Assembly (NCBI GenBank): GCA_963727525.1 | Contig: CAVSGO010000007.1 | Location: 1,120,001-1,184,000, forward strand | Length of the DNA: 64,000 nucleotides | Origin: an uncultured bacterium | Lineage (GTDB): Bacteria > Krumholzibacteriota > Krumholzibacteriia > LZORAL124-64-63 | Direction: 5' to 3' | Shown: piece by piece, positions 1-64,000 of the stretch | Numbering within the stretch: position 1 is the stretch's first letter | How the letters are laid out: each line of letters starts with the position of its first letter | Made by a program: the position numbers and the translations under genes | The notes under the pieces: generated by a model | The model's database searches: none | Told to the model about the DNA's origin: nothing | The model's input: the letters and a program-made list of their open reading frames with translations, nothing else

Positions 1-87
1 AACTGTGGCGCGGACGCCTGCCAGAGCGTGCCGCACCTGCATCTGCACGTGATGGGGGGACGGCAGTTCAGCTGGCCTCCCGGATGA
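1..87 (+). CDS. HIT-family nucleotide-binding protein (HinT-like), 3' end only
   Basis: Frame 1 reads NCGADACQSVPHLHLHVMGGRQFSWPPG*, with the HxHxH triad and the typical WPPG terminus. Confidence 0.85.
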   Translation, partial: NCGADACQSVPHLHLHVMGGRQFSWPPG

Positions 88-114
88 TGTCCGCACGTCC
101 CCGCCATGGGATAT

Positions 115-157
115 GACGAGGGGGGCCGGTCCACCCGACCGGTCCCCCTCGTCGTTT
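115..157. terminator. Probable bidirectional intrinsic terminator
   Basis: Hairpin GACGAGGGGGGCCGGT / ACCGGTCCCCCTCGTC followed by GTTT, between convergent genes. Confidence 0.7.
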
Positions 158-169
158 CGCGGCCGCCGC

Positions 170-817
170 TCAGATATCGTAGAGCCCACGCCCCACACGC
201 TTGATTCGCGTGCTCGTGGAGAGCGTGCGTCGCAGCACGTTGTCGAAGTTGGCGCTCTTCGTGGCGAACAGCTTCTTACTCGTGATGGTCTTCAGAAGCT
301 CCTGGAACGGGATCGCCTCGCCGCGCCTGGCGATGACGTCGTGGATGACGTCCTCGAGGGTCACCTTCCCGCCCGCGCGCGCCTTCGTCGTCTTGCCCGT
401 TTTCTTCGCAGTTTTCTTGGCGGCCTTCTTCGCCGACTTCTTGGTCACCTTCTTCTTGGTCGCCTTCTTCCTGGTCGTCTTCTTCCTGGTCGCCTTCTTC
501 TTGGCGGCCTTCTTCGCGGTCTTCTTGGCGGCCTTCTTCCCTACCTTCTTGGCAACCTTCTTGGTCGTCTTGCGCCCCCGCTTCTTACGGCCCGTCTTCT
601 TACGGGCTGTCTTGCGCACCGACCGGCGACCCGCGGCCTTACCGCTCATGACCGACCCGGCGACCAGCTGGGATAGCTCGTCCTCGATCAGGTCCAGTTC
701 GTCGCGCAACTCCGTCCGGCGTTCCTCGAGCGTCTCGATACGCTCCTTCGTAGCAATCAGCTCCTCCAGCTCCGCACGACTCAGACCCTTGAGAAGGGTC
801 ATGACGTTGGTTGGCAT
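170..817 (-). CDS. Lys/Ala-rich histone H1-like DNA-binding protein with N-terminal coiled coil and C-terminal putative winged helix
   Basis: ATG at 817 preceded by AGGAG; acidic coiled coil, then KKAAKKTAKK-type repeats, then a globular C-terminus ending RVGRGLYDI. Confidence 0.75.
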   Translation of the reverse strand: MPTNVMTLLKGLSRAELEELIATKERIETLEERRTELRDELDLIEDELSQLVAGSVMSGKAAGRRSVRKTARKKTGRKKRGRKTTKKVAKKVGKKAAKKTAKKAAKKKATRKKTTRKKATKKKVTKKSAKKAAKKTAKKTGKTTKARAGGKVTLEDVIHDVIARRGEAIPFQELLKTITSKKLFATKSANFDNVLRRTLSTSTRIKRVGRGLYDI

Positions 818-900
818 AATATCGACTCCTTCCGCGGCGTTCTTGCATGTCCGCAGCAACAGTATGAAAGAACATGAATGGCGTCAACAGAGAAACAGGT

Positions 901-2535
901 TCAACGGCTGCGATAGCGCCGTGCAGACGGGGGGATCCACCAGTCCTGAAGATTGTTGTAGGGCGAGAGCAGGTGTGGGCGCACGCCCTGAATACGCGCG
1001 CTCACAGCCATCAATGTGGTCGGGTAATAAAGGAGAACGTCAGGCGGATCAGCGGCCAGTTCCGTCTGGATCTCGTGCCAGAGCGGGCGGGCTCGTTCGC
1101 GATCGCTCTCCCGCAGTGCCACCGTGAGTAGCGAATCGACCCGGGCATTCGAGTAACCACCGAAGTTGAAACGGTCCTGGGCGTCGGTGCGGACGAGTTC
1201 GGATGGATCGCCATAGAGATTGGCGTTGAATTCGACCAGTGCCGCGTCGAAGGAACCTTCCTGCAGGGCGGCGATCATGGTGGCCAGCTCCAGACGCCGC
1301 GGCCTCACCTCGACACCGACAGCGCCGAGATACGTACGCACGAGCGCCGCCGTCTCCTCGGATACCGGATCGCCACCCTTGACCATCATCTCGAGACGCA
1401 GCGGCTTGCCGTCACGGTCGACCCGTCCGTCACCATCATGGTCCTCCCAGCCAGCCTCGGCCAGCAGGCGCCGCGCCTCGGCGGGATCGTAAGGATCCGA
1501 CGCGACCGTCGCATCGTGATTCCAGAGGGACGGTGGCAACAAGCTCGCGGCCGGCTGGCCGAATCCCTGCAGCACGTCGTGCACGAGCCGGTCGCGATCG
1601 ATCGCCAGCGACAGGGCGCGCCGCACACGGACGTCGGCGCACACGCCTCGCCGGAGATTCCAGATGATGAAGGTCAGCGCGCGGCCCGGAATCTGGTAGA
1701 TCGTCACGTCCGGATCCTGCGTCAACCGCTGCGCCGCGCTGGCCGTGAGATCCGCGACCACGTCCACCTCGCCCGTCTCCAGAGCCAGCACGCGCGCGGT
1801 CTCGTCCGGCAGCACGCGCATGATCACACGATCCAGCCAGGGATGCGGCAACGGGTACGCGGGATTCGGAACCAGCGTGAGCTGGCGACCACGTTCCCAG
1901 GTCTCGAGCATGAACGGTCCCGAGGCGAGCGGATGTTGATTCAGTGGCCAGTGCGCAACGTCGGCCGCCGCCAGGTCACGGGTCACGTGCCATGGCAGGA
2001 TCGCGTAGACGGTCTTCTCCACGGGCCGCGGCACGGGGTGCTTCAGCTCGAACCGGACCGTCGCGGAGTCCACCTCCACCACTCTCGCAACCACTCGGAA
2101 CTGACCGGCGCGCGGACTGGCGACGCGCGGATCCATGAGCAGCTCGTAGCTGCTGACGACGTCGCGCGCCGTCAGGGGCACGCCATCGGACCAGGACCAC
2201 GGCCGCAGATGATACGTGATGGCGAGGCTGTCGGGCGCCACCGACCAGGACGACGCGATCATCGGCCCCCACTCGAGATCCTCCCCCATCTCCGCCAGTC
2301 CGGCCTGGACCAGGGACAGCACCTGCCCGGCCACCGCCGAGGACCGAATGAGGGAGTTCATGACATCTGGTTCGTCTGCGAGAGCGATGACAGCCGTGCC
2401 GCCGGCGACCGGCTGCGCATCGACGCGTCCGGAAGGAGGCGCCTCGTGGTGGTCATCGCGGCCCTGGCAACCACCGAGAGCGAGCAGCGCCACCAGGACG
2501 ATCGATGCAGGAGAAGGCCGGGTGCGACCGGGCAA
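901..2535 (-). CDS. ABC transporter peptide/oligopeptide substrate-binding lipoprotein (SBP family 5)
   Basis: Lipobox LGGC; motifs WSDGVPLTARDV, SGPFMLETW, VRRALSLAIDR, GYSNARVD; TTG start after GAAGGAG is inferred. Confidence 0.85.
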   Translation of the reverse strand: MPGRTRPSPASIVLVALLALGGCQGRDDHHEAPPSGRVDAQPVAGGTAVIALADEPDVMNSLIRSSAVAGQVLSLVQAGLAEMGEDLEWGPMIASSWSVAPDSLAITYHLRPWSWSDGVPLTARDVVSSYELLMDPRVASPRAGQFRVVARVVEVDSATVRFELKHPVPRPVEKTVYAILPWHVTRDLAAADVAHWPLNQHPLASGPFMLETWERGRQLTLVPNPAYPLPHPWLDRVIMRVLPDETARVLALETGEVDVVADLTASAAQRLTQDPDVTIYQIPGRALTFIIWNLRRGVCADVRVRRALSLAIDRDRLVHDVLQGFGQPAASLLPPSLWNHDATVASDPYDPAEARRLLAEAGWEDHDGDGRVDRDGKPLRLEMMVKGGDPVSEETAALVRTYLGAVGVEVRPRRLELATMIAALQEGSFDAALVEFNANLYGDPSELVRTDAQDRFNFGGYSNARVDSLLTVALRESDRERARPLWHEIQTELAADPPDVLLYYPTTLMAVSARIQGVRPHLLSPYNNLQDWWIPPSARRYRSR

Positions 2536-2692
2536 GGAGGCTCCTTCGACACGGGAAAACTCTCGTTGATCGTACGGTCTAGCCGCCGCCGCGGTCAATG
2601 TCGCAGGGCGCCTGACGACGCGCCAGCAAAGAACGGCGGGGCTCCGGATCGAGCCGGAACCCCGCGTCGCGTCCTTGCCTCCGTCGGAGGCG

Positions 2693-5600
2693 TTACTTGA
2701 CCAGCGAGATCTTGAAATTCGTCGCCTGCCCCGCATGGGTCGCCCGCAGCACGTAGACGCCACTGGCCAGAGCGCGGCCACTGCCATCGTGACCGTCCCA
2801 GGTGTACGTCTGCCAGCCCGTCGGCACCTCGCCATGCTGGAGCTGCCTTACCCGCCGACCGGCGAGGTCATAGACCGACACGTCGAGCTGGGCCGTCGCC
2901 CCCGCCGCGCCGGGCACGTATAGCCGGACGGAAGACTGCGGATTGAAGGGGTTGGGGTACGGCGGTTGCACCACGAAGGACGCCGGGAGATCCGCGTCGG
3001 GCACCGGCACGCCCGTGAGATCGGCCAGTACGCCCGTACGTGCCATGTTGCCATGGAACGTGGGCCAGGGCACCCGACCCGCGTTATAGGCGAACGGCAT
3101 GTCCCAGACATGGATGTAGCGGTCCCAGGCCCCGTACACGATGTCGACGTCGCCGTCACCGTTGAGGTCGCAGATCACGGGCGCCGTGCGCAGCGGCCCG
3201 TCCAGATGGATCGGGAAACCGGTGATTGATGTGCCGTCGGCGTGCAAGGCGTACAGGTTCTCCGGCGCCTCGGTGGCGCCGCCACCGATACCCACGAGAA
3301 TGTCGAGGGACATGTCGCCGTCGATGTCGCCGATCACCGGGCTGCCCTCCGTGTTGCCCGGCAACGTCACGGGCCAGCCGCTCATGATGTGGCCGCTCGT
3401 ACCGTCGTCGATGCCCGTGTCGACCGCCACGAGGTCGAGCCGCTGGCCGCCGCCGTTGATCGGCCAGAGAATCTCGGGATGGCCATCGCCGTCGAGATCG
3501 CCGAGGGCCGGACTCGGTCCGGCGCTCTCGTCCCAGGGTATACCGGAGCGGGTGATCGGGAAACCGGGGTACGCCACGCCATTGCTGCGTACGACGAAGA
3601 GGCGGTGGGAGACGTCGAAGAACACGATCTCCGGACTCCCGTCGCCATCGAGATCGGCGGCCGCGGGGCTGCAAATGACCCGATTCGTGCCGGTCGCGAT
3701 CGGGAAGCCCGGCATCATGGAACCATCGAAGCGATAGGCCAGCAGACCGTTGTTGCTGTTGTAGTACAGCGTGCCCATGACGATCTCGAGCTTGCCATCG
3801 CCATCGAGATCGACCAGGGTCGGCGACGAGTAGTTCCACGTCTCGTCAGGGCGCACTGCGAAGACACCGTTCGTCGCCGGATCGTTGTCGCCGTCACGCA
3901 GCTCGGTACCGTCCACGTGCCACACGTAGGTGCGTCCCGCGACGTTGTTGACGACGATCTCCGGTTCGCCATCTCCGTCGACGTCGCCGATCGCCGGCGT
4001 CGCCCAGTTCCAGTCGTTCATCGTCTGCGGCCAACCCGGCATGATCGACCCGTCGGCCCGATAGATGTAGATCTTCTTGCCGACGAGTCGTTCGCTCACC
4101 ACGATTTCCAGTCCCGGTTGCCCATCGAGGTTGGCCAGAGCGACACCCGCCGGTTCGAACTGCCCGTCGATCCCGGTGATCGGTCCGTTGGTCTGGGCGT
4201 CGTGGTCGCCATCGATCAGTTCCTGACCGTTGGCCTGCCACACGTAGACCTCGTCCGAAGCGAGGACGATCTCGAGCGTACCATCGCCGTTCACGTCGCC
4301 GACGGCCGGGTGACTGCTCGTCTCGACAGCGAACGGCTGCGGAAACGCCTCCATCTCCGGCGGCGTCGTGGGTTGCGAGATCACCGGCGACGCCGCGCTC
4401 TCCACGAGCGACGAATCCACGGCGGTGACCTTGTAATAGTAGACCGTGAGCTGATCGAGCCCGTCGTCCTCGTAGAACGAGACGCCATCGAGAAGGTCGG
4501 GATTGACACGCGCATACGTCCCCGACTCGCTCGTGGATCGGTACACGTTGTAGCCACGGACATCGGCATCGTTCACTGGCGCCCAGCGCAGCGCGATCGT
4601 GTTCGGCCCGAGCGTGGTATCCGTCGTCGGCACTTCCGGAGTCGAGGGCGGCGCCAGCGTGAAGTCATGGCGCACCGTGCGACCGTAGTTGTCGACGACC
4701 AGGAGCCAGCACGGGCTGCTCGCCGCGTTGGCCGCGTTGATCACGCGCAACGAGAGCGTCTGCGCTCCGGCCTGGGAATCGAGCAGGTTCAAACCGCTGT
4801 AAGTGGTCAGCGTGTCCACGAGCGTGATGTTCGCACTGCTCGTGCGCAGGCGACCGGTCCCCGAATCGTAGCGACCCGCTCCGTAGTTCTTGAGGTTCAC
4901 GGACACGGCCACGCGCTCGTTGTTCTCGAGAATGCCATTGCCGTTGCCGTACGGCGCGCTGTCGCTCCAGGTGAGCGCGACCGGTTCCACCTCCGGTGCC
5001 ATCACGGGGAGTTTGAGCTGACTGACGAAATTGCCGGTCCCGTTGACGGTGATGGTCACCGTAAGGTCGACGAACGCGCCGTCGGTCATGCTCGATGCCA
5101 GGTTCAGCACCACGTTCTGCTGCGAGACGCCATAGCCATTCGCCGCGATGTTGGCGAACGCCACGGTACCCACGAGCACGGTCGCGCCGGGCGTCGACGT
5201 CGTCACGTGTGCCTGCACGTTCGTGGCACCCGCGCCGCCCTGGTCGTGGGCCACCAGCGTCAATTCGACGGTTTCACCGGCTTCGGCCTGATTGTTGCCA
5301 TTGCCCACCACGGCGCCGGATCCGCTCTGGTCATGCAGGAGCTCGTCGGTGCAGGTGACATAGGTCGAGGGAACAGTGATGGTCACGTTGCGGGTCGTGC
5401 GCGCGAGATCGAGGCCGGTCGCCGTCACCACGAGCTGGCCCGCGGAGTGGGCGTTCACCGAGAGGGCCGCCTGGCCCGACGCGTTTGTCAGCCCGTACGC
5501 GTAGGTCTCGGCGTCCTTGGCCGCGCAAACCAGAGCGCCGGCGACCGGGCTGCCGCTGGCGGTGACCGTCACCGTCAACGTGCGCGGTCCGGTCGGAATC

Positions 5601-7522
5601 GACGACGCCGCCGACACCGTGATCGCGCGCGGTTGCCCGGTCCAGATCGCGAGCGCGGGATCGCCCAGGAGGTTGTAGTTGAGCTGCGTCCAGCGGTCGA
5701 CTGTGTTGCGATCCGTATTGTCCACGTACGGCAGTCGGCTGTAGGTAACAGCATCCGCTGCCCGGTCGACACCATTGCACAGCAAGCCTGTGTAGAACTG
5801 CTGCTGGTAGTTGTCGCTGGTCGCGGGGAAGGCCTCGCGCGAGGAGCCGATCGAGGCGATCGACCCACCATGGGGATTCTGCAGGAATCGCTCCATGAGG
5901 CACGAGAAGTCGAAGGCTCCGGACGCGCAGTTCAGCGCGTAGAGGACGAAGTAATTCGGGTTCGTGAGCATATCCGCGTCCCCGGTGCGGAAGTTCGCGT
6001 CGCCCACGGACATATTGAAATAATAGCCGTGGCCGATCTGATTGAACATGCCGTAGTGACCCGTGTTGAGCGTGTCGATGAGGGCGGCCCGGGTCAGGTG
6101 CGCCGCACCGCTGTAGGCAGTGTTGTTCTCGTACATTCGGGTCGGCGCCATCGTCGTGCACGGCGTCAACTGGTTATCGATGATCTCCTCCGCATACGTC
6201 GCACCGTCGAGCGAGATCGAGTCGCCGGGATGCCAGTCGGCAGGGAAGAGCACCTCGGCCGCGAAGAGGAAGCGATTCGGCCAGTTCGTACTGGCCGCGG
6301 CCGACTCGTAGGCGATGACCTTGTCGACGAAGGCTTGGGCGGCGTCGACCGTGCTCACCGGCGCACGGCCGATGCCCACCTCGGCCATGAAATCAGCCTC
6401 GTCGCCGGGCTGGACGGTGCTGTAGTAGGGCTGCCCCATCCAGCTGTCACCATCGGCGTTCCAGTTGCCATCGAGGCACGAGAAGTAGAGATCGGTCGGC
6501 ACGTCGGTGTGCCCGCCGAAGGGATAGAAATTCGAGCGCACCCACCGCGGCGGCAGAATGTCGGTATCGCCGCCGAGCAGCACGTACTCCATGCCCCACT
6601 TCGCATAGGCGTCCTGGAGAAACAGGCGCAGCGTCTCCTGGAAGTCGACGCCATGCCGGCCGTGCGACTCGATCCACGACCGCGTCACGACGAGCCCCGG
6701 GAAGCCCTGGGCCGTGCGGAACTGGACGAGGCGGTTGAACTCCAGCGCCATCGCCTGATTCGTGATCACCAGATACCGGACCGGGCTGCCCTCGAGGCTC
6801 GGGTTCGGTGTCGGCAGGAATGCCTCGCCATCCGCGCTCACCTTGACGCCGTCCTGGCGGGCATAGCCGCCGAGCACCTCGGGATTGACGACCAGCTTCT
6901 GCAAGGCCGACTCGAGGCGCTGCCGCTCACCCGGCACGAGACGCTGGCGCGCGAGAGGCGGCTCCACAGTGATCGCCGGATCCGTCACCTGCCGGATCCG
7001 GAACGCATCGAGCACCTCCACCTGGGGCGTGCCATCGGCGGTCGGTGCAACGGCGCGCAGCGGATACACGGTGACGGCGGCGAGCCGGTAGCCGTGCCAG
7101 GTCCGCAGACCGCGATACTCGCCCCAGACGGCGGGAAACGCCGCATCGCTCGCCGGCACAATATCCACGGCGCGGGTGCCGCCATCACTCGCCTGCAATG
7201 GCGCCGCGACCGCGAGGGCGCCGGGCGCTTCCTCCACGTGGGTCGCCAGCGGCTCCACCACCAGATCGGCCAGCGGCAGATCCGCCGGGATCAGCAGCAT
7301 GATGTCACGGGCGGGAAGGTCGGGGCGGTCGGTTTGATCGAGTGTGCGGCCCCCGATCAGTTCCGCGTGGTACCCGGCATCCGTCCGGTACCAGGTCCAG
7401 TCCGCCGGCTGCGTCTGACCCGTGAAGACTACCTGGGACGGCGCCGCCAGCGCCGTTCCAGACATCAAGACAGCAGCGAGCAGAAGCATGATCGCGCGAG
7501 AAGGAACTAACGTCCGGGACAT
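2693..7522 (-). CDS. Secreted gingipain-like C25 cysteine peptidase with Ig-like/FN3 domains, FG-GAP repeats and FlgD-Ig/T9SS-like C-terminal domain
   Basis: Signal peptide; YVLLGGD, IGRAPV, GHG (His), ALNC (Cys), YNLLGDP; DLDGDG repeats; PNPFNP...KISLVK C-terminus; ATG at 7522 with GGAGG. Confidence 0.85.
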   Translation of the reverse strand: MSRTLVPSRAIMLLLAAVLMSGTALAAPSQVVFTGQTQPADWTWYRTDAGYHAELIGGRTLDQTDRPDLPARDIMLLIPADLPLADLVVEPLATHVEEAPGALAVAAPLQASDGGTRAVDIVPASDAAFPAVWGEYRGLRTWHGYRLAAVTVYPLRAVAPTADGTPQVEVLDAFRIRQVTDPAITVEPPLARQRLVPGERQRLESALQKLVVNPEVLGGYARQDGVKVSADGEAFLPTPNPSLEGSPVRYLVITNQAMALEFNRLVQFRTAQGFPGLVVTRSWIESHGRHGVDFQETLRLFLQDAYAKWGMEYVLLGGDTDILPPRWVRSNFYPFGGHTDVPTDLYFSCLDGNWNADGDSWMGQPYYSTVQPGDEADFMAEVGIGRAPVSTVDAAQAFVDKVIAYESAAASTNWPNRFLFAAEVLFPADWHPGDSISLDGATYAEEIIDNQLTPCTTMAPTRMYENNTAYSGAAHLTRAALIDTLNTGHYGMFNQIGHGYYFNMSVGDANFRTGDADMLTNPNYFVLYALNCASGAFDFSCLMERFLQNPHGGSIASIGSSREAFPATSDNYQQQFYTGLLCNGVDRAADAVTYSRLPYVDNTDRNTVDRWTQLNYNLLGDPALAIWTGQPRAITVSAASSIPTGPRTLTVTVTASGSPVAGALVCAAKDAETYAYGLTNASGQAALSVNAHSAGQLVVTATGLDLARTTRNVTITVPSTYVTCTDELLHDQSGSGAVVGNGNNQAEAGETVELTLVAHDQGGAGATNVQAHVTTSTPGATVLVGTVAFANIAANGYGVSQQNVVLNLASSMTDGAFVDLTVTITVNGTGNFVSQLKLPVMAPEVEPVALTWSDSAPYGNGNGILENNERVAVSVNLKNYGAGRYDSGTGRLRTSSANITLVDTLTTYSGLNLLDSQAGAQTLSLRVINAANAASSPCWLLVVDNYGRTVRHDFTLAPPSTPEVPTTDTTLGPNTIALRWAPVNDADVRGYNVYRSTSESGTYARVNPDLLDGVSFYEDDGLDQLTVYYYKVTAVDSSLVESAASPVISQPTTPPEMEAFPQPFAVETSSHPAVGDVNGDGTLEIVLASDEVYVWQANGQELIDGDHDAQTNGPITGIDGQFEPAGVALANLDGQPGLEIVVSERLVGKKIYIYRADGSIMPGWPQTMNDWNWATPAIGDVDGDGEPEIVVNNVAGRTYVWHVDGTELRDGDNDPATNGVFAVRPDETWNYSSPTLVDLDGDGKLEIVMGTLYYNSNNGLLAYRFDGSMMPGFPIATGTNRVICSPAAADLDGDGSPEIVFFDVSHRLFVVRSNGVAYPGFPITRSGIPWDESAGPSPALGDLDGDGHPEILWPINGGGQRLDLVAVDTGIDDGTSGHIMSGWPVTLPGNTEGSPVIGDIDGDMSLDILVGIGGGATEAPENLYALHADGTSITGFPIHLDGPLRTAPVICDLNGDGDVDIVYGAWDRYIHVWDMPFAYNAGRVPWPTFHGNMARTGVLADLTGVPVPDADLPASFVVQPPYPNPFNPQSSVRLYVPGAAGATAQLDVSVYDLAGRRVRQLQHGEVPTGWQTYTWDGHDGSGRALASGVYVLRATHAGQATNFKISLVK

Positions 7523-7738
7523 GCCTGACCTCCAGTAGGGATTGGTCTCGTGATACCAGAGAGGCCTGGACCCTTCCGGGGGGAAGAAGGGCGAGTGAGC
7601 GCTCGGCGACCCGGTCCGTGGGCCGCGCAGACGAAATCGTACTGTACCACAAAACGTCGAGATGGTCAATCAAGTCTGTTGATGTCCGATTAGAGAATCT
7701 CGCCGAATAACAGGCGGGTCGACCGTTTCCGCGCCGGA

Positions 7739-9064
7739 TCAAGGGATCAGGCGGCGCGTCTCCCCCGGGCCCACGCCGATCACGCGCGCCGCCGGCGCGC
7801 CTCCGGCTGCCGCCATCGCCACCGCAGGCACGACCAGCAGGCGTCGGCTGTGCGTGTAGTTCCGAACGACGATCTCCCGACCCACCACACGCCAGGAGGT
7901 CCCATGACGCTGGAGGCTCCCGATCTCCCCATCGACGAGGTAGATCGGCGCCGTGCCGGCACCCGGCGGCGCGATCGCCGTGAGCATGGCGTCGAGCGAC
8001 TGCAGACCGCGGTCGACGACAGTGGTATCGAGGTGGACGAAGTTGATCCGATGCGTCTCCACGATGGCCGGTTCGCCCCATCGCCACGCGCGGTGGACCG
8101 CTGCGGTGCAGGCGCGGATCGTGGCCTCGCGATCCGGACTCTGCACCGGTTCGAGCAGGCAGTTGCGATCGAGATACGTACGATCGCGCCGGACCTGACG
8201 CGCCCAGGTCCGGTCGAGCACCTTGAGGATGCGACCGATCCGGCTGTTCCAGGCGGGATTGCGCTGCTCCCGCTTGGCCTGGATCACGCGGATTCCGCGG
8301 CTGACCCAGAGCCGTTCGCAACGGTCGTCCCAGTGGTAATCCGGGGCGATCACCGAACGCGGGGGCATCCCGAAGACGTCCTGGAATACGACCAGGCCGT
8401 GGTCCAGTTCGCCGGCCAGTTGCGCGGAACTGCGCCACGGTCCCAGTTCCCAGGTTCTCTCGCTGTGCGGAAAGATGGTGACTTCCCGCTCCGCTGCTTC
8501 GCGCGCCACCGGTGTGGACAGGGACAGTTCGCGGCGGCGTGCCGGATCGTAGTGATAGCGGCCATGGAACTCGGGGTGCAGCGCCCCGGACGCGATCGCG
8601 GTCTGGACCGCCCGCCAGAGCCCGGGCCGCGTGTAGGCTGGCGGCAGGTCGGGCAGGTCGCGTTCCTGCCACTGCCACGTCGAGTCGCCGCGATCGGCGG
8701 TCGGCTCCCAGGTGAGCGACGAGAGGATGTAGTTGGACTGCAGGACGGCCGGCAAACCGTCACGGCCCCGGTGGCGCTTGAGTACGCCCGCGAGTTGAGC
8801 CACCGTCGCACTGTCCTCCAGGGTCGACTGCCAGTACACGGGCGGAAATGGACCGGGCGCCAGGGCCTTGCGGTCGAGCCCGTCGAGCGCCCCTGCGCTG
8901 GGTACGAATCCGCAGAGGCCCCAGTCGTCGCTCTCCATCGCGACGGCCCGGACCGTGCGCCAGTCCACCGCGGCCGGATTGCGCCCCAGCACGAGCGCGA
9001 ACGCCCCGCACACCAGTGCGAGCACCAGGCCCCCCGCGCGCAGCATGACATGTCGGATGCGCAT
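7739..9064 (-). CDS. Membrane-anchored polysaccharide deacetylase-like protein
   Basis: N-terminal TM segment; ESDDWG, HPEFHGRYH and ETHRINF motifs resemble the deacetylase/GH beta-alpha barrel proteins of polysaccharide loci. Confidence 0.55.
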   Translation of the reverse strand: MRIRHVMLRAGGLVLALVCGAFALVLGRNPAAVDWRTVRAVAMESDDWGLCGFVPSAGALDGLDRKALAPGPFPPVYWQSTLEDSATVAQLAGVLKRHRGRDGLPAVLQSNYILSSLTWEPTADRGDSTWQWQERDLPDLPPAYTRPGLWRAVQTAIASGALHPEFHGRYHYDPARRRELSLSTPVAREAAEREVTIFPHSERTWELGPWRSSAQLAGELDHGLVVFQDVFGMPPRSVIAPDYHWDDRCERLWVSRGIRVIQAKREQRNPAWNSRIGRILKVLDRTWARQVRRDRTYLDRNCLLEPVQSPDREATIRACTAAVHRAWRWGEPAIVETHRINFVHLDTTVVDRGLQSLDAMLTAIAPPGAGTAPIYLVDGEIGSLQRHGTSWRVVGREIVVRNYTHSRRLLVVPAVAMAAAGGAPAARVIGVGPGETRRLIP

Positions 9065-9065
9065 G

Positions 9066-9740
9066 CTAGCTCTCCCACGTCCAGCGCGCCCACCAGTACG
9101 AACCGTAGCTCAGTCCCTCGGCCGCGATGGCACGGCAAAGGCGATCGGCCTCGCCACCCGGCTGGCGCCGCCGACCCGCCAGCCATCGCAGGATACGGTC
9201 CGGATCGGCCGGCCAGGTGTTCGTCGCCTGCCCGTCGAGCCAGTGGCCACCCCAGCCCCAGCTCTCGCGCGCGTCCCGGAACGTCGCGGCGGCCAGGAGC
9301 GGCTCCCGCCCGACACCGGCAAGTTGCGCCAGAAAGCCTTGCAGGTCGCGATAATTTCGCGCCGAGGCGGGTTCCCCCGCAGGCTCGTCCTCGAAGAGAT
9401 AGAGCGCGTGCCCGGCGGCCGGCAATAGCGACCAGGCCAGGGGGCCCCGGCCGCCACGAACCTGCGGCCAGACCTGACGCAGGAGGTTCGCCGCCACGAC
9501 GAGCGCGCAGGTTCCCTCGCGAACCGGCGGTCTCAGGGCATCACCGACGACCTGCGCCACCGTGCCGGCAGCCGGCCGCCGCCGGTCGAGCGTCACGACG
9601 TCGATGCCACGTTCGCGGAGCAGGGCGGTGAAGGCCCCGTCTCCGCAGCCGAGTTCCAGCACCGGCATGCGGCGTGCATCGGACCATGCAAGCGAGCCCA
9701 GATCGTCAAGAAACGTCCTGGGAAGAGGGAAGAAGGGCAT
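9066..9740 (-). CDS. Class I SAM-dependent methyltransferase
   Basis: VLELGCGDG motif I and VVGDA motif. Confidence 0.75.
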   Translation of the reverse strand: MPFFPLPRTFLDDLGSLAWSDARRMPVLELGCGDGAFTALLRERGIDVVTLDRRRPAAGTVAQVVGDALRPPVREGTCALVVAANLLRQVWPQVRGGRGPLAWSLLPAAGHALYLFEDEPAGEPASARNYRDLQGFLAQLAGVGREPLLAAATFRDARESWGWGGHWLDGQATNTWPADPDRILRWLAGRRRQPGGEADRLCRAIAAEGLSYGSYWWARWTWES

Positions 9741-10995
9741 CGTCCGCAGCCTCGGACTTCGCCGGATGGCGTGTCGGGTTCGATGCGGGGTGGTGCACGA
9801 CCTCGGCCCCGCCCGCCGGCGTTACCCGCAACGTCGCCGCCGACTTGCGACCCGCGTGCAACTCGATCACCTCGGCCACGCGGCGTCCGCTCAGGCCGAT
9901 GTGCCCCTCGAGCCGATCATCGAGCCCGAGGGCGTAGAACAGCTCGGAGTAGAGATCCCACCCGTGCCTCCGGTTGCGCATATGCTGCCGCGCGCCGAGC
10001 TGCGCGGCCACCAGGCAGAGGCCGAGCGCCGGCAGACCGAGCCAGGCCTGCTGCAGGTAGTCGCTGAGAGCAAACAGCTCGAAACCCGCTGCCACGAGCA
10101 GCAGCGTCACCACGGCGCGCGCGGGCGTGAATCCCAGCCTCACGAGGCGGTGGTGCAGGTGGTTGTCATCGGCGAGGAAGATCGACGTGCGGTTGCGGCA
10201 GCGGCGTACGATCGTGGTCGCCGTGTCCCAGATGGGGACGATCATCGGCGCCAGCAGCGTCGTCACCGGCACGCCCGCCGAGCGGCTCAGATTCAGCATC
10301 AGCGAGCTGAGCACCAGCCCGAGCCACATGCTTCCGGAGTCGCCGAGGAAGATCTTGTGGCTGCTGACATTCCAGTAGAGGAAGGCCATCGTGCCGCCGG
10401 CCAGCGCCGCGGTCAGGAGCAGCGAGTAGCGATCGCCCACCGCGATCGAGATCGCCAGCAGGAACAGCGCGGCCAGCACGGTGATGCCGCTCGCCAGCCC
10501 GTCGAGGCCGTCGATGAGGTTCATCGAGTTGATGAATCCCAGGTACCAGAGCAGCGTGAATGGCCACGACCAGCCGCCGAGCTCGAAAGCCCCCAGCCCC
10601 GGCAACACGATGGTATCGAGCCGCTGCCCGGCCACCATCAGACCGAGGATGACCACGAGCTGGCCATACAGCTTGTTCTCGGCGTGGATCCCGAAGCGAT
10701 CGTCTCCGACCCCGAGCGCGAGGATCACGAGGCCGGCACCGCTGAGGATGCCCAGCCACGACCACGGCAACGGCATCTTCAACACCATGGTCTCGAGGAA
10801 GTACAGCGAGCAGAAGAAGGAGACGAAAATGGCCAGACCACCGGTACGCGGCACCGGCTCGCGGTGCGGGCGCCGACCCCCTGGATGGTCCACGATCTCC
10901 GTCAGGAATCCGAGGTTGCGAAAGTGGGGCTGGACCAGCCAGGACATGACGAAGGCTACCCCGAAACTCACCAGGGCGACGATCCCTCGCTCCAC
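9706..10995 (-). CDS. MraY/WecA (TagO)-family undecaprenyl-phosphate GlcNAc-1-phosphate transferase
   Basis: PRTGGLAI, GVGDD, NSMNLIDGLDGLA, IFLGDSGS, HLHHRL motifs; GTG start after GGAGGAG. Confidence 0.88.
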   Translation of the reverse strand: MERGIVALVSFGVAFVMSWLVQPHFRNLGFLTEIVDHPGGRRPHREPVPRTGGLAIFVSFFCSLYFLETMVLKMPLPWSWLGILSGAGLVILALGVGDDRFGIHAENKLYGQLVVILGLMVAGQRLDTIVLPGLGAFELGGWSWPFTLLWYLGFINSMNLIDGLDGLASGITVLAALFLLAISIAVGDRYSLLLTAALAGGTMAFLYWNVSSHKIFLGDSGSMWLGLVLSSLMLNLSRSAGVPVTTLLAPMIVPIWDTATTIVRRCRNRTSIFLADDNHLHHRLVRLGFTPARAVVTLLLVAAGFELFALSDYLQQAWLGLPALGLCLVAAQLGARQHMRNRRHGWDLYSELFYALGLDDRLEGHIGLSGRRVAEVIELHAGRKSAATLRVTPAGGAEVVHHPASNPTRHPAKSEAADDALLPSSQDVS

Positions 10996-11089
10996 ATCTC
11001 CTCCGTCGGTTGGCCCCGTTCCGTCAGGGCGTGATCGATCCGAGGTCGCCGCGAAGTTATCCCACAACGCCGCAACCGGCAACCCCAAT

Positions 11090-12244
11090 TTACAAAAGAC
11101 GTTCGCCGACTGCGGCCCCCTCCAGGACCCGCCGGTACACCGCCACGGTGGTCTCCGCGGTCCGCTCCCAGGTCCACTCGCGGGCGCGCGCGGCGCCGCG
11201 CCTGGCGAGATCCCGCGCCAGCGCCGGCTCGTCGACCAGTCGCGCCATGGCAGCCGCGATCGCGTCCGGACGGGCCGGATCCACCAGGAGGGCCGCATCG
11301 CCCGCCACCTCGGCCATGGCCCCACGATCTGCGGTCACGACCGGCAGTCCGGCGGCCATGGCCTCCAGGATCGGGAAGCCGAAGCCCTCGTGCAGCGACG
11401 GCATTAGCAAGCCACGGGCCGCGCCGTAATGACCCCAGAGCTGCGCCGTATCGCAGTAGTCGTGGACCGTGAGGGCGCCCGCGTGCCGGAATTCCTCGAT
11501 CCGGGCACGCAGGGCACTGTCCTTCCAGCCGCGCCCGCCGACCAGCACGAGCGAGGGCGTCGGCATCCCTGCGGCCCGCCGGGCATCGCGAAACCGGCTA
11601 TACGCCGCCAGCAGGCCCTCGACGTTCTTACGCGGCTCGAGCGTTCCCACGAAGAGGTAGGGCGCGTCGGCCGCGCGGGGCCGCGTGGTGGGTGGCTGAC
11701 GCCACACCCAGCTCGGCGTGCCGAACAGGGTGACCGCGACGCGGGCGCCGACGGCAGGGAATGTGGCGGCGACATCCGCGGCCGTCGCCGCCGAGTTGCA
11801 GACCACCGCGGCCGCGCGTCCCAGGGTGCGCGGCACCAGGAGACGATAGTAAGTGAGTCGAGGCTCCTCGATCGTGTCCGGGAAATGCCGGTAGCCCAGA
11901 TCGTGCACCGTCACCACCTGCGGGCAGGGTGCGCGCAGCGGGCCCACGAACTGCAGACAGTGCAGGAGGTCGGCGCGAAGGCGGCGCAACAGACGTGGGA
12001 GTGCGATCTGCGTGTAAAGCGCCTTGCGCAGGGTCCCGCCGCGCGCGCCGGCGCAGGACAGCACGGTCCAGTGCGGCGCCCCGTGCAGGTGCGCGAAGAG
12101 CTCCGGATGCGTGGCGAGCACGGTGAAGGCCAGGCCGCGGTCCGAGTTAGCCAGCGCCGCCGTGAGCTCCAGGATCGCGCGTCCGACTCCGGTGGGCTGC
12201 GGCCGCACGAGCAACGCATCCAGCACGACGTGGGGGCGCGTCAA
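11090..12244 (-). CDS. GT4-family glycosyltransferase
   Basis: TGVGR, VVTVHDL, VGTLEPRKN, EGFGFPILEAMAAG motifs; TTG start overlaps the upstream stop. Confidence 0.88.
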   Translation of the reverse strand: MTRPHVVLDALLVRPQPTGVGRAILELTAALANSDRGLAFTVLATHPELFAHLHGAPHWTVLSCAGARGGTLRKALYTQIALPRLLRRLRADLLHCLQFVGPLRAPCPQVVTVHDLGYRHFPDTIEEPRLTYYRLLVPRTLGRAAAVVCNSAATAADVAATFPAVGARVAVTLFGTPSWVWRQPPTTRPRAADAPYLFVGTLEPRKNVEGLLAAYSRFRDARRAAGMPTPSLVLVGGRGWKDSALRARIEEFRHAGALTVHDYCDTAQLWGHYGAARGLLMPSLHEGFGFPILEAMAAGLPVVTADRGAMAEVAGDAALLVDPARPDAIAAAMARLVDEPALARDLARRGAARAREWTWERTAETTVAVYRRVLEGAAVGERLL

Positions 12245-13626
12245 CGGTTCGCCTCCCGGTCCCTCACGTCCTGGAGGGCCGCGAGCCACAGCCCCAGCGC
12301 GATACCGAGATGCGGCAGGTTGTACTGGGAAAACGTCAGCAATTGCACTGCCACGCCCACGGCCGCGGTCGCCGTGGCCACGATGCGCAGCCGCGCAGCG
12401 CCATCGGCCCGCGGAAGCAGGCGCCACGTCGTGCGCAATGGTTGCCACGAGAGCAGCACCAGCACCACGAAGCCCGCGAGCCCGGTCTCGCACAGCACTT
12501 CCAGCGGGAAGTTGTTCACGACGGGCCAGCTGAACTGGCTCTGCAATCCGAACGCGTCCACCAGCAGCGGGAAGTGGAAGGCGAACTGCCCCCAGCCCAC
12601 ACCCACCAGCGGACTCGCGAGGAACGCGCGCCACCCCGCCTGCATGCTGTACATGCGCGTCAGGTTCGACCAGTCGCCTCGGTCGAAGCTCTGCAGCAAG
12701 CGTTTCACTGGCCACAGCAGCGCATCGGGCCCCGCGATCACCGCGGCAACGACCGCCAGCGCCACGAGCGACGCGAGGCCGACCAGCAGCAGCGACCGGA
12801 GCGCCAGCGGCAGGCCGCCGCGACGCCGCAGAACGAGCCACACCACGACGGCGACACCCGCCGCGAGGATGGCACCGCGCGACCAGGTGGCGACGAGCAG
12901 CATGCAACCCAGCGCCCAGACCAGCCGCGCGCAGCGTCGGTCATGGAGAGTCAACGCCAGGACCGGGAGGATGGCCAGGAGCAGACTGCCGAGGTACAGC
13001 GGCTCGCACATGGTGCCACGCAGCCGGGGCACGCCCCGGAACATCCCGGCCAGGTACAGCTCCGGACTGCCGCTGAGGATCGCGGGATTGCTCGTGGCCA
13101 AGCGATCGATCGCGGCATAGCCGGGGAGCGGGTGCACGAATGCGACTCCCTGCAGCAGCGCATAGATCTCCTGGCCGGCAAGGACGACCAGGAGCGCTGT
13201 CAGCGTCGTGCGCCAGCGGCCGTCACCGCGCGTCCACAGCGCCGGGTATAGGACGAATCCCGCCATCACACCCACCTGGATCACCTGCCGGACGTAACGC
13301 GGCCATGCCTGTCCGACACTTCCGACAGCAGGCGTCCGCACGATGCCCAACGCCGAGACGCCGAGGGCGAGCGCGACGAGCCCTCCCGCCTTCACCAGCC
13401 CACGCCCATCCCCCGCACGCCACCGCGCCACGACACCATCGCGTCCTCGGCGGGTGCCGAGCATCGCCGCGCGCAAGGCGATCGCGACGGCCAGACAGAG
13501 GTACGCCGGCTGTAGCCCGGCGCCGACATCATGTCCCGTGAGCACGTGGATCACCCCGACCCCGGCCAGCGGCATGGTCAGCAACGCCGCGAGGTAGCAG
13601 GTGTCCGCCAGACGCGTCAATGTCAT
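12241..13626 (-). CDS. O-antigen ligase/polymerase (Wzy_C) family membrane protein
   Basis: Many TM segments; RLRGTMCEP, TWSRGA, PLVGVGWGQF, EVLCETGLAG motifs. Confidence 0.8.
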   Translation of the reverse strand: MTLTRLADTCYLAALLTMPLAGVGVIHVLTGHDVGAGLQPAYLCLAVAIALRAAMLGTRRGRDGVVARWRAGDGRGLVKAGGLVALALGVSALGIVRTPAVGSVGQAWPRYVRQVIQVGVMAGFVLYPALWTRGDGRWRTTLTALLVVLAGQEIYALLQGVAFVHPLPGYAAIDRLATSNPAILSGSPELYLAGMFRGVPRLRGTMCEPLYLGSLLLAILPVLALTLHDRRCARLVWALGCMLLVATWSRGAILAAGVAVVVWLVLRRRGGLPLALRSLLLVGLASLVALAVVAAVIAGPDALLWPVKRLLQSFDRGDWSNLTRMYSMQAGWRAFLASPLVGVGWGQFAFHFPLLVDAFGLQSQFSWPVVNNFPLEVLCETGLAGFVVLVLLSWQPLRTTWRLLPRADGAARLRIVATATAAVGVAVQLLTFSQYNLPHLGIALGLWLAALQDVRDREANR

Positions 13627-14183
13627 CGCGACCGCGTCCGTCGGCGCAGGTTGAGCAACAGGACCCAGGTGCCCAGCACGATGCCCGCCAGGAGCAGATA
13701 GCTCGCGTGGGTATTCTTGGGGTGCGAGGGCCGTGCGTAGACGACGAGTCCGGTCTCCACGTCGAGCGTCCCGGACGTCAGGTACGCCGCCATGCGGCCG
13801 TCGGTGAGCAGCAGGGGTTCATCGAGATCGTAACGGCCCGGCGCGAGGTCGAAGCGGCCGCGAGCGGTGATGCCCGACAGACCCGGGAGCGTCGCCACGG
13901 CGAGATCGTCGGCGCCATACGGTTCGCAGGCAAGCGAATCGGGCATGGTCACGACACCCGACTCCCAGACCAGCGCGCGCTGGCCACTACCCACCAGATC
14001 CGTGGCGCGCAAGGCGCCCACGCTGTCCGCCGCCGCCTTGAACACGAACAGCCCTCCGGACGCCTCGGCCACCGCAGCGGCGCCCAGCAGGAGCACGGCG
14101 AGACCGAGCGTGCCCACCCGGTTCACGACGCGCGCCCGATGCCGGTGATCGACAGGAAGGATGTCGAGACGACGCATGTCCAT
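13623..14183 (-). CDS. Hypothetical exported protein with C-terminal TM anchor and basic tail
   Basis: Signal-like LGLAVLLLGAAAVAEA; C-terminal YLLLAGIVLGTWVLLLNLRRRTRSR; stop overlaps the start of the ligase gene; start codon uncertain. Confidence 0.6.
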   Translation of the reverse strand: MDMRRLDILPVDHRHRARVVNRVGTLGLAVLLLGAAAVAEASGGLFVFKAAADSVGALRATDLVGSGQRALVWESGVVTMPDSLACEPYGADDLAVATLPGLSGITARGRFDLAPGRYDLDEPLLLTDGRMAAYLTSGTLDVETGLVVYARPSHPKNTHASYLLLAGIVLGTWVLLLNLRRRTRSR

Positions 14184-14231
14184 GGCCGGGCACGATAGAC
14201 CGCCCCGGGGCCGGAACTCAAGCGGAACCTG

Positions 14232-14783
14232 TCACGCCGACGCCATCAGGAATCGACGCGTCAGGCGACGGATCCCCGCGTCGAGCGGCTCCTCGTCGAA
14301 ACCGAGGGCGAGGACGCGAAGCCCTCGGCGCCCCGCGAGAGCCTTCGCCTGGATCGACGACCAGCCGGGCATGTCCACCTGGGCCGGCGGCGCCAGCGGC
14401 GACCTGACGGGCACCACGAGCACCGTCACCCGGGACGCCGTGACGAGCGATTCCAGACGTCCCAGATCGGCCGCGACGCGCGCCAGGCTCGCCTGCTTGC
14501 TCGTGATGCACCAGACCAGTTCCGCACAGCCCCCATGGCCGTGCGGCGGCGCGACGGGCGGTCGCCCGGTGCGCTCCCAGTGATCGAGAAGTTGCGGGTA
14601 GATGCGTCCGAGGTCCCACGCCGGCCGCGTGGAATCAGCGAGCGCCGTGGCCACGCGAGCGCTGAGCGCCGCGGTGCTCTGAGTGGCCACGACGATCGAC
14701 GGTAGCCCCATGTCCGACGTTGCCGGCGCTCTGTCGCGAAGCAGGAGATCCCCCTGGGTATCGCTGTGGTGACGGTGGGTCAT
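14232..14783 (-). CDS. Hypothetical protein
   Basis: Co-oriented ORF filling the gap between genes; start uncertain (14783 or 14711). Confidence 0.45.
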   Translation of the reverse strand: MTHRHHSDTQGDLLLRDRAPATSDMGLPSIVVATQSTAALSARVATALADSTRPAWDLGRIYPQLLDHWERTGRPPVAPPHGHGGCAELVWCITSKQASLARVAADLGRLESLVTASRVTVLVVPVRSPLAPPAQVDMPGWSSIQAKALAGRRGLRVLALGFDEEPLDAGIRRLTRRFLMASA

Positions 14784-14899
14784 CGCATGGCCTCGAAGAC
14801 ACGAAGGTCAGCGGAGCGGGCGAACGGACCGCTGGCAGGCTGTCTCGTGGCGAGCGTATCACCGCACTCAGGGCCGTTGTCAAGCAGGTAATGATTCCC

Positions 14900-15316
14900 T
14901 CAGATCACTGCGAGAGCGAAGAGTCCGCCCCACATCGCACCCCCGGCCACCTCGGCCCAGGTGTGTCCCATGAGTTCGCGCAGGCGCTCGCGATCGACCT
15001 CCTGGTGCGCCAGGAGCGTGTCCGAAAGGTCGTTCAGCAGGCGCGCCTGCTGCCCCACTTCCTGCCGCAGGCCGGTGGCCTCGAAGATGACGTAGATGGC
15101 AAATACGAGGACGAGGCTGAACACCGGCGCGTGGACGCCAGCGTCGTGGCCGACGAGGAAGGTGAGCGTGGTCACTGCCGAGGTGTGCGAGCTCGGCATG
15201 CCACCGTTGGTCAGGAACAGGCCCGGGCGCCAGCGACGGTGGCGGATCAGTTCGACCACGACCTTTGCCGCCTGGGCGGAGAGGCCGCTGAGGATGGCCA
15301 GTAGCCCGGCATTCAC
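14900..15316 (-). CDS. Divergent PAP2 family (DUF212) membrane protein
   Basis: GGMPSSH, EATGLRQEVGQQA and LRELMGHT motifs. Confidence 0.88.
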   Translation of the reverse strand: MNAGLLAILSGLSAQAAKVVVELIRHRRWRPGLFLTNGGMPSSHTSAVTTLTFLVGHDAGVHAPVFSLVLVFAIYVIFEATGLRQEVGQQARLLNDLSDTLLAHQEVDRERLRELMGHTWAEVAGGAMWGGLFALAVI

Positions 15317-15618
15317 TCCCGCACTCCTCCTCGCCGATCCGGACCCGGCGGACGGTATCCGGGATTCGCGTGCGGAACCGCCTGTCGTCCCTCGGTTTTC
15401 TCCCGCGATGGCCGATCGCCGTCGCGGGCCAAGGTAGAGTCGAACGGCCTATTTCGCCGCCCGCGCCCCGAATTGCCGCCCGGACCTTGAGAAATCACCG
15501 CAAGTTGTGTTATCTTGGTCCGTCCTGTTGCTATGAATCGACTCCCGAGTCCGGGCCAGGCCCGGCGCCGGGAACGACTGTGTCAGGCATCGACCTGGCG
15601 CCCAGGGAGACTGTCGCG

Positions 15619-17430
15619 ATGTTCAAGTTCCTCCGCTCCAAAGCCAAGTACTTCTACTGGGTGATCGCAGCCACGTTCGTTGCCTTCATCTTCCTGGCCT
15701 GGGGTATGGACGTGATGGGTCGCCGCGGGGGACCGCGCGTATCCGGCAATGCCGTCGGTTCGGTGAATGGGATCGAGATCCCCTTCGATCAGTACCAGCA
15801 GACCCTCCGCCAGCTCGAAAACCAGGTGCGGCAACGTGGCAACGATACGGAGATCTCCGCCAACCAGCGGGCGGCAATGCGCAAGCAAGCGTGGGACCAG
15901 TCGGTGCGTACGGTCATCGTTGACCAGGAACTCGATCGTCTCGGCATCGGCGTGAGCGACGAGGAAGTCGTCGACATCTTCAAGAACAACCCGCCGCCGG
16001 AGATCCTCCAGGCCTATGCCGACTCGACGGGTCGTCCAGACCTCAACGCCTATTACGCCGATCTCAACAACCCAGCGCGCGACTGGTCGCGCATGGAGCA
16101 GTACGTGCGCTATCTCGTGCCGCGCCAGAAGCTCGAGCGCATCCTCACCGCGGACGTGGTCGTGGGCGACGACGAGGTGCGCGAAGCGTTCGCGCGGCAG
16201 ACCGGCCGCGCCGTCGTCGAGTACATGGGCGTGCCTTACTCCCAGGTGAAGGACGACTACGAGCCGAGCGACAGCGAGATCCAGGCGTACTACGACGAGC
16301 ACAAGGGCGAGTACAACCGCGGCCCCCAGGCGCGCTGCAAGGTGGCCGTGTGGCCGAAGAAGCCGAGCCAGGCCGACTTCGACGACGTCCGCCAGATGGC
16401 CATGGACGTGAAACACGAGATCGAGTCCGGCGCCAAGACCTTCGCCGAAGCCGCGGAGATCTACAGCGAGGACGGCACCGCACAGAACGGCGGCGACCTC
16501 GGAACATTCGACCGCAATCGCATGGTCGAGCCCTTCACGAACGTCGCGTTCAACCTGCCCATCGGCCAGGTCAGCGATCCCGTGCAGACACAGTTCGGCT
16601 ACCATCTCATCGAGGTGCTCGAGCGTTTCGAGACGGACGGCAAGGTGGATCGCGTCCACGCGCGCCACATCCTCATCCGCGTCACGCCCGGCGAGGCGAC
16701 GGTCGACGCCCTGCATGATCGCGTCGAGGACTTCCGCAACGAGGTGACGGCGGCGACGTTCGCCACGGCCGCCCAGGCCGATACCACCTGCACGCTGATG
16801 GAACCGCAGCCGTTCATCGACGGGCGTGACATTCCCGGCGTGCGCCAGTCGGCCGCCGGCGCCAATTTCGCATTCCGCGCCGCGCCCGACGAGGTCAGCC
16901 CGGTCCTCGCCACCGACGACCAGTTCTATCTCGTCCTCGCCGAGGGCGTCGACCCGGCAGGCCCGCAGCCGCTGGAGAAGGTGCAGGCGCAGGTCACGCT
17001 GGCGTTGAAGCAAGAGCGCCAGCGCAAGGCCGCCACCGAGAAGCTGTCGCCCGCAGTGGGTCAGGTGCAGATGGGCGAGGCCATGGCCAAGGTCGCAGCA
17101 AGCGCCGACCTCACCCACGCCGTGTCCGACACGCTTACCCAGAGTACCCACGTCGCCGATGTCGGCTATGCGCCGGCGTTCAACCTGCTCGCCATCGAGT
17201 CCAAGCCCGGCACGCTCGTCCCCGACCTGCCGACCCCGGTCGGTGTCTTTGCCTTCAAGGTACTCTGGAGTGCGCCCCTGGACTCCACGCGCTACACGCT
17301 GGTCAAGGATCAGCTCCGCGCCCAGCTCACGATGCGCAAGCAGCAGGCCGTCATGGAAGATTGGTTCCAGTCCCAGATCGCGAAATCCAAGGTGGTCGAT
17401 CTGCGGGACAAGGTGCTGGGCGGGGCCTAA
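15619..17430 (+). CDS. SurA/PpiD-like parvulin peptidyl-prolyl isomerase
   Basis: N-terminal TM anchor; SurA N-domain; FAEAAEIYSED, GGDLG, QTQFGYHLI and HILI rotamase motifs. Confidence 0.88.
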   Translation: MFKFLRSKAKYFYWVIAATFVAFIFLAWGMDVMGRRGGPRVSGNAVGSVNGIEIPFDQYQQTLRQLENQVRQRGNDTEISANQRAAMRKQAWDQSVRTVIVDQELDRLGIGVSDEEVVDIFKNNPPPEILQAYADSTGRPDLNAYYADLNNPARDWSRMEQYVRYLVPRQKLERILTADVVVGDDEVREAFARQTGRAVVEYMGVPYSQVKDDYEPSDSEIQAYYDEHKGEYNRGPQARCKVAVWPKKPSQADFDDVRQMAMDVKHEIESGAKTFAEAAEIYSEDGTAQNGGDLGTFDRNRMVEPFTNVAFNLPIGQVSDPVQTQFGYHLIEVLERFETDGKVDRVHARHILIRVTPGEATVDALHDRVEDFRNEVTAATFATAAQADTTCTLMEPQPFIDGRDIPGVRQSAAGANFAFRAAPDEVSPVLATDDQFYLVLAEGVDPAGPQPLEKVQAQVTLALKQERQRKAATEKLSPAVGQVQMGEAMAKVAASADLTHAVSDTLTQSTHVADVGYAPAFNLLAIESKPGTLVPDLPTPVGVFAFKVLWSAPLDSTRYTLVKDQLRAQLTMRKQQAVMEDWFQSQIAKSKVVDLRDKVLGGA

Positions 17431-17432
17431 GA

Positions 17433-18478
17433 GGCGGACCTGAAGAGGCACGAACGACCGCTGGTCCTCGCAGAGCCTGCGGGGGCGGTCGTTCGTGCCT
17501 CTTCAGGTCCGCCGGAACGTTGACCCCACCCTCGTCGCGGGTTCGGACCTTCTCCGGTGTTCCTTATCCAGCAAATGCTTGTTGCGGCCTTGCGGGAGAG
17601 GATTGGGGGCACGAACGACCGCTGGTCCTCGCAGAGCCTGCGGGGGCGGTCGTTCGTGCCTCTTCAGGTCCGCCGGAACGTTGACCCTACCCTCGTCGCG
17701 GGTTCGGACCTTCTCCGGTGTTCCTTATCCAGCAAATGCTTGTTGCGGCCTTGCGGGAGAGGATTGGGGGCACGAACGACCGCTGGTCCTCGCAGAGCCT
17801 GCGGGGGCGGTCGTTCGTGCCTCTTCAGGTCCGCCGGAACGTTGACCCCACCCTCGTCGCGGGTTCGGACCTCCCTCGTAGGTCCTTCACCAGCAAGTGC
17901 TTGATATTGCCTTGCGGGAGAGGAATGGGGGTACGAACGACCGCTGGTCCTCGCAGAGCCTGCGGGGGCGGTCGTTTCGTGTCTCTTCAGGTCCGCCGGA
18001 ACGTTGGGCCCACCCTCGTCGCGGAATCGGAGCTCCCTCGGCGTTCCCTCCCCAGCAAGTGCTTGATACCTTGCGGGAAGAGGGTTGAGGACGCGAAGGG
18101 ACACTGGTCCTGCCAGAGCCTGCGGGAGCGGTCGTTCGTGCCTCTTCAGGTCCGCCGGAACGTTGCCCCCCCTCGTCGTGGCTTCGGAACTCCCTCGGCG
18201 TCCCCTCCCCAGCAAGTGCTCGTTACGGCCTTGCGGGAGGAGGGTTGAGGACGCGAAGGGACGCTGGTCCTCGCAGAGCCTGCGGGAGCGGTCGTTCGTG
18301 CCTCTTCAGGTCCGCCGGAACGTTGCCCCCCCTCGTCGTGGCTTCGGAACTCCCTCGGCGTCCCCTCCCCAGCAAGTGCTCGTTACGGCCTTGCGGGAGG
18401 AGGGTTGAGGACGCGAAGGGACGCCCCCGCAGGCTTTGCGAGGACCAGCGTCCCTTCGCGTCCTCAACCCTCCTCCCC
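17433..18478. repeat. Tandem array of ~6.5 palindromic 160-161 bp units
   Basis: 25-nt core CTGGTCCTCGCAGAGCCTGCGGGGG (minor variants) at 17461, 17622, 17783, 17944, 18104 and 18264, and inverted at 18424; flanked by inverted-repeat arms. Confidence 0.95.
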
Positions 18479-18898
18479 TCCGAAGGGATTGCGCGGCTTC
18501 TTCGGCAAGCTCCCCAGTTCCTGGTCCATGCGGTCGAGCTTGTCGCGGCGCCGCTTCTCGAACTCGCCGCCCTCGAAGAGGCGGGCCATCTTTTCGGATT
18601 CTTCCTGCTTGCGGCGGCCGAACTCGGCGAGGTCGGCGGCCATGGCGTCGGCGCGCTCGGACTCGAGGTCTTCCACGACCAGATGGTTGCGGATCTCGAG
18701 GTGGGTATCGAACGCGCTCTCCACCAGCGTCGCTGCGCCCAGCTCCTGCAGAGCCGCGGCGTGCAGGCGGATGGTGGCCTCGGGAAGATCGAGAAGCTCG
18801 GCGACCTCCGCCGGCCGTGGCGGGCGGCCGAGGCGGTGGGCCTGCACGCGGATCGCCGCGAGCAGCAGGTGAGCGTCTTGCTGGCTGATACGCGTCAC
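18464..18898 (-). CDS. Hypothetical protein with N-terminal HTH-like region and C-terminal charged helix
   Basis: GTG after GGAGG; RPPRPAEVAELLDL resembles a LexA-type winged helix; C-terminal part of ORF 18464..20047. Confidence 0.65.
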   Translation of the reverse strand: MTRISQQDAHLLLAAIRVQAHRLGRPPRPAEVAELLDLPEATIRLHAAALQELGAATLVESAFDTHLEIRNHLVVEDLESERADAMAADLAEFGRRKQEESEKMARLFEGGEFEKRRRDKLDRMDQELGSLPKKPRNPFGGEEG

Positions 18899-18972
18899 GG
18901 TGACACCTCCGGGGCGAGAGAGCGACGCGAAAGAAGGTAGCGGCTGGTCTGCCTCGCGGCAACGGCGGTCGC

Positions 18973-20187
18973 TCAGTGCAGGCGGGCGCGGAGACGCGCC
19001 ACGCGCCGCGCGTCGCCGAGGCTCTCCGCGTGCGCGAGCGCCCGGGCAAGGTCGCCGAGGCGATGCTCGTAGAGGATCGCCGCCTCGCGCAGTAGGCGCC
19101 GCTCGTCGGGATAGCGCACGAGGGCCGCCTCGATCGCACGCGCGATGCGCACCCAGTCGCCGACGCGTTTGAGGATGCGGACCGCATCGAGATAGAAGCG
19201 TAGCGGTAATGCGAGGTCGGCGGGCGGCATCACGCCGATTCCGGCGTCGTCGCAAGCGCGGCCGATCCAGGCGCCGGCCGTGGCGGGCTCGTGGCGCCGC
19301 TCGCAGACCTTCCCACGCGCCCAGGCGTCCTGCCAGGTGCCAGACCAGAGTTCCTGCGGTCGCGGCACGGGCGCGAGGTGAGCGGCGGCGTCCATCACCT
19401 CGCGCAGGATGTGCCCCATGCCGCGCAGGTCGCGTCGGTTGTGCCGCAGCACGGTAGGCAACAGCCCGGGCGCGTCCTCCCGCAGGTACTGGAAATAGGC
19501 GTGCGGGATGAGAGCGCCGTCGATGTCGCCCGCGGCGCGCGCCAATCCGCACAGGGCGGTCTCGGCGGTCTGTTGCCGGCAGTCCGGCAGCCGTGGGCCC
19601 CAGAATCGGCGCACGGCCGTGAGCAGATCCCAGCTCACGAGGTCGGCGAGCCCGTCGCCCCGACGTGCGAGGAGGGCGCGCGTGCGCAGGAGCGGCAGGT
19701 CGAAGCTCCCGCCGTTGTAGGTGACCACCACACGGAAACGTGCGGCGGCCGCATGCAGCACGTGCAGCAGCGGCGCCTCGCAACCAGGTCCCGGCAGGAA
19801 GAGCTGTTCGATGGCAAAGGCGCCGTCGTCCCGCCACCAGGCGAGTCCAACGAGAAACGCGAGGCTGCCGGTGCCGCCCGCCAGACCCGTGGTCTCTGTG
19901 TCGAGGAACAGCATCTCCTGCGGGCGCAGGTCGGCGGGCCGCCCCGCCGGGAAGACGCCCCCGATGTCGGGAAGCGGCAGGGACGGTACCGCCGGCGCCG
20001 TACCCACCTGCGTCCTGACCCAGGCATTGCCATCGGGCGTCGCGCACACCGTCAGTCCGAGTTCGTCCCGCGGGTTCGCGCGGTCGCCGGCCGGCTCCGC
20101 AACGGACGGCGCCGTGGCCGCGTCGGGCTCGGACGCGGGCTTGCGGGTGAGCTGGTCCAGGCGAGCGAGGCGTGCCTTGAGATCCAC
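18973..20187 (-). CDS. mrfB: YprB/MrfB-like RNase H-fold (DEDD) exonuclease with C-terminal TPR-like region
   Basis: LFLDTETTGLAGG, VTYNGGSFDLP, HNRRDL motifs; EHRLGD in the TPR-like tail; adjacent to a DUF1998 helicase. Confidence 0.8.
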   Translation of the reverse strand: MDLKARLARLDQLTRKPASEPDAATAPSVAEPAGDRANPRDELGLTVCATPDGNAWVRTQVGTAPAVPSLPLPDIGGVFPAGRPADLRPQEMLFLDTETTGLAGGTGSLAFLVGLAWWRDDGAFAIEQLFLPGPGCEAPLLHVLHAAAARFRVVVTYNGGSFDLPLLRTRALLARRGDGLADLVSWDLLTAVRRFWGPRLPDCRQQTAETALCGLARAAGDIDGALIPHAYFQYLREDAPGLLPTVLRHNRRDLRGMGHILREVMDAAAHLAPVPRPQELWSGTWQDAWARGKVCERRHEPATAGAWIGRACDDAGIGVMPPADLALPLRFYLDAVRILKRVGDWVRIARAIEAALVRYPDERRLLREAAILYEHRLGDLARALAHAESLGDARRVARLRARLH

Positions 20188-20199
20188 GCTACTGCACTC

Positions 20200-22515
20200 C
20201 TAGTTCGGCGAGAACGGCTGCGGTGCCGGCATTTCCGCCGACTCCTGGCCCGCCGCGTGCGTGAGCAGCCACGTGGCGCCACGCTTGGCGCCGTCGCCCG
20301 ACTCCACCACGGCGCCCACGCACGACGGGCAGCCGAGTGCGCACGGGCAGCGCTGCACGTGCTGGAGAGCGGCGGCGCGGATCTCGTCGAACTGGAGCCA
20401 GATGCGCCGCGCGAAGCCCACGCCGCCGGGCACCGCATCATAGAGATACAGCGTCGGCCGGTCCGTGAACGGCGAGCGCACCATGGCCTGCGCGTGCAGA
20501 TCCTTCACGTCGGCCATCACGAAGACGGGCGCCACCATGCCGAGCAGGTGCGCGAGCCCCTTGAGGGCATCGCCGAGGTCGAGCCCGTCGCGCGCCATCG
20601 CGCCACTCAGGTCAGCCGGCAGTTCCCACCAGAAGCTCGTGGTGTGCATCTCCATCTCGGGCAAGTTCACGCGACCTGCCCCCACGTTCTCGTGCGTGCC
20701 GAGCTTGATCTTCTTGTAGACCGTGACCTTGTCGATGAGCCCGATCTCGCCGAGCACCAGGTCCCCGACGTGGGTGTCCGGACGCGACTCCTCGGCGGTG
20801 AGCGTCTTTAGCTCGACCTTTCGCTGGGCATCCGTGTAGTAGTCCACCGACACCGGCCGCACGTACGCCTTGCGCCGCTGCCAGTCGAGTTGGTCGACGT
20901 GGTACTGCTGGGCTCCGTGCATGTACACGGCCTCGTCGTGCAGCATCTCCTGCGCACTGAATAGGTCCATCTCACCGATGATGCGGCCGTCGGCCACCGA
21001 CGTGTCGACGATCACGACATTGTCCGGCGCGGCCGCGCGCAGGCTCACTTCCTCGGCGGGATACGTATCGGCCATCCAGTGGTACCGCCCCTGGGCGGCG
21101 TGGAGCACGCGCTGGTCGGCGAGGTACTCGAGCACCTCCGTCACGCGGCGGCCGCCGTACGCCTCGTCGGCCTGGAAAGGCAGCTCGAACGCCGCGCATT
21201 TCACATGGCTCATCAGGATGACGAGGTTGTCGGGATCGAGAGTGGCGTGCTCGGGCGAGCGCCCGAAGAACCACTGCGGATTGCCGACGATGTACTGGTC
21301 GGCCGGACTCGACGTGGCCACCATGACGACGGCGCTCAGGGCGTGACGTCGGCCCGCGCGTCCGGCCTGCTGCCAGGTGGATGCCACGGTGCCTGCATAG
21401 CCGCACATCACGCACACGTCGAGGCGTCCGATATCGATACCCAGCTCCAGCGCGTTGGTCGAGACCACGGCCTTAATCGAACCATCGCGCAGTCCGCGCT
21501 CGATGGCGCGCCTCTCGGTGGGCAGGTAGCCACCGCGATAGCCGCGCACCTCGCCGCTACGGATGCCGACCCGACGCCCCGCACGCTGCAGATACGTGAG
21601 CAGCAGCTCCACGCGCGCCCGGCTGCGCGCGAAGACGATGGTCTGCGCGCCGGCGCTGAGGAACCGCTCGGCGATCGCGCGGGTCTCCTTCACGGCCGAG
21701 CGCCGGATGCCGAGCTCCGCATTGACCACGGGCGGGTTGTAAAAGATGAAGTGCTTCTCACCCTGCGGCGCGCCGTTGTCGTCGACGACGTCCATTTCGT
21801 GCGCCGTGAGCGCGGTCGCCAGCTCGCCCGGGTTGGCGATGGTGGCCGAGCAACAGATGAATTGCGGCTTCGCGCCATAGAACGACGCGATACGTACGAG
21901 CCGACGTAGCACATTGGCGACGTGGCTGCCGAAGACGCCGCGGTAGTGGTGCACCTCGTCCACAACGACGTAGCGCAGGTTCTCGAAGAGCTTCACCCAC
22001 AGCGTGTGATGCGGCAGGATGCCCTGGTGCAGCATGTCGGGATTGGTGACGACGATGTGGCCGCTGCTGCGGATGGCCCGCCGCGCCGTCTCCGGAGTGT
22101 CGCCATCGAAGGTGTGTACCTTGATGTCGACGCCGAGGGCGTCGACCAGCGCATGGGCCTCGTGCATCTGATCCTGGCTCAGAGCCTTTGTCGGGAACAG
22201 GTAGAGCGCACGCGCTTGCGGATCGCGCAGGATCGTATCGAAGACGGGCAGATTGTAGCAGATTGTCTTGCCCGAGGCCGTCGGAGTGGGCACGACCACC
22301 GAGCGCCCGGCCAGCGCGCGCTGCACCGCCTGGGCCTGGTGCGTGTAGAGCTGCTCCACGCCGCGCGCACGCAGCACGTCCACGAGACGCGGATCGAGCG
22401 CCGCCGGGAACGGCGCGTGGCGCGCCGGACGCGCCGGTAGCACCTCCCAGCGCGTCACATGGCGCGTGAAATCGGGATCACGGCTCAGGTGGTCCAGGAG
22501 CTGGGCAAGCGTCAT
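20200..22515 (-). CDS. mrfA: DEAH-box SF2 helicase with DUF1998 (MrfA/YprA/Hrq1 family)
   Basis: PTASGKT, DEVHHY, SAT, TNALELGIDIG, QQAGRAGRR, YDAVPGGVG and C-terminal CPC..GCPSC. Confidence 0.9.
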   Translation of the reverse strand: MTLAQLLDHLSRDPDFTRHVTRWEVLPARPARHAPFPAALDPRLVDVLRARGVEQLYTHQAQAVQRALAGRSVVVPTPTASGKTICYNLPVFDTILRDPQARALYLFPTKALSQDQMHEAHALVDALGVDIKVHTFDGDTPETARRAIRSSGHIVVTNPDMLHQGILPHHTLWVKLFENLRYVVVDEVHHYRGVFGSHVANVLRRLVRIASFYGAKPQFICCSATIANPGELATALTAHEMDVVDDNGAPQGEKHFIFYNPPVVNAELGIRRSAVKETRAIAERFLSAGAQTIVFARSRARVELLLTYLQRAGRRVGIRSGEVRGYRGGYLPTERRAIERGLRDGSIKAVVSTNALELGIDIGRLDVCVMCGYAGTVASTWQQAGRAGRRHALSAVVMVATSSPADQYIVGNPQWFFGRSPEHATLDPDNLVILMSHVKCAAFELPFQADEAYGGRRVTEVLEYLADQRVLHAAQGRYHWMADTYPAEEVSLRAAAPDNVVIVDTSVADGRIIGEMDLFSAQEMLHDEAVYMHGAQQYHVDQLDWQRRKAYVRPVSVDYYTDAQRKVELKTLTAEESRPDTHVGDLVLGEIGLIDKVTVYKKIKLGTHENVGAGRVNLPEMEMHTTSFWWELPADLSGAMARDGLDLGDALKGLAHLLGMVAPVFVMADVKDLHAQAMVRSPFTDRPTLYLYDAVPGGVGFARRIWLQFDEIRAAALQHVQRCPCALGCPSCVGAVVESGDGAKRGATWLLTHAAGQESAEMPAPQPFSPN

Positions 22516-22583
22516 CACGGCCTCTCCATCCGCAGGCAAGGAATCGATCACGGACCGGGCGGCGGGAGGAGCCGGGACCAGGC

Positions 22584-22829
22584 TCAGGAGTGGGGCTTCT
22601 TCCCCTCGTCGTCGTCGTCATCCGCGAGATTCCGGCGCGCCTCGTCCAGCTCCTTCTTCACCTCGTGCGAAGCGTCGCTGGTGGCAGTCTTGAACTTGCG
22701 GATGGACTTGCCCAGGGCGTCGGCGATCTCCGGTAGTCGGCGCGGGCCAAACACGACCAGGACCAGGACCAGGATGACCAGCAATTCCGGCCAGCCGATC
22801 GGTCCGATGAACGCCAGGATTGGGCTCAT
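22584..22829 (-). CDS. tatA: Sec-independent translocase subunit TatA/E
   Basis: [37 protein letters not shown]. Confidence 0.92.
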
Positions 22830-22848
22830 GCCAGGTTTCTCCCGTGGT

Positions 22849-23112
22849 TCAGCGGTACCAGCGCAGCATCTGCGACGCAATGAACACGCCCACCACGCTC
22901 ATCAGGTTGAAGTGAATCTTGAAGCCGAAGGTGATGTCGAGGATCACGAGATTCCAGTGGTTCACCTCGGGGCCGAACGACACGTAACGCACGAACACCT
23001 GTTCCGCCACGCTGCCTTCCTTGAGGAAGAGCCCGATGACCTCGCTGAACGCCGCACCGATGAGCACGCCGAGCAACAACACCACCACGACCCGTCCCAG
23101 GGCTTGCCGCAT
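22849..23112 (-). CDS. Small membrane protein (DUF4321-like)
   Basis: Two hydrophobic segments; [22 protein letters not shown] motif. Confidence 0.7.
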
Positions 23113-23347
23113 GCGTCCCGTCTTCCCGCCTCATCGCACCAGAACTCGTAACCACGAACGATCGTTCGCAATATAGAGCCGATGGCGATGCGGTCCAACC
23201 CCAAATACGCGGGTGCCCCGGTCCGTTCCGCCAACTCCATGTTAGCATGTTCGCCATTTATTCGCAACGATCATCTCGCGAATACCGACATCGCTTCGGG
23301 ATTTCATAAGACTACGTACCACCTTTATTGTGAGGAAATTTTATGTA

Positions 23348-23376
23348 TTGCCACTCCTTCACTCATCCCCTATACT
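23348..23376 (+). promoter_or_regulatory. Putative sigma70 promoter
   Basis: TTGCCA-N17-TATACT in an AT-rich intergenic region upstream of 23435. Confidence 0.5.
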
Positions 23377-23434
23377 CAATTCGCTCGGTGGGAGTGAACC
23401 CAGGACATGTTCGGGGATTTGGAGGAGGACTTCG

Positions 23435-23938
23435 ATGAAGACGTTGTTGATGCTTCCGTTGATCTTGATGCTGGCATCGCTTGCCGTGGCCGATCCCGTG
23501 TTGAACGACACGTGCGACAGCGCGGCGTACCTCGCCAACATACACCACGATTTTTCGATCAATCTTTGCGACTACTCGAATGACTACACGATGCCCGACG
23601 GCAGCTGCGTGGACGGCAACGGTGCCGGTCCCGACGCTGTCTATCGCTGGACGTTCCCGGGCACCGAGGCCGCGCAGGTCACGGCCGAGACCGAGAGCGG
23701 CATGCCGGTGTCGATGTATCTGATCACCGACTGCGGCGATCCTGCCGGCTCGTGCGTGGCAGGAAGCACGTCCACGGCCGACACGCCGGCGCTCATCGAC
23801 TTCTCGGGCCTCCACGGGGCGCTCTACTTCCTCGTCATCGACACCGAGGGTGAATGCGACGTCGTCAACGTCGGACTCTCGGGCGCGGTGGCGACGGATA
23901 CGCCCAGCTGGAGTACGGTGAAGTCCCTGTACCGCTAG
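23435..23938 (+). CDS. Secreted Cys-containing protein with C-terminal SWxxVKxLYR motif
   Basis: GGAGGAG RBS; signal peptide; NDTCD...GPDAVY...YFLVID (PPC-like); ends ATDTPSWSTVKSLYR. Confidence 0.75.
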   Translation: MKTLLMLPLILMLASLAVADPVLNDTCDSAAYLANIHHDFSINLCDYSNDYTMPDGSCVDGNGAGPDAVYRWTFPGTEAAQVTAETESGMPVSMYLITDCGDPAGSCVAGSTSTADTPALIDFSGLHGALYFLVIDTEGECDVVNVGLSGAVATDTPSWSTVKSLYR

Positions 23939-23962
23939 TTTGCTCGATTTCGACGCAGGTTC

Positions 23963-23999
23963 AAGCGGCGACCGGTCCCTGACCGGTCGCCGTTTTCTT
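23963..23999 (+). terminator. Intrinsic terminator
   Basis: CGGCGACCGGTC-CCT-GACCGGTCGCCG followed by TTTTCTT. Confidence 0.8.
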
Positions 24000-24000
24000 G

Positions 24001-25227
24001 GGTTGTACCTGCGAAATTGTGCATGGCCCGGTGCTTGCCTGACCCGAGGCCATGTGCTCACCGACTTCGCCCTCAGCTCAACCCTGGTCCCCGCCTCACT
24101 GCCCCAACCCCAACTGCCACCACCACCACCACATGCACGGCCCCTGGCCCTTCCTCAGGCGCGGGTACTTCCGACGACTCAACCCGCCCCACCTCGTCCC
24201 CCGCTTCCAGTGCCGACACTGCGGCCGATCCTTCTCCAAACAGACCTTCTCCACCACCTACTGGCTCAAGAAGCCGCTTCTGCTGCCCCTGATCCTCGAT
24301 CTCTCCGTCAACGCCATGGCCAACCGCCAGGCGGCCCGGACGCTCAAATGTGCTCCCGCGACCGCCGATCTCCAGCTCGCCCGCCTCGGCCGCCACTGCC
24401 TGCTCTTTCAGCGACACATGCTCACCGGAGCGTCTCCTCCCGCTGACATCGCCATCGATGGCTTCGTCACCTTCGAGTACAGCCAGGACTACCCGTTCGA
24501 GTTCCTGGTCGCCGTCAACCGGGACAACAGCTTCATCGAGCACTTCACCGAGGCGCCGAAGCGGCGTAGCGGCCGGATGAGCGAGGCCCAGAAGATGCGT
24601 CGAGCGGCGCTCGAAGCCGCGTTCGGGACGCCTGACCCGAAAGCTGTCGAGCAAGGGATGCGCGAGGTGCTCGAGGTCACCCTGGCGGGGGCCACCGTGG
24701 CGACGGTGCATAGCGACGAGCATCAGGCCTATCCGCGGGCGATGCGGGGACTGGCCGTTGAAATCGACCACCAGACGATCAGTTCGCGGGCGAAGCGGGA
24801 TGCCCGCAATCCGCTGTTCGAGATCAATGCGCTGGATGCATTCATCCGGCACAGTCGGGCGGATCATCGGCGGGAGACGATCGCGTTCGCACGGCGCCGT
24901 CAGGCCGCGGCGGAGCGATTCGCGGTGTTCGTGGTGTGGAAGAACTTCGTGAAGAAGCGCTGGGAGAAGCGGTGCTGGTCGACGCCGGCGATGTTGCGGG
25001 GGCTGGTGGCGCGGCGGTTGACGGTGGCAGACATCCTGGAGACGCGGTTGTTTCCGGGGCGGATCGGGTTGCCTGAGAGGTGGCGGGAGTACTACTGGGG
25101 TCTGGTGGAGACGCCGGTGGTGGGGGTGAATCGGCGGCACGAGCTGAAGTACGCGTTCTAGAAGCGGATGCCGCGGTCGGTGAATTCCGGCCGCGGAACC
25201 AGTATGCACAATTTCGCGGGTACAACC
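24001..25227 (+). mobile_element. Insertion sequence, IS1-family-like (1227 bp)
   Basis: 24-bp terminal inverted repeats GGTTGTACC(T/C)GCGAAATTGTGCAT (23/24 match) at 24001-24024 and 25204-25227 enclosing a single transposase; no clear target-site duplication. Confidence 0.85.
24052..25161 (+). CDS. Transposase (IS1-like: Zn finger, HTH, DDE-like domain)
   Basis: CPNPNC...CRHC zinc finger; IAIDG and VHSDEH acidic motifs; TPAMLRGL C-terminus; lies inside the TIRs. Confidence 0.8.
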   Translation: MCSPTSPSAQPWSPPHCPNPNCHHHHHMHGPWPFLRRGYFRRLNPPHLVPRFQCRHCGRSFSKQTFSTTYWLKKPLLLPLILDLSVNAMANRQAARTLKCAPATADLQLARLGRHCLLFQRHMLTGASPPADIAIDGFVTFEYSQDYPFEFLVAVNRDNSFIEHFTEAPKRRSGRMSEAQKMRRAALEAAFGTPDPKAVEQGMREVLEVTLAGATVATVHSDEHQAYPRAMRGLAVEIDHQTISSRAKRDARNPLFEINALDAFIRHSRADHRRETIAFARRRQAAAERFAVFVVWKNFVKKRWEKRCWSTPAMLRGLVARRLTVADILETRLFPGRIGLPERWREYYWGLVETPVVGVNRRHELKYAF

Positions 25228-25236
25228 GAAAAATTA

Positions 25237-25264
25237 TTGCTTCAGCAATGATTGCTGATATACT
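25237..25264 (+). promoter_or_regulatory. Promoter of the marR-abl operon with palindromic operator
   Basis: TTGCTT-N16-TATACT; perfect 8-1-8 palindrome TCAGCAAT-G-ATTGCTGA (25242-25258) fills the spacer. Confidence 0.65.
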
Positions 25265-25318
25265 TTTATATCTGCCAACGTTTCAGACCAGATCGGACCC
25301 GAGGAGAGCCCCGGAATC

Positions 25319-25882
25319 ATGCCGAGCATTTTCCCCGATCCCTCGCCGCAGGGACCAGACACGGCGGCGGCGGTCGATGCCAGCGTCGATCGCCGCGTCC
25401 TGACGGCGCTGCGTCAGATCATCCGCGCCGTCGACCTCTACTCGCGGCGCCTCGTGGAACAGTTCCGGGTGACGGGACCGCAGCTCGTCTGCCTGAATCA
25501 GCTCGCGGAGGCCGAGGTCCTGACGGTGACGGAGCTGGCCCGTCGCGTGCAACTCAGCCCGAGTACCGTGGTCCGCATCCTCGATCGGCTCGAGGCCCGC
25601 GCGTTCGTGACCCGGACGCGTTCGGTCAGCGATCGCCGTGTGGTCGCCGTGGCCATCACGCCAGTGGGCCGACAGCTCTCCCAGGTGACGCCCTACGCGG
25701 GCCAGCATCCCCTGCGGCAGGCGCTGCAGACTCTGGATCCCGCCGATCGCGCCCGTATCGCCGACGACCTTGAGCACCTGGTCACGGCGATGGATGCGCC
25801 GTCCGTCGAGGCGGTCGAGGAGAGCCTCGGACTGCCGCCTCTCGTCACGGGCACGACTCCCAACTCGACCGCCGACCACTAG
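25319..25882 (+). CDS. MarR-family transcriptional regulator
   Basis: ALRQIIRAVDLYSRRL, VTGPQLVCL, LSPSTVVRILDRLE and DRRVV motifs. Confidence 0.9.
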   Translation: MPSIFPDPSPQGPDTAAAVDASVDRRVLTALRQIIRAVDLYSRRLVEQFRVTGPQLVCLNQLAEAEVLTVTELARRVQLSPSTVVRILDRLEARAFVTRTRSVSDRRVVAVAITPVGRQLSQVTPYAGQHPLRQALQTLDPADRARIADDLEHLVTAMDAPSVEAVEESLGLPPLVTGTTPNSTADH

Positions 25883-25933
25883 GCACCTCAGCTCGCTCTG
25901 CGCGGAATCGCGCGATAGTACGAAGGAGATCGC

Positions 25934-27247
25934 ATGAGTACGCTCTCGGCGCGCCAGCAAGAGCTCGTCAGCCTCATAGGGGACGGGGCCGCCGCCCCCC
26001 AGTGGCGCGATTGGCGCTGGCAGTTGCGGCACAGCATCCGTGACATCGATACGTTCGAACACCTGCTCGGAATCACGTTTCCGCCTCGTGCTCATCGTGA
26101 TCTCACACTCACGCTCGCGCGGTTCCCCCTGGCGGTGACGCCCTACTATCTATCCCTGATCGATACCGACGACTACGCCAATGATCCGGTGTACAAGCAA
26201 GCGTTTCCCCAGTCGGCCGAGCTGGTCATCAACGAGCACGACATGATCGACCCGCTGGCGGAGGACGAGGACAGCCCTGTTCCTTGCATCACCCATCGCT
26301 ATCCCGATCGGGTGCTCTTCCTCGTGAGCGGCGTATGCGCGATGTACTGCCGCCATTGCACGCGCAAGCGCAAGGTGGGCGATGCGGACACGAACCCCGA
26401 CCGCGCAACGCTGCAACGCGCCATCGACTACATCCGCCGCACGCCGCAGATCCGGGACGTCCTCATCTCGGGCGGCGATCCGTTCCTGCTCTCCGACGAA
26501 CGGCTCGACTGGATCCTCGGCGAGCTGCGCACCATCGCCCATGTCGAGGTCGTGCGCATCGGCACGCGTACGCCGGTCGTGTTGCCGTACCGCATCACCG
26601 ACGATCTGGTGGCGATGCTGCGCCGCCATCATCCCATCTGGATCAACACGCACTTCAATCACCCGCGCGAGATCACCCGTAGCGCAAAGGAAGCACTGGC
26701 GCGCCTGGCCGACGCAGGCATCCCGCTCGGCAACCAGTCGGTGCTGCTAGCCGGCGTGAACGATTGCCCGCGCATCATGAAGGCCCTCGTCCACAAGCTC
26801 GTCATGAATCGTGTGCGCCCATATTACCTGTACCAGTGCGATCTTTCGGAGGGGCTGAGCCACTTCCGCACGCCGGTGGGCAAGGGCATCGAGATCATGG
26901 AGAGCCTCATCGGACATACGAGCGGCTTCGCCGTGCCGACCTACGTCATCGACGCGCCCGGCGGCGGTGGCAAGATCCGGGTTAGCCCCAACTACCTCAT
27001 CTCCTGGTCCACCAACAAGGTCGTGCTGCGCAACTACGAGGGCGTCATCACCACCTACACCGAACCGGATTCCTACAAGTTGAACTTCTGCGACCGCCAC
27101 TGCGAGACGTGCGACCTGCAGCTCCCGCTCGCGGACGCCGACGAGGCCAACGCCCAGGGCATTGCCCAGCTCCTCAGCGATGCAGACGACACCATCGCCC
27201 TGACACCGGCCACGAACGAACGCCACCAGCGGCGCGACGGCGCATGA
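25934..27247 (+). CDS. ablA: Lysine 2,3-aminomutase (KamA/AblA, radical SAM/PLP)
   Basis: [33 protein letters not shown] (PLP lysine) and C-terminal CDRHCETC. Confidence 0.93.
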
Positions 27248-28692
27248 ACCTGATCGACGACCTCATCTTCGGCGTCTACATGGCGGCCGTGCTGGGCATG
27301 GGCGTGTACCACCATCTGCGCAACGAGAGCCACGAGGACTATTACGTGGGCGGGCGCAGCCTGGGCGCAGGCCACATCGGGATGTCCATCGTCGCCACCG
27401 ATGTGGGCGGCGGCTTCTCGATCGGTCTCGGCGGCCTGGGCTTCACCATGGGCCTGTCTGGGAGCTGGTTACTCTTCACCGGTCTGGTGGGCGCCTGGCT
27501 CAGCGCGGTTCTGGTGCTGCCACGGATCAAGGGCCTCGACCGCAAGTACGGATTTCTCACCTATCCCGATTTCCTGCGCCATCGCTACGGCGGGCCCGTG
27601 GCGTTGCTCGCGGCCCTCGTCTCCGGTCTCGGCTATCTCGGCTTCACCGCCGGCCAGATCCTCGCGGGCGCCAAGCTGGCGTCAGCCACGATCATCACGT
27701 CGGCGCCATGGGGCATCCCCCCGCTGCAATTCGCGTTGCTGATCATCGCCGTCGTCACCGTCTCGTACACCGTGCTGGGTGGGCTGAAAGCCGTCATCTA
27801 CACCGACACCGTGCAATGGATCGTCCTGCTGGGCGGATTGCTCGTCGTCGTCGTGCCCGTCGTGCTGACGAACGAGCTGGGCGGTCTGGCCGAGCTGCGG
27901 CGCACGCTGCCGCCGGAGTTCTTCTCCTTGCGCAATGTGTCGGCGATCCAGCTCGTGAACTGGGCCGTGACGATCATCCCGATCTGGCTCGTGGGCATGA
28001 CGCTTTACCAGCGCATCTACGCCACCCGCGACCTCACGCAGGCGAAGCGCGCGTGGTACACGGCCGGGCTCCTCGAGTACCCCGTGATGGCCTTCCTCGG
28101 CGTGTTTCTCGGCATGTGCGCGCGGGTGCTCTACCCGGAGGTTGAGCCGGAGATGGGCCTGCCCATGCTCATCAGCCACGCCCTGCCGGTGGGCGTGACG
28201 GGGCTGCTGGCGGCCGCGTATTTCTCGGCGGTCATGTCCACGGCGGACAGTTGCCTGATGGCCGCCTCGGGCAACCTGGTCGGCGACGTGCTGGCTCGCC
28301 GTTTCCGGACCTGGGACGAGCGCATGTTGCTGCGCATGAGCCAGGCGGCCACGTTCGCGGTCGGCCTCGGGGCCCTGCTCCTCGCCTCCCGCTTCACGAA
28401 GGTTCTCGATGCGATCCTCTTCGCCTATGCCTTCATGGTTTCAGGACTCTTCTTCCCCACGCTGGGCGCCTTCTTCTGGCGAAGGAGCAGTCCGGCCGGC
28501 GCACTGGGCGGGATCCTGGCGGGTGGCGGCGTGACGCTGGCCCTGGAGTTCCACTTGCTTTCGCTGCCGGGTTGGGCGCGATTCGGCGGGCTCGCGCCCG
28601 TCGCCTACGGTCTCGCGACCAGTGGCGTGGTCTTCGTGGCTCTCTCCCTGATGATGCCGGCGCGCGCGTCGGCCGAACTCGAGGTGGTCTGA
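27244..28692 (+). CDS. Sodium:solute symporter (SSS family)
   Basis: [34 protein letters not shown] motifs; many TM segments; ATGA overlap with ablA. Confidence 0.9.
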
Positions 28693-28693
28693 C

Positions 28694-29551
28694 ATGGCCG
28701 ACTCTCTCTCGACGCTGGGCAACACGCTCGTGCACCACGGTCCCCACAACGACCGGATCTACGTCATGCACCTGGATCCCGACGACATGCCCGGCCTGGT
28801 CGACGACCTTGCCGCGCTCGCCCGGCAGCATGAGTACGGGAAGATCGTGGCCAAGGTGCCGGCCCCGCTGCGGGCACCGTTCCTCGAGGCTGGCTATGCC
28901 GAGGAGGCGCGGATCCCCGGGCTGGTCCAGGGTCGCGAGGACATCCACTTCCTCTGCCGTTACCTCGACACCGCACGGGCCGACGAGCCCCGTCCCGATG
29001 TCCTGGCGGCCAACCTCGCCCTCGCCCTCGCCAAGCAGGCGTCGGGGGAGCCCCCCCGCGAGCCGTCGTGGGATGACGCCGTCGTCATGCCCGCCACGGA
29101 GGAGGACGTCGAGGCGATGAGCCAGGTGTACCGCGAGGTCTTCCCCACGTACCCCTTCCCCATCCACGACCCCGGCTACCTCGAGCAGTGCATGCAGGAG
29201 GATGTCGCGTTCTTCAAGGTGGAGCGACACGAGTCCATCCTCGCCCTCGCCTCCGCCGAGATGACGCCGGCCGACGCGAACGCCGAGATGACCGACTTCG
29301 CCACGCTGCCCCCGCTGCGGGGTAAGGGCGCCGCCCAGGGCCTGCTCACCGCCATGGAGGACGACATGGACGCGCGTGGCATGGCAACGCTGTTCACGAT
29401 CGCCCGCGCCTACTCCGCGGGCATGAACGTGACGTTCGCCAAGGCAGGCTACGAGTACGGGGGCACGCTCACGGCGAACACCAACATCGGCGGCAGCATC
29501 GAGAGCATGAACGTGTGGTACAAGCGACTCGGGGAACCAAGCCGCGATTGA
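28694..29551 (+). CDS. ablB: Beta-lysine N6-acetyltransferase (GNAT)
   Basis: HGPHNDRIY, YGKIVAKV, FPTYPFPIHDP, AEMTDFATLP, IESMNVWYK motifs; in operon with ablA. Confidence 0.88.
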   Translation: MADSLSTLGNTLVHHGPHNDRIYVMHLDPDDMPGLVDDLAALARQHEYGKIVAKVPAPLRAPFLEAGYAEEARIPGLVQGREDIHFLCRYLDTARADEPRPDVLAANLALALAKQASGEPPREPSWDDAVVMPATEEDVEAMSQVYREVFPTYPFPIHDPGYLEQCMQEDVAFFKVERHESILALASAEMTPADANAEMTDFATLPPLRGKGAAQGLLTAMEDDMDARGMATLFTIARAYSAGMNVTFAKAGYEYGGTLTANTNIGGSIESMNVWYKRLGEPSRD

Positions 29552-29558
29552 CGCCTCA

Positions 29559-29738
29559 GCCCACCTTATTCATGCTATCGCGTAGCGAGGCGAGTGGAAC
29601 GGTCTCCGTGAGCGGGATCTCGCAGGGTTTGTGAGGGAGCCGTACCCGCTGGGGTACGGTGACCGAAGCAAACCCGAGAAAGCCCGCTCACAGAGACCGT
29701 GACGCCGCCGCAGTAGCGATCGCATGATTAAGGTGGGC
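29559..29738. mobile_element. 180-bp palindromic MITE-like element
   Basis: Imperfect TIRs GCCCACCTTATTCATGC / GCATGATTAAGGTGGGC; internal fold-back; flanked by a TCA direct repeat (29556-29558 and 29739-29741). Confidence 0.75.
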
Positions 29739-30185
29739 TCAGGGCTGACGCGCCAGAGCCGCCAGCAGGGCGTCGCGGTCCTCGCCGAGCACGAGCACGG
29801 CGTCCTCGTTCGCGCGCGCGTCCCACTCCTTCAGCAGCGTCAGACCTCCCAGGCGCACGGCCAGGGCGCCCGCCGCGGTCTCGTCGAGACGGCGATTCAC
29901 GAGGAAGCTGTGCGCGTAGCCCGTGCGCGGAGCGTTGGCGGCGCGTTCGGGCACGAGGCCGGCGGCCGAGAGCGCTAGCCCCACCGAGCGCGCCAGACCC
30001 GGCTCGGCGGTGCCGTTGAGGACGAGCAGGTGCACCGGATTCGCGAGCCGCGCCGCGGGCGACCTGGCGGCGGCGCGCGGCGCCCCGCGCCCCGGGAACG
30101 TCAGCCGCCCGCCCTGCCCCAGCCACAACGACACCCCGCAGATCAGCACGAGCAGGACGAGCAGGAGATTGCGACCGCGATTCAC
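29739..30185 (-). CDS. LytR C-terminal domain-containing membrane protein
   Basis: N-terminal TM segment; VLNGTAEPGLA and VLVLGED motifs. Confidence 0.8.
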   Translation of the reverse strand: MNRGRNLLLVLLVLICGVSLWLGQGGRLTFPGRGAPRAAARSPAARLANPVHLLVLNGTAEPGLARSVGLALSAAGLVPERAANAPRTGYAHSFLVNRRLDETAAGALAVRLGGLTLLKEWDARANEDAVLVLGEDRDALLAALARQP

Positions 30186-30682
30186 GACCGCGCTGCCAGC
30201 TGCGCCACCACCGGCTCCAGTTCAGCGTAGACCTGGTCGAGGGTGCGCGGGATGACGCGCGTGTCGCCCACGGTGGTCATGAAATTCGTGTCGCCCGACC
30301 ACCGCGGCAGCATGTGCAAGTGCAGGTGCTGAGGGATGCCGGCCCCCGCGCTGGCACCGCCGTTGTAGCCGCAGTTCAGCCCGCCGGGACGAAGCGTCGT
30401 GCGCAAAGCGCGCTCCATCACGGCGAGGAGTCGTCCCATCTCCGCCAGCTCGTCCGGGCGGCAGTCGCCCAGGAGAGCCTCGTGGCGCGCCAGCACCAGC
30501 AGCAGGTGCCCGTTGTTATAGGGATAGCGATTGAGCATGACGAGCCAGTGCTCGCCGCGGTGGAGCACGTAATTCGCGATATCGTCGCCGGCCGCGAGCA
30601 CGTCGCAGAACACACAGCCGTCGTTCTTGCCGGTGGCCCCCGTCACGTAGGCGAACCTCCAGGGAGTGTAGAGGCGATCCAT
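30182..30682 (-). CDS. HIT-domain protein (Ap4A hydrolase/phosphorylase-like)
   Basis: LYTPWR, CVFC, NRYPYNNGHL, AGAGIPQHLHLHMLPRW.GD.NF motifs. Confidence 0.88.
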   Translation of the reverse strand: MDRLYTPWRFAYVTGATGKNDGCVFCDVLAAGDDIANYVLHRGEHWLVMLNRYPYNNGHLLLVLARHEALLGDCRPDELAEMGRLLAVMERALRTTLRPGGLNCGYNGGASAGAGIPQHLHLHMLPRWSGDTNFMTTVGDTRVIPRTLDQVYAELEPVVAQLAARS

Positions 30683-30683
30683 C

Positions 30684-31427
30684 TCAGTCTCGCTGGCGGT
30701 ACTGGGCCTCGGCCTCGGCCAGCTCCGCTACGGTGTTGATGCCGCGCACCTCGTTGGGGTCGCGCGTCACCACGGTGCGCACATCGTGTCCGCGCGACAC
30801 GAGGTACGCCACGGTGTCGGTCAGGTAATACTCGCCCTGATCATTGTCCGTCGTCAGCCCCCCAAGGGCCTGAACGAGCTGGTCGGTGCGGTAGCAATAG
30901 ACCCCGGTGTTGAACTCGCCGATCGCCAGCTCGGCAGGCGTGGCATCGCGGGCCTCGACGATCCGCTGCAGTCGCCCGGCGTCGTCCGTCACGACACGCC
31001 CGTAAGCGCCGGCATCGGTGACGAGGCAGGTCAGCACCGTCGCCGCGGCGCCCGACGAGATGGTTGCCGAGACGAGCTGGCGCAGCGTCTCCACGCCAAG
31101 CAACGGCACATCGCCGCTGAGCACGACCGTGTAACCGCCGGCGCGCAGGTGCGGCGCCGCCATCTGCACCGCGTGGCCGGTTCCGAGCTGGGGTTCCTGA
31201 ACGGCGAAGGCAAGATCGTCGGCCGCCACCGCGGCCTGCACGGCCTCGCGCTGGTGCCCCACGACCACGACGATGCGCTCCACGCCGGCCGCCCGCGCCG
31301 TGTCCAGCACATGGGCGATGAGGGGGCGCCCGGCCAGCGGGTGTAGCACCTTGGCGAGGTCCGACTTCATACGCGTGCCCTTGCCGGCGGCAAGCACGAC
31401 CGCGTCGATGGCTGGATTGCCTGGCAT
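30684..31427 (-). CDS. Stand-alone GlmU N-terminal-like sugar-phosphate nucleotidyltransferase
   Basis: LAAGKGTRMKS, QLGTGHAV, GDVPLL, EYYLTD, GINT motifs; no hexapeptide-repeat acetyltransferase domain. Confidence 0.85.
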   Translation of the reverse strand: MPGNPAIDAVVLAAGKGTRMKSDLAKVLHPLAGRPLIAHVLDTARAAGVERIVVVVGHQREAVQAAVAADDLAFAVQEPQLGTGHAVQMAAPHLRAGGYTVVLSGDVPLLGVETLRQLVSATISSGAAATVLTCLVTDAGAYGRVVTDDAGRLQRIVEARDATPAELAIGEFNTGVYCYRTDQLVQALGGLTTDNDQGEYYLTDTVAYLVSRGHDVRTVVTRDPNEVRGINTVAELAEAEAQYRQRD

Positions 31428-31438
31428 GATCACTCCCG

Positions 31439-32323
31439 TCAGCTCTCGTCGCGCGTGGATGCGAGCAGCGCCGTTTCGCGGACCAGGGTGTCCGCGACAT
31501 GCAGCACGATGTTGTCGATGAGGCGCGCCGGTCCGACCCGCGCCGCCACCGCCAGCAGCACGTGGCCAGCCGCTCTGGTGAGGGACGCGAGGTCGGGCAC
31601 CCGCCGTACCTCGGCGTACTCGATGGCGTCGGCGTCGGCAAGCTGGGTCCGCATCAGCGCGCTCAGCACGTTCACGTCGCGCTCGCCAGCCTCGATCTGC
31701 GCCCGCGCGGCCGCGAGCGCCCGGCTCAAGCACAGCGCGCGCTGCCGGGCATCGCCGTCGAGGTACGCATTGCGCGATGACATGGCCAGCCCGTCGACCT
31801 CGCGGACGGTCGCCAGGTCGACGAGCCGTACCGGGAAGTCGAGGTCGGCCACCATCTCTGCGATGACCAGGCATTGCTGAGCGTCCTTGCGGCCGAAGAC
31901 GGCGACATCGGGCCTCACGAGATTGAAGAGTTTGGCCACGACAGTGAGGACGCCGGCGAAGTGGCCCGGCCGGCTCGCCCCACACATCCCTTCGGCGCGC
32001 GGGCCGGGCTGGACAGTCACGCCCGGTCCCTCGCCATACATCGTGGTCACGTCCGGGGCGAATACGGCCGCCACGGGCAGCTCGCCGAGTGCATGGAGAT
32101 CGCGTTCCAGGTCGCGCGGATAGGCCCGGAAGTCCTCGCCGGGACCGAACTGCGCGGGATTCACGAAGATCGACACGACCACGCGCCCCAGCTCGGCACC
32201 GCGGCGTACAAGTGCCAGATGGCCGGCGTGGAGCGCGCCCATGGTGGGCACCAGGACCAGCGGGCGCACGCCGCGCCAGGCGTCGAGCCGCACCAGTTCG
32301 TCCGGCGTGCGCAGCAGCTCCAT
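31439..32323 (-). CDS. panC: Pantoate--beta-alanine ligase
   Basis: VPTMGALHAGH, SIFVNPAQF, RPGHF, FGRKDAQQ, GLAMSSRN, RLIDN motifs. Confidence 0.95.
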   Translation of the reverse strand: MELLRTPDELVRLDAWRGVRPLVLVPTMGALHAGHLALVRRGAELGRVVVSIFVNPAQFGPGEDFRAYPRDLERDLHALGELPVAAVFAPDVTTMYGEGPGVTVQPGPRAEGMCGASRPGHFAGVLTVVAKLFNLVRPDVAVFGRKDAQQCLVIAEMVADLDFPVRLVDLATVREVDGLAMSSRNAYLDGDARQRALCLSRALAAARAQIEAGERDVNVLSALMRTQLADADAIEYAEVRRVPDLASLTRAAGHVLLAVAARVGPARLIDNIVLHVADTLVRETALLASTRDES

Positions 32324-32325
32324 GG

Positions 32326-33156
32326 TCACTCCTGTCCGCCCATGTCGGCCGCATCGTCGAAGCTGTGCTCGACCGCCGGGAAAGCGCCTTCACGCACCTC
32401 GCGCGCATAGGCGGCGATGGCCGCCGTCGCCTCGCGCCCCAGCTCGGCATACCGCTTGACGAACCGCGGTTGCCAGTCGGGGAAGAGCCCGAGCATGTCA
32501 TGGAAGACGAGCACCTGGCCGTCGCAGTCCGGACCGGCACCGATGCCGATCGTGGGCACCGGAACGCTCGCTGTGATGCGCCGCGCGAGGTCGCGCGGGA
32601 TACACTCGAGCACGATCGCGAAGCATCCGGCATCGGCGAGGAACTGCGCATCCTCGACGAGGTGGGCGGCCGCCGCCGTCCCACGGCCCTGCACCTTGAA
32701 GCCGCCGAAGCGCTGCACGCTCTGCGGCGTGAGGCCGAGGTGCCCCATGACGGGGATCTCCGCGCCGATGAGAGCGCGCACATGCGTCTCGCGCACGCGG
32801 CCACCCTCCAGCTTGACGGCCTGGGCGCCGCCTTCCTTCACCAGGCGCAGCGCCGCGCCCACCGTCGCCGACGGCGTGGTGTGGAACGTGCCGTACGGAA
32901 GGTCGGCGATGACGGGTAGCCTGCCGGCCGCGCGCCGCACGATGCGAGTGTGGTAGACCATGGCATCGAGGGTCACCGGCAGTGTCGACTCGTGCCCCTG
33001 AACGACATTGCCCAGTGAATCGCCGACGAGGAGCGCATCCACGCCGCCGGCCTGCGCGAGCGTGGCGCTGCTCACGTCGTAGGCGGTGATCACGACGATC
33101 TTCTCGGCCTTGCGCTTCTTGCGCGCGAAGAGGTCGAGACTGGCGAGGGGACTCAT
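32326..33156 (-). CDS. panB: 3-methyl-2-oxobutanoate hydroxymethyltransferase
   Basis: TAYD, LVGDSLG, VKLEGG, GHLGLTPQS, IGIGAG..CDGQVLV motifs. Confidence 0.96.
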   Translation of the reverse strand: MSPLASLDLFARKKRKAEKIVVITAYDVSSATLAQAGGVDALLVGDSLGNVVQGHESTLPVTLDAMVYHTRIVRRAAGRLPVIADLPYGTFHTTPSATVGAALRLVKEGGAQAVKLEGGRVRETHVRALIGAEIPVMGHLGLTPQSVQRFGGFKVQGRGTAAAAHLVEDAQFLADAGCFAIVLECIPRDLARRITASVPVPTIGIGAGPDCDGQVLVFHDMLGLFPDWQPRFVKRYAELGREATAAIAAYAREVREGAFPAVEHSFDDAADMGGQE

Positions 33157-33812
33157 GCGCGACCTTCCTCGTCGCCCCGCGATTGCGGGGCGAAGTAACG
33201 GATGCCCGTGAAGACCTCGCCCAGCGCATCGATGAGCAGGTCGAGATCCTGCGGCACTCCAACGTAGTCCAGCTCGTCGGCATTGACCACCAGCAGCGGC
33301 CCGGTCTCGTAGTGGTGGAAATAGAAGCTGTAGGCCGTGTTGAGCGCCTCGATGTACTCCTTGTCCATGTCGCGCTCGAACGCGCGCCCCCGACCGCGGA
33401 TCCGCCTCATCAGCGTGGGCGTGCTCGCCTGCAGGTAGATCACGAGATCGGGCTTGAGGATGCGCTGCTCGAGGATCACCGCGAGCTGATTGTAGAGCGC
33501 CAGCTCGTCGTCGCTCAGGTTGAGGTTCGCGAAGATGCGGTCCTTCGCGAAAAGGTAGTCGGAGATGAGTACGCGGCTGAAGAGGTCGTGCTGGAAGAGA
33601 TCCTGCTGCTGCCGGAAACGGCTCAGCAGGAAGAAGATCTGCGTCTGGAAGGCGTAGGCCGCACGGTCGCGGTAGAACTTGCCCAGGAAGGGGTTGTCCT
33701 CGACGACCTCCAGGTTCACCTTGCCGCCGGTGCGGGCGGTCAGAAGCTTGACGAGGCTGGTCTTGCCCACCCCGATGACGCCTTCAACGACAATGTATCG
33801 CCAGGGCAGCAC
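33153..33812 (-). CDS. Deoxynucleoside kinase
   Basis: EGVIGVGKT P-loop; NPFL..FY and KDRIFA motifs; GTG start inferred from RBS. Confidence 0.88.
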   Translation of the reverse strand: MLPWRYIVVEGVIGVGKTSLVKLLTARTGGKVNLEVVEDNPFLGKFYRDRAAYAFQTQIFFLLSRFRQQQDLFQHDLFSRVLISDYLFAKDRIFANLNLSDDELALYNQLAVILEQRILKPDLVIYLQASTPTLMRRIRGRGRAFERDMDKEYIEALNTAYSFYFHHYETGPLLVVNADELDYVGVPQDLDLLIDALGEVFTGIRYFAPQSRGDEEGRA

Positions 33813-34389
33813 GCCAGCCCTCCTCACCCGTGTCCGGGTGGTCCGTCTTCAGAAGTCGCTCCACACAGAGGCGCACCCACGGCCCCTGCTCGCGCTGCAT
33901 TCTAGCCCAGGCCGCGCTCACCGTCTCCCCGGAATCCGGCAGAACGAGATCCGGCGCCAGTTCCTGCAGGGGGGCGAGTACGAAGGCCCGCTCCGCCAGC
34001 CGCGGGTGCGGCAAGGTCAGCAGCGCGTCGTGCCCGCGGCGCTCCCCGTAGAGCAGGATGTCCAGATCGAGGGGACGAGGCCGCATGTGTCCAGCCGGCG
34101 CCCGGCCCAGCCTCTGCTCGATGCCCTTGACCACCGCGAGCAACGCCGCCGGAGCGAGGGTGGTTCGCACCCTGCAGCAGGCGTTCAGGTAGTCCGCCTG
34201 CGTGCCGGGGCCGACGTACTGGCTTTCCCACACCCGGCTGAACGCATCCACGCGGATCTCGGGGTGCGTGAGCAGGGCAAAGAGTCCGTGGCGCAGGCAC
34301 GCCAGCCGGTCGCCCATGTTGCCACCCATGCCGAGAAAGACGGTCTCGGGGTCGACGGGTGGCCGCAGGTGCGCGGCGATATCGCTCAT
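33784..34389 (-). CDS. folK: 2-amino-4-hydroxy-6-hydroxymethyldihydropteridine diphosphokinase
   Basis: LGMGGNMGDR, PRPLDLDILLY, LPHPRLAERAFVL motifs. Confidence 0.93.
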   Translation of the reverse strand: MSDIAAHLRPPVDPETVFLGMGGNMGDRLACLRHGLFALLTHPEIRVDAFSRVWESQYVGPGTQADYLNACCRVRTTLAPAALLAVVKGIEQRLGRAPAGHMRPRPLDLDILLYGERRGHDALLTLPHPRLAERAFVLAPLQELAPDLVLPDSGETVSAAWARMQREQGPWVRLCVERLLKTDHPDTGEEGWRAALAIHCR

Positions 34390-34778
34390 GAGCGCTCGTC
34401 ATCGCGCGCGCGCAGCCAGGCGCGATCGCGCTCGAGCGTGGCCGCCACGTCGCCGAGGAAATTGGGGATCGGCGGATTGGGCTTGTGCACGCCCACGACC
34501 ACTCGTTCCACCGGGAACCGTCCCAGCAGGTCCGCGCAGATGGCATCCGCCAGAGCTTCCAGGAGCTGGAAACTCGTCGACGCCGTGACGTCGCGGATGC
34601 ACCGGTGCACCTCGACATAGTCGAGGGCATGGCGCAGGGAGTCGGTGGTTGCAGCCATGGAGAAGTCGCCGACCAGCTCGACATCGATGACGAAGCGCTG
34701 CCCCAGCTCGCGCTCGGCCGGATGCACGCCATGGTACGCGTAGACGTCGATGCCGGTGAGCGTGATCCGATCCATCAC
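34386..34778 (-). CDS. folB: Dihydroneopterin aldolase
   Basis: YHGVHPAERELGQRF, LDY, LLEALA, HKP motifs. Confidence 0.93.
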   Translation of the reverse strand: MMDRITLTGIDVYAYHGVHPAERELGQRFVIDVELVGDFSMAATTDSLRHALDYVEVHRCIRDVTASTSFQLLEALADAICADLLGRFPVERVVVGVHKPNPPIPNFLGDVAATLERDRAWLRARDDERS

Positions 34779-35935
34779 ATCCCTCGCAGTCGCTGCGCGG
34801 CCTCATCGATGTGTCGATCCGCGGCAGTGAGACTGAGGCGGAACCAGCCCTCGCCGGCTTCGCCAAACCCCACGCCGGGAGTTGCCACCACGCCGGTGGT
34901 GCGCAGCAAGCGGGCGCAGAAATCGAGGCTCGATTCGTCGGTGGGCACGCGGGCCCATACGTAGAATGTCGCCCGGGTCGGAAAGACCCGCACCCCGGCC
35001 GCCGTGAGGGCGTCGACAATCACCTCGCGGCGTCGCGGGTAAGGTGCGCGCACCTCCGCGAGGAGGCCGTCGCAGACCTCCCCCAGGGCGAACGCCGCAA
35101 CCTCCTGCAGCGCTCCGAACACGCCGCTGTCGATGCTCTCCTTCACGCGGACCAGGCGGGCGATCAGGTCGGCGTGGCCCACCGCGAACCCGAGTCGCCA
35201 GCCCGTCATGTTGAACATCTTGGACAGGCTGTGAAACTCGACCACGGGCTGGCGGCGGTGGTCGGCCACCTCGAGCAGGCTCACGGCGCGATGCTCGTCC
35301 AGCGTGACCTCGAGATAAGCCCCGTCGTTGGCGAGGATCCAGCCGCGCCGAGCGGCCAGGGACACCAGCGGCCGCAGCAGGCCCTCTACGGCCTCCGCGC
35401 CCGTGGGGTTATTGGGGTAATTCAGCCAGAGCAGGCGCGTGCGCGCGTCGCCGAGCGCATCCAGAGTTTCGGGATCGGGCAGGAAGGCGCGGTCGGCCAA
35501 GAGCGCGAAGGGTCGCGGATCCGCGGCCGCCAGCACCGTGCCCTGTGTGTAGACGGGATAGCCAGGATCAGGCACCAGCACGTTGTCGCCCGGTTCCACG
35601 ACACCCAGCGGCAGGTGCGCGATGCCTTCCTTGCTGCCGATCAGCACCGCGACCTCGCGTTCGGGGTCCACGGCGACGCCGTAGCGCATGTGCATGCGGC
35701 GGGCGATCGCCTCCCGCAAACGCTGGCTGCCGCGACCGGATGGGTAGCGGTGATGGGACGGGTTCTTGACGGCGACGCCCGCCAGCTCGACGAGACGCGC
35801 CGGCGTCGGCCGGTCGGGATCGCCCACGCCCAGGTCGATCACGTCCTGTCCAGCCGCCACGGCGCGCTGACGAGCGGCGTCGATCTGGGAGAAGAGATAC
35901 GGAGGCAGGCGATCGAGTCGTCCCATCCGCGGCAA
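34775..35935 (-). CDS. dapL: Class I/II PLP aminotransferase (LL-diaminopimelate aminotransferase-like)
   Basis: LPPYLF, GSKEGIAH, NYPNNPTG, EFHSLSKMFNMTGWR motifs. Confidence 0.75.
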   Translation of the reverse strand: MPRMGRLDRLPPYLFSQIDAARQRAVAAGQDVIDLGVGDPDRPTPARLVELAGVAVKNPSHHRYPSGRGSQRLREAIARRMHMRYGVAVDPEREVAVLIGSKEGIAHLPLGVVEPGDNVLVPDPGYPVYTQGTVLAAADPRPFALLADRAFLPDPETLDALGDARTRLLWLNYPNNPTGAEAVEGLLRPLVSLAARRGWILANDGAYLEVTLDEHRAVSLLEVADHRRQPVVEFHSLSKMFNMTGWRLGFAVGHADLIARLVRVKESIDSGVFGALQEVAAFALGEVCDGLLAEVRAPYPRRREVIVDALTAAGVRVFPTRATFYVWARVPTDESSLDFCARLLRTTGVVATPGVGFGEAGEGWFRLSLTAADRHIDEAAQRLRGM

Positions 35936-36003
35936 CCCCGGGTCAGGTCAAGGGGATGCCCCGCGGGCGGCGGCCCACGGGGCGTTCATCGATCAGCGCG
36001 ACG

Positions 36004-37182
36004 TCAACCGCCGTGTTGAGCGGATTTGCGGGCCTCGTAATCAATGTATTCCTGGCAGGCATTCATGCCTTCTTGGGCCGGGCCCGTCCAGTGCGGGTCG
36101 CCGCCATTGGCCGCATCCTGGAACTTGACCTTGGCCTGCGCATAGTCCTTGGCGCAGAACAGCGCCTTGCCCCAGGCGAAGTTGACCTTGGCCATCTCCT
36201 GCTTGCCGAGCGACTCGAACTTCTTGGCGGCCTTGGCCGCCTCTGCGCGCGCGACGTCGCACTGTTCGGCCTCGGCCATCACGATGATCATGGCGGACGT
36301 CGCCTGCACGTCGTCCGGGCTGACGGCGAGATAGGCCTGGTACGCCTCGGCACTCGCCGCCTTCTGATCCTGGGCATCGAGCGCGCGGGCCTTCGTCAGC
36401 AGCGCCGGCCCATGCATGGGATCCTTGGCCAGGATGTCGTTGCACAGCGTGACCGCTTTGGCGTAGTCGCCGCTGCTCATGGCCTTGCGTACGAGATCGT
36501 AGGTCGTCGAGCCGCCCGCGTCGACCGCGTACTGCTGGGCCTTCCGGGCGTAGAGGTCGGCTGCCTCATTGTTGCCGATCTGACGCTGCTGGGCCGCCGC
36601 CTGCTCGCAAGCCTCGGCGAGCTGTTTGATGATCTTCGGCCGGTATTGCTCGCAGTTGTTATAGGCGCGTTCCAGCGTCGTCACGGCGCGCGTGGATTGT
36701 TTCGCCGCCTTCTCGAGAATGCCCAGGTTGACGAGCACCCCGCAATTGTCCGGCTCGAGGTTCTGCGCCTTCACGTACTCGGCCCGCGCGAAGTCATATT
36801 TTTTCTGCATCGTGTAGATGCGCGCCAGGTAGGCGAAATCGCCGGCCTCGACGTCGTGGGTCGCGCTGCGCAGTGCGACGACCTTCTGGAACGCCTGCGC
36901 CGCGAGATCGAGCTGTTCGGTATTCATGTACGCGATCCCCAGACCGCGCCATGCCGGGAAGAACTCGGAACAGAAGTCCTTGATCGACAGGAGCTGGGGA
37001 ATCGCCTGGCTCCATTGCTTGGCGTCGAGAAGCTTCTGGGCCGACGCGAACTGCAGGTTGGCCTCGCTCTGCTGACCCGGGCTGCATTCCGCCACCACGG
37101 CGGCGGGGGTAACGAGCGCCAGCAGGCTGGCGAGCACGGCCAGTGCGATCACGGACTGTCGGGTGAGGATCGAGTGGCGCAC
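36004..37182 (-). CDS. Exported TPR-repeat protein
   Basis: Signal peptide; Ala-rich helical TPR-like repeats; GTG after GGAGG. Confidence 0.75.
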   Translation of the reverse strand: MRHSILTRQSVIALAVLASLLALVTPAAVVAECSPGQQSEANLQFASAQKLLDAKQWSQAIPQLLSIKDFCSEFFPAWRGLGIAYMNTEQLDLAAQAFQKVVALRSATHDVEAGDFAYLARIYTMQKKYDFARAEYVKAQNLEPDNCGVLVNLGILEKAAKQSTRAVTTLERAYNNCEQYRPKIIKQLAEACEQAAAQQRQIGNNEAADLYARKAQQYAVDAGGSTTYDLVRKAMSSGDYAKAVTLCNDILAKDPMHGPALLTKARALDAQDQKAASAEAYQAYLAVSPDDVQATSAMIIVMAEAEQCDVARAEAAKAAKKFESLGKQEMAKVNFAWGKALFCAKDYAQAKVKFQDAANGGDPHWTGPAQEGMNACQEYIDYEARKSAQHGG

Positions 37183-37368
37183 GGGAACAACCTCCGTCTG
37201 GCACAGCGAACCGGGTGAAAAAAGATCGGGCCCGGACGGCCGGGCGCGTAGACAAGAAACGCGTTCGGCAGGTCGCTGTCAATTGCATCCAACCCCCACG
37301 ACGGTCGCACGATGCAACCGCCCCGGCTTGAACTCCCCGCGACCGTCGCAGTTCCCGCCGGCGCGGCC

Positions 37369-38496
37369 TCAGGCGGGCCGCAAAGCACCGTACCAGGTTT
37401 CGAGATCCACTGCGAGGCGCCGACGGTCGAAACGCTCCTGCACGCGGCCCCGTCCTTTGGCTCCGCGCCGGCGGGCCTCCTCGGGATCGGCCAGGATCGC
37501 CGCGAGCACCGCCGCCAGGGCGCCGACGTCGCCGGGCGGACAGCTCCAGCCGGTGACACCGTCCTCGTTCACCTCCAGGACCCCCGTATCGAGCTGGCTG
37601 GTCACAACCGGCAAGCCCGCCGCCATGGCCTCCAGCAGGACGAGGCCGAAGGTCTCGCTGCGATCCAGGCTGGGCAGGACGACGGCACGGCACCTCTGCA
37701 TGAGATGCGGTAGCTCGGCGTCGGGAACCTCGCCCAGCAGACGGATGCGCGCGGACCAGCCGGCCCGGGCGATCTGGCCCGCCAGCGCGGCACCGAGGGT
37801 ACCGGCTCCGGCGATCACGAGTTCGGCCCCGGGCACGGCACCCACCGCGTCGATCAGCGTCGTCAGCCCCTTGTAGCGGACCAGCCGGCCGACGAAGAGG
37901 AAGGGCCCGTCTCCGCCCACGGGCAACGTGAACCAGGGCGCGGTCTCGATGCCGAACGGAATGACGCGCACTTTAGCGCGCCACGGCGCCAGGACGTTCG
38001 ACGTTTCCCGCAGATGCCCCGTGGACACGCTGATGCCGTCGGCCTGAGCCAGACACCCACGCACGATCGGTGCGATCAGGCGGCGGGTGAAACGTTGTCG
38101 CGTGATATCGGCGTGGTACCAGACGGCGAGCGGAGGCCGCGGGAGCGTGCCGCGCCGCACCGCCGCGCGCCAGGCCCAGCACGCAACGGGATTTGGCAGA
38201 TGGAGGTGCACCACATCCGGACGGAAATCTCTCAGTTCGCGCGCCAGGAGATCCGGCAGCGAAAGGGTGAGAGGCTGGGAATTCCAGGTTCCCCAGGTGG
38301 CGGCGCGCACGAGGACGCCGCGCGCGGAGTCGTCGCGCCCGACGAGCGGCTCCTCCCGTGAGCGAAGACCGCCGCCGGCCGTGAGTGCGTGCACGTCGTG
38401 TCCGCGAGCGAGCAGACTCTCGCAGATGTGGCGTAGCGCCGTCTCCATGCCGCCCTTGACGGGGGGATAATACTTGCCGACCTGCAGGATTCGCAT
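37369..38496 (-). CDS. GT4-family glycosyltransferase
   Basis: KYYPPVKGGME, HLHLPNP, FVGRLVRYKG, ETFGLVLLEAMA motifs. Confidence 0.88.
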   Translation of the reverse strand: MRILQVGKYYPPVKGGMETALRHICESLLARGHDVHALTAGGGLRSREEPLVGRDDSARGVLVRAATWGTWNSQPLTLSLPDLLARELRDFRPDVVHLHLPNPVACWAWRAAVRRGTLPRPPLAVWYHADITRQRFTRRLIAPIVRGCLAQADGISVSTGHLRETSNVLAPWRAKVRVIPFGIETAPWFTLPVGGDGPFLFVGRLVRYKGLTTLIDAVGAVPGAELVIAGAGTLGAALAGQIARAGWSARIRLLGEVPDAELPHLMQRCRAVVLPSLDRSETFGLVLLEAMAAGLPVVTSQLDTGVLEVNEDGVTGWSCPPGDVGALAAVLAAILADPEEARRRGAKGRGRVQERFDRRRLAVDLETWYGALRPA

Positions 38497-38556
38497 GGAT
38501 GCCACTTTAGCCAAGCACGGCACGCGGCGGTAGAGGAAATCCCGCCACCCACGACT

Positions 38557-38582
38557 AAGGGGCGGCCCGTGGGCCGCCCCTT
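38557..38582 (-). terminator. groEL terminator hairpin
   Basis: AAGGGGCGGCCC-GT-GGGCCGCCCCTT perfect palindrome downstream of the groEL stop. Confidence 0.75.
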
Positions 38583-38611
38583 GTCAGTCGAGACACGCGA
38601 AGCGCGCCGGA

Positions 38612-40300
<1,689 letters not shown>

Positions 40301-40316
40301 TCAGCGCAAGTCGGGT

Positions 40317-40604
40317 TTACAGGATCGCGAGGACGTCGCTCTCCCGCAGAATCAGGTAGTCCTTGCCCTCGACGGTGACCTCGGTGCCCGCATACTTGCC
40401 GTAGAGCACCACGTCGCCCTTCTTGACCTCGGGCGCCACGCGCTCACCGCTGTCGCTGACCCGGCCCGGTCCTACAGCGATGATCTTGCCCTGCTGCGGC
40501 TTCTCCTTGGCGGTGTCGGGAATGATGATCCCGCCCTTGATCTGCTCCTGCGCCATCGGCTCGACGACGACCCGGTCGGCCAGGGGCTTCATGGAAATGG
40601 CCAT
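40317..40604 (-). CDS. groES: Co-chaperonin GroES
   Basis: [28 protein letters not shown] motifs. Confidence 0.97.
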
Positions 40605-40645
40605 TGCCTGCCTCCTCGATCTGGGGTGAATGCGGGACACTGCCG

Positions 40646-40672
40646 CTAGCAGTCTCACCGCGTGATTGCTAA
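40646..40672 (-). promoter_or_regulatory. CIRCE element (HrcA operator)
   Basis: TTAGCAATC-N9-GACTGCTAG on the minus strand versus consensus TTAGCACTC-N9-GAGTGCTAA; just downstream of a TATATT -10 (40681-40686). Confidence 0.8.
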
Positions 40673-40868
40673 GCGGGCGGAATATAGTGGCCATACACCC
40701 TTCCGCAAGGCGGAATTTCGCGTTATCGCGGCAGGATATGTCAGCGGCTGCCATCCTGACAGCGCAGTCATTCATGATGTTCCATGATTTGATGTGATGT
40801 GCTGATATGAGAGCCGGCCCAAAAAGAGGGCCGGACCCGGAGCCGGGGTGCTGGGCGCTGCCAGCGGG

Positions 40869-41450
40869 TCAGGAGCCGACGATCGTGATCGTCTCCTCCT
40901 TGAGGAGCTGGCGGTCGAGATAGATGCGCAGCAGGTACTCTCCCGTCTCGCGATGCTTCGCGCGCGAGATGTCGAAGATCGATTCCAGCATGAACGACGG
41001 CGCCTTCACGTGCTGAAGCTCGTGCCGGGAGTGATGTAGGTCGACCGCCTTCTTCCACGCGATGTCGATGTCGTACCCGCCGCTGTCGGCCGGCGTGACG
41101 GCGACCTCGGCGTAGCGGCGATACAGTTCGCGACCGTCGGGGCGGATCCAGACGAGGTGGGCCGAGTACAGCCGATCCGTACGCACGTCATGGAACGTCA
41201 CACGCGCGCGCACCCGACTCGTCTTCTTGATGCGGAACTCGAGGTCCTTGTCGCGCAGCCAGTGCTTCTTCGTGTAGCGGCGGGAGAAGGTGGTCGTGAT
41301 GTGGAACTGGTCGGCGGGCGCTTTCTCGCCGGCGGCCAGCGCCTGCTCATGGGCCGCCTGCTGCTGGGCCTCGCGAGTGTCGCAGCCACCAAGGGCCACC
41401 GTCAATAACATGAGCGCGAGCGTGATCATTCCGATGCGCCAGGATACCAT
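40869..41450 (-). CDS. Hypothetical lipoprotein (Ig-like beta-sandwich)
   Basis: Lipobox LGGC; beta-strand-rich; GEYLLRIYLD motif; GGAGG RBS. Confidence 0.65.
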   Translation of the reverse strand: MVSWRIGMITLALMLLTVALGGCDTREAQQQAAHEQALAAGEKAPADQFHITTTFSRRYTKKHWLRDKDLEFRIKKTSRVRARVTFHDVRTDRLYSAHLVWIRPDGRELYRRYAEVAVTPADSGGYDIDIAWKKAVDLHHSRHELQHVKAPSFMLESIFDISRAKHRETGEYLLRIYLDRQLLKEETITIVGS

Positions 41451-41483
41451 GGTGCCTCCAGCTGTCCGCGATCTGCACGAGCG

Positions 41484-41519
41484 CAGAGGCGGCCGGGCGC
41501 GAGCCCGGCCGCCGCCTGT
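41484..41519 (-). terminator. GC-rich hairpin after the C25 gene
   Basis: GGCGGCCGGGC-GCGA-GCCCGGCCGCC. Confidence 0.5.
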
Positions 41520-41543
41520 GGTCACAGTGGCACGGGGCCACCG

Positions 41544-44500
41544 TTATTTCAAGAGCAGCATCTTGCGCGTGAGCTGCCCCGCGTCGCTGGTCAAGCGGTA
41601 GAAGTACAATCCGCTGGCCACCAGGCCGCCTTGGTCGTTCTGCCCCTGCCACGTCACCTCGTGGGTGCCCGGCGCCTGCAGTCCATGCACGAGCGTGCGC
41701 ACGAGCTTGCCCTGGACATCGAAGATCTGCAACGAGATCTCCTGCGCCCGCGGCACCGCATACGTGATGGTGGTGCGCGGGTTGAACGGGTTCGGGTGAT
41801 TCTGGTGCAGCCCCACGGCGAGCGGGATCTCCGCGTCCACGCCCGTGGAGATGTCGAAGGTGACGTCACCATCGGCCGTGTCCACGGCCTGATGCTGCGC
41901 GGCGTCGCGCACGGTCACGCGGAAGCGGCCGGTGTTCAGCCCCGGCTGCCCCGCGAAGTGCTCGTTCCACACGAAGCTGTAGCTGCCGGCAAAGGCGCCT
42001 TCCGCCACCGGGTAGATGTCGCTGCCGACCACGAAGGCGATCTCCGCATCGACCACGCCGATGTCGTCCGCCGCGTTCCACGTCACATTGACCGGCGTGC
42101 TCGTGGAGAAGGTCTGCCCTCCGTTGGGGTAGGTCAGCGCCACCGTGGGCGGCGTCTGGTCGGCGATGAGAACGTTCGCGTCGAGCGACAGGTCGTCGAC
42201 CAGGGCCTCGACGATCGAACCGGAGCCCGTGTCCTGGGCGATGAAGCGCAGGCGGACGTTGGGCGTCATGGCGATGTAGTCCTCGAGCACGAAGCTCTGC
42301 TGCACCCAGCTGCGGTTGCTCGTGGTGGTGTTCTCGAGCGTGACCCACGACGAGCCGTCGTCGGTGGCCTGGACAACCCAGGCGTCCTCGCCTGGCGCGT
42401 TGCCCGTGTCGTTGCTGAACCAGCGCCAGTAGCTGACGGTGGCGCCCGCATAAGCCGAGAGGTCATAGACCGGGCTGTAGAGCGTCGTCGCCCCGTTGTC
42501 GACATCGTCGCCGCCCTCCACGGCACCCTCGGAATCCTGGCCGGTCACCCAGCAGAGCGTGCCAGGCGTCGGGGTGTGGTCGTCGCTCGGCACGAGGATC
42601 TCGCCGCCGGCCGACACGTAGACGGTATTGGGATCGACACGAGTCCAGATGCCCGTGGTCGCGGTGTCGCCGCCGCCCACGTTGACCTGCCAGCCGGTGT
42701 CGGTTTCCATGGCGTCGTCGAGAATGTGCGTGACGTCGGCCACCTGGAACGAATACACCGGCCAGGGCGCGCCGACTGGATCGGCCGAATCGTTGCCCAC
42801 CACGTCGGCCGCGGTGAGCCAGTACTGCACCCGGGTGCCGACCGGCTGGCCCGGAATCTCCCCGTGCACCAGGCCGCTCGGCGGGTCAACCACGGTGAGC
42901 GGAACCTCGAACGGTCCGCCGTTCGTGGACGACGTGTAATACAGGTGCCGCGAAGCCACGCCGGTGACGTCGGTGATGTTGCTTTCCACGACGTACGGAC
43001 CCGCCGTGTCGGTGGTGTTGCCCAGCATCGTCGTGTTCGCGATGTACGGACCTCGGATGTCGACGAGATTGAAATCCGCCACCGTGAGATGGTCCTCGGT
43101 GATGACCACGTTGCGCGTGGTGTCGGGCGCGAAGCTGTCGTGGTACACGGCCACGTCCCAGGTGCCCACCGGTACGCTGCCCTCGTAGTGGCCGCTCGCA
43201 TCGGACGCGATCTGGCGGCCGGCGCCGACGACCGTCACCAGTGCGCCCTCGATCGGCGCGCCGCCGCCCGAGGCGTTCGTGATCGCGCCACCCAGGCTGC
43301 CCTGGATCTGCGGCACGATGGGCACGATCCGGATCGCGCGCCCGGCCGCTACGGTCGCGGCGCCGCCGGCGTAGTGATTGCCATACGCATAGGTGAGGCC
43401 GTCGGTGCGGTCCTCGTTCTGGATGCCGACGGTGAAGTACGTCGACTCGTCACCATAGATCGACACGCTGTTGTAGAGGATCTCGATGGGGCCGTCGCCC
43501 GTCTCGGTCGCATGGTAGGCGGGATCGTAGAGGATGATCTGGAAGGTGTTGTTGCCGCTGTATCCGCCGCCGGTCTCGGCCCGCCAGCCCGTCCACTGCA
43601 CGATGAATCGATGCTGAGCCGTGTCGTTGTACGTGTGGACGGTTCCGTTGGCGAGATCGTCCCAGAACCCACAGATCATGTTGCCGGGGCCGCCGTCGCT
43701 CGGCAGGTACCAGTTGCGGTACAACCGCTGGTAGGTGTGGCCGAACGCGAGCCAGCCGTTGGTGCAGATCGACACCTGCGTCTGCGGCTGGCCGTAGAGC
43801 TCGAAGGTGAACGGCAGCGCGAAGGTGCCGGTGTCGTCGTCGTAGGACGAGTTGTCCGACAGGCCCGTGTTCTGGCCGATCGCGGAGATGTCCATCCAGT
43901 CGTAAACCGGCGCATTGGCATCGGAGTCGGTGTTGTCGAACGCGTAGTAGCCGTATGCGTCGGGACCGGCCGGATCGCCGGCGACCGCCGTGCCGATCAC
44001 CTTCTGGAACTCCAGCGTGCTGGTTCCACCCTCGGCGAACTGCAGCGTGAGCGTGAAGTTCGCCAGATGGCCCGGATAGCAGTCGGAGGAGATACTCACG
44101 GCGAAGGGGTCACTCTGGCTTACCTGTTGCCCGATCGGCAAGGCGCCGAACGTGCCGGTGTCGTCCGTGATCGTCACCCAGTTGCTCGTGGTGGACAGAG
44201 TCGCCGTGGCCCCGCTCGAGGCCAGATTGCCCGTGTTGACGAGGTCGCTCGTCACGTTGCCCGTTTCTCCCGGGTCCATGGTGCCGCCAGGCCCACTGTA
44301 ATTCACGCGGCTGAGGCTGCCGCGCGGACCGGTGACGAGCACGTCGACAAGGCTGGTCCAGGTCTGGGCGCCGCTGCTGGCATCCAGCCGCAGCGAGATG
44401 GTCTGGCCGCCCGGAGCATCGGCGTCGAGGCTCACCGCGTACGCCCCCTGACTCCAGGCCGATGCGCCGCCTGCAATCGTCCCGAACGCCTGCGTGCCCG

Positions 44501-46667
44501 TGGTGACGTGCACATAGGGCAACGGACTGCTGAGCGTCGCCGTGACGCTGCCCAGCCCGTTGCTCCCGTGGTTGGCGAGCTGAATCGTGAGATCCAGCGC
44601 CTCGCCGGGATTCGGCACGTCGTCACCGTTGCCGCTCGCCTCGCTCAACTGCAGCGCGCTGTAGTCGAGCGATGCGCTCACGTTGCCGATCGTCGCGGAT
44701 CCGAGGAACGGCTTGAGGTTGTGCTTGGTCACCGTGACCTGCAGCGTGCCGTCGGCGACGCCCGCCACCGACAGCACCGCCTGGCCGGCCTGGTCGGTGT
44801 ACGCCGTGGTCTGAACGTTCCCGGCCTGGTAGACGGTCACCATCGCGTCGGCCACCGGTATGCCGCCCACCATCACCGTGACGGGGATGGCATTGGCGCC
44901 ACTGGACAGGGTCGCCGGATAGCTGACCGTGGCCGCGACGGGCACGCCCGTGTAGATCTCGGTCGCGGGATCACCCATCAGGTTGTTCCACGTCGACCAG
45001 ATCGTGACGTTGCTCGGTTCGTTGACGATGAAATTCTTGTAGAGCGCAAGCTTGCCGCGGGTCAGGGCGGGACCCACGCGGTAGTCGCCCGTGTTCAAGA
45101 CGCCGTTGCACACGCCAAGGAAGATGCAGTTGTTGTAACGCGTGTGGGTATGGATGGTCGAGGTCCCGATCGCCGCGACACCGCCACCGCCGGTGTTGCG
45201 CAGGAAAGCCTCGCTCTGCGAGGTCTCGGATAGGAACGACCCCGTGCCACAGGTCATGATGACGGCGAATGGCAACTGGCGGCCGTTGGACAGGGAGTTG
45301 ATGTAGGAATTGGAGAATCCACTCATACCCCACCAGCCGCGGTACGTGAAGATCGACTCGCCCTGGTTGATCGTGTTGAACATCTGCGTCGTGAAATCAC
45401 CGCTGAAGATGGTGTCGATGCGCGTGTATTCGAGGCTCTGCAGCGACTCCTTCACGAACTGCTGGACCCAGACGGTGCTGTAGCCGGAGTTGCCGGGATC
45501 GCCCGTCAAGCCTGCCGTGGTGAACCAGCTCTGATCGCTGAGATCGGGATTGGTCTCATACTGTACGACCTTGTTCACCACGTTCGTCAGCTCCGCTGCG
45601 CTAATCACCGACAGGCGACCGATGTGGACATCCGACAGCACGTCGCCACCCTCGAGCAGGGTGTATTCGTGATCGCCCTCGCCGGAAGCGCCGGAGAGGT
45701 TCTCCTGCCAGGTCGGGATCGAGACGGAACCGGACGCGTCGCCCACCAGCGCGACGAATTCGAGGGGCGGATCGACGTTGTTGTAAATCGACTGGAGGTA
45801 GGACTTGATTGCCGTGTTCGAGGTGCCCGTCTGTGCCGTGGTCGCCAGCAGCACGTGATAGCCCTGACGGCGGCGCCAATCCAGAAGCGGCTGCGCGGCC
45901 GCCGTCACGGACGCGTTATCGGGGCAGATCATCAGGTAGGTCCCCGGTCCGACCATCGTATCGGCGTCGCGGACATAGCCGATGATCTCCTGCTCGTATA
46001 TGCGCGCAAACGATTCCGGGATGCGATGGTGCGCAATCACCGGGTCGTTGCGGGTGTCGCGACCGGCGAACGTCACGTCGACCGTCAGCTTGTGCGCCAC
46101 GGCGATGGCGCCGGTGCTCGGATCGTAGCTGACCGGTGCAAAGGTGACTGGCACGACGCGCAGGCCGTGCATCAGCGCGGGCTCCCCGAGGGCGACCGTG
46201 GCCTCGGACCGCGGCGCCGCCGCATACTGCGTCAGGTCGAGATGCAACGGGGTGTCCGCCTGGAAGGCGTCGCGCAGGGGCAAGTTGGGCGCGATGGCCA
46301 TCGGTGCCAAGGGCGTCATCTCCTTGTCGACCACGCGCAGGCGAGCACCGACGCCCGCCGGCAGAGCCACCAGGCGCGTGATGGTGGGCAGGGCGGCCTG
46401 GCCGACCTGCCCGCTGACACCGCCATCGGCCAGGGCGAGGGCCTGATAGGTACGACCGTCGATCGTCATGTCCGTGACGTCGAGGCTCGGGACGGTCAGT
46501 TCCAGAGTGAATCCATCCAGGCGCTCGGCGAGCACCTTGACGGCGGCGTCCCCCGTATCTCCCTGCGGCGACAACGATAGCGATCGTGTCGCGTCGTCAG
46601 CGGCCCAGGCCGGGGTAACGGCCACGACCAGCGTGAGGATGATCACGGCCCACTTTTGCCAGCGCAT
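41544..46667 (-). CDS. Secreted C25 (gingipain-like) protein, YRG variant, with Ig-like, carboxypeptidase-regulatory-like and FlgD-Ig C-terminal domains
   Basis: Signal peptide; FVALVGD, IGRLS, TYRG, MTCGTG, NLMGDP motifs; NHPNPFNP...RKMLLLK C-terminus. Confidence 0.85.
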   Translation of the reverse strand: MRWQKWAVIILTLVVAVTPAWAADDATRSLSLSPQGDTGDAAVKVLAERLDGFTLELTVPSLDVTDMTIDGRTYQALALADGGVSGQVGQAALPTITRLVALPAGVGARLRVVDKEMTPLAPMAIAPNLPLRDAFQADTPLHLDLTQYAAAPRSEATVALGEPALMHGLRVVPVTFAPVSYDPSTGAIAVAHKLTVDVTFAGRDTRNDPVIAHHRIPESFARIYEQEIIGYVRDADTMVGPGTYLMICPDNASVTAAAQPLLDWRRRQGYHVLLATTAQTGTSNTAIKSYLQSIYNNVDPPLEFVALVGDASGSVSIPTWQENLSGASGEGDHEYTLLEGGDVLSDVHIGRLSVISAAELTNVVNKVVQYETNPDLSDQSWFTTAGLTGDPGNSGYSTVWVQQFVKESLQSLEYTRIDTIFSGDFTTQMFNTINQGESIFTYRGWWGMSGFSNSYINSLSNGRQLPFAVIMTCGTGSFLSETSQSEAFLRNTGGGGVAAIGTSTIHTHTRYNNCIFLGVCNGVLNTGDYRVGPALTRGKLALYKNFIVNEPSNVTIWSTWNNLMGDPATEIYTGVPVAATVSYPATLSSGANAIPVTVMVGGIPVADAMVTVYQAGNVQTTAYTDQAGQAVLSVAGVADGTLQVTVTKHNLKPFLGSATIGNVSASLDYSALQLSEASGNGDDVPNPGEALDLTIQLANHGSNGLGSVTATLSSPLPYVHVTTGTQAFGTIAGGASAWSQGAYAVSLDADAPGGQTISLRLDASSGAQTWTSLVDVLVTGPRGSLSRVNYSGPGGTMDPGETGNVTSDLVNTGNLASSGATATLSTTSNWVTITDDTGTFGALPIGQQVSQSDPFAVSISSDCYPGHLANFTLTLQFAEGGTSTLEFQKVIGTAVAGDPAGPDAYGYYAFDNTDSDANAPVYDWMDISAIGQNTGLSDNSSYDDDTGTFALPFTFELYGQPQTQVSICTNGWLAFGHTYQRLYRNWYLPSDGGPGNMICGFWDDLANGTVHTYNDTAQHRFIVQWTGWRAETGGGYSGNNTFQIILYDPAYHATETGDGPIEILYNSVSIYGDESTYFTVGIQNEDRTDGLTYAYGNHYAGGAATVAAGRAIRIVPIVPQIQGSLGGAITNASGGGAPIEGALVTVVGAGRQIASDASGHYEGSVPVGTWDVAVYHDSFAPDTTRNVVITEDHLTVADFNLVDIRGPYIANTTMLGNTTDTAGPYVVESNITDVTGVASRHLYYTSSTNGGPFEVPLTVVDPPSGLVHGEIPGQPVGTRVQYWLTAADVVGNDSADPVGAPWPVYSFQVADVTHILDDAMETDTGWQVNVGGGDTATTGIWTRVDPNTVYVSAGGEILVPSDDHTPTPGTLCWVTGQDSEGAVEGGDDVDNGATTLYSPVYDLSAYAGATVSYWRWFSNDTGNAPGEDAWVVQATDDGSSWVTLENTTTSNRSWVQQSFVLEDYIAMTPNVRLRFIAQDTGSGSIVEALVDDLSLDANVLIADQTPPTVALTYPNGGQTFSTSTPVNVTWNAADDIGVVDAEIAFVVGSDIYPVAEGAFAGSYSFVWNEHFAGQPGLNTGRFRVTVRDAAQHQAVDTADGDVTFDISTGVDAEIPLAVGLHQNHPNPFNPRTTITYAVPRAQEISLQIFDVQGKLVRTLVHGLQAPGTHEVTWQGQNDQGGLVASGLYFYRLTSDAGQLTRKMLLLK

Positions 46668-46749
46668 GCTTCTCGCCTCCATCTCGTTCAAGGGCACGCA
46701 GCCGCACGCTGCGGCGCGACGTCCGAGGTCGGTTGAGTTCTCGCATTTC

Positions 46750-46905
46750 ATTATAGCAGATTGCATATTTTCAAGTACGTCCGTTTTCTTAACGATTCCG
46801 TGATTAATCCCGACAAATTGTCCTGTAGAGCGCGCATTCTGCAGGATTTGTCTCATAAATATGATTTTCGACCCATGGCGAGGGCATTCGGCGCCGTGCT
46901 ATACT
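46750..46905. promoter_or_regulatory. Divergent extended -10 promoters of the PGA locus
   Basis: TGCTATAAT on the minus strand (46750-46758) and TGCTATACT on the plus strand (46897-46905) in an AT-rich intergenic region. Confidence 0.55.
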
Positions 46906-46954
46906 CGCCCGTACTGAAACACCGTAACCCGACGTATGCCGGAGGTTGTCGCCC

Positions 46955-48604
46955 ATGATCCGCGTTTTGACCCGACCCCTAGCCCTGCTCGTGCTTCTCG
47001 TCGCCGCCACGGCCACGGCCGGCGTGATCAACGTACCCGGCGACTACTCCCTGATCCAGGATGCCGTCATGGCCGCGGCGTCTGGCGACACGGTCCTCGT
47101 CGCCGCCGGGACCTACCACGATTGCACCCACGAGACGGAAGGGCCGGGCACCACCCCGGCCTGCGTCATCATGCGTTCGGGCGTGACGCTGCGGGGCGTG
47201 AGCCAGAGCGGCACCGTCATCGACGCCGAGGGCCTCGGCCGCGGCATCTTCGTGCAGAACGTGGCGAACTGCCGCATCGAGAACCTCACCGTCACCGGCG
47301 CCTTCGCCGACGTCTACGGGGCCGGCATCCTGGTACGCCGCGTCGGCGATACCGTCACCATGACGGACGTGACGATCGATCAGAACCTCGACGGCGGGAT
47401 CATCTGCACCAGCCACGCCGACCCGGTGCTGACCCGCGTCACGTTCACGCAGAACGTCGCCAAGCAGGGTGGTGGACTGTCGATTGAAGATACGAGTTCT
47501 GTCCAGGTCATCGACTGCATCGTCGACGACAACAGCGCCCCCTCGGCGGCGGGCGTGTTCGTGCGCAACCAGAGCGTGGCCACGCTCACCGGTTGCCAGA
47601 TCATCGACAACGTGGGCACAGCGCCCAACAGCAACTGCGGGGGCTTGTTCGTCAACGAGGCCGAGATCCACATGAGCGACTGCCTCGTCGCCGGCAACGT
47701 CAGTCTCGGCAACGGTGGCGGCATCGCCATGAGTGCCACTTCGGGCGAGATCGCCAATAGCGTGATCAGCGGCAATACCTGCAGTTCGCCCTTCACGAAG
47801 GGCGGCGGCCTCGCTTGTGAGCAGTCGTCGGTGACCCTGCGCAACCTGCTCATCGCGAACAACGCCGTCACCGGCCTGTCGGGCAAGGGCGGTGGCATAG
47901 ACGTGAGCTTCTCGCCGTCGCCGACGATCGAGCACTGCACGATCGTGGGCAACTCCTGCGAGGCCTCGGGCAGCGGCGGCGGCATCTCCTGCCAGCTCGG
48001 CGCCTCGCCGACGCTCACCAATTGCATCATCGCCGGCAGCCCCGTGGGCGAAGCGATGGTCTGCCTCATCGCCGCGAACCCCACGGTGACGGGTTGCGAC
48101 CTGTGGGGCAATGCCGGGGGCGACGCGATCTGCGGCACCGACGGCGGCTGCAACTTCTCGGCCGACCCCGTCTTCTGCGGTACGACCGGCCACGAGTACA
48201 ACATCCAGCCGGGCAGCCCCTGCGCGGCCGGCAACCATCCCGATGGCGGCGCCTGCGGTGCGAGTTACTGTGGAGCGTACGCCGTTGGCTGCGGCGACGT
48301 GGGTGTGGAGGATCTGCCGGACCCGGCCGGTCTCGTGCTGGGCAACGCGCCGAATCCGTTCAACCCACTGACCAGCATCTACTTCATCCTTGACGCGCCC
48401 GGCGACGCCGTGCTTGGTATCTACGACCTGCGTGGCCACGCGCTCCGCACCTTCCACTTCTCCCAGGTGCGCGCGGGTCAACGGCACGAGATCGTCTGGA
48501 ATGGCAAGGACGACGCCGGCCTGGACCTGCCTAGTGGTGTTTATCTCTACCGCCTGCAGGCAAACGGCCTGACCACCAGCAAGAGGATGAGTCTGATCCG
48601 ATGA
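46955..48604 (+). CDS. Secreted right-handed parallel beta-helix protein with FlgD-Ig C-terminal domain
   Basis: VPGDYSLIQDAV...GDTVLV.AGTY; GGGI/N-rich repeats; NAPNPFNP...KRMSLIR C-terminus. Confidence 0.82.
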   Translation: MIRVLTRPLALLVLLVAATATAGVINVPGDYSLIQDAVMAAASGDTVLVAAGTYHDCTHETEGPGTTPACVIMRSGVTLRGVSQSGTVIDAEGLGRGIFVQNVANCRIENLTVTGAFADVYGAGILVRRVGDTVTMTDVTIDQNLDGGIICTSHADPVLTRVTFTQNVAKQGGGLSIEDTSSVQVIDCIVDDNSAPSAAGVFVRNQSVATLTGCQIIDNVGTAPNSNCGGLFVNEAEIHMSDCLVAGNVSLGNGGGIAMSATSGEIANSVISGNTCSSPFTKGGGLACEQSSVTLRNLLIANNAVTGLSGKGGGIDVSFSPSPTIEHCTIVGNSCEASGSGGGISCQLGASPTLTNCIIAGSPVGEAMVCLIAANPTVTGCDLWGNAGGDAICGTDGGCNFSADPVFCGTTGHEYNIQPGSPCAAGNHPDGGACGASYCGAYAVGCGDVGVEDLPDPAGLVLGNAPNPFNPLTSIYFILDAPGDAVLGIYDLRGHALRTFHFSQVRAGQRHEIVWNGKDDAGLDLPSGVYLYRLQANGLTTSKRMSLIR

Positions 48605-51600
48605 CGAAGTTCAGCTTGCCGGGCCTGGTTGCGGCTCTGCTCGTCCCGGTCGCCTTCGCGGCGGTCGGGACGGCCGTCGCGACCCCCGCGCCCGCGGTTC
48701 ACGCCCAGGAAACCCTCGTCACCCTGTCGCCGGAGCCGGCACAGGGCCAGCTCCCCGCGGCCCGCGGCGTCCTCGTCGCCGTGCCGGCGGACGCGCGGAC
48801 AGTCACCGCCAGCGTGGTCGGCGGCGCGGCCCGCGGCGCCCACGTCGTCGGCGACATCATGGTGATGCGCGGCGTGGCGATGGTGCTCGTCGCGGTCGAC
48901 GAGCCGGGGTCTGGACCGGTCACCGTGGCGGTACGCCACGATGGCGACTGGAGCCGGCCGTCGGCCCGCGCGCAGAACCTGGCGTTGCCGGGACTGCCGG
49001 CGATCGCGACGGGAATGCCGCCGGCCGACAAGGCGATGACCGACGTCACGGCGGCGGGCTACGTCATCGTCACCGCCCCCCAGTTCGCGAGTGCCGTGCA
49101 GCCCCTGGCCGACTGGAAACGCCGCAAGGGCCTGCACGTGACCGTCGTCACCACGAACGAGACGGGAACCTCGGCGGCCGCGATCAAGGCCTGGTTGCAG
49201 AACGCGTACGACACGTGGGATCTTCCGCCGGCCTACGTCCTGCTCGTGGGCGATGTCGACACGTTGCCCACGTACAACTACTCCGGCAACGTCACCGACC
49301 TCCCCTTCGCCTTGCTCGACGGCGACGACTTCCTGCCCGACCTCATGGTGGGCCGCTTCTCCGTCTCCAACCAGACCGAAGCGCAGACCCTGGTCGCCAA
49401 GACCGTGGCCTACGAGCGCACGCCCGACATGGGACAGCCCGACTGGTTCACCCGCGCCTTGCTGGTGGCCGGTCAGTCGGCGGCCACGACGCCGAAGCGT
49501 GTGGTGGCGTTCTGCGGCGAGCAACTCGGCACGCTCGGATTCGACCCCATCGATCCCTCGATCTCGGTGCGTGATCAGCAGGGGAACCCCATCTTCGTGC
49601 ACTACGGCAACTACATCGTCTCGCCGTACCAGCAGGACGAGGACATCGGCATCCCCGAGGGTGACGGCCCCGACATGGTGGACGAGGCCATCGACACAGG
49701 GTGCAGCTTCGTGGTCTACCGCGGCTGGGCCTACGGCCCCAACGGGTGGCAACCGCCCACCTACACCGTGGACGATATCCCCGGGCTCGCCAACGGCTCG
49801 ATGCTGCCGGTCGTCATGAGCTTCGTGTGCCTCAATGGCAACTTCGCCGCCGATATCCCCTGCTTCGGCGAGGTCTTCACGCGCCAGGGTCAGCCCACCG
49901 GTCCCTTCAAGGGTGCCGTGGCCTTCATCGGTAACGGCGAGCACTGGTCCCACACGCGTTTCAACGACGCGATGGCCATCAGCTTCTTCGAGCGCGTCGT
50001 GGATCCCGGCATCACCGACCTCGGCAGCCTGATGACCGCGGGCAAGCTGCGCTTCCTCGACTACTACCCCGGCGAGCTGCAGTCGATCGGCGTCGATCCC
50101 GAGGAGTCGGCGATCTTCTACCTGCACATCTACAACCTGCTCGGCGATCCGGAGCTGAACTTCCACAAGGCCGTCCCCACCGCGCTGACGGTGGCGCACG
50201 CGCTGGACGTGCACGCGGGCACGAGCTACCTGGCCGTGGACGTGCACGAAGCCGATGGCGTGACACCGCGTCCGGGCGCCCTGGTCGGCGTGGTGCAGGG
50301 TACGACCCTGCTCGGTAGCGCTTACGCCGGCGACGACGGTATCGCCCGCGTGGCTCTGACCACGCCGGTGAGCGCCGGCGACGACGTGACCGTCACCATC
50401 ACGCACCCCGATCGGCTGGCGGTGGAGGATGCGCTGCCGGTGACGTCGGGCGGCGCCTTCGTGGCCGTGACGGAGACCGCGATCGACGCGGGCGGCGACG
50501 CGGTGGTGAGCCCGGGCGAAACCGTCCAGGTCACCCCCACATTGCACAACGGGGGCGCCGCGGCCAGCGACGCCGCGAGCGCCACGCTCACGCTGACCGG
50601 ACCGGCCACTGTGGTGATCGGCACCACCTCGGTACCCGCCATCCCCGCCGGGGCCGACGGCACGCCCGCCCAGCCTTTCACCTTCACCGTGGCGACCGAT
50701 GCCCAGGACGGGGACACGATTCTCGGCATCGTCGAGGTGCAACGCAGCGGGGCGAGCGACTGGTCGCAGTTCACGCTACCGGTGCGCGCGCCTTCCGTGC
50801 AGATCGTCGCCGCGCAGGTCGCCGGCGGTACCGCGCAGCCCGGCGCCACGCGCGACGTGACGCTGTACCTGACCAACGCGGGAAGCGCCGCCACGGCGGG
50901 CGGCACTCTCGCCATCACCCTCGACGACCCGGTCGGCGCGACGGTATCGGGCAGTCCGCGCCCCTTCGACGCCCTCGCGGCCGCGTCGGGCGACACCGTC
51001 GCCACCACGTTCGGTCTCACCATCGACGCCGACGTGGCCGTGGGCACCGGCCTGACCTTCAACGTGGACGTCACCACCACCGAGGGCGGCACGTCCGCCA
51101 CGACGGTCGCGCTCGTGGTCGGCGACGTGGACGTGACGGCGCCGGTAGGCCCCGACGCTTACGGCTACTATGCCTACGACAGCGCCGATATCCTCTATCC
51201 CGGCCAGTCGCCCACTTACGCGTGGCAAGAACTGAGTACGGACCTGGGCGGGGACGGTACGCGGCTGCCGTTCCAGTACGACAATATCGAGACCCAGATC
51301 ACGGTGGACCTGCCATTCAGCTTCACGTACTACGGACAAGCCTTCACCAGCATCCGCGTCAGCGACAACGGTTGGATCAGCTTCGACGCCGCCGACGCCC
51401 ATTACAACTTCTACAACTGGCCCCTGCCCTCGGACGAGGGCAACGGCGCCCTGGTCGCCCCGTTCTGGGACAACCTCTCCCCCGAGCATTTCGCGGATCC
51501 AGATCAGAATCCCACGGGCCTCGAGGCCGATGGCGTGTACTACCGCTATGACATCGCTGCCGGGACGTTCACCGTGGAGTGGAGTCGCATGCGCAACTAC

Positions 51601-52407
51601 AAGGAGGAGATCGCCGACCTGCAGACCTTCCAGGTCGTGCTCACGCCGAACGGCAGCGACGACGGCGACATGCTCTTCCTCTACAAGCAGGTGGCCAACA
51701 GCGACTACCTGCGCATGTTCGCCTCGGTGGGCATCGAATCGCCCGACGAGACCATGGGGCTGCAGCTCACCTACGACAACGTGTACACCCCCGGCATGCC
51801 GGCGCTGGGCCCCGGCCTCGCGGTGCGCATCACCACGGAAGCGCCGGTGCGCGTGCCCTACACCGTGGCCGACCTCGCTGCGGTGACCGCGCCCGACGGC
51901 GTGCGGATCTCCTGGCGGACGGTGGATGAACGCCCGGTGATTGGGTGGGAGGTCCTGCGGTTGGATGGCGCCGCCCCGGCGAGCGTCACGCCCACGCTGT
52001 TGCCGGCGAGCGCCCGCAGCATCGTGGTCGCGGGCGCCGATGCGGCCGCACAGTTCGCCCTGGTGGCGCACCACCCCTACGGAGCGACCTCGCGCGTGGG
52101 CACGGTGACGGCCACCGGAACCGTGGCCAGGCTCGCCCTCGGCGCGGCCTCGCCCAATCCGCTGCGCGGCGGCGAGACGGCGATCGCCTTCGCCCTACCG
52201 CGCGCCGGTGCGGCCACGCTTCGGATCTACGACGTGCGCGGGCGCTGCGTGCGCACGCTCGTCGACGGCGACGCGACCGCCGGTGACGCGATCGTGACGT
52301 GGGACGGACGTGACGGGGCGGGCCGGGCATTGCCCGACGGCGTCTACGTCTATCGCCTGGAGGCCGCGGGTCGGACGTTGACTCGCAAGTTGCTGCTGGT
52401 GCGCTGA
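48601..52407 (+). CDS. Secreted C25 (gingipain-like) protein, YRG variant, with FlgD-Ig C-terminal domain
   Basis: Signal peptide; YVLLVGD, VGRFS, VYRG, FVCLNG, YNLLGDP motifs; SPNP...RKLLLVR C-terminus; ATGA overlap with the upstream gene. Confidence 0.85.
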   Translation: MTKFSLPGLVAALLVPVAFAAVGTAVATPAPAVHAQETLVTLSPEPAQGQLPAARGVLVAVPADARTVTASVVGGAARGAHVVGDIMVMRGVAMVLVAVDEPGSGPVTVAVRHDGDWSRPSARAQNLALPGLPAIATGMPPADKAMTDVTAAGYVIVTAPQFASAVQPLADWKRRKGLHVTVVTTNETGTSAAAIKAWLQNAYDTWDLPPAYVLLVGDVDTLPTYNYSGNVTDLPFALLDGDDFLPDLMVGRFSVSNQTEAQTLVAKTVAYERTPDMGQPDWFTRALLVAGQSAATTPKRVVAFCGEQLGTLGFDPIDPSISVRDQQGNPIFVHYGNYIVSPYQQDEDIGIPEGDGPDMVDEAIDTGCSFVVYRGWAYGPNGWQPPTYTVDDIPGLANGSMLPVVMSFVCLNGNFAADIPCFGEVFTRQGQPTGPFKGAVAFIGNGEHWSHTRFNDAMAISFFERVVDPGITDLGSLMTAGKLRFLDYYPGELQSIGVDPEESAIFYLHIYNLLGDPELNFHKAVPTALTVAHALDVHAGTSYLAVDVHEADGVTPRPGALVGVVQGTTLLGSAYAGDDGIARVALTTPVSAGDDVTVTITHPDRLAVEDALPVTSGGAFVAVTETAIDAGGDAVVSPGETVQVTPTLHNGGAAASDAASATLTLTGPATVVIGTTSVPAIPAGADGTPAQPFTFTVATDAQDGDTILGIVEVQRSGASDWSQFTLPVRAPSVQIVAAQVAGGTAQPGATRDVTLYLTNAGSAATAGGTLAITLDDPVGATVSGSPRPFDALAAASGDTVATTFGLTIDADVAVGTGLTFNVDVTTTEGGTSATTVALVVGDVDVTAPVGPDAYGYYAYDSADILYPGQSPTYAWQELSTDLGGDGTRLPFQYDNIETQITVDLPFSFTYYGQAFTSIRVSDNGWISFDAADAHYNFYNWPLPSDEGNGALVAPFWDNLSPEHFADPDQNPTGLEADGVYYRYDIAAGTFTVEWSRMRNYKEEIADLQTFQVVLTPNGSDDGDMLFLYKQVANSDYLRMFASVGIESPDETMGLQLTYDNVYTPGMPALGPGLAVRITTEAPVRVPYTVADLAAVTAPDGVRISWRTVDERPVIGWEVLRLDGAAPASVTPTLLPASARSIVVAGADAAAQFALVAHHPYGATSRVGTVTATGTVARLALGAASPNPLRGGETAIAFALPRAGAATLRIYDVRGRCVRTLVDGDATAGDAIVTWDGRDGAGRALPDGVYVYRLEAAGRTLTRKLLLVR

Positions 52408-52412
52408 CGACC

Positions 52413-53585
52413 ATGACCCTGATCGTGATCCTGCTGCTCCTCCTTGCCACGCTCGGCGTGTGGGAAACCGCACGCCACGCGCGGTATCGTCGGCGCATCC
52501 CCATCCGCGTGCACGTCAACGGCAGCCGCGGCAAGAGTTCGGTGACGCGCCTGATCGCCGCGGGCCTGCGTGGCGGTGGGCTACGGGTGGTGGCCAAGAC
52601 CACGGGGTCGGCAGCGGCCCTCATCCATGCCGACGGCCGCGAGACCCCGGTGGCGCGCCGCGGCGGTCCGAACATCCGCGAGCAGCTCGGCGTCATGCGG
52701 CAGGCCGTGCGCGAACGGTGCGATGCCCTCGTGATCGAGTGCATGGCCGTACGCCCCGACCTGCAGCGCACCTGCGAGCACCAGATCGTGCACGCCACTC
52801 ACGGCGTGCTGACGAACGTGCGGCCCGACCATCTCGAGGTGATGGGACCGACGATGGACGATGTCGCCGCGAGCCTGGCGAACACCATCCCCCGGCGTGC
52901 GCGGTATTTCACGGCGGAGATCGAGTTCGCGCCCTACCTGGAACGACGGGCCGCGGGGCAGGGCACATCGTTCACGCACGCCGGTGCCGATACCATCACG
53001 CCGCAGGAGATGGAAGGTTTCCGGTACGTCGAGTTCCCCGACAATGTGGCGCTGGCCCTGGCCACGTGCGTGGGCGCCGGCGTGGAACGCGAGGCCGCCC
53101 TGCGCGCGATGTACGACGTCGTGCCCGACGTGGGCGCGCTCACGCGCTGGCGCTTCATCGAGGGCACCAAGGACGTGACGTTCGTCAATGCGTTCGCAGC
53201 CAACGATCCTGTGAGCTACGTCCACGTGTGGGATCGCCTGCGCCTGGCCGACCGCAGCGACGAGGTCATCATGCTAATGAACAACCGCGGCGACCGCATG
53301 CGGCGCGCCAAGGACCTCGCGCCCCTCTTCGGCCGCGAGCTGGTGGCCGGCCGTTACGTACTGATCGGCGAGCAGACCCGCGTGCTGGCGGACATGCTAC
53401 GCCGTCAGGGGCTACCGATGGACCGCGTCGAGGACCTCGCCGGACGTCCCGCACCGGAGCTCTGGGATAAACTCGTGCAACTCGCCCCGCCGCGGTGCCT
53501 CGTGGTGGGGATCGGCAACATCGCCAACATCGGCAACGAACTGCTGGACCATCTACGGTCCCGTATGCAGCAGGAGCTGGTCTGA
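52413..53585 (+). CDS. pgsB: Poly-gamma-glutamate synthase PgsB/CapB
   Basis: RVHVNGSRGKSSVTRLIAAGL, AKTTG, NIREQ, IECMA, TNVRPDHL, NAFAAND, R.DR motifs. Confidence 0.93.
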   Translation: MTLIVILLLLLATLGVWETARHARYRRRIPIRVHVNGSRGKSSVTRLIAAGLRGGGLRVVAKTTGSAAALIHADGRETPVARRGGPNIREQLGVMRQAVRERCDALVIECMAVRPDLQRTCEHQIVHATHGVLTNVRPDHLEVMGPTMDDVAASLANTIPRRARYFTAEIEFAPYLERRAAGQGTSFTHAGADTITPQEMEGFRYVEFPDNVALALATCVGAGVEREAALRAMYDVVPDVGALTRWRFIEGTKDVTFVNAFAANDPVSYVHVWDRLRLADRSDEVIMLMNNRGDRMRRAKDLAPLFGRELVAGRYVLIGEQTRVLADMLRRQGLPMDRVEDLAGRPAPELWDKLVQLAPPRCLVVGIGNIANIGNELLDHLRSRMQQELV

Positions 53586-54058
53586 TGCTGTACCAAGCCA
53601 TCGGCCTGGGTCTCGTGGTCAGCCTCGTATTCTCCGAGATCCTCGGCCTCGCCGCCGGCGGCCTCGTGGTGCCGGGCTACATCGCGCTCTACCTCGACCA
53701 GCCGCTGCGCATCGCCGCGACGGTGCTCGCCGCCCTCGTGACCTTCGCATCGGTGAACCTGCTCGGACGCGTGATCCTTCTCTACGGCCGGCGCACGATG
53801 GTGTTCTGCGTGCTGGCGGGGTTCCTCTTCGGCTACCTCACGCGGTACCTGCTGGTCTTCAACGAAACGTTTGCTCTGGGCGTGGACACCGCGGTACTGC
53901 GCTCGATCGGCTACATCATCCCCGGCCTCATGGCCTACTGGATGATGCGGCAGGGTATCATCGAGACCCTGTGCACTCTCGCCATCGCGGCCTTCATCGT
54001 CCGCGTCGCTCTGGTCGTCGTCCATGGAGGCAGGCTCATTGAGCTGGCGCTTGGATAG
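53585..54058 (+). CDS. pgsC: Poly-gamma-glutamate biosynthesis protein PgsC/CapC
   Basis: GLVVSLVFSE, AGGLVVPGYIAL, ILLYGRR, IGYIIPGL.A...RQG motifs. Confidence 0.93.
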   Translation: MLYQAIGLGLVVSLVFSEILGLAAGGLVVPGYIALYLDQPLRIAATVLAALVTFASVNLLGRVILLYGRRTMVFCVLAGFLFGYLTRYLLVFNETFALGVDTAVLRSIGYIIPGLMAYWMMRQGIIETLCTLAIAAFIVRVALVVVHGGRLIELALG

Positions 54059-56045
54059 CCGTCGCAAGTGGGTTCTCGCGGGACTCGCCGCCCTCGCCAT
54101 CGCGCTGCAGGTGCTGCTGGACGTCACGCGCGCGCCGATGCGGCAGAGCAACTACGACCTCAAGCTTGCCGCCACCGAACGCGCGGCCGAGGCGTTCGGT
54201 GTCCTGCGCGACTACCGGCTGCACAAGGGTGCCGTGCTCGACATGCTGAACGATCCGGCCGGCACCGGACTGGTGGGACCCGAGTTCAGCCGCATCACCA
54301 ACGCCCGCGGCGACCACGCGTCCAAGTTGACGAGCCTGAATCCGAACTGGGCCGCCGTGATCGTCGATTTCTGCCGTGAAGCCGGACTCAAACGTGGCGA
54401 CCCCGTCGCGGTGGCCGTCTCGGGATCGTTCCCCGGACTGAACATCGCCGTGCTCTCCGCCCTCGAGACGCTGCGGCTACGGCCGGTGCTGCTCACATCC
54501 GTGGGTGCGTCCATGTGGGGTGCCAACGATCCCGATTTCACCTGGCTCGACATGGAGTCCATCCTGCACGAGGCCGGCATCTTCACCACCCGGACCGTGA
54601 TGGCCACCTACGGCGGCGGCAGCGACATGGGACGCGGCCTGAGTCCCGAGGGGCGGCGCCTGATCCGCGAGGCGGCGAAGCGCAACCACGTGGAGTTCCT
54701 CGAGCCGCGCAACATCGAGTACTCGATCGCCAAGCGCATGGCCGTGTACGAGGAGGAGGCGCGCGGTCGTCCTTACAAGCTCTACATCAACGTGGGCGGC
54801 GGCGTGGCCAGCCTGGGCAGCAGTCACAACGGAGTACTCGTACCCCACGGACTGACGCTCGATCTCGGCATGCACAACTTCCCGCGCAAGGGCACCATGA
54901 TCCTCTTCGGGGAGAAGGGTATTCCCGTGGTCCACATGCTCCAGATCAAGAGCCTGGCGAGGAAATTCGGCCTGCCGATCGCGCCGGATTACATGCCGGC
55001 GCCCGGCGAGGGCGAGATCTTCGTGCGCGATGCCTACCGCCTGCCGCTGGCTGCCGCGGTGCTGGCCGCCTACACGCTGCTGTGCGTGTTGATTCTCGCG
55101 CCCGAGGTCCGGCGCGGCATCTTCGACCGGCTTTCGCGGCCGCGCGGGGCGGCTTCGGCGGGATTGGTCTTCGTCATGCTGCTCGGAGCCTCGGCGGCCA
55201 CCGCGGCCACGAGCGGCTGGGTCCGGATCAAGACGTTGCACGCCCCGGACAAGACCTGCATCAATGTCGGCGGGCGCGAATACAGCTACGCCGTGTTCCG
55301 CCCCGAAAATGCGGCCACGTTTACCGTCACCGGCCCGCGGCAGCTCCGCGTCAGCAGCCGCTATCTCTTCAGCGAGGACGACCCGGCCAAGGTCCCCTAC
55401 ACCATGGTCGTCACGGTGGACGGGCAGGAACGCCTGCGCAAGACCCACACCGGGCGGCCGCACGGAGAGGTGCGCCTGTGCCGGCAGGCAGGCCGCGTGG
55501 GTACGCTGCGCAAGGCCACCCTCGATATCGGCCCAGGCAAGCACACCGTGCGGGTCACGGCGCTCACGTCCGGCAAGGGGCACGTGGCCGGCCGCGTATA
55601 CCGGCAGGTCAAGAACCGGCGCGTGCGCACGGTCCTCTACGCACCCGACGGCTACGACGACGTGCGCGAGCTGCAATTCGCCAGCGGCAGCCATTCCACG
55701 TATTACCATCTCACCGCCGATGCGCCCGTGCGATTCACGGTGGGAGGCCCGACCGACCTGCAGCTCTACGCACGCCTCGATTTCGACCACACGATGAACG
55801 GCAGCCAGACGTACGCCCTCGCGGTGCGCTGCGACGGGGAAGAGTGGAAGACCTTCGTCTTCGACAGTCGCAAGCTCGACACCGCGGTGTACGTGACGCA
55901 GCCGGACGTGCTGCCCGGCAGCCGCAACGACTTCAGGATCGCGGTGGCCCGTGGCCGCCATGTTTACGAGATCCGCTGCCTGCGGCCCGAACGGTGCGGG
56001 GTGGCGGTGCAGATCCGCATCCCGCGCACGGATCTGCAACACTAG
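54039..56045 (+). CDS. pgsW: Poly-gamma-glutamate system protein PgsW fused to two C-terminal beta-sandwich repeats
   Basis: DPAGTGLVG.E, KLTSLNP, SGSFPGLN, SVGASMWGAN, YINVGGG.ASLG motifs; about 300 extra residues after a second hydrophobic segment; TTG start after GGAGG inferred. Confidence 0.8.
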   Translation: MSWRLDSRRKWVLAGLAALAIALQVLLDVTRAPMRQSNYDLKLAATERAAEAFGVLRDYRLHKGAVLDMLNDPAGTGLVGPEFSRITNARGDHASKLTSLNPNWAAVIVDFCREAGLKRGDPVAVAVSGSFPGLNIAVLSALETLRLRPVLLTSVGASMWGANDPDFTWLDMESILHEAGIFTTRTVMATYGGGSDMGRGLSPEGRRLIREAAKRNHVEFLEPRNIEYSIAKRMAVYEEEARGRPYKLYINVGGGVASLGSSHNGVLVPHGLTLDLGMHNFPRKGTMILFGEKGIPVVHMLQIKSLARKFGLPIAPDYMPAPGEGEIFVRDAYRLPLAAAVLAAYTLLCVLILAPEVRRGIFDRLSRPRGAASAGLVFVMLLGASAATAATSGWVRIKTLHAPDKTCINVGGREYSYAVFRPENAATFTVTGPRQLRVSSRYLFSEDDPAKVPYTMVVTVDGQERLRKTHTGRPHGEVRLCRQAGRVGTLRKATLDIGPGKHTVRVTALTSGKGHVAGRVYRQVKNRRVRTVLYAPDGYDDVRELQFASGSHSTYYHLTADAPVRFTVGGPTDLQLYARLDFDHTMNGSQTYALAVRCDGEEWKTFVFDSRKLDTAVYVTQPDVLPGSRNDFRIAVARGRHVYEIRCLRPERCGVAVQIRIPRTDLQH

Positions 56046-56057
56046 GGTGGATGGCGC

Positions 56058-57575
56058 ATGAGACGGAAACGTACCAATCGCATCGTCGTAATGGGCCTCG
56101 TTGCAGCACTCCTGCCGGCCGCGATGGCCGCGGCCTACGTACCCGATCCGCTCGGCCTCACCTACGAGGTCGGCATCGGCGGGCGTCCGTACCTGCGCGT
56201 GGGCGCGGTGCCCGTGATGCTGGCGCTGCGGGGCCCGGGCACGTTCTACGGCTACGCCCGCACCACCTTCCTCCCCGGCGAGGCGGGCAAGAAGCAGGGC
56301 CGCCTCCAGGTGAGCGGTTTGCCGGGCGATCCGATCACGCTCCCGCTCACCTTCGAGCCGTCGACCGAGAGCGACTTCGACGACGGTCGCCCCGGCCAGG
56401 CGAGCGCCGGCGCGCGCTTCGAGGTGAAGGTGCCCGACGGCGCCTGGACGCTCGTGCTGCGCGGCGACGTGGACGCGCCCACCGACGGCGCCGACGAGAT
56501 CTTCGTGACGTTGTACTATGACGGCCCGCGCCAGACCTCGCGCAAGGGTACGGCCAGCGCCAAGTCGTCACCCTGGTCCTGGCACAACCGCGCCGGTCTC
56601 GAACTGATCTACGATGACAACATCCTCACGCAGAGTCCCGACGCGTTCATCATCTTCGAGAACAATTCCGATCCGGCGGCCTTCCGCATCCACAGTACGG
56701 ACGACCTGCTCGTGGTGCCGAGCGTCGATCTCGAGGTGCGGCGCAATCTCTTCGACTTCGGACAGACCCGCGTTCGCTTCCGGGTGAAGTACTGGCATTA
56801 CACTTACAACCCCATCAAGACGAACACGGATTTCGACTTCTACCTGCGCCAGTACTGGGGCCGAAAGACGTCGTTCGAACTCTACGTGAATCACGCGCCC
56901 GAGCAATACATCCGGCAGCTCAACGACTTCGCGCCGTTCCAGGATCCGGAAACGCCGACCGAATCCAAGGAATTCCGATTCACGCGCAACGTCGTGAATC
57001 TCACCTGGCGCCAGAGCGTCAGCCGGCGCGTCGCCACCAAGCTCTCGCTGGAGACCAACCGCCGCTATTACAACAAGCCGTTCATCGAGAACGACATCGA
57101 GGCCTGGGAACTGCGCGGCAATGTGCGCTTCCGCGCGACCCGCTGGCTCGATATCGACGTCGACTACGGCTGGGAAGACGCGGCCGGCCGCGGCTACGAC
57201 ACCGTGGGTGAGACCCCGGAAACCAGCGACGACGGCGATCCCAGCTACGAGCGCGACCTCTATCGCCTCGGCTTCGGCATCGACACCCCGTTCCTCGATC
57301 CGGTCGTCGACGGCCTCGACGTCGCCGGCCTCTTCATGGACTATTACTACACCACGAAGAAGCCCATCTTCGATGCCCCGTTCCAGAGGGGCCGGCGAGA
57401 CAAGTGGGGCAAGGTCTTCGTGACGCTGCACAAGCGACTGAACCGGCGGATCAGCCTCGACGTGGGCTTCACCTATTCCGAACGCGCCGTGGAGTCGCCG
57501 TGGTACGGCGACATCACCCTCGACAAGAACTACATCCAGCACCGTTACTCGGTCGGTGCCGACTACCGATTCTGA
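56058..57575 (+). CDS. Putative outer-membrane beta-barrel protein with N-terminal beta-sandwich domain
   Basis: Signal peptide; YDDNI motif; alternating aromatic strands; terminal YRF (BAM-type signal). Confidence 0.7.
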   Translation: MRRKRTNRIVVMGLVAALLPAAMAAAYVPDPLGLTYEVGIGGRPYLRVGAVPVMLALRGPGTFYGYARTTFLPGEAGKKQGRLQVSGLPGDPITLPLTFEPSTESDFDDGRPGQASAGARFEVKVPDGAWTLVLRGDVDAPTDGADEIFVTLYYDGPRQTSRKGTASAKSSPWSWHNRAGLELIYDDNILTQSPDAFIIFENNSDPAAFRIHSTDDLLVVPSVDLEVRRNLFDFGQTRVRFRVKYWHYTYNPIKTNTDFDFYLRQYWGRKTSFELYVNHAPEQYIRQLNDFAPFQDPETPTESKEFRFTRNVVNLTWRQSVSRRVATKLSLETNRRYYNKPFIENDIEAWELRGNVRFRATRWLDIDVDYGWEDAAGRGYDTVGETPETSDDGDPSYERDLYRLGFGIDTPFLDPVVDGLDVAGLFMDYYYTTKKPIFDAPFQRGRRDKWGKVFVTLHKRLNRRISLDVGFTYSERAVESPWYGDITLDKNYIQHRYSVGADYRF

Positions 57576-57587
57576 CAAGGAGCTGAC

Positions 57588-59975
57588 ATGTTGGCGACCT
57601 CGCGCACCCGCATTCTCGTGACCCTGGCGACCGCCGCCGTATTGCTCGCGGCCTGTGGCAAGCAGGACCTCTACGAACCGCCCGGCGCGCCCTACGAGGT
57701 GACGGGGCGCCTCCCGTTGCCGAGCGCCAGCCAGGCCGTGGCCGTCCTCGGGACCCATGCCTTCGTGGCGGGCGGTGAGGCGGGCCTGTATGGCGTCGAC
57801 TTCGGCAACCATGCCGCGCCGCAGCTCCTGTCGATGACCAATACCACCAAGTCGGCCGACGGCGTGAACGTGGTGCGCATCTACTCCGGCGGCCGGGTGC
57901 GCGACATCGCCCACGTGGTCGAGGGCACCGAGGGCATCACGTCGTATGATGTGACCGATCCTGCCAGCGTTTTCGACTTCCACACCGGCACCACGGCGGT
58001 CGTGGGCCAGAGCGCGTACGTCGCACAGACCGCCGACCCCGCCGCCGCCTACACCGTGTTCCTGGCCGAGGACTGGAAAGGCGTGCGCATCTTCGACTCC
58101 ATCCCGGCCGACCCCGGCATCCTGGCCTACAACGGCGTCTTCGTCGGCACCCTCGGCAAGGCCTATTCTATCGAGGTGCGCGACGGCTGGGGCTACGTGG
58201 CCGACGACGAGATGGGCCTGGTCGTGCTCGACCTGCGCGTGCTCGACCTCGATTCCGTGTCCATCGCGTCCTGGGCCGACACGCCGGGCAACGCGCGCGC
58301 CGTCGCGCTGTGGGGCGACTACGCCTTCGTCGCCGATGGGGTCGCGGGTCTTGCCGTGTTCCGCATCCACGAGGGCGACACGCCCGTGAAGGTGGCTCAA
58401 CTCGACCTCTCCGGCTTCAGCGAGGCCATCGCCCTGCGCGACGGCCTGATGGCGCTGTCGGCGAACAGTGCCGGCACCCATTTCGTGGACGTCCGCAATC
58501 CCGCGGCGCCCGTCTACCTGGGCACCATCCCGTCCGGATACGCCACCGGCGTGGCCTTCGCCGAGGACGGCACCTGCGTCATCTGCGACGAGGACGACGG
58601 CCTGCTCATCTGTACGGGCCACGGCCCGTTCCGGGATCTTACGGCGCCATCGCCCGTGACGACGCTCGCGGCCGCCCCGGCCGGCGCCTCCAGCATCCGT
58701 CTGTCGTGGGTCATGACGGGCGACGACCGCATGGTCGGCACCGCCAGCAACCTCGAGGTGCGGCGCAGCGACGCTCCCATCGTCGATGACACCACGTGGG
58801 AGGCCGCCACGCCGGTGGCCGGCGCGCCGGCGCCCGAGGCGCCGGGCACAGCGATGTCGCTCGTCGCCGATGGCCTCACCCCCGGCGTCACCTACCACTT
58901 CGCATTGCGCGTCACCGACGACGCGGGAAACGTCTCCGACCTCTCCAACGACGCCAGCACGGCGACGGCCGAGGGTATCATCCTGGTGAATCCCCAGGTG
59001 GACGTCGGCGGCGGCACGACGAGCGACACCTATACCTTCAGCGTGGAAGCCCTCTTCGAGGGCACGCTCACAGCCTCCGAGGTCGTGATCGACGGCACGC
59101 CGCACGCGATGACACTGGCGGACGGCTTCTACTCCTACGCCACCACGCTGGCTCCGGGTGTCCACTCGTATCACTTCCACTTCGCCGGCGACGGCGTGGG
59201 CGACGCGACCACCGAGGAGTTCGAAGGCCCGTATGTCGGCGAGATCGCGGTGACGCTCGGCAGCCCGGCCAGCGAGTCGGGACGCCGTGCTGACGAGGCT
59301 CGACACGTCGCGGTGTTCTCGCACGACGTGCAAGGTGGCACCTCCGAGGTGACTCAGGCCGAGTGGGATGCCGTCATGCCGGCCGGTTCCAACCCGTCGG
59401 AGTTCCCGGGCGCCGATCGCCCGGTCGACAGCGTCACCTGGTTCGACGCGATCATGTACTGCAACGCCCGGAGCACCGCTGACGGCACCACGCCGTGCTA
59501 CACGATCGACGCCGACAACCAGGTCACGTGGAATCGCGATGCCGATGGCTGGCGGTTGCCCACCGAGGCCGAATGGGAATACCTCTGCCGCGCCGGCACC
59601 ACCACTGCGTTTTATACGGGAGCGCTCACCGAGTTGTATTGCCGCCTCGATCCCGTGCTGGACGCGATCGGCTGGTACTGCGGCAATGCCGGCACCGGCA
59701 CGAGCACCGTCGCGCAGAAGCAGGCGAACGCCTGGGGCCTTTACGACACGTCCGGCAACGTGCGCGAGTGGTGCTGGGACTGGTACGGCGAGGCGCTGCC
59801 CGACGCGGCCCTCGACCCGGCCGGACCCGACACGGGCACGCAGCGCGTGTGCCGCGGCGGGAGCTGGTACTACAGCAGCCAGGATTGCCGCAGTGCGGCG
59901 CGCGGAACGTACTATCCCACGAGCCGCGACAACACCGTCGGCATGCGCGCGGTGCGCACCGTGTTCGAGAACTGA
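57588..59975 (+). CDS. Lipoprotein with LVIVD repeats, FN3-like domain and C-terminal FGE-sulfatase (SUMF1-like) domain
   Basis: Lipobox LAAC; YAFVADG..GL.V repeats; TYHFALRVTD; RLPTEAEWEY, GLYDTSGNVREW, RGGSW motifs. Confidence 0.82.
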   Translation: MLATSRTRILVTLATAAVLLAACGKQDLYEPPGAPYEVTGRLPLPSASQAVAVLGTHAFVAGGEAGLYGVDFGNHAAPQLLSMTNTTKSADGVNVVRIYSGGRVRDIAHVVEGTEGITSYDVTDPASVFDFHTGTTAVVGQSAYVAQTADPAAAYTVFLAEDWKGVRIFDSIPADPGILAYNGVFVGTLGKAYSIEVRDGWGYVADDEMGLVVLDLRVLDLDSVSIASWADTPGNARAVALWGDYAFVADGVAGLAVFRIHEGDTPVKVAQLDLSGFSEAIALRDGLMALSANSAGTHFVDVRNPAAPVYLGTIPSGYATGVAFAEDGTCVICDEDDGLLICTGHGPFRDLTAPSPVTTLAAAPAGASSIRLSWVMTGDDRMVGTASNLEVRRSDAPIVDDTTWEAATPVAGAPAPEAPGTAMSLVADGLTPGVTYHFALRVTDDAGNVSDLSNDASTATAEGIILVNPQVDVGGGTTSDTYTFSVEALFEGTLTASEVVIDGTPHAMTLADGFYSYATTLAPGVHSYHFHFAGDGVGDATTEEFEGPYVGEIAVTLGSPASESGRRADEARHVAVFSHDVQGGTSEVTQAEWDAVMPAGSNPSEFPGADRPVDSVTWFDAIMYCNARSTADGTTPCYTIDADNQVTWNRDADGWRLPTEAEWEYLCRAGTTTAFYTGALTELYCRLDPVLDAIGWYCGNAGTGTSTVAQKQANAWGLYDTSGNVREWCWDWYGEALPDAALDPAGPDTGTQRVCRGGSWYYSSQDCRSAARGTYYPTSRDNTVGMRAVRTVFEN

Positions 59976-59986
59976 GGAACGGAGCC

Positions 59987-61201
59987 ATGGCCACCAAGAA
60001 GAGAAGCACAGCCGTCCGGGCGCGCATCGCCGCCGAGACCGCGGTCGTGGACGCCCCCGAGCTGCCACCCGGCGCCGAGATGGCCAAGATCCCGGGCAAG
60101 AAGCTGCGCTTCACGTTCATCGACGAGTTCCGCGGACTCATCGGCATCATGATGGCCCTCGGGCATGCGCAGGAGTACATGAACTCGGCCTGGCTGAGCT
60201 TCGACTACGTCGATCCGCTGTACCCGAACCTGCCGCAGTTCCTGATCCGCTACATGGGGTACCTGTGCGCGCCCGGGTTCCTCGTGATGAACGGCGCCAT
60301 GGTCTACTGGGCGTTCCGTGTGCGCGTGAAGAGGGGCGAATCGGTGGGCCGGGCGCGCTGGGATTTCATCCAGCGCGGTCTCTTTCTCATGGCGGTCCAG
60401 TGGATCTGGGTGAACGCGGCCTGGGGCGGATTCACCCGCCTGCGCCTGGATCACCTGGGGATCATCGCCACGATCGGCTTCTCGATGATCATCCTGGTGT
60501 GGATGGTGCACTGGGACTGGCGCTACCGCCTGCTCGTGACCATCGCGGGTTTCCTGATCCACCCGCTATTGCTTCGTATCCCTTACGACCAGAGTTCCTG
60601 GCTGCACTATCCGATGCAGTTCTTCGTGGACAGCGGAGAGTTCAATCTCTACCCGGTGATTCCCTGGTTCTCGCTGGCCTGTCTGGGCTCGGTCATGGCC
60701 CACTTCTGGTTCTCGGTCTGGGTCGACCGGCGCAAGCCCGATGAGCGCGCCATCAAATCGATGCTCATCGGTGTGCTCATGGTGGTGTTTGCGGTGGGCC
60801 TGCGCGACTGGGGCAACTCCTACTTCAACATCTTCCCCCACAACGGCTTCTTCACCTACAGCTTCTTCATGGTACAGAAGTATCCGCCGAGCCTGACGCA
60901 CCAGATCTGGTTCGGCGGCGCGGTGATCTTCATGGTGGGTCTCTTCGCCTGGATCGACAATCGCCTGCCGGTGCTGCGCCCTCTGGCCATCGTCGGCCGC
61001 GTGCCGCTCTTCTACTACTGCCTGCACATCCCGATCCTGGCCTTCGTCTTCCGGCGCCTGGCGTGGCTGCCGTACCGCAGCGGCGAGGTGGCCGAGAGCC
61101 TGTACACGTGGTTCGGTCTGCTGGCGGTGATGCTGCCGTTGGCATGGTGGTTCGGCGGTGTGAAGCGCAAGCACCGCAACTGGTTCGTCCGTATGATCTA
61201 G
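59987..61201 (+). CDS. DUF1624/HGSNAT-like membrane acyltransferase
   Basis: IDEFRGL...MALGH, CAPGF, KYPPSL, GRVPLFYY.LH motifs; multiple TM segments. Confidence 0.78.
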   Translation: MATKKRSTAVRARIAAETAVVDAPELPPGAEMAKIPGKKLRFTFIDEFRGLIGIMMALGHAQEYMNSAWLSFDYVDPLYPNLPQFLIRYMGYLCAPGFLVMNGAMVYWAFRVRVKRGESVGRARWDFIQRGLFLMAVQWIWVNAAWGGFTRLRLDHLGIIATIGFSMIILVWMVHWDWRYRLLVTIAGFLIHPLLLRIPYDQSSWLHYPMQFFVDSGEFNLYPVIPWFSLACLGSVMAHFWFSVWVDRRKPDERAIKSMLIGVLMVVFAVGLRDWGNSYFNIFPHNGFFTYSFFMVQKYPPSLTHQIWFGGAVIFMVGLFAWIDNRLPVLRPLAIVGRVPLFYYCLHIPILAFVFRRLAWLPYRSGEVAESLYTWFGLLAVMLPLAWWFGGVKRKHRNWFVRMI

Positions 61202-61214
61202 CGGGGAGGTCGGG

Positions 61215-61976
61215 ATGAAGACACGCAATCTCTTGCCGTTCTTGTTCATGATCGCTGGTGGTCTGGCCATGCTGGGCGCGGCCGGCGGCGACCTGATCAA
61301 GGATGGCGGCTTCGAGCACCTCAAGAAGAGTTCCGCCTTGCGGCGGGACGACAAGGGTCAGGACTGGTACGAGAGTCGCAAGGATGGCAAGGAGGGGCCG
61401 AAGCTGCTCATCCTCTCGAGCAAGGCCATCGCCGGCAACGCCACGCGCAAGGCCATGATCAAGGCCCACCCCGATCTCAACACGTATCTCACGCAGAAGC
61501 TCGCCACGCCGCAGACGGGCCGCTTCGCGCTGAGCTACGACGTGTGCGTCAAGGAGATCCTGCCTGACGACAACCACTCGGCATTCTGCTTCGTGGGCGC
61601 GAGCTACGATCGCAAGGGCGGGCCCTGTTCCACGGCCAAGGAGCGTTTCCTCTTCCTTGGATTCGAGAACTCCGCCACCGCGCCCGGCAAGCTCGCTCTT
61701 TTCTCCCGCGAGGGCGACAAGGACTGGCCGTCGCGCACGGTCCTGGCGCCCGAGCTCACGACCATGGCATGGCACCACATCGAGGCCCAGGTGGACGTGA
61801 AAGCGAGCAAGTACCGCGTGCGGGTCGACGGAGGCCCCTGGAGCAAGGACCTCAAGGCGTTCAAGGCCACGGGCGGGACGCCGCCGAAGCGCCTGACGCA
61901 CGTGTGCTTCGCCTCGTGGAACGACGGCGCCGGCACCTTCTATATCGACAACGTCTCCGTGGTCCCGACGCCCTAG
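61215..61976 (+). CDS. Secreted jelly-roll/CBM-like protein
   Basis: Signal peptide; LIKDGGFE start and FYIDNVSV end; Lys-rich. Confidence 0.6.
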   Translation: MKTRNLLPFLFMIAGGLAMLGAAGGDLIKDGGFEHLKKSSALRRDDKGQDWYESRKDGKEGPKLLILSSKAIAGNATRKAMIKAHPDLNTYLTQKLATPQTGRFALSYDVCVKEILPDDNHSAFCFVGASYDRKGGPCSTAKERFLFLGFENSATAPGKLALFSREGDKDWPSRTVLAPELTTMAWHHIEAQVDVKASKYRVRVDGGPWSKDLKAFKATGGTPPKRLTHVCFASWNDGAGTFYIDNVSVVPTP

Positions 61977-62677
61977 CGCGTCGCGGCGAGCACCGCGAGG
62001 CCGCGCAGCGTCCAGAGCGGATCGTGATACCAGCCTGGTCGGGTGACGAACCCGGCCAGGCCGCCCGTCAGGACGACCGCCAGCCCGGGATAGCGCGTCA
62101 GCAGGGCTTCGATCGTGCCGGTGACGCCGTGCACACCCACGTGGAAGGCGCCCACCGCGAGGGCCTCCTCCGTATCGCGCCCCGCCCGCAGGTCGCACGG
62201 CGCGAAAGGGACCGGCCACAGCCGTGCGGCGCGCTCCTGCAGAGCCCGCGCGGCGAAGGCCATGCCCGGCGCGATGAGGCCGCCGAGGAATACCCCGTCC
62301 CGCACCACGTCGAGGGTCGTCGCCGTGCCCGCGTCGACGACGAGCGCATCGCGCCGACCGCCGACCACCGCGGCGGCCGCGTTGCACCAGCGATCGGCGC
62401 CCACGGTGTCCGGATGCCGTAGCTCGTGGGCGAAGGGGAACCGCCATGTGTGGTCGACAACCTGCGCTGCAGGTACGGCGGCCTGGACCGCGACGGCCAC
62501 CGCCGGGACCACGGACGCCACCGCCACCGCAACGTCGGGCCCAGCCAGCGCCGCGACCGCCGCCGCCGCGGCGGGGGTCGTGTCGCCGCGCCAGACCACG
62601 TCGGGATCCGCCGCGCTATCGCCGGCACGCGCGACCACGACCTGGGAATTGCCGATGTTGACCAGAAGCAGGTTCAC
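61973..62677 (-). CDS. coaX: Type III pantothenate kinase
   Basis: NIGNS, VGADR, VVDAGTATTLD, GGLIAPG, TGG motifs. Confidence 0.92.
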   Translation of the reverse strand: MNLLLVNIGNSQVVVARAGDSAADPDVVWRGDTTPAAAAAVAALAGPDVAVAVASVVPAVAVAVQAAVPAAQVVDHTWRFPFAHELRHPDTVGADRWCNAAAAVVGGRRDALVVDAGTATTLDVVRDGVFLGGLIAPGMAFAARALQERAARLWPVPFAPCDLRAGRDTEEALAVGAFHVGVHGVTGTIEALLTRYPGLAVVLTGGLAGFVTRPGWYHDPLWTLRGLAVLAATR

Positions 62678-63540
62678 AGCCGCAACTCCAGTTCCAGGGA
62701 CAGGTCCAGCGCAGGCGCGGAGTGCGTGAGCCGGCCCACCGAGACGGCGTCGATCCCGGCCTCGGCCTGGTCGCGTATCGTCTCCAGCGTGACGTTGCCC
62801 GACACCTCCAGCCGCGTGGCGACACCGGCGGCGTCGCGTTGCGCGACCGCTTCACGCGCGCTCGTCGCGGACAGGTTGTCCAGCAGGATCCATTCAACAT
62901 TCAGAGGCAACACCCGAGCACACTGGTCGACCGAGTCGACCTCCACCTCGATGCCGAGCTGCGGATAATCCCGTCGCGCGCGCGCGACGAGATCCTCCAC
63001 CGCGTCGCCGCCCGCCGCCCAGTGGTTGTCCTTGAGCATGATCCGGTCGTACAGTCCCAGGCGGTGGTTGTGACCACCGCCGCAGCGCACCGCGTACTTC
63101 GCGAGGTGGCGGTAACCGGGTGTGGTCTTGCGCGTATCGAGCACCTGGCAGCGCGTGTCCGCCACCGCGTCCACGTAGGTCGCCGTGAGCGTGGCGATGC
63201 CCGAGAGCTGCTGCAGGAAGTTGAGCGCCGTACGCTCCCCCGTCAGTAGTGCGGCCGCCGGACCGGCCACGCGCGCCACCACGTCGCCCGGCACGATGCG
63301 CGCGCCGTCGGCCACGGCGGACGTCACCGTCACGGACGCATCGAGCGCTCCAAAGACCAGGCCCACGAGCGGCAGGCCGGCCACCACGCCGGCGCGCCGC
63401 GCCACGATCCGCCCCCGCCCCCGCGCGGCGGCCGGCACCGTGACAGCGGTGGAGACATCACCCGTGCCGACGTCCTCCGCCAGAGCGCGCGCCACGAGGG
63501 TCGCGGTCCAGTCGTCGTGGGGAAACGCGTGGTCGTTCAT
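62674..63540 (-). CDS. nadC: Nicotinate-nucleotide diphosphorylase (carboxylating)
   Basis: ERTALNFLQ, DTRKTTPG, NHRLGL, KDNH, EVEV, LLDN, LTHSA..LD motifs. Confidence 0.95.
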   Translation of the reverse strand: MNDHAFPHDDWTATLVARALAEDVGTGDVSTAVTVPAAARGRGRIVARRAGVVAGLPLVGLVFGALDASVTVTSAVADGARIVPGDVVARVAGPAAALLTGERTALNFLQQLSGIATLTATYVDAVADTRCQVLDTRKTTPGYRHLAKYAVRCGGGHNHRLGLYDRIMLKDNHWAAGGDAVEDLVARARRDYPQLGIEVEVDSVDQCARVLPLNVEWILLDNLSATSAREAVAQRDAAGVATRLEVSGNVTLETIRDQAEAGIDAVSVGRLTHSAPALDLSLELELRL

Positions 63541-64000
63541 GCCTTGCCCTTCCGGCCACCGCCACTGGTGAGGCCCCACTGGGCCTTGAGGTCGTCGATC
63601 CGGTCGCGGATGGCGGCGGCTTTCTCGAACTCGAGGTCGGCCGCGGCGCGGACCATCTCCGTCTCGAGCATCGTGATCATGTCGCGTGGCGTGAGATCGT
63701 CGCGTAGTACCATCTCCCACGGACGCGCTGACTCCTCGCGCGGCGCGGACATCTCGCCGGCGGCGAGCGTCTGCTGGAGGATCTCCTCGCGCGTCTTGGT
63801 GATCGTGCGCGGCGTGATGCCGTGCTCCTCGTTGTAGGCGAGTTGCTTGGTACGGCGCCGCTCCGTCTCGTCGATCGCGTGCCGCATGGAATTCGTGATG
63901 GTGTCAGCGTACATCACGACCACGCCGTTCACGTTGCGGGCCGCGCGGCCGGCCGTCTGGATCAGCGAGCGGGCGCTGCGCAGGAAGCCCTCGCGGTCGG
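63537..64000 (-). CDS. uvrB: Excinuclease ABC subunit B, 3' part (gene runs off the window)
   Basis: EGFLRSARSLIQTAGRAARNVNG, ETERRRTKQ..YNEEHGITP, and UVR domain LEFEKAAAIRD. Confidence 0.95.
   Translation of the reverse strand, partial: DREGFLRSARSLIQTAGRAARNVNGVVVMYADTITNSMRHAIDETERRRTKQLAYNEEHGITPRTITKTREEILQQTLAAGEMSAPREESARPWEMVLRDDLTPRDMITMLETEMVRAAADLEFEKAAAIRDRIDDLKAQWGLTSGGGRKGKA

Follow-up and report, generated by a model that had tools for sequence, protein, structure and literature searches.

A candidate poly-gamma-glutamate export cluster with its own outer-membrane barrel and type IX secreted C25-like proteins in a Krumholzibacteriota genome

Main finding

Positions 46955-61976 of the window (the whole stretch of 64,000 nucleotides that was analysed, GCA_963727525.1 CAVSGO010000007.1:1120001-1184000, from a Krumholzibacteriota genome) were resolved by ORF calling and by Pfam and NCBIfam searches into one densely packed gene run on the plus strand. 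The preferred reading, to which a probability of about 0.6 is given, is that this is a co-inherited cluster whose products make poly-gamma-glutamate (PGA) and move it across both membranes, with one C25-like protein, C25a, as a dedicated surface partner. The cluster appears to be a real and apparently undescribed diderm PGA export system. Its arrangement is beyond chance, because the layout recurs in other assemblies and its genes come and go as a set; that it makes PGA is most likely, judging from family membership only.

Gene content and organization

The features below are numbered from the first base of the window.

40869-41525 (ORF), or 40869-41450 with the probable start at Met26, minus strand: small lipoprotein with a signal peptide and an LGGC lipobox
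41544-46856 (ORF), probable true start 46667, which yields a signal peptide, minus strand: C25b, with Propeptide_C25, Peptidase_C25, CarboxypepD_reg, Big_7 and FlgD_ig/C-terminal sorting (CTD) domains
46668-46954: divergent intergenic region, 287 nt with corrected starts, of lower GC, the presumed promoter site
46946-48604 (ORF), start taken as 46955, plus strand: beta-helix protein with Beta_helix (88 bits), FlgD_ig and a type IX secretion system (T9SS) CTD
48601-52407, plus strand: C25a, with a Peptidase_C25-like domain (residues 154-520), Ig-like domains, a NIDO-like region (about 855-1053) and a T9SS CTD
52413-53585, plus strand: pgsB, poly-gamma-glutamate synthase ligase subunit (TIGR04012)
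53585-54058, plus strand: pgsC, membrane subunit (TIGR04011, PF14102)
54024-56045, plus strand: TIGR04332-X fusion gene, TIGR04332 with an extra C-terminal half
54024-55130, plus strand: TIGR04332 part of the fusion (W), a TM helix, a periplasmic alpha/beta domain and a second helix
55131-56045, plus strand: X part of the fusion, a signal-peptide-like hydrophobic segment followed by two CBM-like jelly-roll domains
56058-57575, plus strand: outer-membrane barrel protein, 505 aa, modelled as an N-terminal beta-sandwich (37-155) and a 14-strand barrel (178-504)
57588-59975, plus strand: lipoprotein with an LVIVD beta-propeller, an FN3-like region, an FGE-sulfatase-like domain and an LAAC lipobox
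59987-61201 (start possibly 60080), plus strand: HGSNAT/DUF1624-type membrane acyltransferase (PF07786, 38 bits, cut-off 22)
61215-61976, plus strand: 253-aa secreted protein without a family, last gene of the run

From the beta-helix gene through C25a, pgsB, pgsC, the TIGR04332-X fusion, the barrel, the LVIVD/FN3/FGE lipoprotein and the HGSNAT gene to that of the 253-aa protein, the successive spacings are -4, +5, -1, -35, +12, +12, +11 and +13 nt; the one before the HGSNAT gene becomes +104 nt if its later start is used. The genes for C25b and the small lipoprotein lie on the minus strand, divergent from this run. A preliminary description of this DNA had proposed the same gene content and order, a tightly coupled run, and a divergent region shared with a second C25 gene and a lipoprotein, and all of these were borne out. 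A scan of the divergent region for the sigma-70 consensus returned 0 sites; FCB-type promoters fall outside that consensus.

Synthase core and outer-membrane barrel

PgsB matched TIGR04012 at 403.2 bits (cut-off 222.7) over model positions 2-380 of 380, and PgsC matched TIGR04011 at 118.1 bits (cut-off 96.45) and PF14102 at 112 bits. The protein placed after pgsB and pgsC matched TIGR04332 over residues 18-324 at 316 bits (cut-off 100); the NCBIfam name of this model is 'poly-gamma-glutamate system protein', 'PgsW' being the label of the preliminary description. The predicted structure of the TIGR04332 part had a pLDDT of 92.5; a sequence search gave no solved relative of the protein, and fold and family searches gave no informative match to its N-terminal domain.

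No Pfam or NCBIfam model matched X, and the fold matches of its model were to CBM51, CBM36 and CBM35 at Z 9-10 and also to BcsB (5eiy_B, Z 9.0; 6yg8_A, Z 8.1). In most other loci X is a stand-alone gene whose product has its own cleavable-looking signal peptide; W and X share one reading frame in the window, as they do in loci L014-L017. The fusion in the window could be an assembly indel, because the nearest relatives of the window are unfused. The genome holds one copy each of pgsB, pgsC, W and X.

The barrel gene is also single-copy, and its product belongs to no Pfam or NCBIfam family. The predicted structure (pLDDT 91.2, 14 strands) gave OmpG and CymA as top Foldseek matches (TMt 0.58-0.64), with FadL chains ranking under them (0.43-0.46) and BcsC (9b8a) at rank 38 (E 2.2e-5). 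None of the seven NF033710 (PorV) matches in the genome falls at this gene. Many of the conserved residues of the barrel are Asp and Glu, which is naively unexpected for a polyanion pore. Among the 60 loci with at least 1.3 kb of downstream DNA, the barrel was found downstream of W/X in 52 and was not detectable in 8. The claim of a PgsB/PgsC/TIGR04332 synthase set accompanied by a dedicated outer-membrane barrel was thereby upheld, in that the curated cut-offs were exceeded, a barrel was modelled and the neighbourhood is conserved.

Accessory proteins and type IX secretion

Orthologues of the beta-helix protein, found in 16 relatives and this genome, are 48-54% identical to it, or 69% in G003, where the match is partial. 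Those of the HGSNAT-type protein, which is encoded once in the genome, are 55-65% identical (67% for the partial G003 match) and share a contig with the TIGR04332 gene or the barrel gene wherever the assembly permits. LVIVD proteins come after the barrel in loci L041 and L042 too, and a weak LVIVD-like protein comes after the c48 gene in L080 and L086. An identity of the LVIVD lipoprotein with GldK/PorK (TIGR03525) was rejected at 63.9 bits against a cut-off of 350, with the FGE-like domain alone covered.

C25a, C25b and the beta-helix protein are assigned as T9SS cargo because they carry T9SS C-terminal sorting domains: TIGR04183 (cut-off 23) scored 28.2 bits in C25a and 23.1 bits in the beta-helix protein, and the CTD of C25b scored 43.5 bits with FlgD_ig and 25.8 with Por_Secre_tail, below the cut-off of 27. 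The earlier suggestion that the C25 proteins are PorU-like sortases was not sustained, since the PorU model NF033707 gave 56.7 bits for C25a and 46.6 for the C25b frame against a cut-off of 420, both are cargo, and the true PorU is encoded elsewhere (C7:790047-793442, 436.5 bits) beside a PorV-like match (91 bits against a cut-off of 250). PorU and SprA exceed their cut-offs in this genome, in which at least 40 frames carry a CTD.

CapA and CapD counterparts

The preliminary description had C25 proteins standing in place of CapA and CapD. The absence part of this claim held, as no PGA_cap (PF09587) or GGT (PF01019) domain was found by Pfam or NCBIfam in the 11 locus proteins; the replacement of CapA held less well, since an unlinked PGA_cap protein co-occurs with the cluster. 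This protein, of more than 1000 aa with PKD, PGA_cap and CTD regions, is a T9SS cargo encoded at C7:393545, about 780 kb from the cluster, and is the one strong PGA_cap match in the genome, besides a sub-threshold match of 22 bits on C4. Its orthologues occur in 14 of 41 related genomes, all among the 17 cluster carriers. The cluster also suggests that a CapA-type domain is able to function extracellularly.

GGT is encoded twice elsewhere in this genome and is present in 37 of the 41 relatives irrespective of TIGR04332. It adjoins pgsB in G005 and G001 only, both of which lack C25a; there GGT (463 and 468 bits) lies directly upstream of a divergent pgsB, at the position of C25a here, with pgsC and W following pgsB in G005 and on another contig in G001. 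In the Cloacimonadota loci a T9SS-tagged M14 carboxypeptidase adjoins C25a.

Distribution and co-inheritance

Gene maps of 79 fetched loci showed the pgsB-pgsC-W-X-barrel core in many FCB-type lineages. Of the 41 related genomes, which are not independent samples, 20 have TIGR04332 and 21 lack it. Orthologues of C25a (counted at a best E of 1e-45 or lower, a threshold chosen after the scores had been seen), the beta-helix protein and the LVIVD/FGE lipoprotein occur in an identical set of 17 genomes; 18 carry the barrel and 15 carry HGSNAT. Every one of these genomes is TIGR04332-positive, and none of the five was found in the 21 TIGR04332-negative genomes. The expected co-occurrence of C25, barrel and DUF1624/HGSNAT genes with pgsBCW was thus recovered. 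In 15 of its 17 carriers C25a shares a contig with TIGR04332, 4-5 kb upstream of it, and keeps its position and strand.

Beyond the Krumholzibacteriota, three lineages have C25a-like genes beside pgs genes, which brings the clades of the TIGR04332 tree with this arrangement to four, all separate; in the C25 tree the pgs-linked C25a-like genes fall together within 34 rows (SH-aLRT 84). Such a gene is absent from 20 of 32 loci of other than Krumholzibacteriota type with at least 4.5 kb of upstream sequence, and, among relatives of the Cloacimonadota genome G041, the more remote ones have their best C25a-like gene unlinked to TIGR04332.

Active site of the C25 proteins

Peptidase_C25 (PF01364) scored 213.7 bits in C25a and 189.4 bits in C25b, and C25a aligned with RgpB (1cvr) and Kgp (4rbm) at E of about 1e-22. 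In the alignment to 1cvr, Cys410 of C25a corresponds to Cys244 of RgpB and Trp376 to His211, the two RgpB residues being its catalytic dyad. Trp stands for the catalytic His in both C25 proteins of the window (YRGW in C25a, YRGWW for GHG in C25b), with the Cys retained. The position is Trp, Tyr, Phe, Glu or Gln in the orthologues examined, and none of the 33 C25a or 17 C25b-type sequences has the His; every one of these, like four His-less paralogues, retains the nucleophile Cys. The alignment of 33 C25a sequences has no invariant His at any position. Arg374, two residues ahead of the former His position, is invariant, and invariant positions are packed most densely in the NIDO-like region (855-1053) rather than in the C25 domain. 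Loss of the His is confined to the C25a/C25b group, because eight other C25 paralogues in the genome retain His (seven as GHG, one as GHS). YRG followed by an aromatic residue was carried by 131 of the best 150 representatives, and this form is a large natural subfamily.

Because Trp replaces His in both proteins, ordinary His-Cys peptidase or transpeptidase chemistry is not to be assumed, and a catalytic role would need a novel mechanism; that the C25 domains trim or attach PGA as enzymes of the ordinary type is held unlikely. The two proteins also differ in their ties to the cluster. C25a is single-copy. C25b belongs to a family with four unlinked paralogues in the genome, which lie among unrelated cargo genes and have no tie to PGA; its divergent copy is kept in 16 Krumholzibacteriota-type loci.

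Proposed function and alternative explanations

PgsB and PgsC would polymerise glutamate at the inner membrane, an activity established for the family to which they are assigned from sequence. The TIGR04332 protein would replace PgsA/CapA as the extracytoplasmic partner, and conserved gene order, topology and folds suggest that periplasmic X and the 14-strand barrel carry the chain outward; the barrel is most likely a PGA export pore dedicated to the cluster. The Krumholzibacteriota would add a fixed accessory set, in which the LVIVD-FN3-FGE-like outer-membrane lipoprotein is probably a scaffold, the HGSNAT-type acyltransferase perhaps caps the polymer, its putative substrate, at the one free amine, and the beta-helix protein, C25a and C25b are predicted surface proteins delivered by T9SS. 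The unlinked, T9SS-delivered PGA_cap protein shares the occurrence pattern of the cluster. C25a may handle PGA at the cell surface, at the position held in other systems by GGT of the CapD type.

For C25a, a non-canonical, Cys-dependent processing or tethering activity is our tentative choice, at somewhat less than even odds, and a purely binding, non-catalytic role is ranked next, as possible with the odds against it. A role for C25a and C25b as active cysteine peptidases or transpeptidases of PorU/gingipain type, cutting PGA or attaching it covalently in place of CapD, would fit their strong Peptidase_C25 scores, the invariant Cys, the GGT at the equivalent position in G005 and G001 and the M14 peptidase beside C25a in Cloacimonadota, but is unlikely given Trp376, the lack of any invariant His in C25a, the low PorU score in a genome that encodes PorU elsewhere, and the retention of His by eight paralogues. 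If the two were instead anchored pseudo-peptidases that hold the capsule by non-covalent binding of PGA through the C25 fold, the NIDO-like region or both, then the group-wide loss of His, the invariant Arg374, the dense conservation of the NIDO-like region, the surface attachment implied by the CTD and the separate candidate hydrolase (M14) of the Cloacimonadota loci would be accounted for; retention of the Cys throughout C25a, C25b-type proteins and four paralogues is unusual for a dead enzyme, and this reading is held to be rather doubtful. It is also improbable that the His-less YRG-aromatic proteins are a new class of Cys-dependent, T9SS-delivered transpeptidases or depolymerases of gamma-glutamyl polymers, the counterpart of CapD in diderm FCB bacteria; if true, these enzymes would act on PGA as it leaves a trans-envelope machine of PgsB, PgsC, TIGR04332, X and the 14-strand barrel.

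The dependence might also run the other way, with PGA as an anionic polymer that retains or conjugates T9SS cargo, as A-LPS does in Porphyromonas, and the adjacent cargo as its main clients. PGA has one free amine per chain, a possible acceptor; the cluster has at least three cargo genes, CTD proteins adjoin pgs genes in Cloacimonadota, L080/L086 and G005 too, and the genome has full-scoring PorU and SprA with its many CTD frames. PGA is nevertheless not a general anchor, because 21 of the 41 relatives lack TIGR04332 and several of these still have C25 and CTD-type proteins, and we consider this explanation very unlikely. Chance adjacency or shared regulation of abundant C25 genes beside an ordinary pgs operon draws on the 14 C25 matches over cut-off in 4.66 Mb and on the close C25b paralogues among unrelated cargo genes. 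For C25a it is disfavoured, since that gene is single-copy, its orthologues occur in 17 of 20 TIGR04332-positive against 0 of 21 TIGR04332-negative genomes with position and strand kept in 15 of 17, and three further lineages also have C25a-like genes linked to pgs genes; as an account of the locus, chance is scarcely credible.

Comparison with known systems and significance

CapA, CapD and PgdS have roles in the PGA systems of Bacillus, in which capD or pgdS adjoins the synthase genes. As in Bacillus PgsBCA(E) and B. anthracis CapBCADE, PgsB and PgsC are equivalog-level members here and a candidate polymer-handling gene adjoins the synthase genes; unlike there, the locus has TIGR04332, X and an outer-membrane barrel instead of PgsA/CapA and GGT, and the PGA_cap domain sits on an unlinked T9SS cargo protein. 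CapD-like anchoring to peptidoglycan would not display the polymer, because the organism is diderm. The placement of the TIGR04332 protein directly after pgsB and pgsC is that of the NCBIfam TIGR04332 cassettes, although in the window it forms one protein with the product of the next gene, X; in most loci examined X and the barrel, neither of which matches Pfam or NCBIfam, extend this cassette.

Synthase-dependent exopolysaccharide secretion, as for cellulose (BcsA/B/C), alginate and PNAG, uses the barrels AlgE, BcsC and PgaA. The likeness lies in an inner-membrane polymerase, a jelly-roll or CBM-like periplasmic protein and an outer-membrane barrel of the same operon; no sequence homology to these systems was detected, the predicted product here is a polyamide from an ATP-dependent ligase rather than a glycosyltransferase product, and the barrel is a 14-strand OmpG/CymA-like one, not one of 16-18 strands with a TPR arm. 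With gingipains (RgpB, Kgp) and PorU the C25 proteins share a C25 domain at 189-214 bits and T9SS sorting domains, in a genome with PorU and SprA, but they have Trp for the catalytic His and score far below the PorU cut-off, and C25a, unlike gingipains, has a conserved NIDO-like region and no propeptide domain.

The literature searched gave no account of outer-membrane bacteria bringing PGA to the surface, and the putative trans-envelope machine appears to be undescribed; the accessible part of one Cloacimonadota paper mentions CapBC genes and C25 peptidases separately and unconnected. The analysis provides a testable parts list, a five-gene core common to many uncultured FCB-type lineages, with an accessory set that connects PGA with type IX secretion, and brings to light a large gingipain-like family with an altered active site. 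Practical uses could include PGA production in Gram-negative hosts and a function for thousands of unannotated 'C25 peptidases' in metagenomes.

Genes at the edges of the cluster

The 253-aa protein had been labelled CBM-like, but Pfam and NCBIfam gave no significant family for it (best match Cleaved_Adhesin at E 0.12); it has homologues in three other loci only (L019, L070 and L076). The small lipoprotein, likewise without a family in these searches, has a homologue in one other locus only (L020), and its membership in the system is doubtful. Next to it, on the same strand, come groES and groEL, and past the gene of the 253-aa protein lie coaX and nadC, convergent with the run.

Gene arrangement of the locus

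The window has a G+C content of 64-72% and, as a consequence, contains many spurious ORFs; real genes were chosen among the ORFs using family matches and conservation in other assemblies. Nine plus-strand genes occupy 46955-61976, with successive spacings of -4, +5, -1, -35, +12, +12, +11, and +13 nt. The coordinates, order, and close spacing reported in the preliminary description were all reproduced from the ORFs, family matches, and conservation. The name 'PgsW' was coined in that description for the TIGR04332 protein, whose NCBIfam title is 'poly-gamma-glutamate system protein'.

Genes of the plus-strand run (46955-61976, in order)
Gene 1, starts at 46955, plus strand: right-handed beta-helix protein
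Gene 2, plus strand: C25a, the C25 gene 5' of pgsB
Gene 3, plus strand: PgsB (TIGR04012, 403 bits; cut-off 222.7)
Gene 4, plus strand: PgsC (TIGR04011, 118 bits; cut-off 96.45)
Gene 5, 54024-56045, plus strand: 673-aa protein, first half TIGR04332 (316 bits; cut-off 100)
Gene 6, plus strand: 505-aa protein without any family match (barrel)
Gene 7, plus strand: lipoprotein with LVIVD and FGE-sulfatase-like domains
Gene 8, plus strand: HGSNAT_cat/DUF1624 membrane protein
Gene 9, ends at 61976, plus strand: 253-aa protein without any family match

A second C25 gene (C25b) and a small lipoprotein gene are divergent to this run and are followed by groES and groEL. The spacer between the divergent arms (46668-46954, 287 nt) is less GC-rich, and the run stops at the convergent genes coaX and nadC. 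No promoter site came out of a sigma-70 scan, whose consensus does not cover FCB-type promoters, and the 7 terminators predicted are about the number expected by chance (6.5).

Conserved core and predicted folds

A total of 79 loci around TIGR04332 homologues were fetched from other assemblies and compared using tblastn with the window proteins and clustering of all ORFs. Common to nearly all 79 were pgsB, pgsC, TIGR04332 (approximately 375 aa), a tandem jelly-roll gene referred to as X (approximately 300-330 aa), and the barrel gene. Housekeeping genes (FolD, RecJ, DNA polymerase III delta, and glycosyltransferases) flank the core in lineages such as those of L045 and L057, and the core therefore stands on its own. 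A PD40 (TolB-like) beta-propeller gene lies directly 5' of pgsB in Calditrichota-type L045 (7243-8226), L047, L064, L069, and L085, and may parallel the LVIVD propeller seen after the barrel in other lineages.

Sixty loci extend 1.3 kb or more downstream; the barrel was found in 52 of these and was not detected in the other eight (L048, L062, L063, L068, L072, L080, L086, and L087). In the Neomarinimicrobiota-type loci L080 (2361-3389) and L086 (11968-13205), X is followed by a gene of cluster c48 (343 aa, split in L086) for which neither a family nor similarity to the barrel was detected; it may encode a barrel that has diverged strongly.

In most loci X is a gene of its own that starts with a cleavable-looking signal peptide, and in the window and L014-L017 it is in frame with TIGR04332. 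The window fusion retains the hydrophobic signal-peptide-like segment of X and an Ala-X-Ala-like motif (Ala-Thr-Ala; 55131-55200), features that may let signal peptidase cleave the fusion protein. Because the two genes are unfused in the closest relatives of the window (L018 and L076), the fusion would either have arisen independently or reflect an assembly indel.

The model of the fusion protein (pLDDT 92.5) has a transmembrane helix and an alpha/beta domain (37-337); a long helix (340-370) and a linker modelled with low confidence then lead to two jelly-roll domains (397-530 and 536-667) in the C-terminal half. No usable match to the TIGR04332 alpha/beta domain was obtained in PDB searches by protein or by profile, in Pfam (E up to 5), or in the ESM Atlas; VIA-align returned a single Rossmann-like row (Z 7.5). 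The jelly rolls of X matched a CBM51 tandem (2ygl_A, Z 10.2, but rmsd 15.9 over 248 residues), CBM36 (7ay3_A, Z 10.1, rmsd 2.7, 108 residues), CBM35 (2w46_A, Z 9.2), and the cellulose-synthase subunit BcsB (5eiy_B, Z 9.0; 6yg8_A, Z 8.1), all with Z values only moderately above the background of which the tool warns. On the model, the X domains are read as CBM-like jelly rolls, and their likeness to BcsB is one of analogy, not homology.

The barrel model (pLDDT 91.2, from a 40-sequence alignment) has an N-terminal beta-sandwich (37-155) followed by 14 membrane strands (178-504) and an aromatic last residue. Homologues outside Krumholzibacteriota are 340-385 aa long and are devoid of the sandwich, which showed no significant similarity to the X domains (best BLASTP E 0.19). 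The best Foldseek matches were the 14-strand monomeric channels OmpG (2x9k and 2f1c; E approximately 1e-7, target TM 0.58-0.64) and CymA, with FadL and BcsC ranking below them. Homology of the barrel to PorV, while possible, was not supported, FadL being ranked under OmpG and CymA.

Inheritance of the accessory genes

The sample comprised 41 genomes that share family and class with the genome containing the window (G000), and the same set was searched with the other window proteins. TIGR04332 was present in 20 of the 41.

Orthologues of window proteins among 41 related genomes
C25a catalytic domain: 17 genomes (best E 1e-45 or lower; 50-70% identity over matched stretches)
Beta-helix protein: the same 17 genomes
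LVIVD part of the lipoprotein: the same 17 genomes
Barrel: those 17 genomes and a weak match in G034
HGSNAT: 15 of those 17 genomes; not found in G020 and G023, which are assemblies of 380 and 660 contigs

The C25a threshold of 1e-45 was chosen after the score gap was seen; in the remaining 24 genomes, the best C25a-domain match was 1e-26 or weaker, or there was none. The association of C25, barrel, and DUF1624 genes with pgsBCW that had been proposed thus recurs in relatives (17, 18 with one weak, and 15 of 41, respectively, in related genomes that are not independent samples), and orthologues of C25a, the beta-helix protein, LVIVD, the barrel, and HGSNAT were found in 0 of the 21 genomes without TIGR04332. 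For 15 of these 17 genomes, C25a and TIGR04332 share a contig and a strand, with C25a 4-5 kb 5' of TIGR04332; G003 and G020 have them on separate small contigs. C25a, the barrel, HGSNAT, pgsB, pgsC, TIGR04332, and X are each single-copy in G000. Within one family (f1), 13 of 24 relatives carry the cluster, a patchiness implying that the entire block was lost or gained repeatedly.

Type IX secretion and the C25 active site

The G000 assembly (4.66 Mb, 8 contigs) encodes PorU at full score (436.5 bits; cut-off 420) with a PorV-like gene after it, SprA, and at least 40 frames with the C-terminal sorting domain (CTD) of the type IX system for secretion (T9SS). This domain is present on C25a, C25b, and the beta-helix protein, which, judged by these tails, are passengers of the T9SS and not its sortase. 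The idea that the C25 proteins act as a PorU-like sortase was not borne out, as they bear cargo tails and PorU sits elsewhere in the genome.

C25a was aligned to gingipain R (1cvr) using HMMER (E 5e-23), which placed Cys410 opposite Cys244 and Trp376 opposite His211; His211 and Cys244 of gingipain R are taken here to be its catalytic dyad. An alignment of 62 catalytic domains was then inspected at this site. Y-R-G precedes W, F, E, or Q in all 33 pgs-adjacent C25a sequences, W or Y in all 17 C25b-type sequences, and Y or F in four unlinked G000 paralogues, with the Cys retained throughout these three groups. Eight other G000 paralogues, including PorU, retain the His (seven G-H-G, one G-H-S), and one of the eight seems to be without the Cys. 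The 14 Peptidase_C25 genes in the 4.66 Mb genome fall into two classes, eight His-keeping and six YRG-aromatic. An ordinary peptidase or transpeptidase type, as had been suggested for these domains, is unlikely, since the catalytic His is replaced in all C25a and C25b-type sequences aligned. A third C25 gene of the window (2693-7669, minus strand; 1658 aa, Peptidase_C25 211 bits, FG-GAP repeats, T9SS tail) lies outside the PGA (poly-gamma-glutamate) cluster and retains the G-H-G/Cys dyad.

The 33 C25a sequences all have Tyr373, Arg374, Gly375, and Cys410 and share no invariant His, and the densest invariant block is a NIDO-like region (approximately 855-1053). A full HMMER scan of 1.84 billion representatives yielded 10,940 relatives at E of 0.001 or lower and 679 at 1e-30 or lower. 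Among the best 150, a simple pattern match called [Y/F]-R-G plus a non-His residue in 131 (W 83, F 18, Y 8) and G-H-G in 2, with 17 giving no call; the group is hence a sizeable conserved subfamily whose site has been remodelled and not a one-off decay product.

The invariant Cys speaks for chemistry by C25a, while the missing His together with the very conserved NIDO-like region speaks for binding. Non-canonical, Cys-dependent processing or tethering is given a probability of about 0.4 on these residues; pure binding would be a less likely role, and the weight that is left goes to other links. C25b is, by its sequence relatives, the weakest member of the system, since unlinked paralogues with the same architecture exist in its family. 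Around one of these (C3:300343) lie genes for a PIG-L protein, a GSDH protein, and further T9SS cargo, none of them linked to PGA.

CapA- and CapD-type genes

The reported lack of capA and capD holds for the locus and fails genome-wide, as there are a PGA_cap protein approximately 780 kb away and two GGT genes elsewhere in G000. The former is the one strong PGA_cap match in G000 and combines PKD, PGA_cap (CapA-type, 191 bits), and a FlgD_ig/CTD T9SS tail in over 1000 aa. Orthologues with 60-74% identity to it were found in 14 of the 41 genomes; each of the 14 is one of the 17 cluster carriers, and the other 24 genomes have none. Other, shorter PGA_cap proteins are scattered among genomes without such a pattern. 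GGT is present in 37 of the 41 relatives irrespective of TIGR04332 and is therefore a general enzyme here.

CapA- and CapD-type loci outside the cluster
G000:C7:392654-395653 (L001:610-3609): PGA_cap cargo protein
L135 7524-12168 (G005:C199): GGT-type pgs locus, same bacterial family as the window
L136/L137 (G001): GGT-type pgs locus, same bacterial family as the window

G005 and G001 are two of the three relatives with TIGR04332 and without C25a. In both, GGT (463 and 468 bits) lies immediately 5' of pgsB in a deeply divergent pgs locus, the pgsB of which is 28-31% identical to that of the window. In G005, pgsC and TIGR04332 follow pgsB, and a CTD protein comes after TIGR04332; in G001, pgsC and TIGR04332 are on the separate contig of L137. 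Neither locus has C25a or a detectable barrel, and a related-loci search with the G005 TIGR04332 protein returned only its own contig. In the GGT-type locus, the CapD family holds the very position of C25a in the window-type locus.

Proposed mechanism and relation to published systems

From PgsB, PgsC, and TIGR04332 membership, gene order, block inheritance, T9SS tags, His loss, and predicted folds, the following mechanism is inferred. PgsB and PgsC would polymerise glutamate, with TIGR04332 in place of PgsA as the periplasm-facing partner, and X would steer the chain through the periplasm towards the 14-strand barrel. The LVIVD-FN3-FGE lipoprotein, whose FGE-like domain weakly resembles GldK/PorK (63.9 bits), could serve as a scaffold at the outer membrane, either beneath it or on it. 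Acylation of the polymer may be the task of the HGSNAT-type enzyme. Members of the HGSNAT family take acetyl from acetyl-CoA in the cytoplasm and transfer it to an amine across the membrane, and since the one free amine of PGA is at its N-terminus, that end may be capped; such a cap could shield the chain from the ubiquitous GGT. The beta-helix protein, C25a, C25b, and the PGA_cap protein, set on the surface by the T9SS, would handle the emerging polymer.

Among the matches listed by full-text searches of openly readable articles, none links PGA with C25, the T9SS, an outer-membrane exporter, or Krumholzibacteriota. Passages of one article (PMC8542988) describe CapBC/PGA genes in Cloacimonadota and, in a separate context, C25 peptidases, with no connection drawn there. 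By their family matches, the synthase genes belong to known families and are ordinary there. Apparently new are X and the barrel as conserved cassette parts, the T9SS-linked accessory genes as a block, the C25 partner without the His, and the CapA-type domain in its relocated position.

C25a-like genes in other lineages

Relatives fetched with the TIGR04332 protein were mostly labelled Krumholzibacteriota, and some automatic labels (Fibrobacteraceae, Alphaproteobacteria) were clearly unreliable. The record labels Fibrobacteraceae, Bacteroidaceae, Alphaproteobacteria, and Armatimonadota conflict with protein placement in the tree, and one 3464-nt contig with an identical TIGR04332 (L089 and L090) occurs in two MAGs, labelled Eisenbacteria and Solirubrobacteraceae. 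C25a-like proteins (PF01364, 189-217 bits) flank pgs genes in three settings outside Krumholzibacteriota.

C25a-like genes beside pgs genes outside Krumholzibacteriota
L054, L056, L067, L073-L075, L079, L083, and L084 (labelled Cloacimonadota): directly 5' of pgsB
L041 and L042: 5' of pgsB
L080 and L086 (labelled Neomarinimicrobiota/Fidelibacterota): 3' of the cassette

A T9SS tail is present on the L073 and L042 proteins and was not detected on that of L086. The TIGR04332 tree splits the C25a-linked loci, Krumholzibacteriota-type included, into four separate clades, with a minimum of four changes required for the linked state. In the C25 tree, a quick search without bootstrap, the 33 pgs-adjacent proteins and one long-branch paralogue form a single 34-row set (SH-aLRT 84).

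Forty-six loci extend 4.5 kb or more 5' of pgsB, and 25 of them have a C25a-like gene (Krumholzibacteriota-type 13/14, others 12/32). The Krumholzibacteriota-type locus L034 has a beta-helix protein, HGSNAT, and LVIVD/FGE without C25a. In the set around the Cloacimonadota genome G041, nearly every genome (37/41) has TIGR04332; the best C25a-like gene is 4-6 kb from it in approximately 14 genomes and elsewhere in more distant ones. The 12 of 32 other loci, L034, and the unlinked distant relatives of G041 argue against a universal link between C25a and pgs.

In L067, a T9SS-tagged Peptidase_M14 zinc carboxypeptidase (2489-4801) lies directly 5' of the C25a-like gene and pgsB. Some members of the M14 carboxypeptidases remove glutamates from polyglutamate chains. 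Genes of 771-789 aa occupy the same position in L056, L075, L083, and L084, the Pfam assignment being that of L067 only.

Follow-up and report, generated by a model that had tools for sequence, protein, structure and literature searches.

Two large secreted proteins, P0001 and P0002, are encoded on opposite strands of a 64,000-nt stretch of DNA from an uncultured bacterium of the Krumholzibacteriota ('the window'), next to genes for the synthesis of poly-gamma-glutamate (PGA; Table 1). P0001 probably begins at Met64 of its reading frame, because a database copy of the same protein, P0123, is 1707 aa long. From N- to C-terminus it comprises a signal peptide, a gingipain-type prodomain, a C25 domain that lacks the catalytic His, Ig-like repeats, a NIDO-like domain, CarboxypepD_reg and Big_7 domains, and a T9SS-type C-terminal sorting domain (CTD). 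P0002 comprises a signal peptide, a short N-terminal region, a His-less C25 domain with IgSF, CARDB/NEW3-like repeats, a NIDO-like domain and, again, a T9SS-type CTD. The P0001 prodomain matches those of Kgp (5mun_A, E 1.1e-7) and RgpB (4ief_A, E 0.0034). The C25 domain of P0002 is modeled by AF2 with a pLDDT of 89.8, and Foldseek matches the model to RgpB (1cvr, E 7e-36, TM 0.88-0.91 on target) and Kgp (E 4e-35). The NIDO-like domain of P0002 matches RemA (8gl6_D) in sequence; a Foldseek comparison of this domain with the PDB gave no match.

Table 1. Features of the PGA locus and of the canonical C25 paralog in the window
Feature	Position	Strand	Remarks
P0003, canonical C25 paralog with FG-GAP repeats and CTD	2693..7522 (or 7669)	-	~45 kb from pgsB
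P0001, secreted C25-like, 1707 aa	41544..46667	-	ORF extends to 46856; likely start Met64
P0001 FlgD_ig / T9SS-type sorting domain, C-terminal	41559..41795	-	
P0001 GPDAYGYYA / NIDO-like domain	43311..44000	-	Pfam NIDO E 1.2e-4, under curated cutoff; motif proper at aa 964, nt 43941-43967
P0001 C25 catalytic-type domain, aa 307-633	44958..45938	-	Pfam PF01364 (Peptidase_C25) E 1.5e-55
P0001 HTR, aa 571-573	45138..45146	-	S1-pocket loop
P0001 Cys536 (MTCGTG)	45249..45251	-	aligned with gingipain catalytic Cys
P0001 YRGW, aa 505-508	45333..45344	-	Arg506 = His-2; Trp508 = catalytic-His position
P0001 prodomain, Propeptide_C25, aa 102-268	46053..46553	-	Pfam E 9.2e-15
Right-handed beta-helix (NosD-like) protein with T9SS-type CTD	46946..48604	+	first gene of plus-strand operon
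P0002, secreted C25-like, 1268 aa	48601..52407	+	
P0002 C25 catalytic-type domain, aa 154-520	49060..50160	+	Pfam Peptidase_C25 E 6.2e-63
P0002 YRGW, aa 373-376	49717..49728	+	Arg374 = RgpB Thr209 / Kgp Thr442; Trp376 = His211 / His444
P0002 Cys410 (FVCLNG)	49828..49830	+	aligned with RgpB Cys244 / Kgp Cys477
P0002 HTR, aa 451-453	49951..49959	+	= Kgp Glu515-Asp516-Tyr517, RgpB Pro286-Met288-Arg289; S1 loop
P0002 GPDAYGYYA / NIDO-like all-beta domain	51103..51930	+	Pfam NIDO E 1.2e-8; AF2 pLDDT 90.2; motif proper at aa 850, nt 51148-51174
P0002 FlgD_ig / T9SS-type sorting domain, C-terminal	52174..52368	+	
pgsB (poly-gamma-glutamate synthase)	52413..53585	+	TIGR04012 E 8.7e-121, 403 bits vs cutoff 222.7
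pgsC	53600..54058 (start approximate; longest ORF from 53495)	+	TIGR04011 E 3.1e-34
Poly-gamma-glutamate system protein TIGR04332	54024..56045	+	C-terminal half without assignment
Conserved 505-aa protein, probably outer-membrane beta-barrel	56058..57575	+	aromatic C-terminus
LVIVD-repeat + FGE-sulfatase/GldK-like domain protein	57588..59975	+	last conserved gene of cluster

The original prediction, made from the sequence alone, picked out four motifs in both proteins—YRG(W), a retained Cys, HTR and GPDAYGYYA—and all four are real and lie where it placed them. The C25 domains of P0001 and P0002 share 32% of their residues, YRGW is present in 120 of 120 sequences (P0002 and 119 listed homologs), and YRG in 120 of 120 P0001 homologs among the matches listed; the shared motifs are thus the product of common descent and constraint rather than of chance. 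The NIDO-like domains, too, are 32% identical. P0003, which serves as comparator within the window, was said to be a canonical C25 protein without HTR and GPDAYGYYA. A motif search bears this out: the protein has both GHG (aa 546) and NC (aa 580), and YRGW, HTR and GPDAYGYYA were sought in this protein and are not present.

P0002 is co-operonic with pgsB, pgsC and the TIGR04332 gene. The stop codon of the beta-helix gene and the start of P0002 share 4 nt, only 5 nt separate the P0002 stop from pgsB, and the arrangement is conserved. Patterns derived from P0002 orthologs located 80 loci, of which 50 P0002-like ones have at least 4.6 kb of flank and could be tested. At 47 of the 50, pgsB lies downstream on the same strand: as the next gene in 45, and 8.6-9.0 kb away, after rearrangement, in two Eisenbacteria loci. 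At the other three (L051, L052 and L054), pgsB is absent from the 10 kb downstream. A P0001-like gene is found divergently upstream at 41 of 43 P0002-like loci, the beta-helix gene sits directly upstream at 49 of 50 loci with room for it, and groES/groEL also fall within the conserved block. More distant relatives (24-31% identity; ~28%) from Marinimicrobia/Fidelibacterota-type genomes also lie near pgs genes: of the 13 loci whose upstream flank extends for a full 10 kb, 10 show this, and at four of these a P0001-like C25 gene directly precedes pgsB-pgsC-TIGR04332. The PGA-linked genes span three distinct sub-clades of YRG-type proteins. P0002-like genes, then, are strongly linked to PGA genes, and the proposed tie between PGA loci and a remodeled, His-less, Cys-keeping C25 subfamily stands.

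What replaced the catalytic His is another matter. It had been proposed that GHG became YRG, with Arg in place of His, but the register of that comparison is off by one. A profile of orthologs pairs vYRGWA with nYTGHG of RgpB (1cvr, 4ief), nYTAHG of Kgp (4rbm) and nYAGHG of PorU (6za2), which sets the Arg at His-2 and the Trp at the His position. In a profile of 145 YRG-type domains, the His of all six canonical sequences, P0003 included, likewise falls on the Trp column. The P0002 family has Trp at this position; members of the P0001 family have Tyr, Trp, Leu or Phe.

Further residues of P0002 were mapped by profile-to-PDB alignments, with numbering checked against PMC6426963 and PMC4357240. 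Position 293 corresponds to RgpB Glu152 and Kgp Asp388, position 301 to RgpB Asp163, Ala377 to Gly212 and Gly445, Glu447 to RgpB Gln282, Thr452 to Kgp Asp516 and Arg453 to Kgp Tyr517; Trp449, which precedes HTR, corresponds to the lid Trp (RgpB Trp284, Kgp Trp513). The third member of the triad, acidic in gingipains (Kgp Asp388, RgpB Glu152), has become Tyr, Ser or Thr, and the S1 aspartates (RgpB Asp163, Kgp Asp516) are Thr or Val. The invariant Arg occupies a position that lines the S1 pocket, and the second Arg, that of HTR, lies on the S1 loop. In Kgp, Thr442 reaches the end of the P1 side chain inside this pocket (PMC6426963).

Compared with the gingipains of Porphyromonas gingivalis, RgpB and Kgp (MEROPS C25, clan CD), the two proteins have the same fold, IgSF included (Foldseek TM 0.83-0.91 on target), score above the PF01364 cutoff, and keep the catalytic Cys, the lid Trp, the C-terminal T9SS-type sorting domain and, in P0001, the prodomain. 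They differ in having Trp or Tyr for the catalytic His and in having lost both the acidic member of the triad and the Asp of S1. They add the Arg at His-2, the Arg on the S1 loop, extra Ig-like repeats, the NIDO-like domain and a location in a PGA synthesis cluster.

Arg374, Trp376, Cys410, Glu447, Thr452, Arg453 and Asn455 are each invariant in P0002 and 119 listed orthologs (120 of 120), the invariance of Glu447 being confined to the P0002 orthogroup. The wider YRG-type family is large—10,830 clusters at 50% identity (E<=1e-3)—and its best 150 representatives, aligned with P0001 and P0002, give 152 domains, 145 of which have Arg at His-2 and no His in the His column. That column holds W93, F18, Y8, A6, T5, L3, G3 and others. 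No residue that might take the part of a general acid or base is shared throughout the subfamily, as sampled by the 152 domains. The Cys, however, is kept in 144 of the 145 and is among the six most conserved positions, a level of conservation unexpected for a dead nucleophile.

Our best reading is that P0001 and P0002 belong to a subfamily of T9SS-type surface proteins that has the gingipain fold, lacks the His, bears the Arg and is dedicated to PGA, either through Cys-based processing or through binding only. Tentatively, and at somewhat less than even odds, we favor the former: cell-surface proteins of a large C25 subfamily in which the charge relay has been dismantled and the nucleophile kept, and in which the Cys may serve to trim, release or transfer PGA. 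The S1 pocket would have switched from acidic, for binding Arg or Lys, to basic, and would accept the free alpha-carboxylate of gamma-glutamyl units. The thiolate of Cys410 or Cys536 might be stabilized by the adjacent Arg rather than by His, and might then attack the gamma-amide, so that PGA would be trimmed, released or transferred at the outer surface. The earlier proposal that an Arg binds glutamate carboxylates thus remains plausible, but for a different reason: this Arg does not replace the His but sits at the position of Kgp Thr442 and RgpB Thr209, in a pocket whose S1 aspartates are gone. The prodomain of P0001 is what would be expected of a latent enzyme. If correct, the role of the pair would be functionally analogous to that of PgdS or CapD, and their presence in a conserved PGA cluster suggests an undescribed route of handling the capsule polymer.

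PgdS (NlpC/P60) and CapD (gamma-glutamyltransferase family) are peptidase-like proteins that cut or anchor PGA and that are encoded beside the pgs/cap genes, pgsB or capB, of Bacillus. The likeness is one of position and presumed role, with no relation in sequence or fold; Pfam reports neither an NlpC/P60 nor a GGT domain in P0001 or P0002. Also, PgdS and CapD belong to monoderm systems, whereas P0001 and P0002 bear the T9SS-type CTDs of a diderm. Basic S1 pockets have a parallel in the caspases (C14A), in which, as PMC4357240 describes, two Arg in the clan CD S1 pocket confer acidic P1 specificity, caspase-7 binding P1 Asp through Arg87, Gln184 and Arg233. Caspases share the clan CD fold and the Arg side chains in S1 with our proteins, but they keep the His-Cys dyad, and their Arg positions are not homologous to Arg374. 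We know of no clan CD enzyme that functions without the catalytic His.

Several observations sit uneasily with catalysis on PGA: the variability of the His column, the inconstancy of the HTR His, the want of a conserved general acid or base, and the three loci of 50 without pgsB. The Gly that follows the catalytic His (Gly445 of the oxyanion hole in Kgp) is Ala in 120 of 120 members of the P0002 set, and this, too, counts against it, though it is the backbone N that contributes to the oxyanion hole.

The same fold might instead be a scaffold that binds PGA and holds it at the surface, retaining the capsule with no covalent chemistry; this non-catalytic pseudo-protease, which the original prediction offered as its alternative, we judge possible, if on balance unlikely. 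Binding would fall to the basic, aromatic-lined former S1 pocket (Arg374, Arg453, Trp376, Trp449) and to the NIDO-like and Ig-like domains, and pockets of Trp and Arg are typical of ligand-binding sites. Of the three triad residues two are gone (His to Trp; Asp/Glu to Tyr/Ser), and no other base has been conserved in their stead; the His column accepts many residues, as expected if catalysis is not selected, and the linkage to PGA genes is in keeping with this alternative too. Clan CD pseudopeptidases exist, moreover, such as Trypanosoma brucei metacaspase 4 (named in the reference list of PMC4357240). P0001 and P0002 resemble it in their clan CD fold and incomplete dyad. Metacaspase 4, however, is not known to have the Cys, the very residue that they retain, and it is this Cys—present in 120 of 120 orthologs as well as across the diverse YRG-type domains—that is hard to explain without a chemical role. 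Retention of the P0001 prodomain also argues against a mere scaffold.

Synteny without shared function is improbable. The proteins would then be general surface proteases, adhesins or envelope proteins of FCB-group candidate phyla, and pgs would be near them by inheritance of an envelope-biogenesis island. The sheer size of the YRG-type family, the choice of the 80 loci by similarity to P0002, the presence of groES/groEL in the block and the loci that lack pgsB are all in keeping with this. But the linkage outlasts rearrangement: the pgsB of Eisenbacteria, though displaced by 9 kb, stays in the locus, and in Marinimicrobia-type genomes the order differs, with a P0001-like rather than a P0002-like gene directly upstream of pgsB, and the genes are still no more than 10 kb apart. 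P0002, moreover, abuts its neighbors by an overlap and a gap of a few nucleotides. By our own estimate, which was not computed, a random 24-kb stretch of a few-Mb genome would include a single-copy pgsB less than ~1% of the time.

The mechanism first proposed, in which Arg takes over from the catalytic His and the His of HTR acts on the Cys as a relocated general base, we consider very improbable. The HTR His is kept by most members of both Krumholzibacteria families (113 of 120 in the P0002 set; 115 of 120 P0001 homologs among the matches listed), on a loop next to the active site and a single residue away from where Kgp has Asp516. YRG was also set on GHG in one MAFFT alignment that had P0003 as its sole canonical row; we treat this register as an artefact of the alignment. 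In the profile alignments to four solved structures, and in those of six of six canonical sequences, the His falls on the Trp column. The HTR His, for its part, aligns with Kgp Glu515 and RgpB Pro286 on the S1 loop, not with a residue that faces the scissile bond. Nor is it invariant: of 240 close homologs, 12 have Arg, Thr, Asn, Ser, Ala or Leu in its place, the Marinimicrobia-type relatives linked to PGA genes all have Asp (18 of 18), and 61 of the 152 domains in the wider alignment have Lys, Ser, Asn, Gln, Tyr or Arg (H86, K23, S18, Y6, N6, Q5, R3).

That the two proteins are PorU-type T9SS sortases, which cut CTDs and anchor cargo at the surface, is scarcely credible, even though PorU, the T9SS C-terminal signal peptidase, is a C25 protein that acts at the cell surface and provides a transpeptidase precedent in the family, is the top NCBIfam match for P0001, P0002 and P0003, would find four CTD-bearing proteins in the window, and has the conserved Arg reported as required in sortases (PMC5445135). 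PorU keeps GHG (AGHG), the structural match to it by Foldseek is weak (6za2, TM 0.35 / 0.18), there is little reason to expect that a general sortase would travel with pgsB, and P0001 and P0002 score 56.7 and 84.5 bits on NF033707 against a cutoff of 420, less than the canonical P0003 does (103 bits).

Neither P0001 nor P0002, the two large gingipain-fold (C25) proteins encoded beside the poly-gamma-glutamate (PGA) genes, appears from alignment to keep the catalytic histidine of its family: tryptophan takes its place, and an arginine stands two residues before it, at 'His-2'. The original prediction had the arginine itself replacing the histidine, GHG having become YRG, a register that is one residue off. 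The motifs it quoted—YRGW, MTCGTG and FVCLNG, THTRYNN and SHTRFND, GPDAYGYYA—are all in place, and P0003, the third C25 protein of the window, is indeed canonical (GHG, NC) and lacks YRGW, HTR and GPDAYGYYA. When P0002 is compared with the PDB by phmmer, vvYRGWA falls on vnYTGHG of RgpB. A profile of 31 orthologs likewise puts Trp on the His of RgpB (1cvr, 4ief; E about 2e-54), of Kgp (4rbm, nYTAHG) and of PorU (6za2, nYAGHG). In an L-INS-i alignment of 152 domains (P0001 and P0002 with the best 150 representatives at 50% identity), YSG-HG, YQG-HG or HRD-HG stands opposite YRG-WG or YRG-WA in each of five canonical rows; and on a profile of the 145 rows that are YRG-type, i.e. with Arg at His-2, the His of six out of six canonical sequences, P0003 included, lands on the Trp column. 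Pairwise BLASTP of the P0002 and P0003 domains (27% identity over 177 columns) covers the N-terminal subdomain only, and stops short of the motif. The YRG-on-GHG register did emerge from one MAFFT run, of 120 orthologs with P0001 and P0003, in which P0003 was the sole canonical row; phmmer, L-INS-i and two profiles disagree with it, and we regard it as an artefact.

C25 proteins, their domains and the PGA gene cluster in the window
Feature	Position	Strand	Remarks
P0003	2693-7522/7669	-	canonical C25; GHG and NC motifs; FG-GAP repeats; C-terminal sorting domain (CTD)
P0001 ORF	41544-46856	-	likely start Met64, giving 41544-46667
GPDxYGYYA/NIDO-like domain of P0001	43311-44000	-	
Beta-helix/NosD-like CTD protein	46946-48604	+	right-handed beta-helix; stop overlaps P0002 start by 4 nt
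P0002 ORF	48601-52407	+	
GPDxYGYYA/NIDO-like domain of P0002	51103-51930	+	
pgsB	5 nt after P0002	+	TIGR04012, E 8.7e-121
pgsC	after pgsB	+	TIGR04011
TIGR04332 'poly-gamma-glutamate system protein'	54024-56045	+	673 aa; model covers aa 18-324 only
505-aa protein	56058-57575	+	signal-peptide-like N-terminus; aromatic C-terminus ...GADYRF
LVIVD-repeat and FGE-sulfatase/GldK-like protein	57588-59975	+	last in the PGA cluster, and conserved

The two genes form a large, divergently oriented pair. P0001 likely begins at Met64, because its database copy (P0123, 1707 aa) begins MRWQKW, with a signal-peptide-like stretch. Both proteins match Pfam PF01364 (Peptidase_C25), P0001 at E 1.5e-55 and P0002 at E 6.2e-63, with 189.4 and 213.7 bits against a gathering cutoff of 23. 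Their C25 domains share 32% identity, and each has 25–27% with that of P0003. An AF2 model of P0002, confined to aa 130–640 (pLDDT 89.8, pTM 0.89), has the catalytic plus IgSF fold of the gingipains: Foldseek returns 1cvr, 4ief, 6i9a and 4rbm at E 7e-36 to 1e-34, with TM scores on target of 0.83–0.91 against RgpB/Kgp, and a weak match to PorU. A search of the ESM Atlas returned generic C25 clusters and nothing else. Both proteins end in a FlgD_ig/T9SS type A sorting domain, with FlgD_ig above the Pfam cutoff and TIGR04183 at 33.5 and 28.2 bits for the pair against a cutoff of 23, as would be expected of T9SS type A cargo; four proteins of the window carry this type of CTD. In P0001 there is, in addition, a Propeptide_C25 domain, a homolog of the Kgp and RgpB prodomains; its loop corresponding to the one that bears the inhibitory Arg/Lys of gingipains is variable, often acidic, and holds no invariant residue.

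P0001 and P0002 are thus C25 proteins by homology and fold, but they differ from active gingipains in much of what makes a gingipain active. The Cys is retained in both, as the original prediction had it: C410 of P0002 and C536 of P0001 align with RgpB Cys244 and Kgp Cys477, and the residue is present in 120/120 orthologs. The His of the G/A-H-G motif (RgpB His211, Kgp His444) is gone, its column occupied by Trp376 in P0002 and Trp508 in P0001; the acidic residue that orients it (Kgp Asp388, RgpB Glu152) is Ser in P0002; and neither form of the acidic S1 residue, RgpB Asp163 or Kgp Asp516, is present.

Residue correspondences between P0002 and solved gingipains
P0002	RgpB	Kgp
Position 293	Glu152	Asp388
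Position 301	Asp163	
Arg374	Thr209	Thr442
Gly375	Gly210	
Trp376	His211	His444
Ala377	Gly212	Gly445
Cys410	Cys244	Cys477
Glu447	Gln282	
Trp449	Trp284	Trp513
His451	Pro286	Glu515
Thr452	Met288	Asp516
Arg453	Arg289	Tyr517

These correspondences come from residue counts along profile-to-PDB alignments, and so reflect alignment to solved structures rather than distances; the chain numbering reproduces RgpB His211, Cys244, Asp163 and Trp284, and Kgp His444, Cys477, Trp513 and Asp516. For Kgp, the account of the complex with KYT-36 proposes a triad of C477, H444 and D388, forms the oxyanion hole from C477 N and G445 N, and has the amino group of the P1 Lys held by D516, N475 O and T442 O-gamma (PMC6426963). 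For RgpB, the binders of the P1 Arg named in a clan CD review are Asp163, Gly210, Gly212, Gln282 and Trp284 (PMC4357240). Read against these, P0002 appears to have lost two of the three triad residues and to have exchanged both gingipain S1 aspartates for uncharged ones. Arg374 would sit where Kgp contacts the end of the P1 side chain, with the HTR tripeptide on the S1 loop, and the three changes together would switch the pocket from acidic to basic.

In P0002 and the 119 homologs listed for it (50–67% identity), Tyr373, Arg374, Gly375, Trp376, Ala377 and Cys410 are invariant (120/120), and so are Glu424, Glu447, Thr452, Arg453 and Asn455. His451 is kept in 113 (Arg 3, Thr 3, Asn 1); position 301, Val in P0002 itself, is Thr in 119; and position 293 varies widely (Y81, T10, F7, S6, E6, A5, and others). 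Among the 120 P0001 homologs listed, YRG is again invariant, HTR occurs in 115, and the His position holds Tyr (90), Trp (21), Leu (6) or Phe (3). Histidine is found at the catalytic column in none of the 120 sequences compared for either protein. The wider family is large, with 10,830 clusters (50% identity) at E<=1e-3 and 680 at E<=1e-30. Arg at His-2 with no His in the His column characterizes 145 of the 152 aligned domains, drawn from the best 150 representatives plus P0001 and P0002. The His column itself is variable (W93, F18, Y8, A6, T5, L3, G3, others single), which argues against any catalytic role there, whereas Cys, kept in 144 of the 145 YRG-type domains, is near-absolute, which argues that the nucleophile still matters. 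The His of HTR, proposed earlier as a relocated base, is not invariant across the subfamily (H86, K23, S18, Y6, N6, Q5, R3), and this argues against that role; the Arg of HTR varies as well (R81, K25, Q10, W8, P7). Conserved in the subfamily, and not general to C25, are Arg374, Thr452 and Asn455, with Cys410 retained alongside. Two giant relatives, P0261 (3975 aa) and P0308 (2052 aa), have several C25 domains that read HRDHG or FRNHG; these have Arg at His-2 together with the catalytic His, possibly an intermediate state of the subfamily.

The beta-helix gene upstream of P0002 appears, from the overlap, to be translationally coupled to it; polyanionic polymers are common ligands or substrates of beta-helix proteins. 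P0002 is in turn adjacent to pgsB on the same strand, an arrangement conserved in most related loci. The C-terminal ~350 aa of the TIGR04332 protein match nothing in Pfam, and align across related loci. The 505-aa protein looks like an outer-membrane beta-barrel (its match to the Autotransporter beta-domain is weak, E 0.003, and below cutoff), and since its gene follows that of TIGR04332 in most related loci, it may be a PGA export pore. The best NCBIfam match of the LVIVD/FGE protein is the T9SS ring lipoprotein PorK/GldK, at 63.9 bits against a cutoff of 350. P0001 is transcribed divergently, with groES/groEL beyond. Its neighbors (38612-41525, minus strand) are groEL, groES and an ORF of 218 aa that matches no family; in many of the related loci, this ORF and groEL stand at the corresponding position. 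In the divergent region (46400-47100), a scan that is uninformative for this phylum picked up neither a sigma-70-like promoter nor an intrinsic terminator.

Species-representative genomes were scanned with the P0002 ortholog alignment, giving 164 stretches, 91 of which encode relatives; the best 80 were kept, and compared by tblastn with the window proteins. Sixty-two are P0002-like (39–66% identity; Krumholzibacteria and Eisenbacteria titles), and all of their C25 genes are YRG-type. Fifty of these have at least 4.6 kb after the C25 start, the other 12 being set aside for short flanks. In 47 of the 50, pgsB lies downstream on the same strand, following immediately in 45; in the remaining two, both from Eisenbacteria, the genes for the 505-aa and GldK-like proteins come first and pgsB is at a distance of 8.6–9.0 kb. 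It was not found in the fetched flanks of three loci (L051, L052, L054). The beta-helix gene is upstream in 49 of the 50, and a P0001-like gene is divergent upstream in 41 of the 43 loci with room for it, the exceptions being L006 and L013. L006 is a second copy, from the same assembly as L042, so this one genome has two P0002-like genes; L006 has neither the beta-helix nor the P0001-like gene upstream, and its downstream side ends at the contig end.

The other 18 loci are more distant (24–31% identity; Marinimicrobia, Neomarinimicrobiota and Fidelibacterota titles among others), with the motif YRGWG ... C ... DT[RK]. Thirteen of them have a full 10-kb upstream flank, and in 10 of these the far edge of the flank carries pgsB, pgsC, or a long match resembling TIGR04332. 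In four of the 10 (L065, L069, L074, L079) the C25 gene beside the PGA genes is of the P0001-like, not the P0002-like, kind (41% identity; about 2000-6600, minus strand; motifs YRGY[VL] and HTL), and immediately precedes pgsB-pgsC-TIGR04332 on that strand. Assigned to the representatives that they match best, PGA-linked genes fall in three different YRG sub-clades. Within loci chosen by similarity to P0002, and hence biased towards P0002-like genes, the linkage survives rearrangement and crosses phylum boundaries, and it therefore points to a shared function of YRG-type and pgs genes.

What might that function be? What the analysis shows is the fold of a gingipain with a CTD of the secretion type, a His/acid relay that has been dismantled while the Cys stays, an invariant Arg at a position lining S1, and membership of an operon with pgsBC. 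We tentatively favor a Cys-dependent role in PGA processing: trimming, release or transfer. P0001 and P0002 would act on PGA at the cell surface, the basic pocket taking the alpha-carboxylate left free on each gamma-linked glutamate, the Cys thiolate stabilized by Arg374, and protons transferred via solvent or substrate. The main argument for chemistry is the conservation of the Cys (144/145), along with the prodomain of P0001. PgdS and CapD of Bacillus would be analogues in position and role; the domains of the known enzymes (NlpC/P60 of PgdS, GGT of CapD, and that of PghP) are absent from P0001 and P0002 by Pfam and NCBIfam.

What speaks most against Cys-dependent chemistry is the lack of a conserved general base; nor, to our knowledge, does any clan CD enzyme work without His. 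A pseudo-protease that simply binds PGA is accordingly possible, if somewhat doubtful, in view of the near-absolute Cys. Bolder, and a shade more doubtful still, is the idea that YRG-type C25 proteins form an unrecognized class of clan CD enzyme—a Cys-Arg site without His, a charge-inverted S1 pocket specific for gamma-glutamyl alpha-carboxylates, and T9SS-type export—and supply diderm PGA producers (Krumholzibacteriota, Eisenbacteria, Marinimicrobia/Fidelibacterota) with their missing surface depolymerase or 'PGA sortase', within a seven-gene module to which the beta-helix protein, the probable outer-membrane barrel and the GldK-like protein also belong. Inherited synteny with no function in common seems improbable given linkage in rearranged loci. 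The mechanism first proposed, Arg for His with HTR supplying the base, can scarcely be upheld with Trp on the His column and the HTR His variable. Least credible of all is a PorU-like sortase: NF033707 gives P0002 56.7 and P0001 84.5 bits, far below its cutoff of 420, and even P0003, the highest of the three at 103 bits, is sub-threshold.

In the literature searched, no publication connects C25 proteins to PGA loci, and none describes a His-less C25 subfamily. One paper on PGA in Cloacimonadota mentions a dockerin-bearing C25 peptidase and PGA genes separately, in passages that draw no link between them (PMC8542988); in another, 'C25' and 'gingipain' are absent from the main text (PMC13082233).

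Genome surveys of uncultured phyla of the FCB group routinely count 'Peptidase C25/gingipain-like' genes as extracellular proteases. Because 145 of 152 aligned domains (the 150 nearest clusters, P0001 and P0002) are without the catalytic His, such annotations may overstate proteolytic capacity. We know of no established mechanism by which diderms export, retain or trim PGA; the conserved module of pgsB-pgsC-TIGR04332, two His-less gingipain-fold surface proteins, the beta-helix protein, the probable barrel and the GldK-like protein offers concrete candidates. Should the Cys prove catalytic, the clan CD active site would here be functioning without its His, a matter of interest to enzymologists and a possible source of tools specific for PGA.

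The GPDAYGYYA domains of P0001 and P0002 are 32% identical. That of P0002 passes the Pfam NIDO threshold (E 1.2e-8), and that of P0001 falls below it. The domain is modeled confidently as all-beta (pLDDT 90.2); Foldseek of the model against the PDB gave no matches at E<=1e-3. By profile, the domain matches residues 54–160 of the Flavobacterium gliding adhesin RemA (8gl6_D), at E 4.9e-9.
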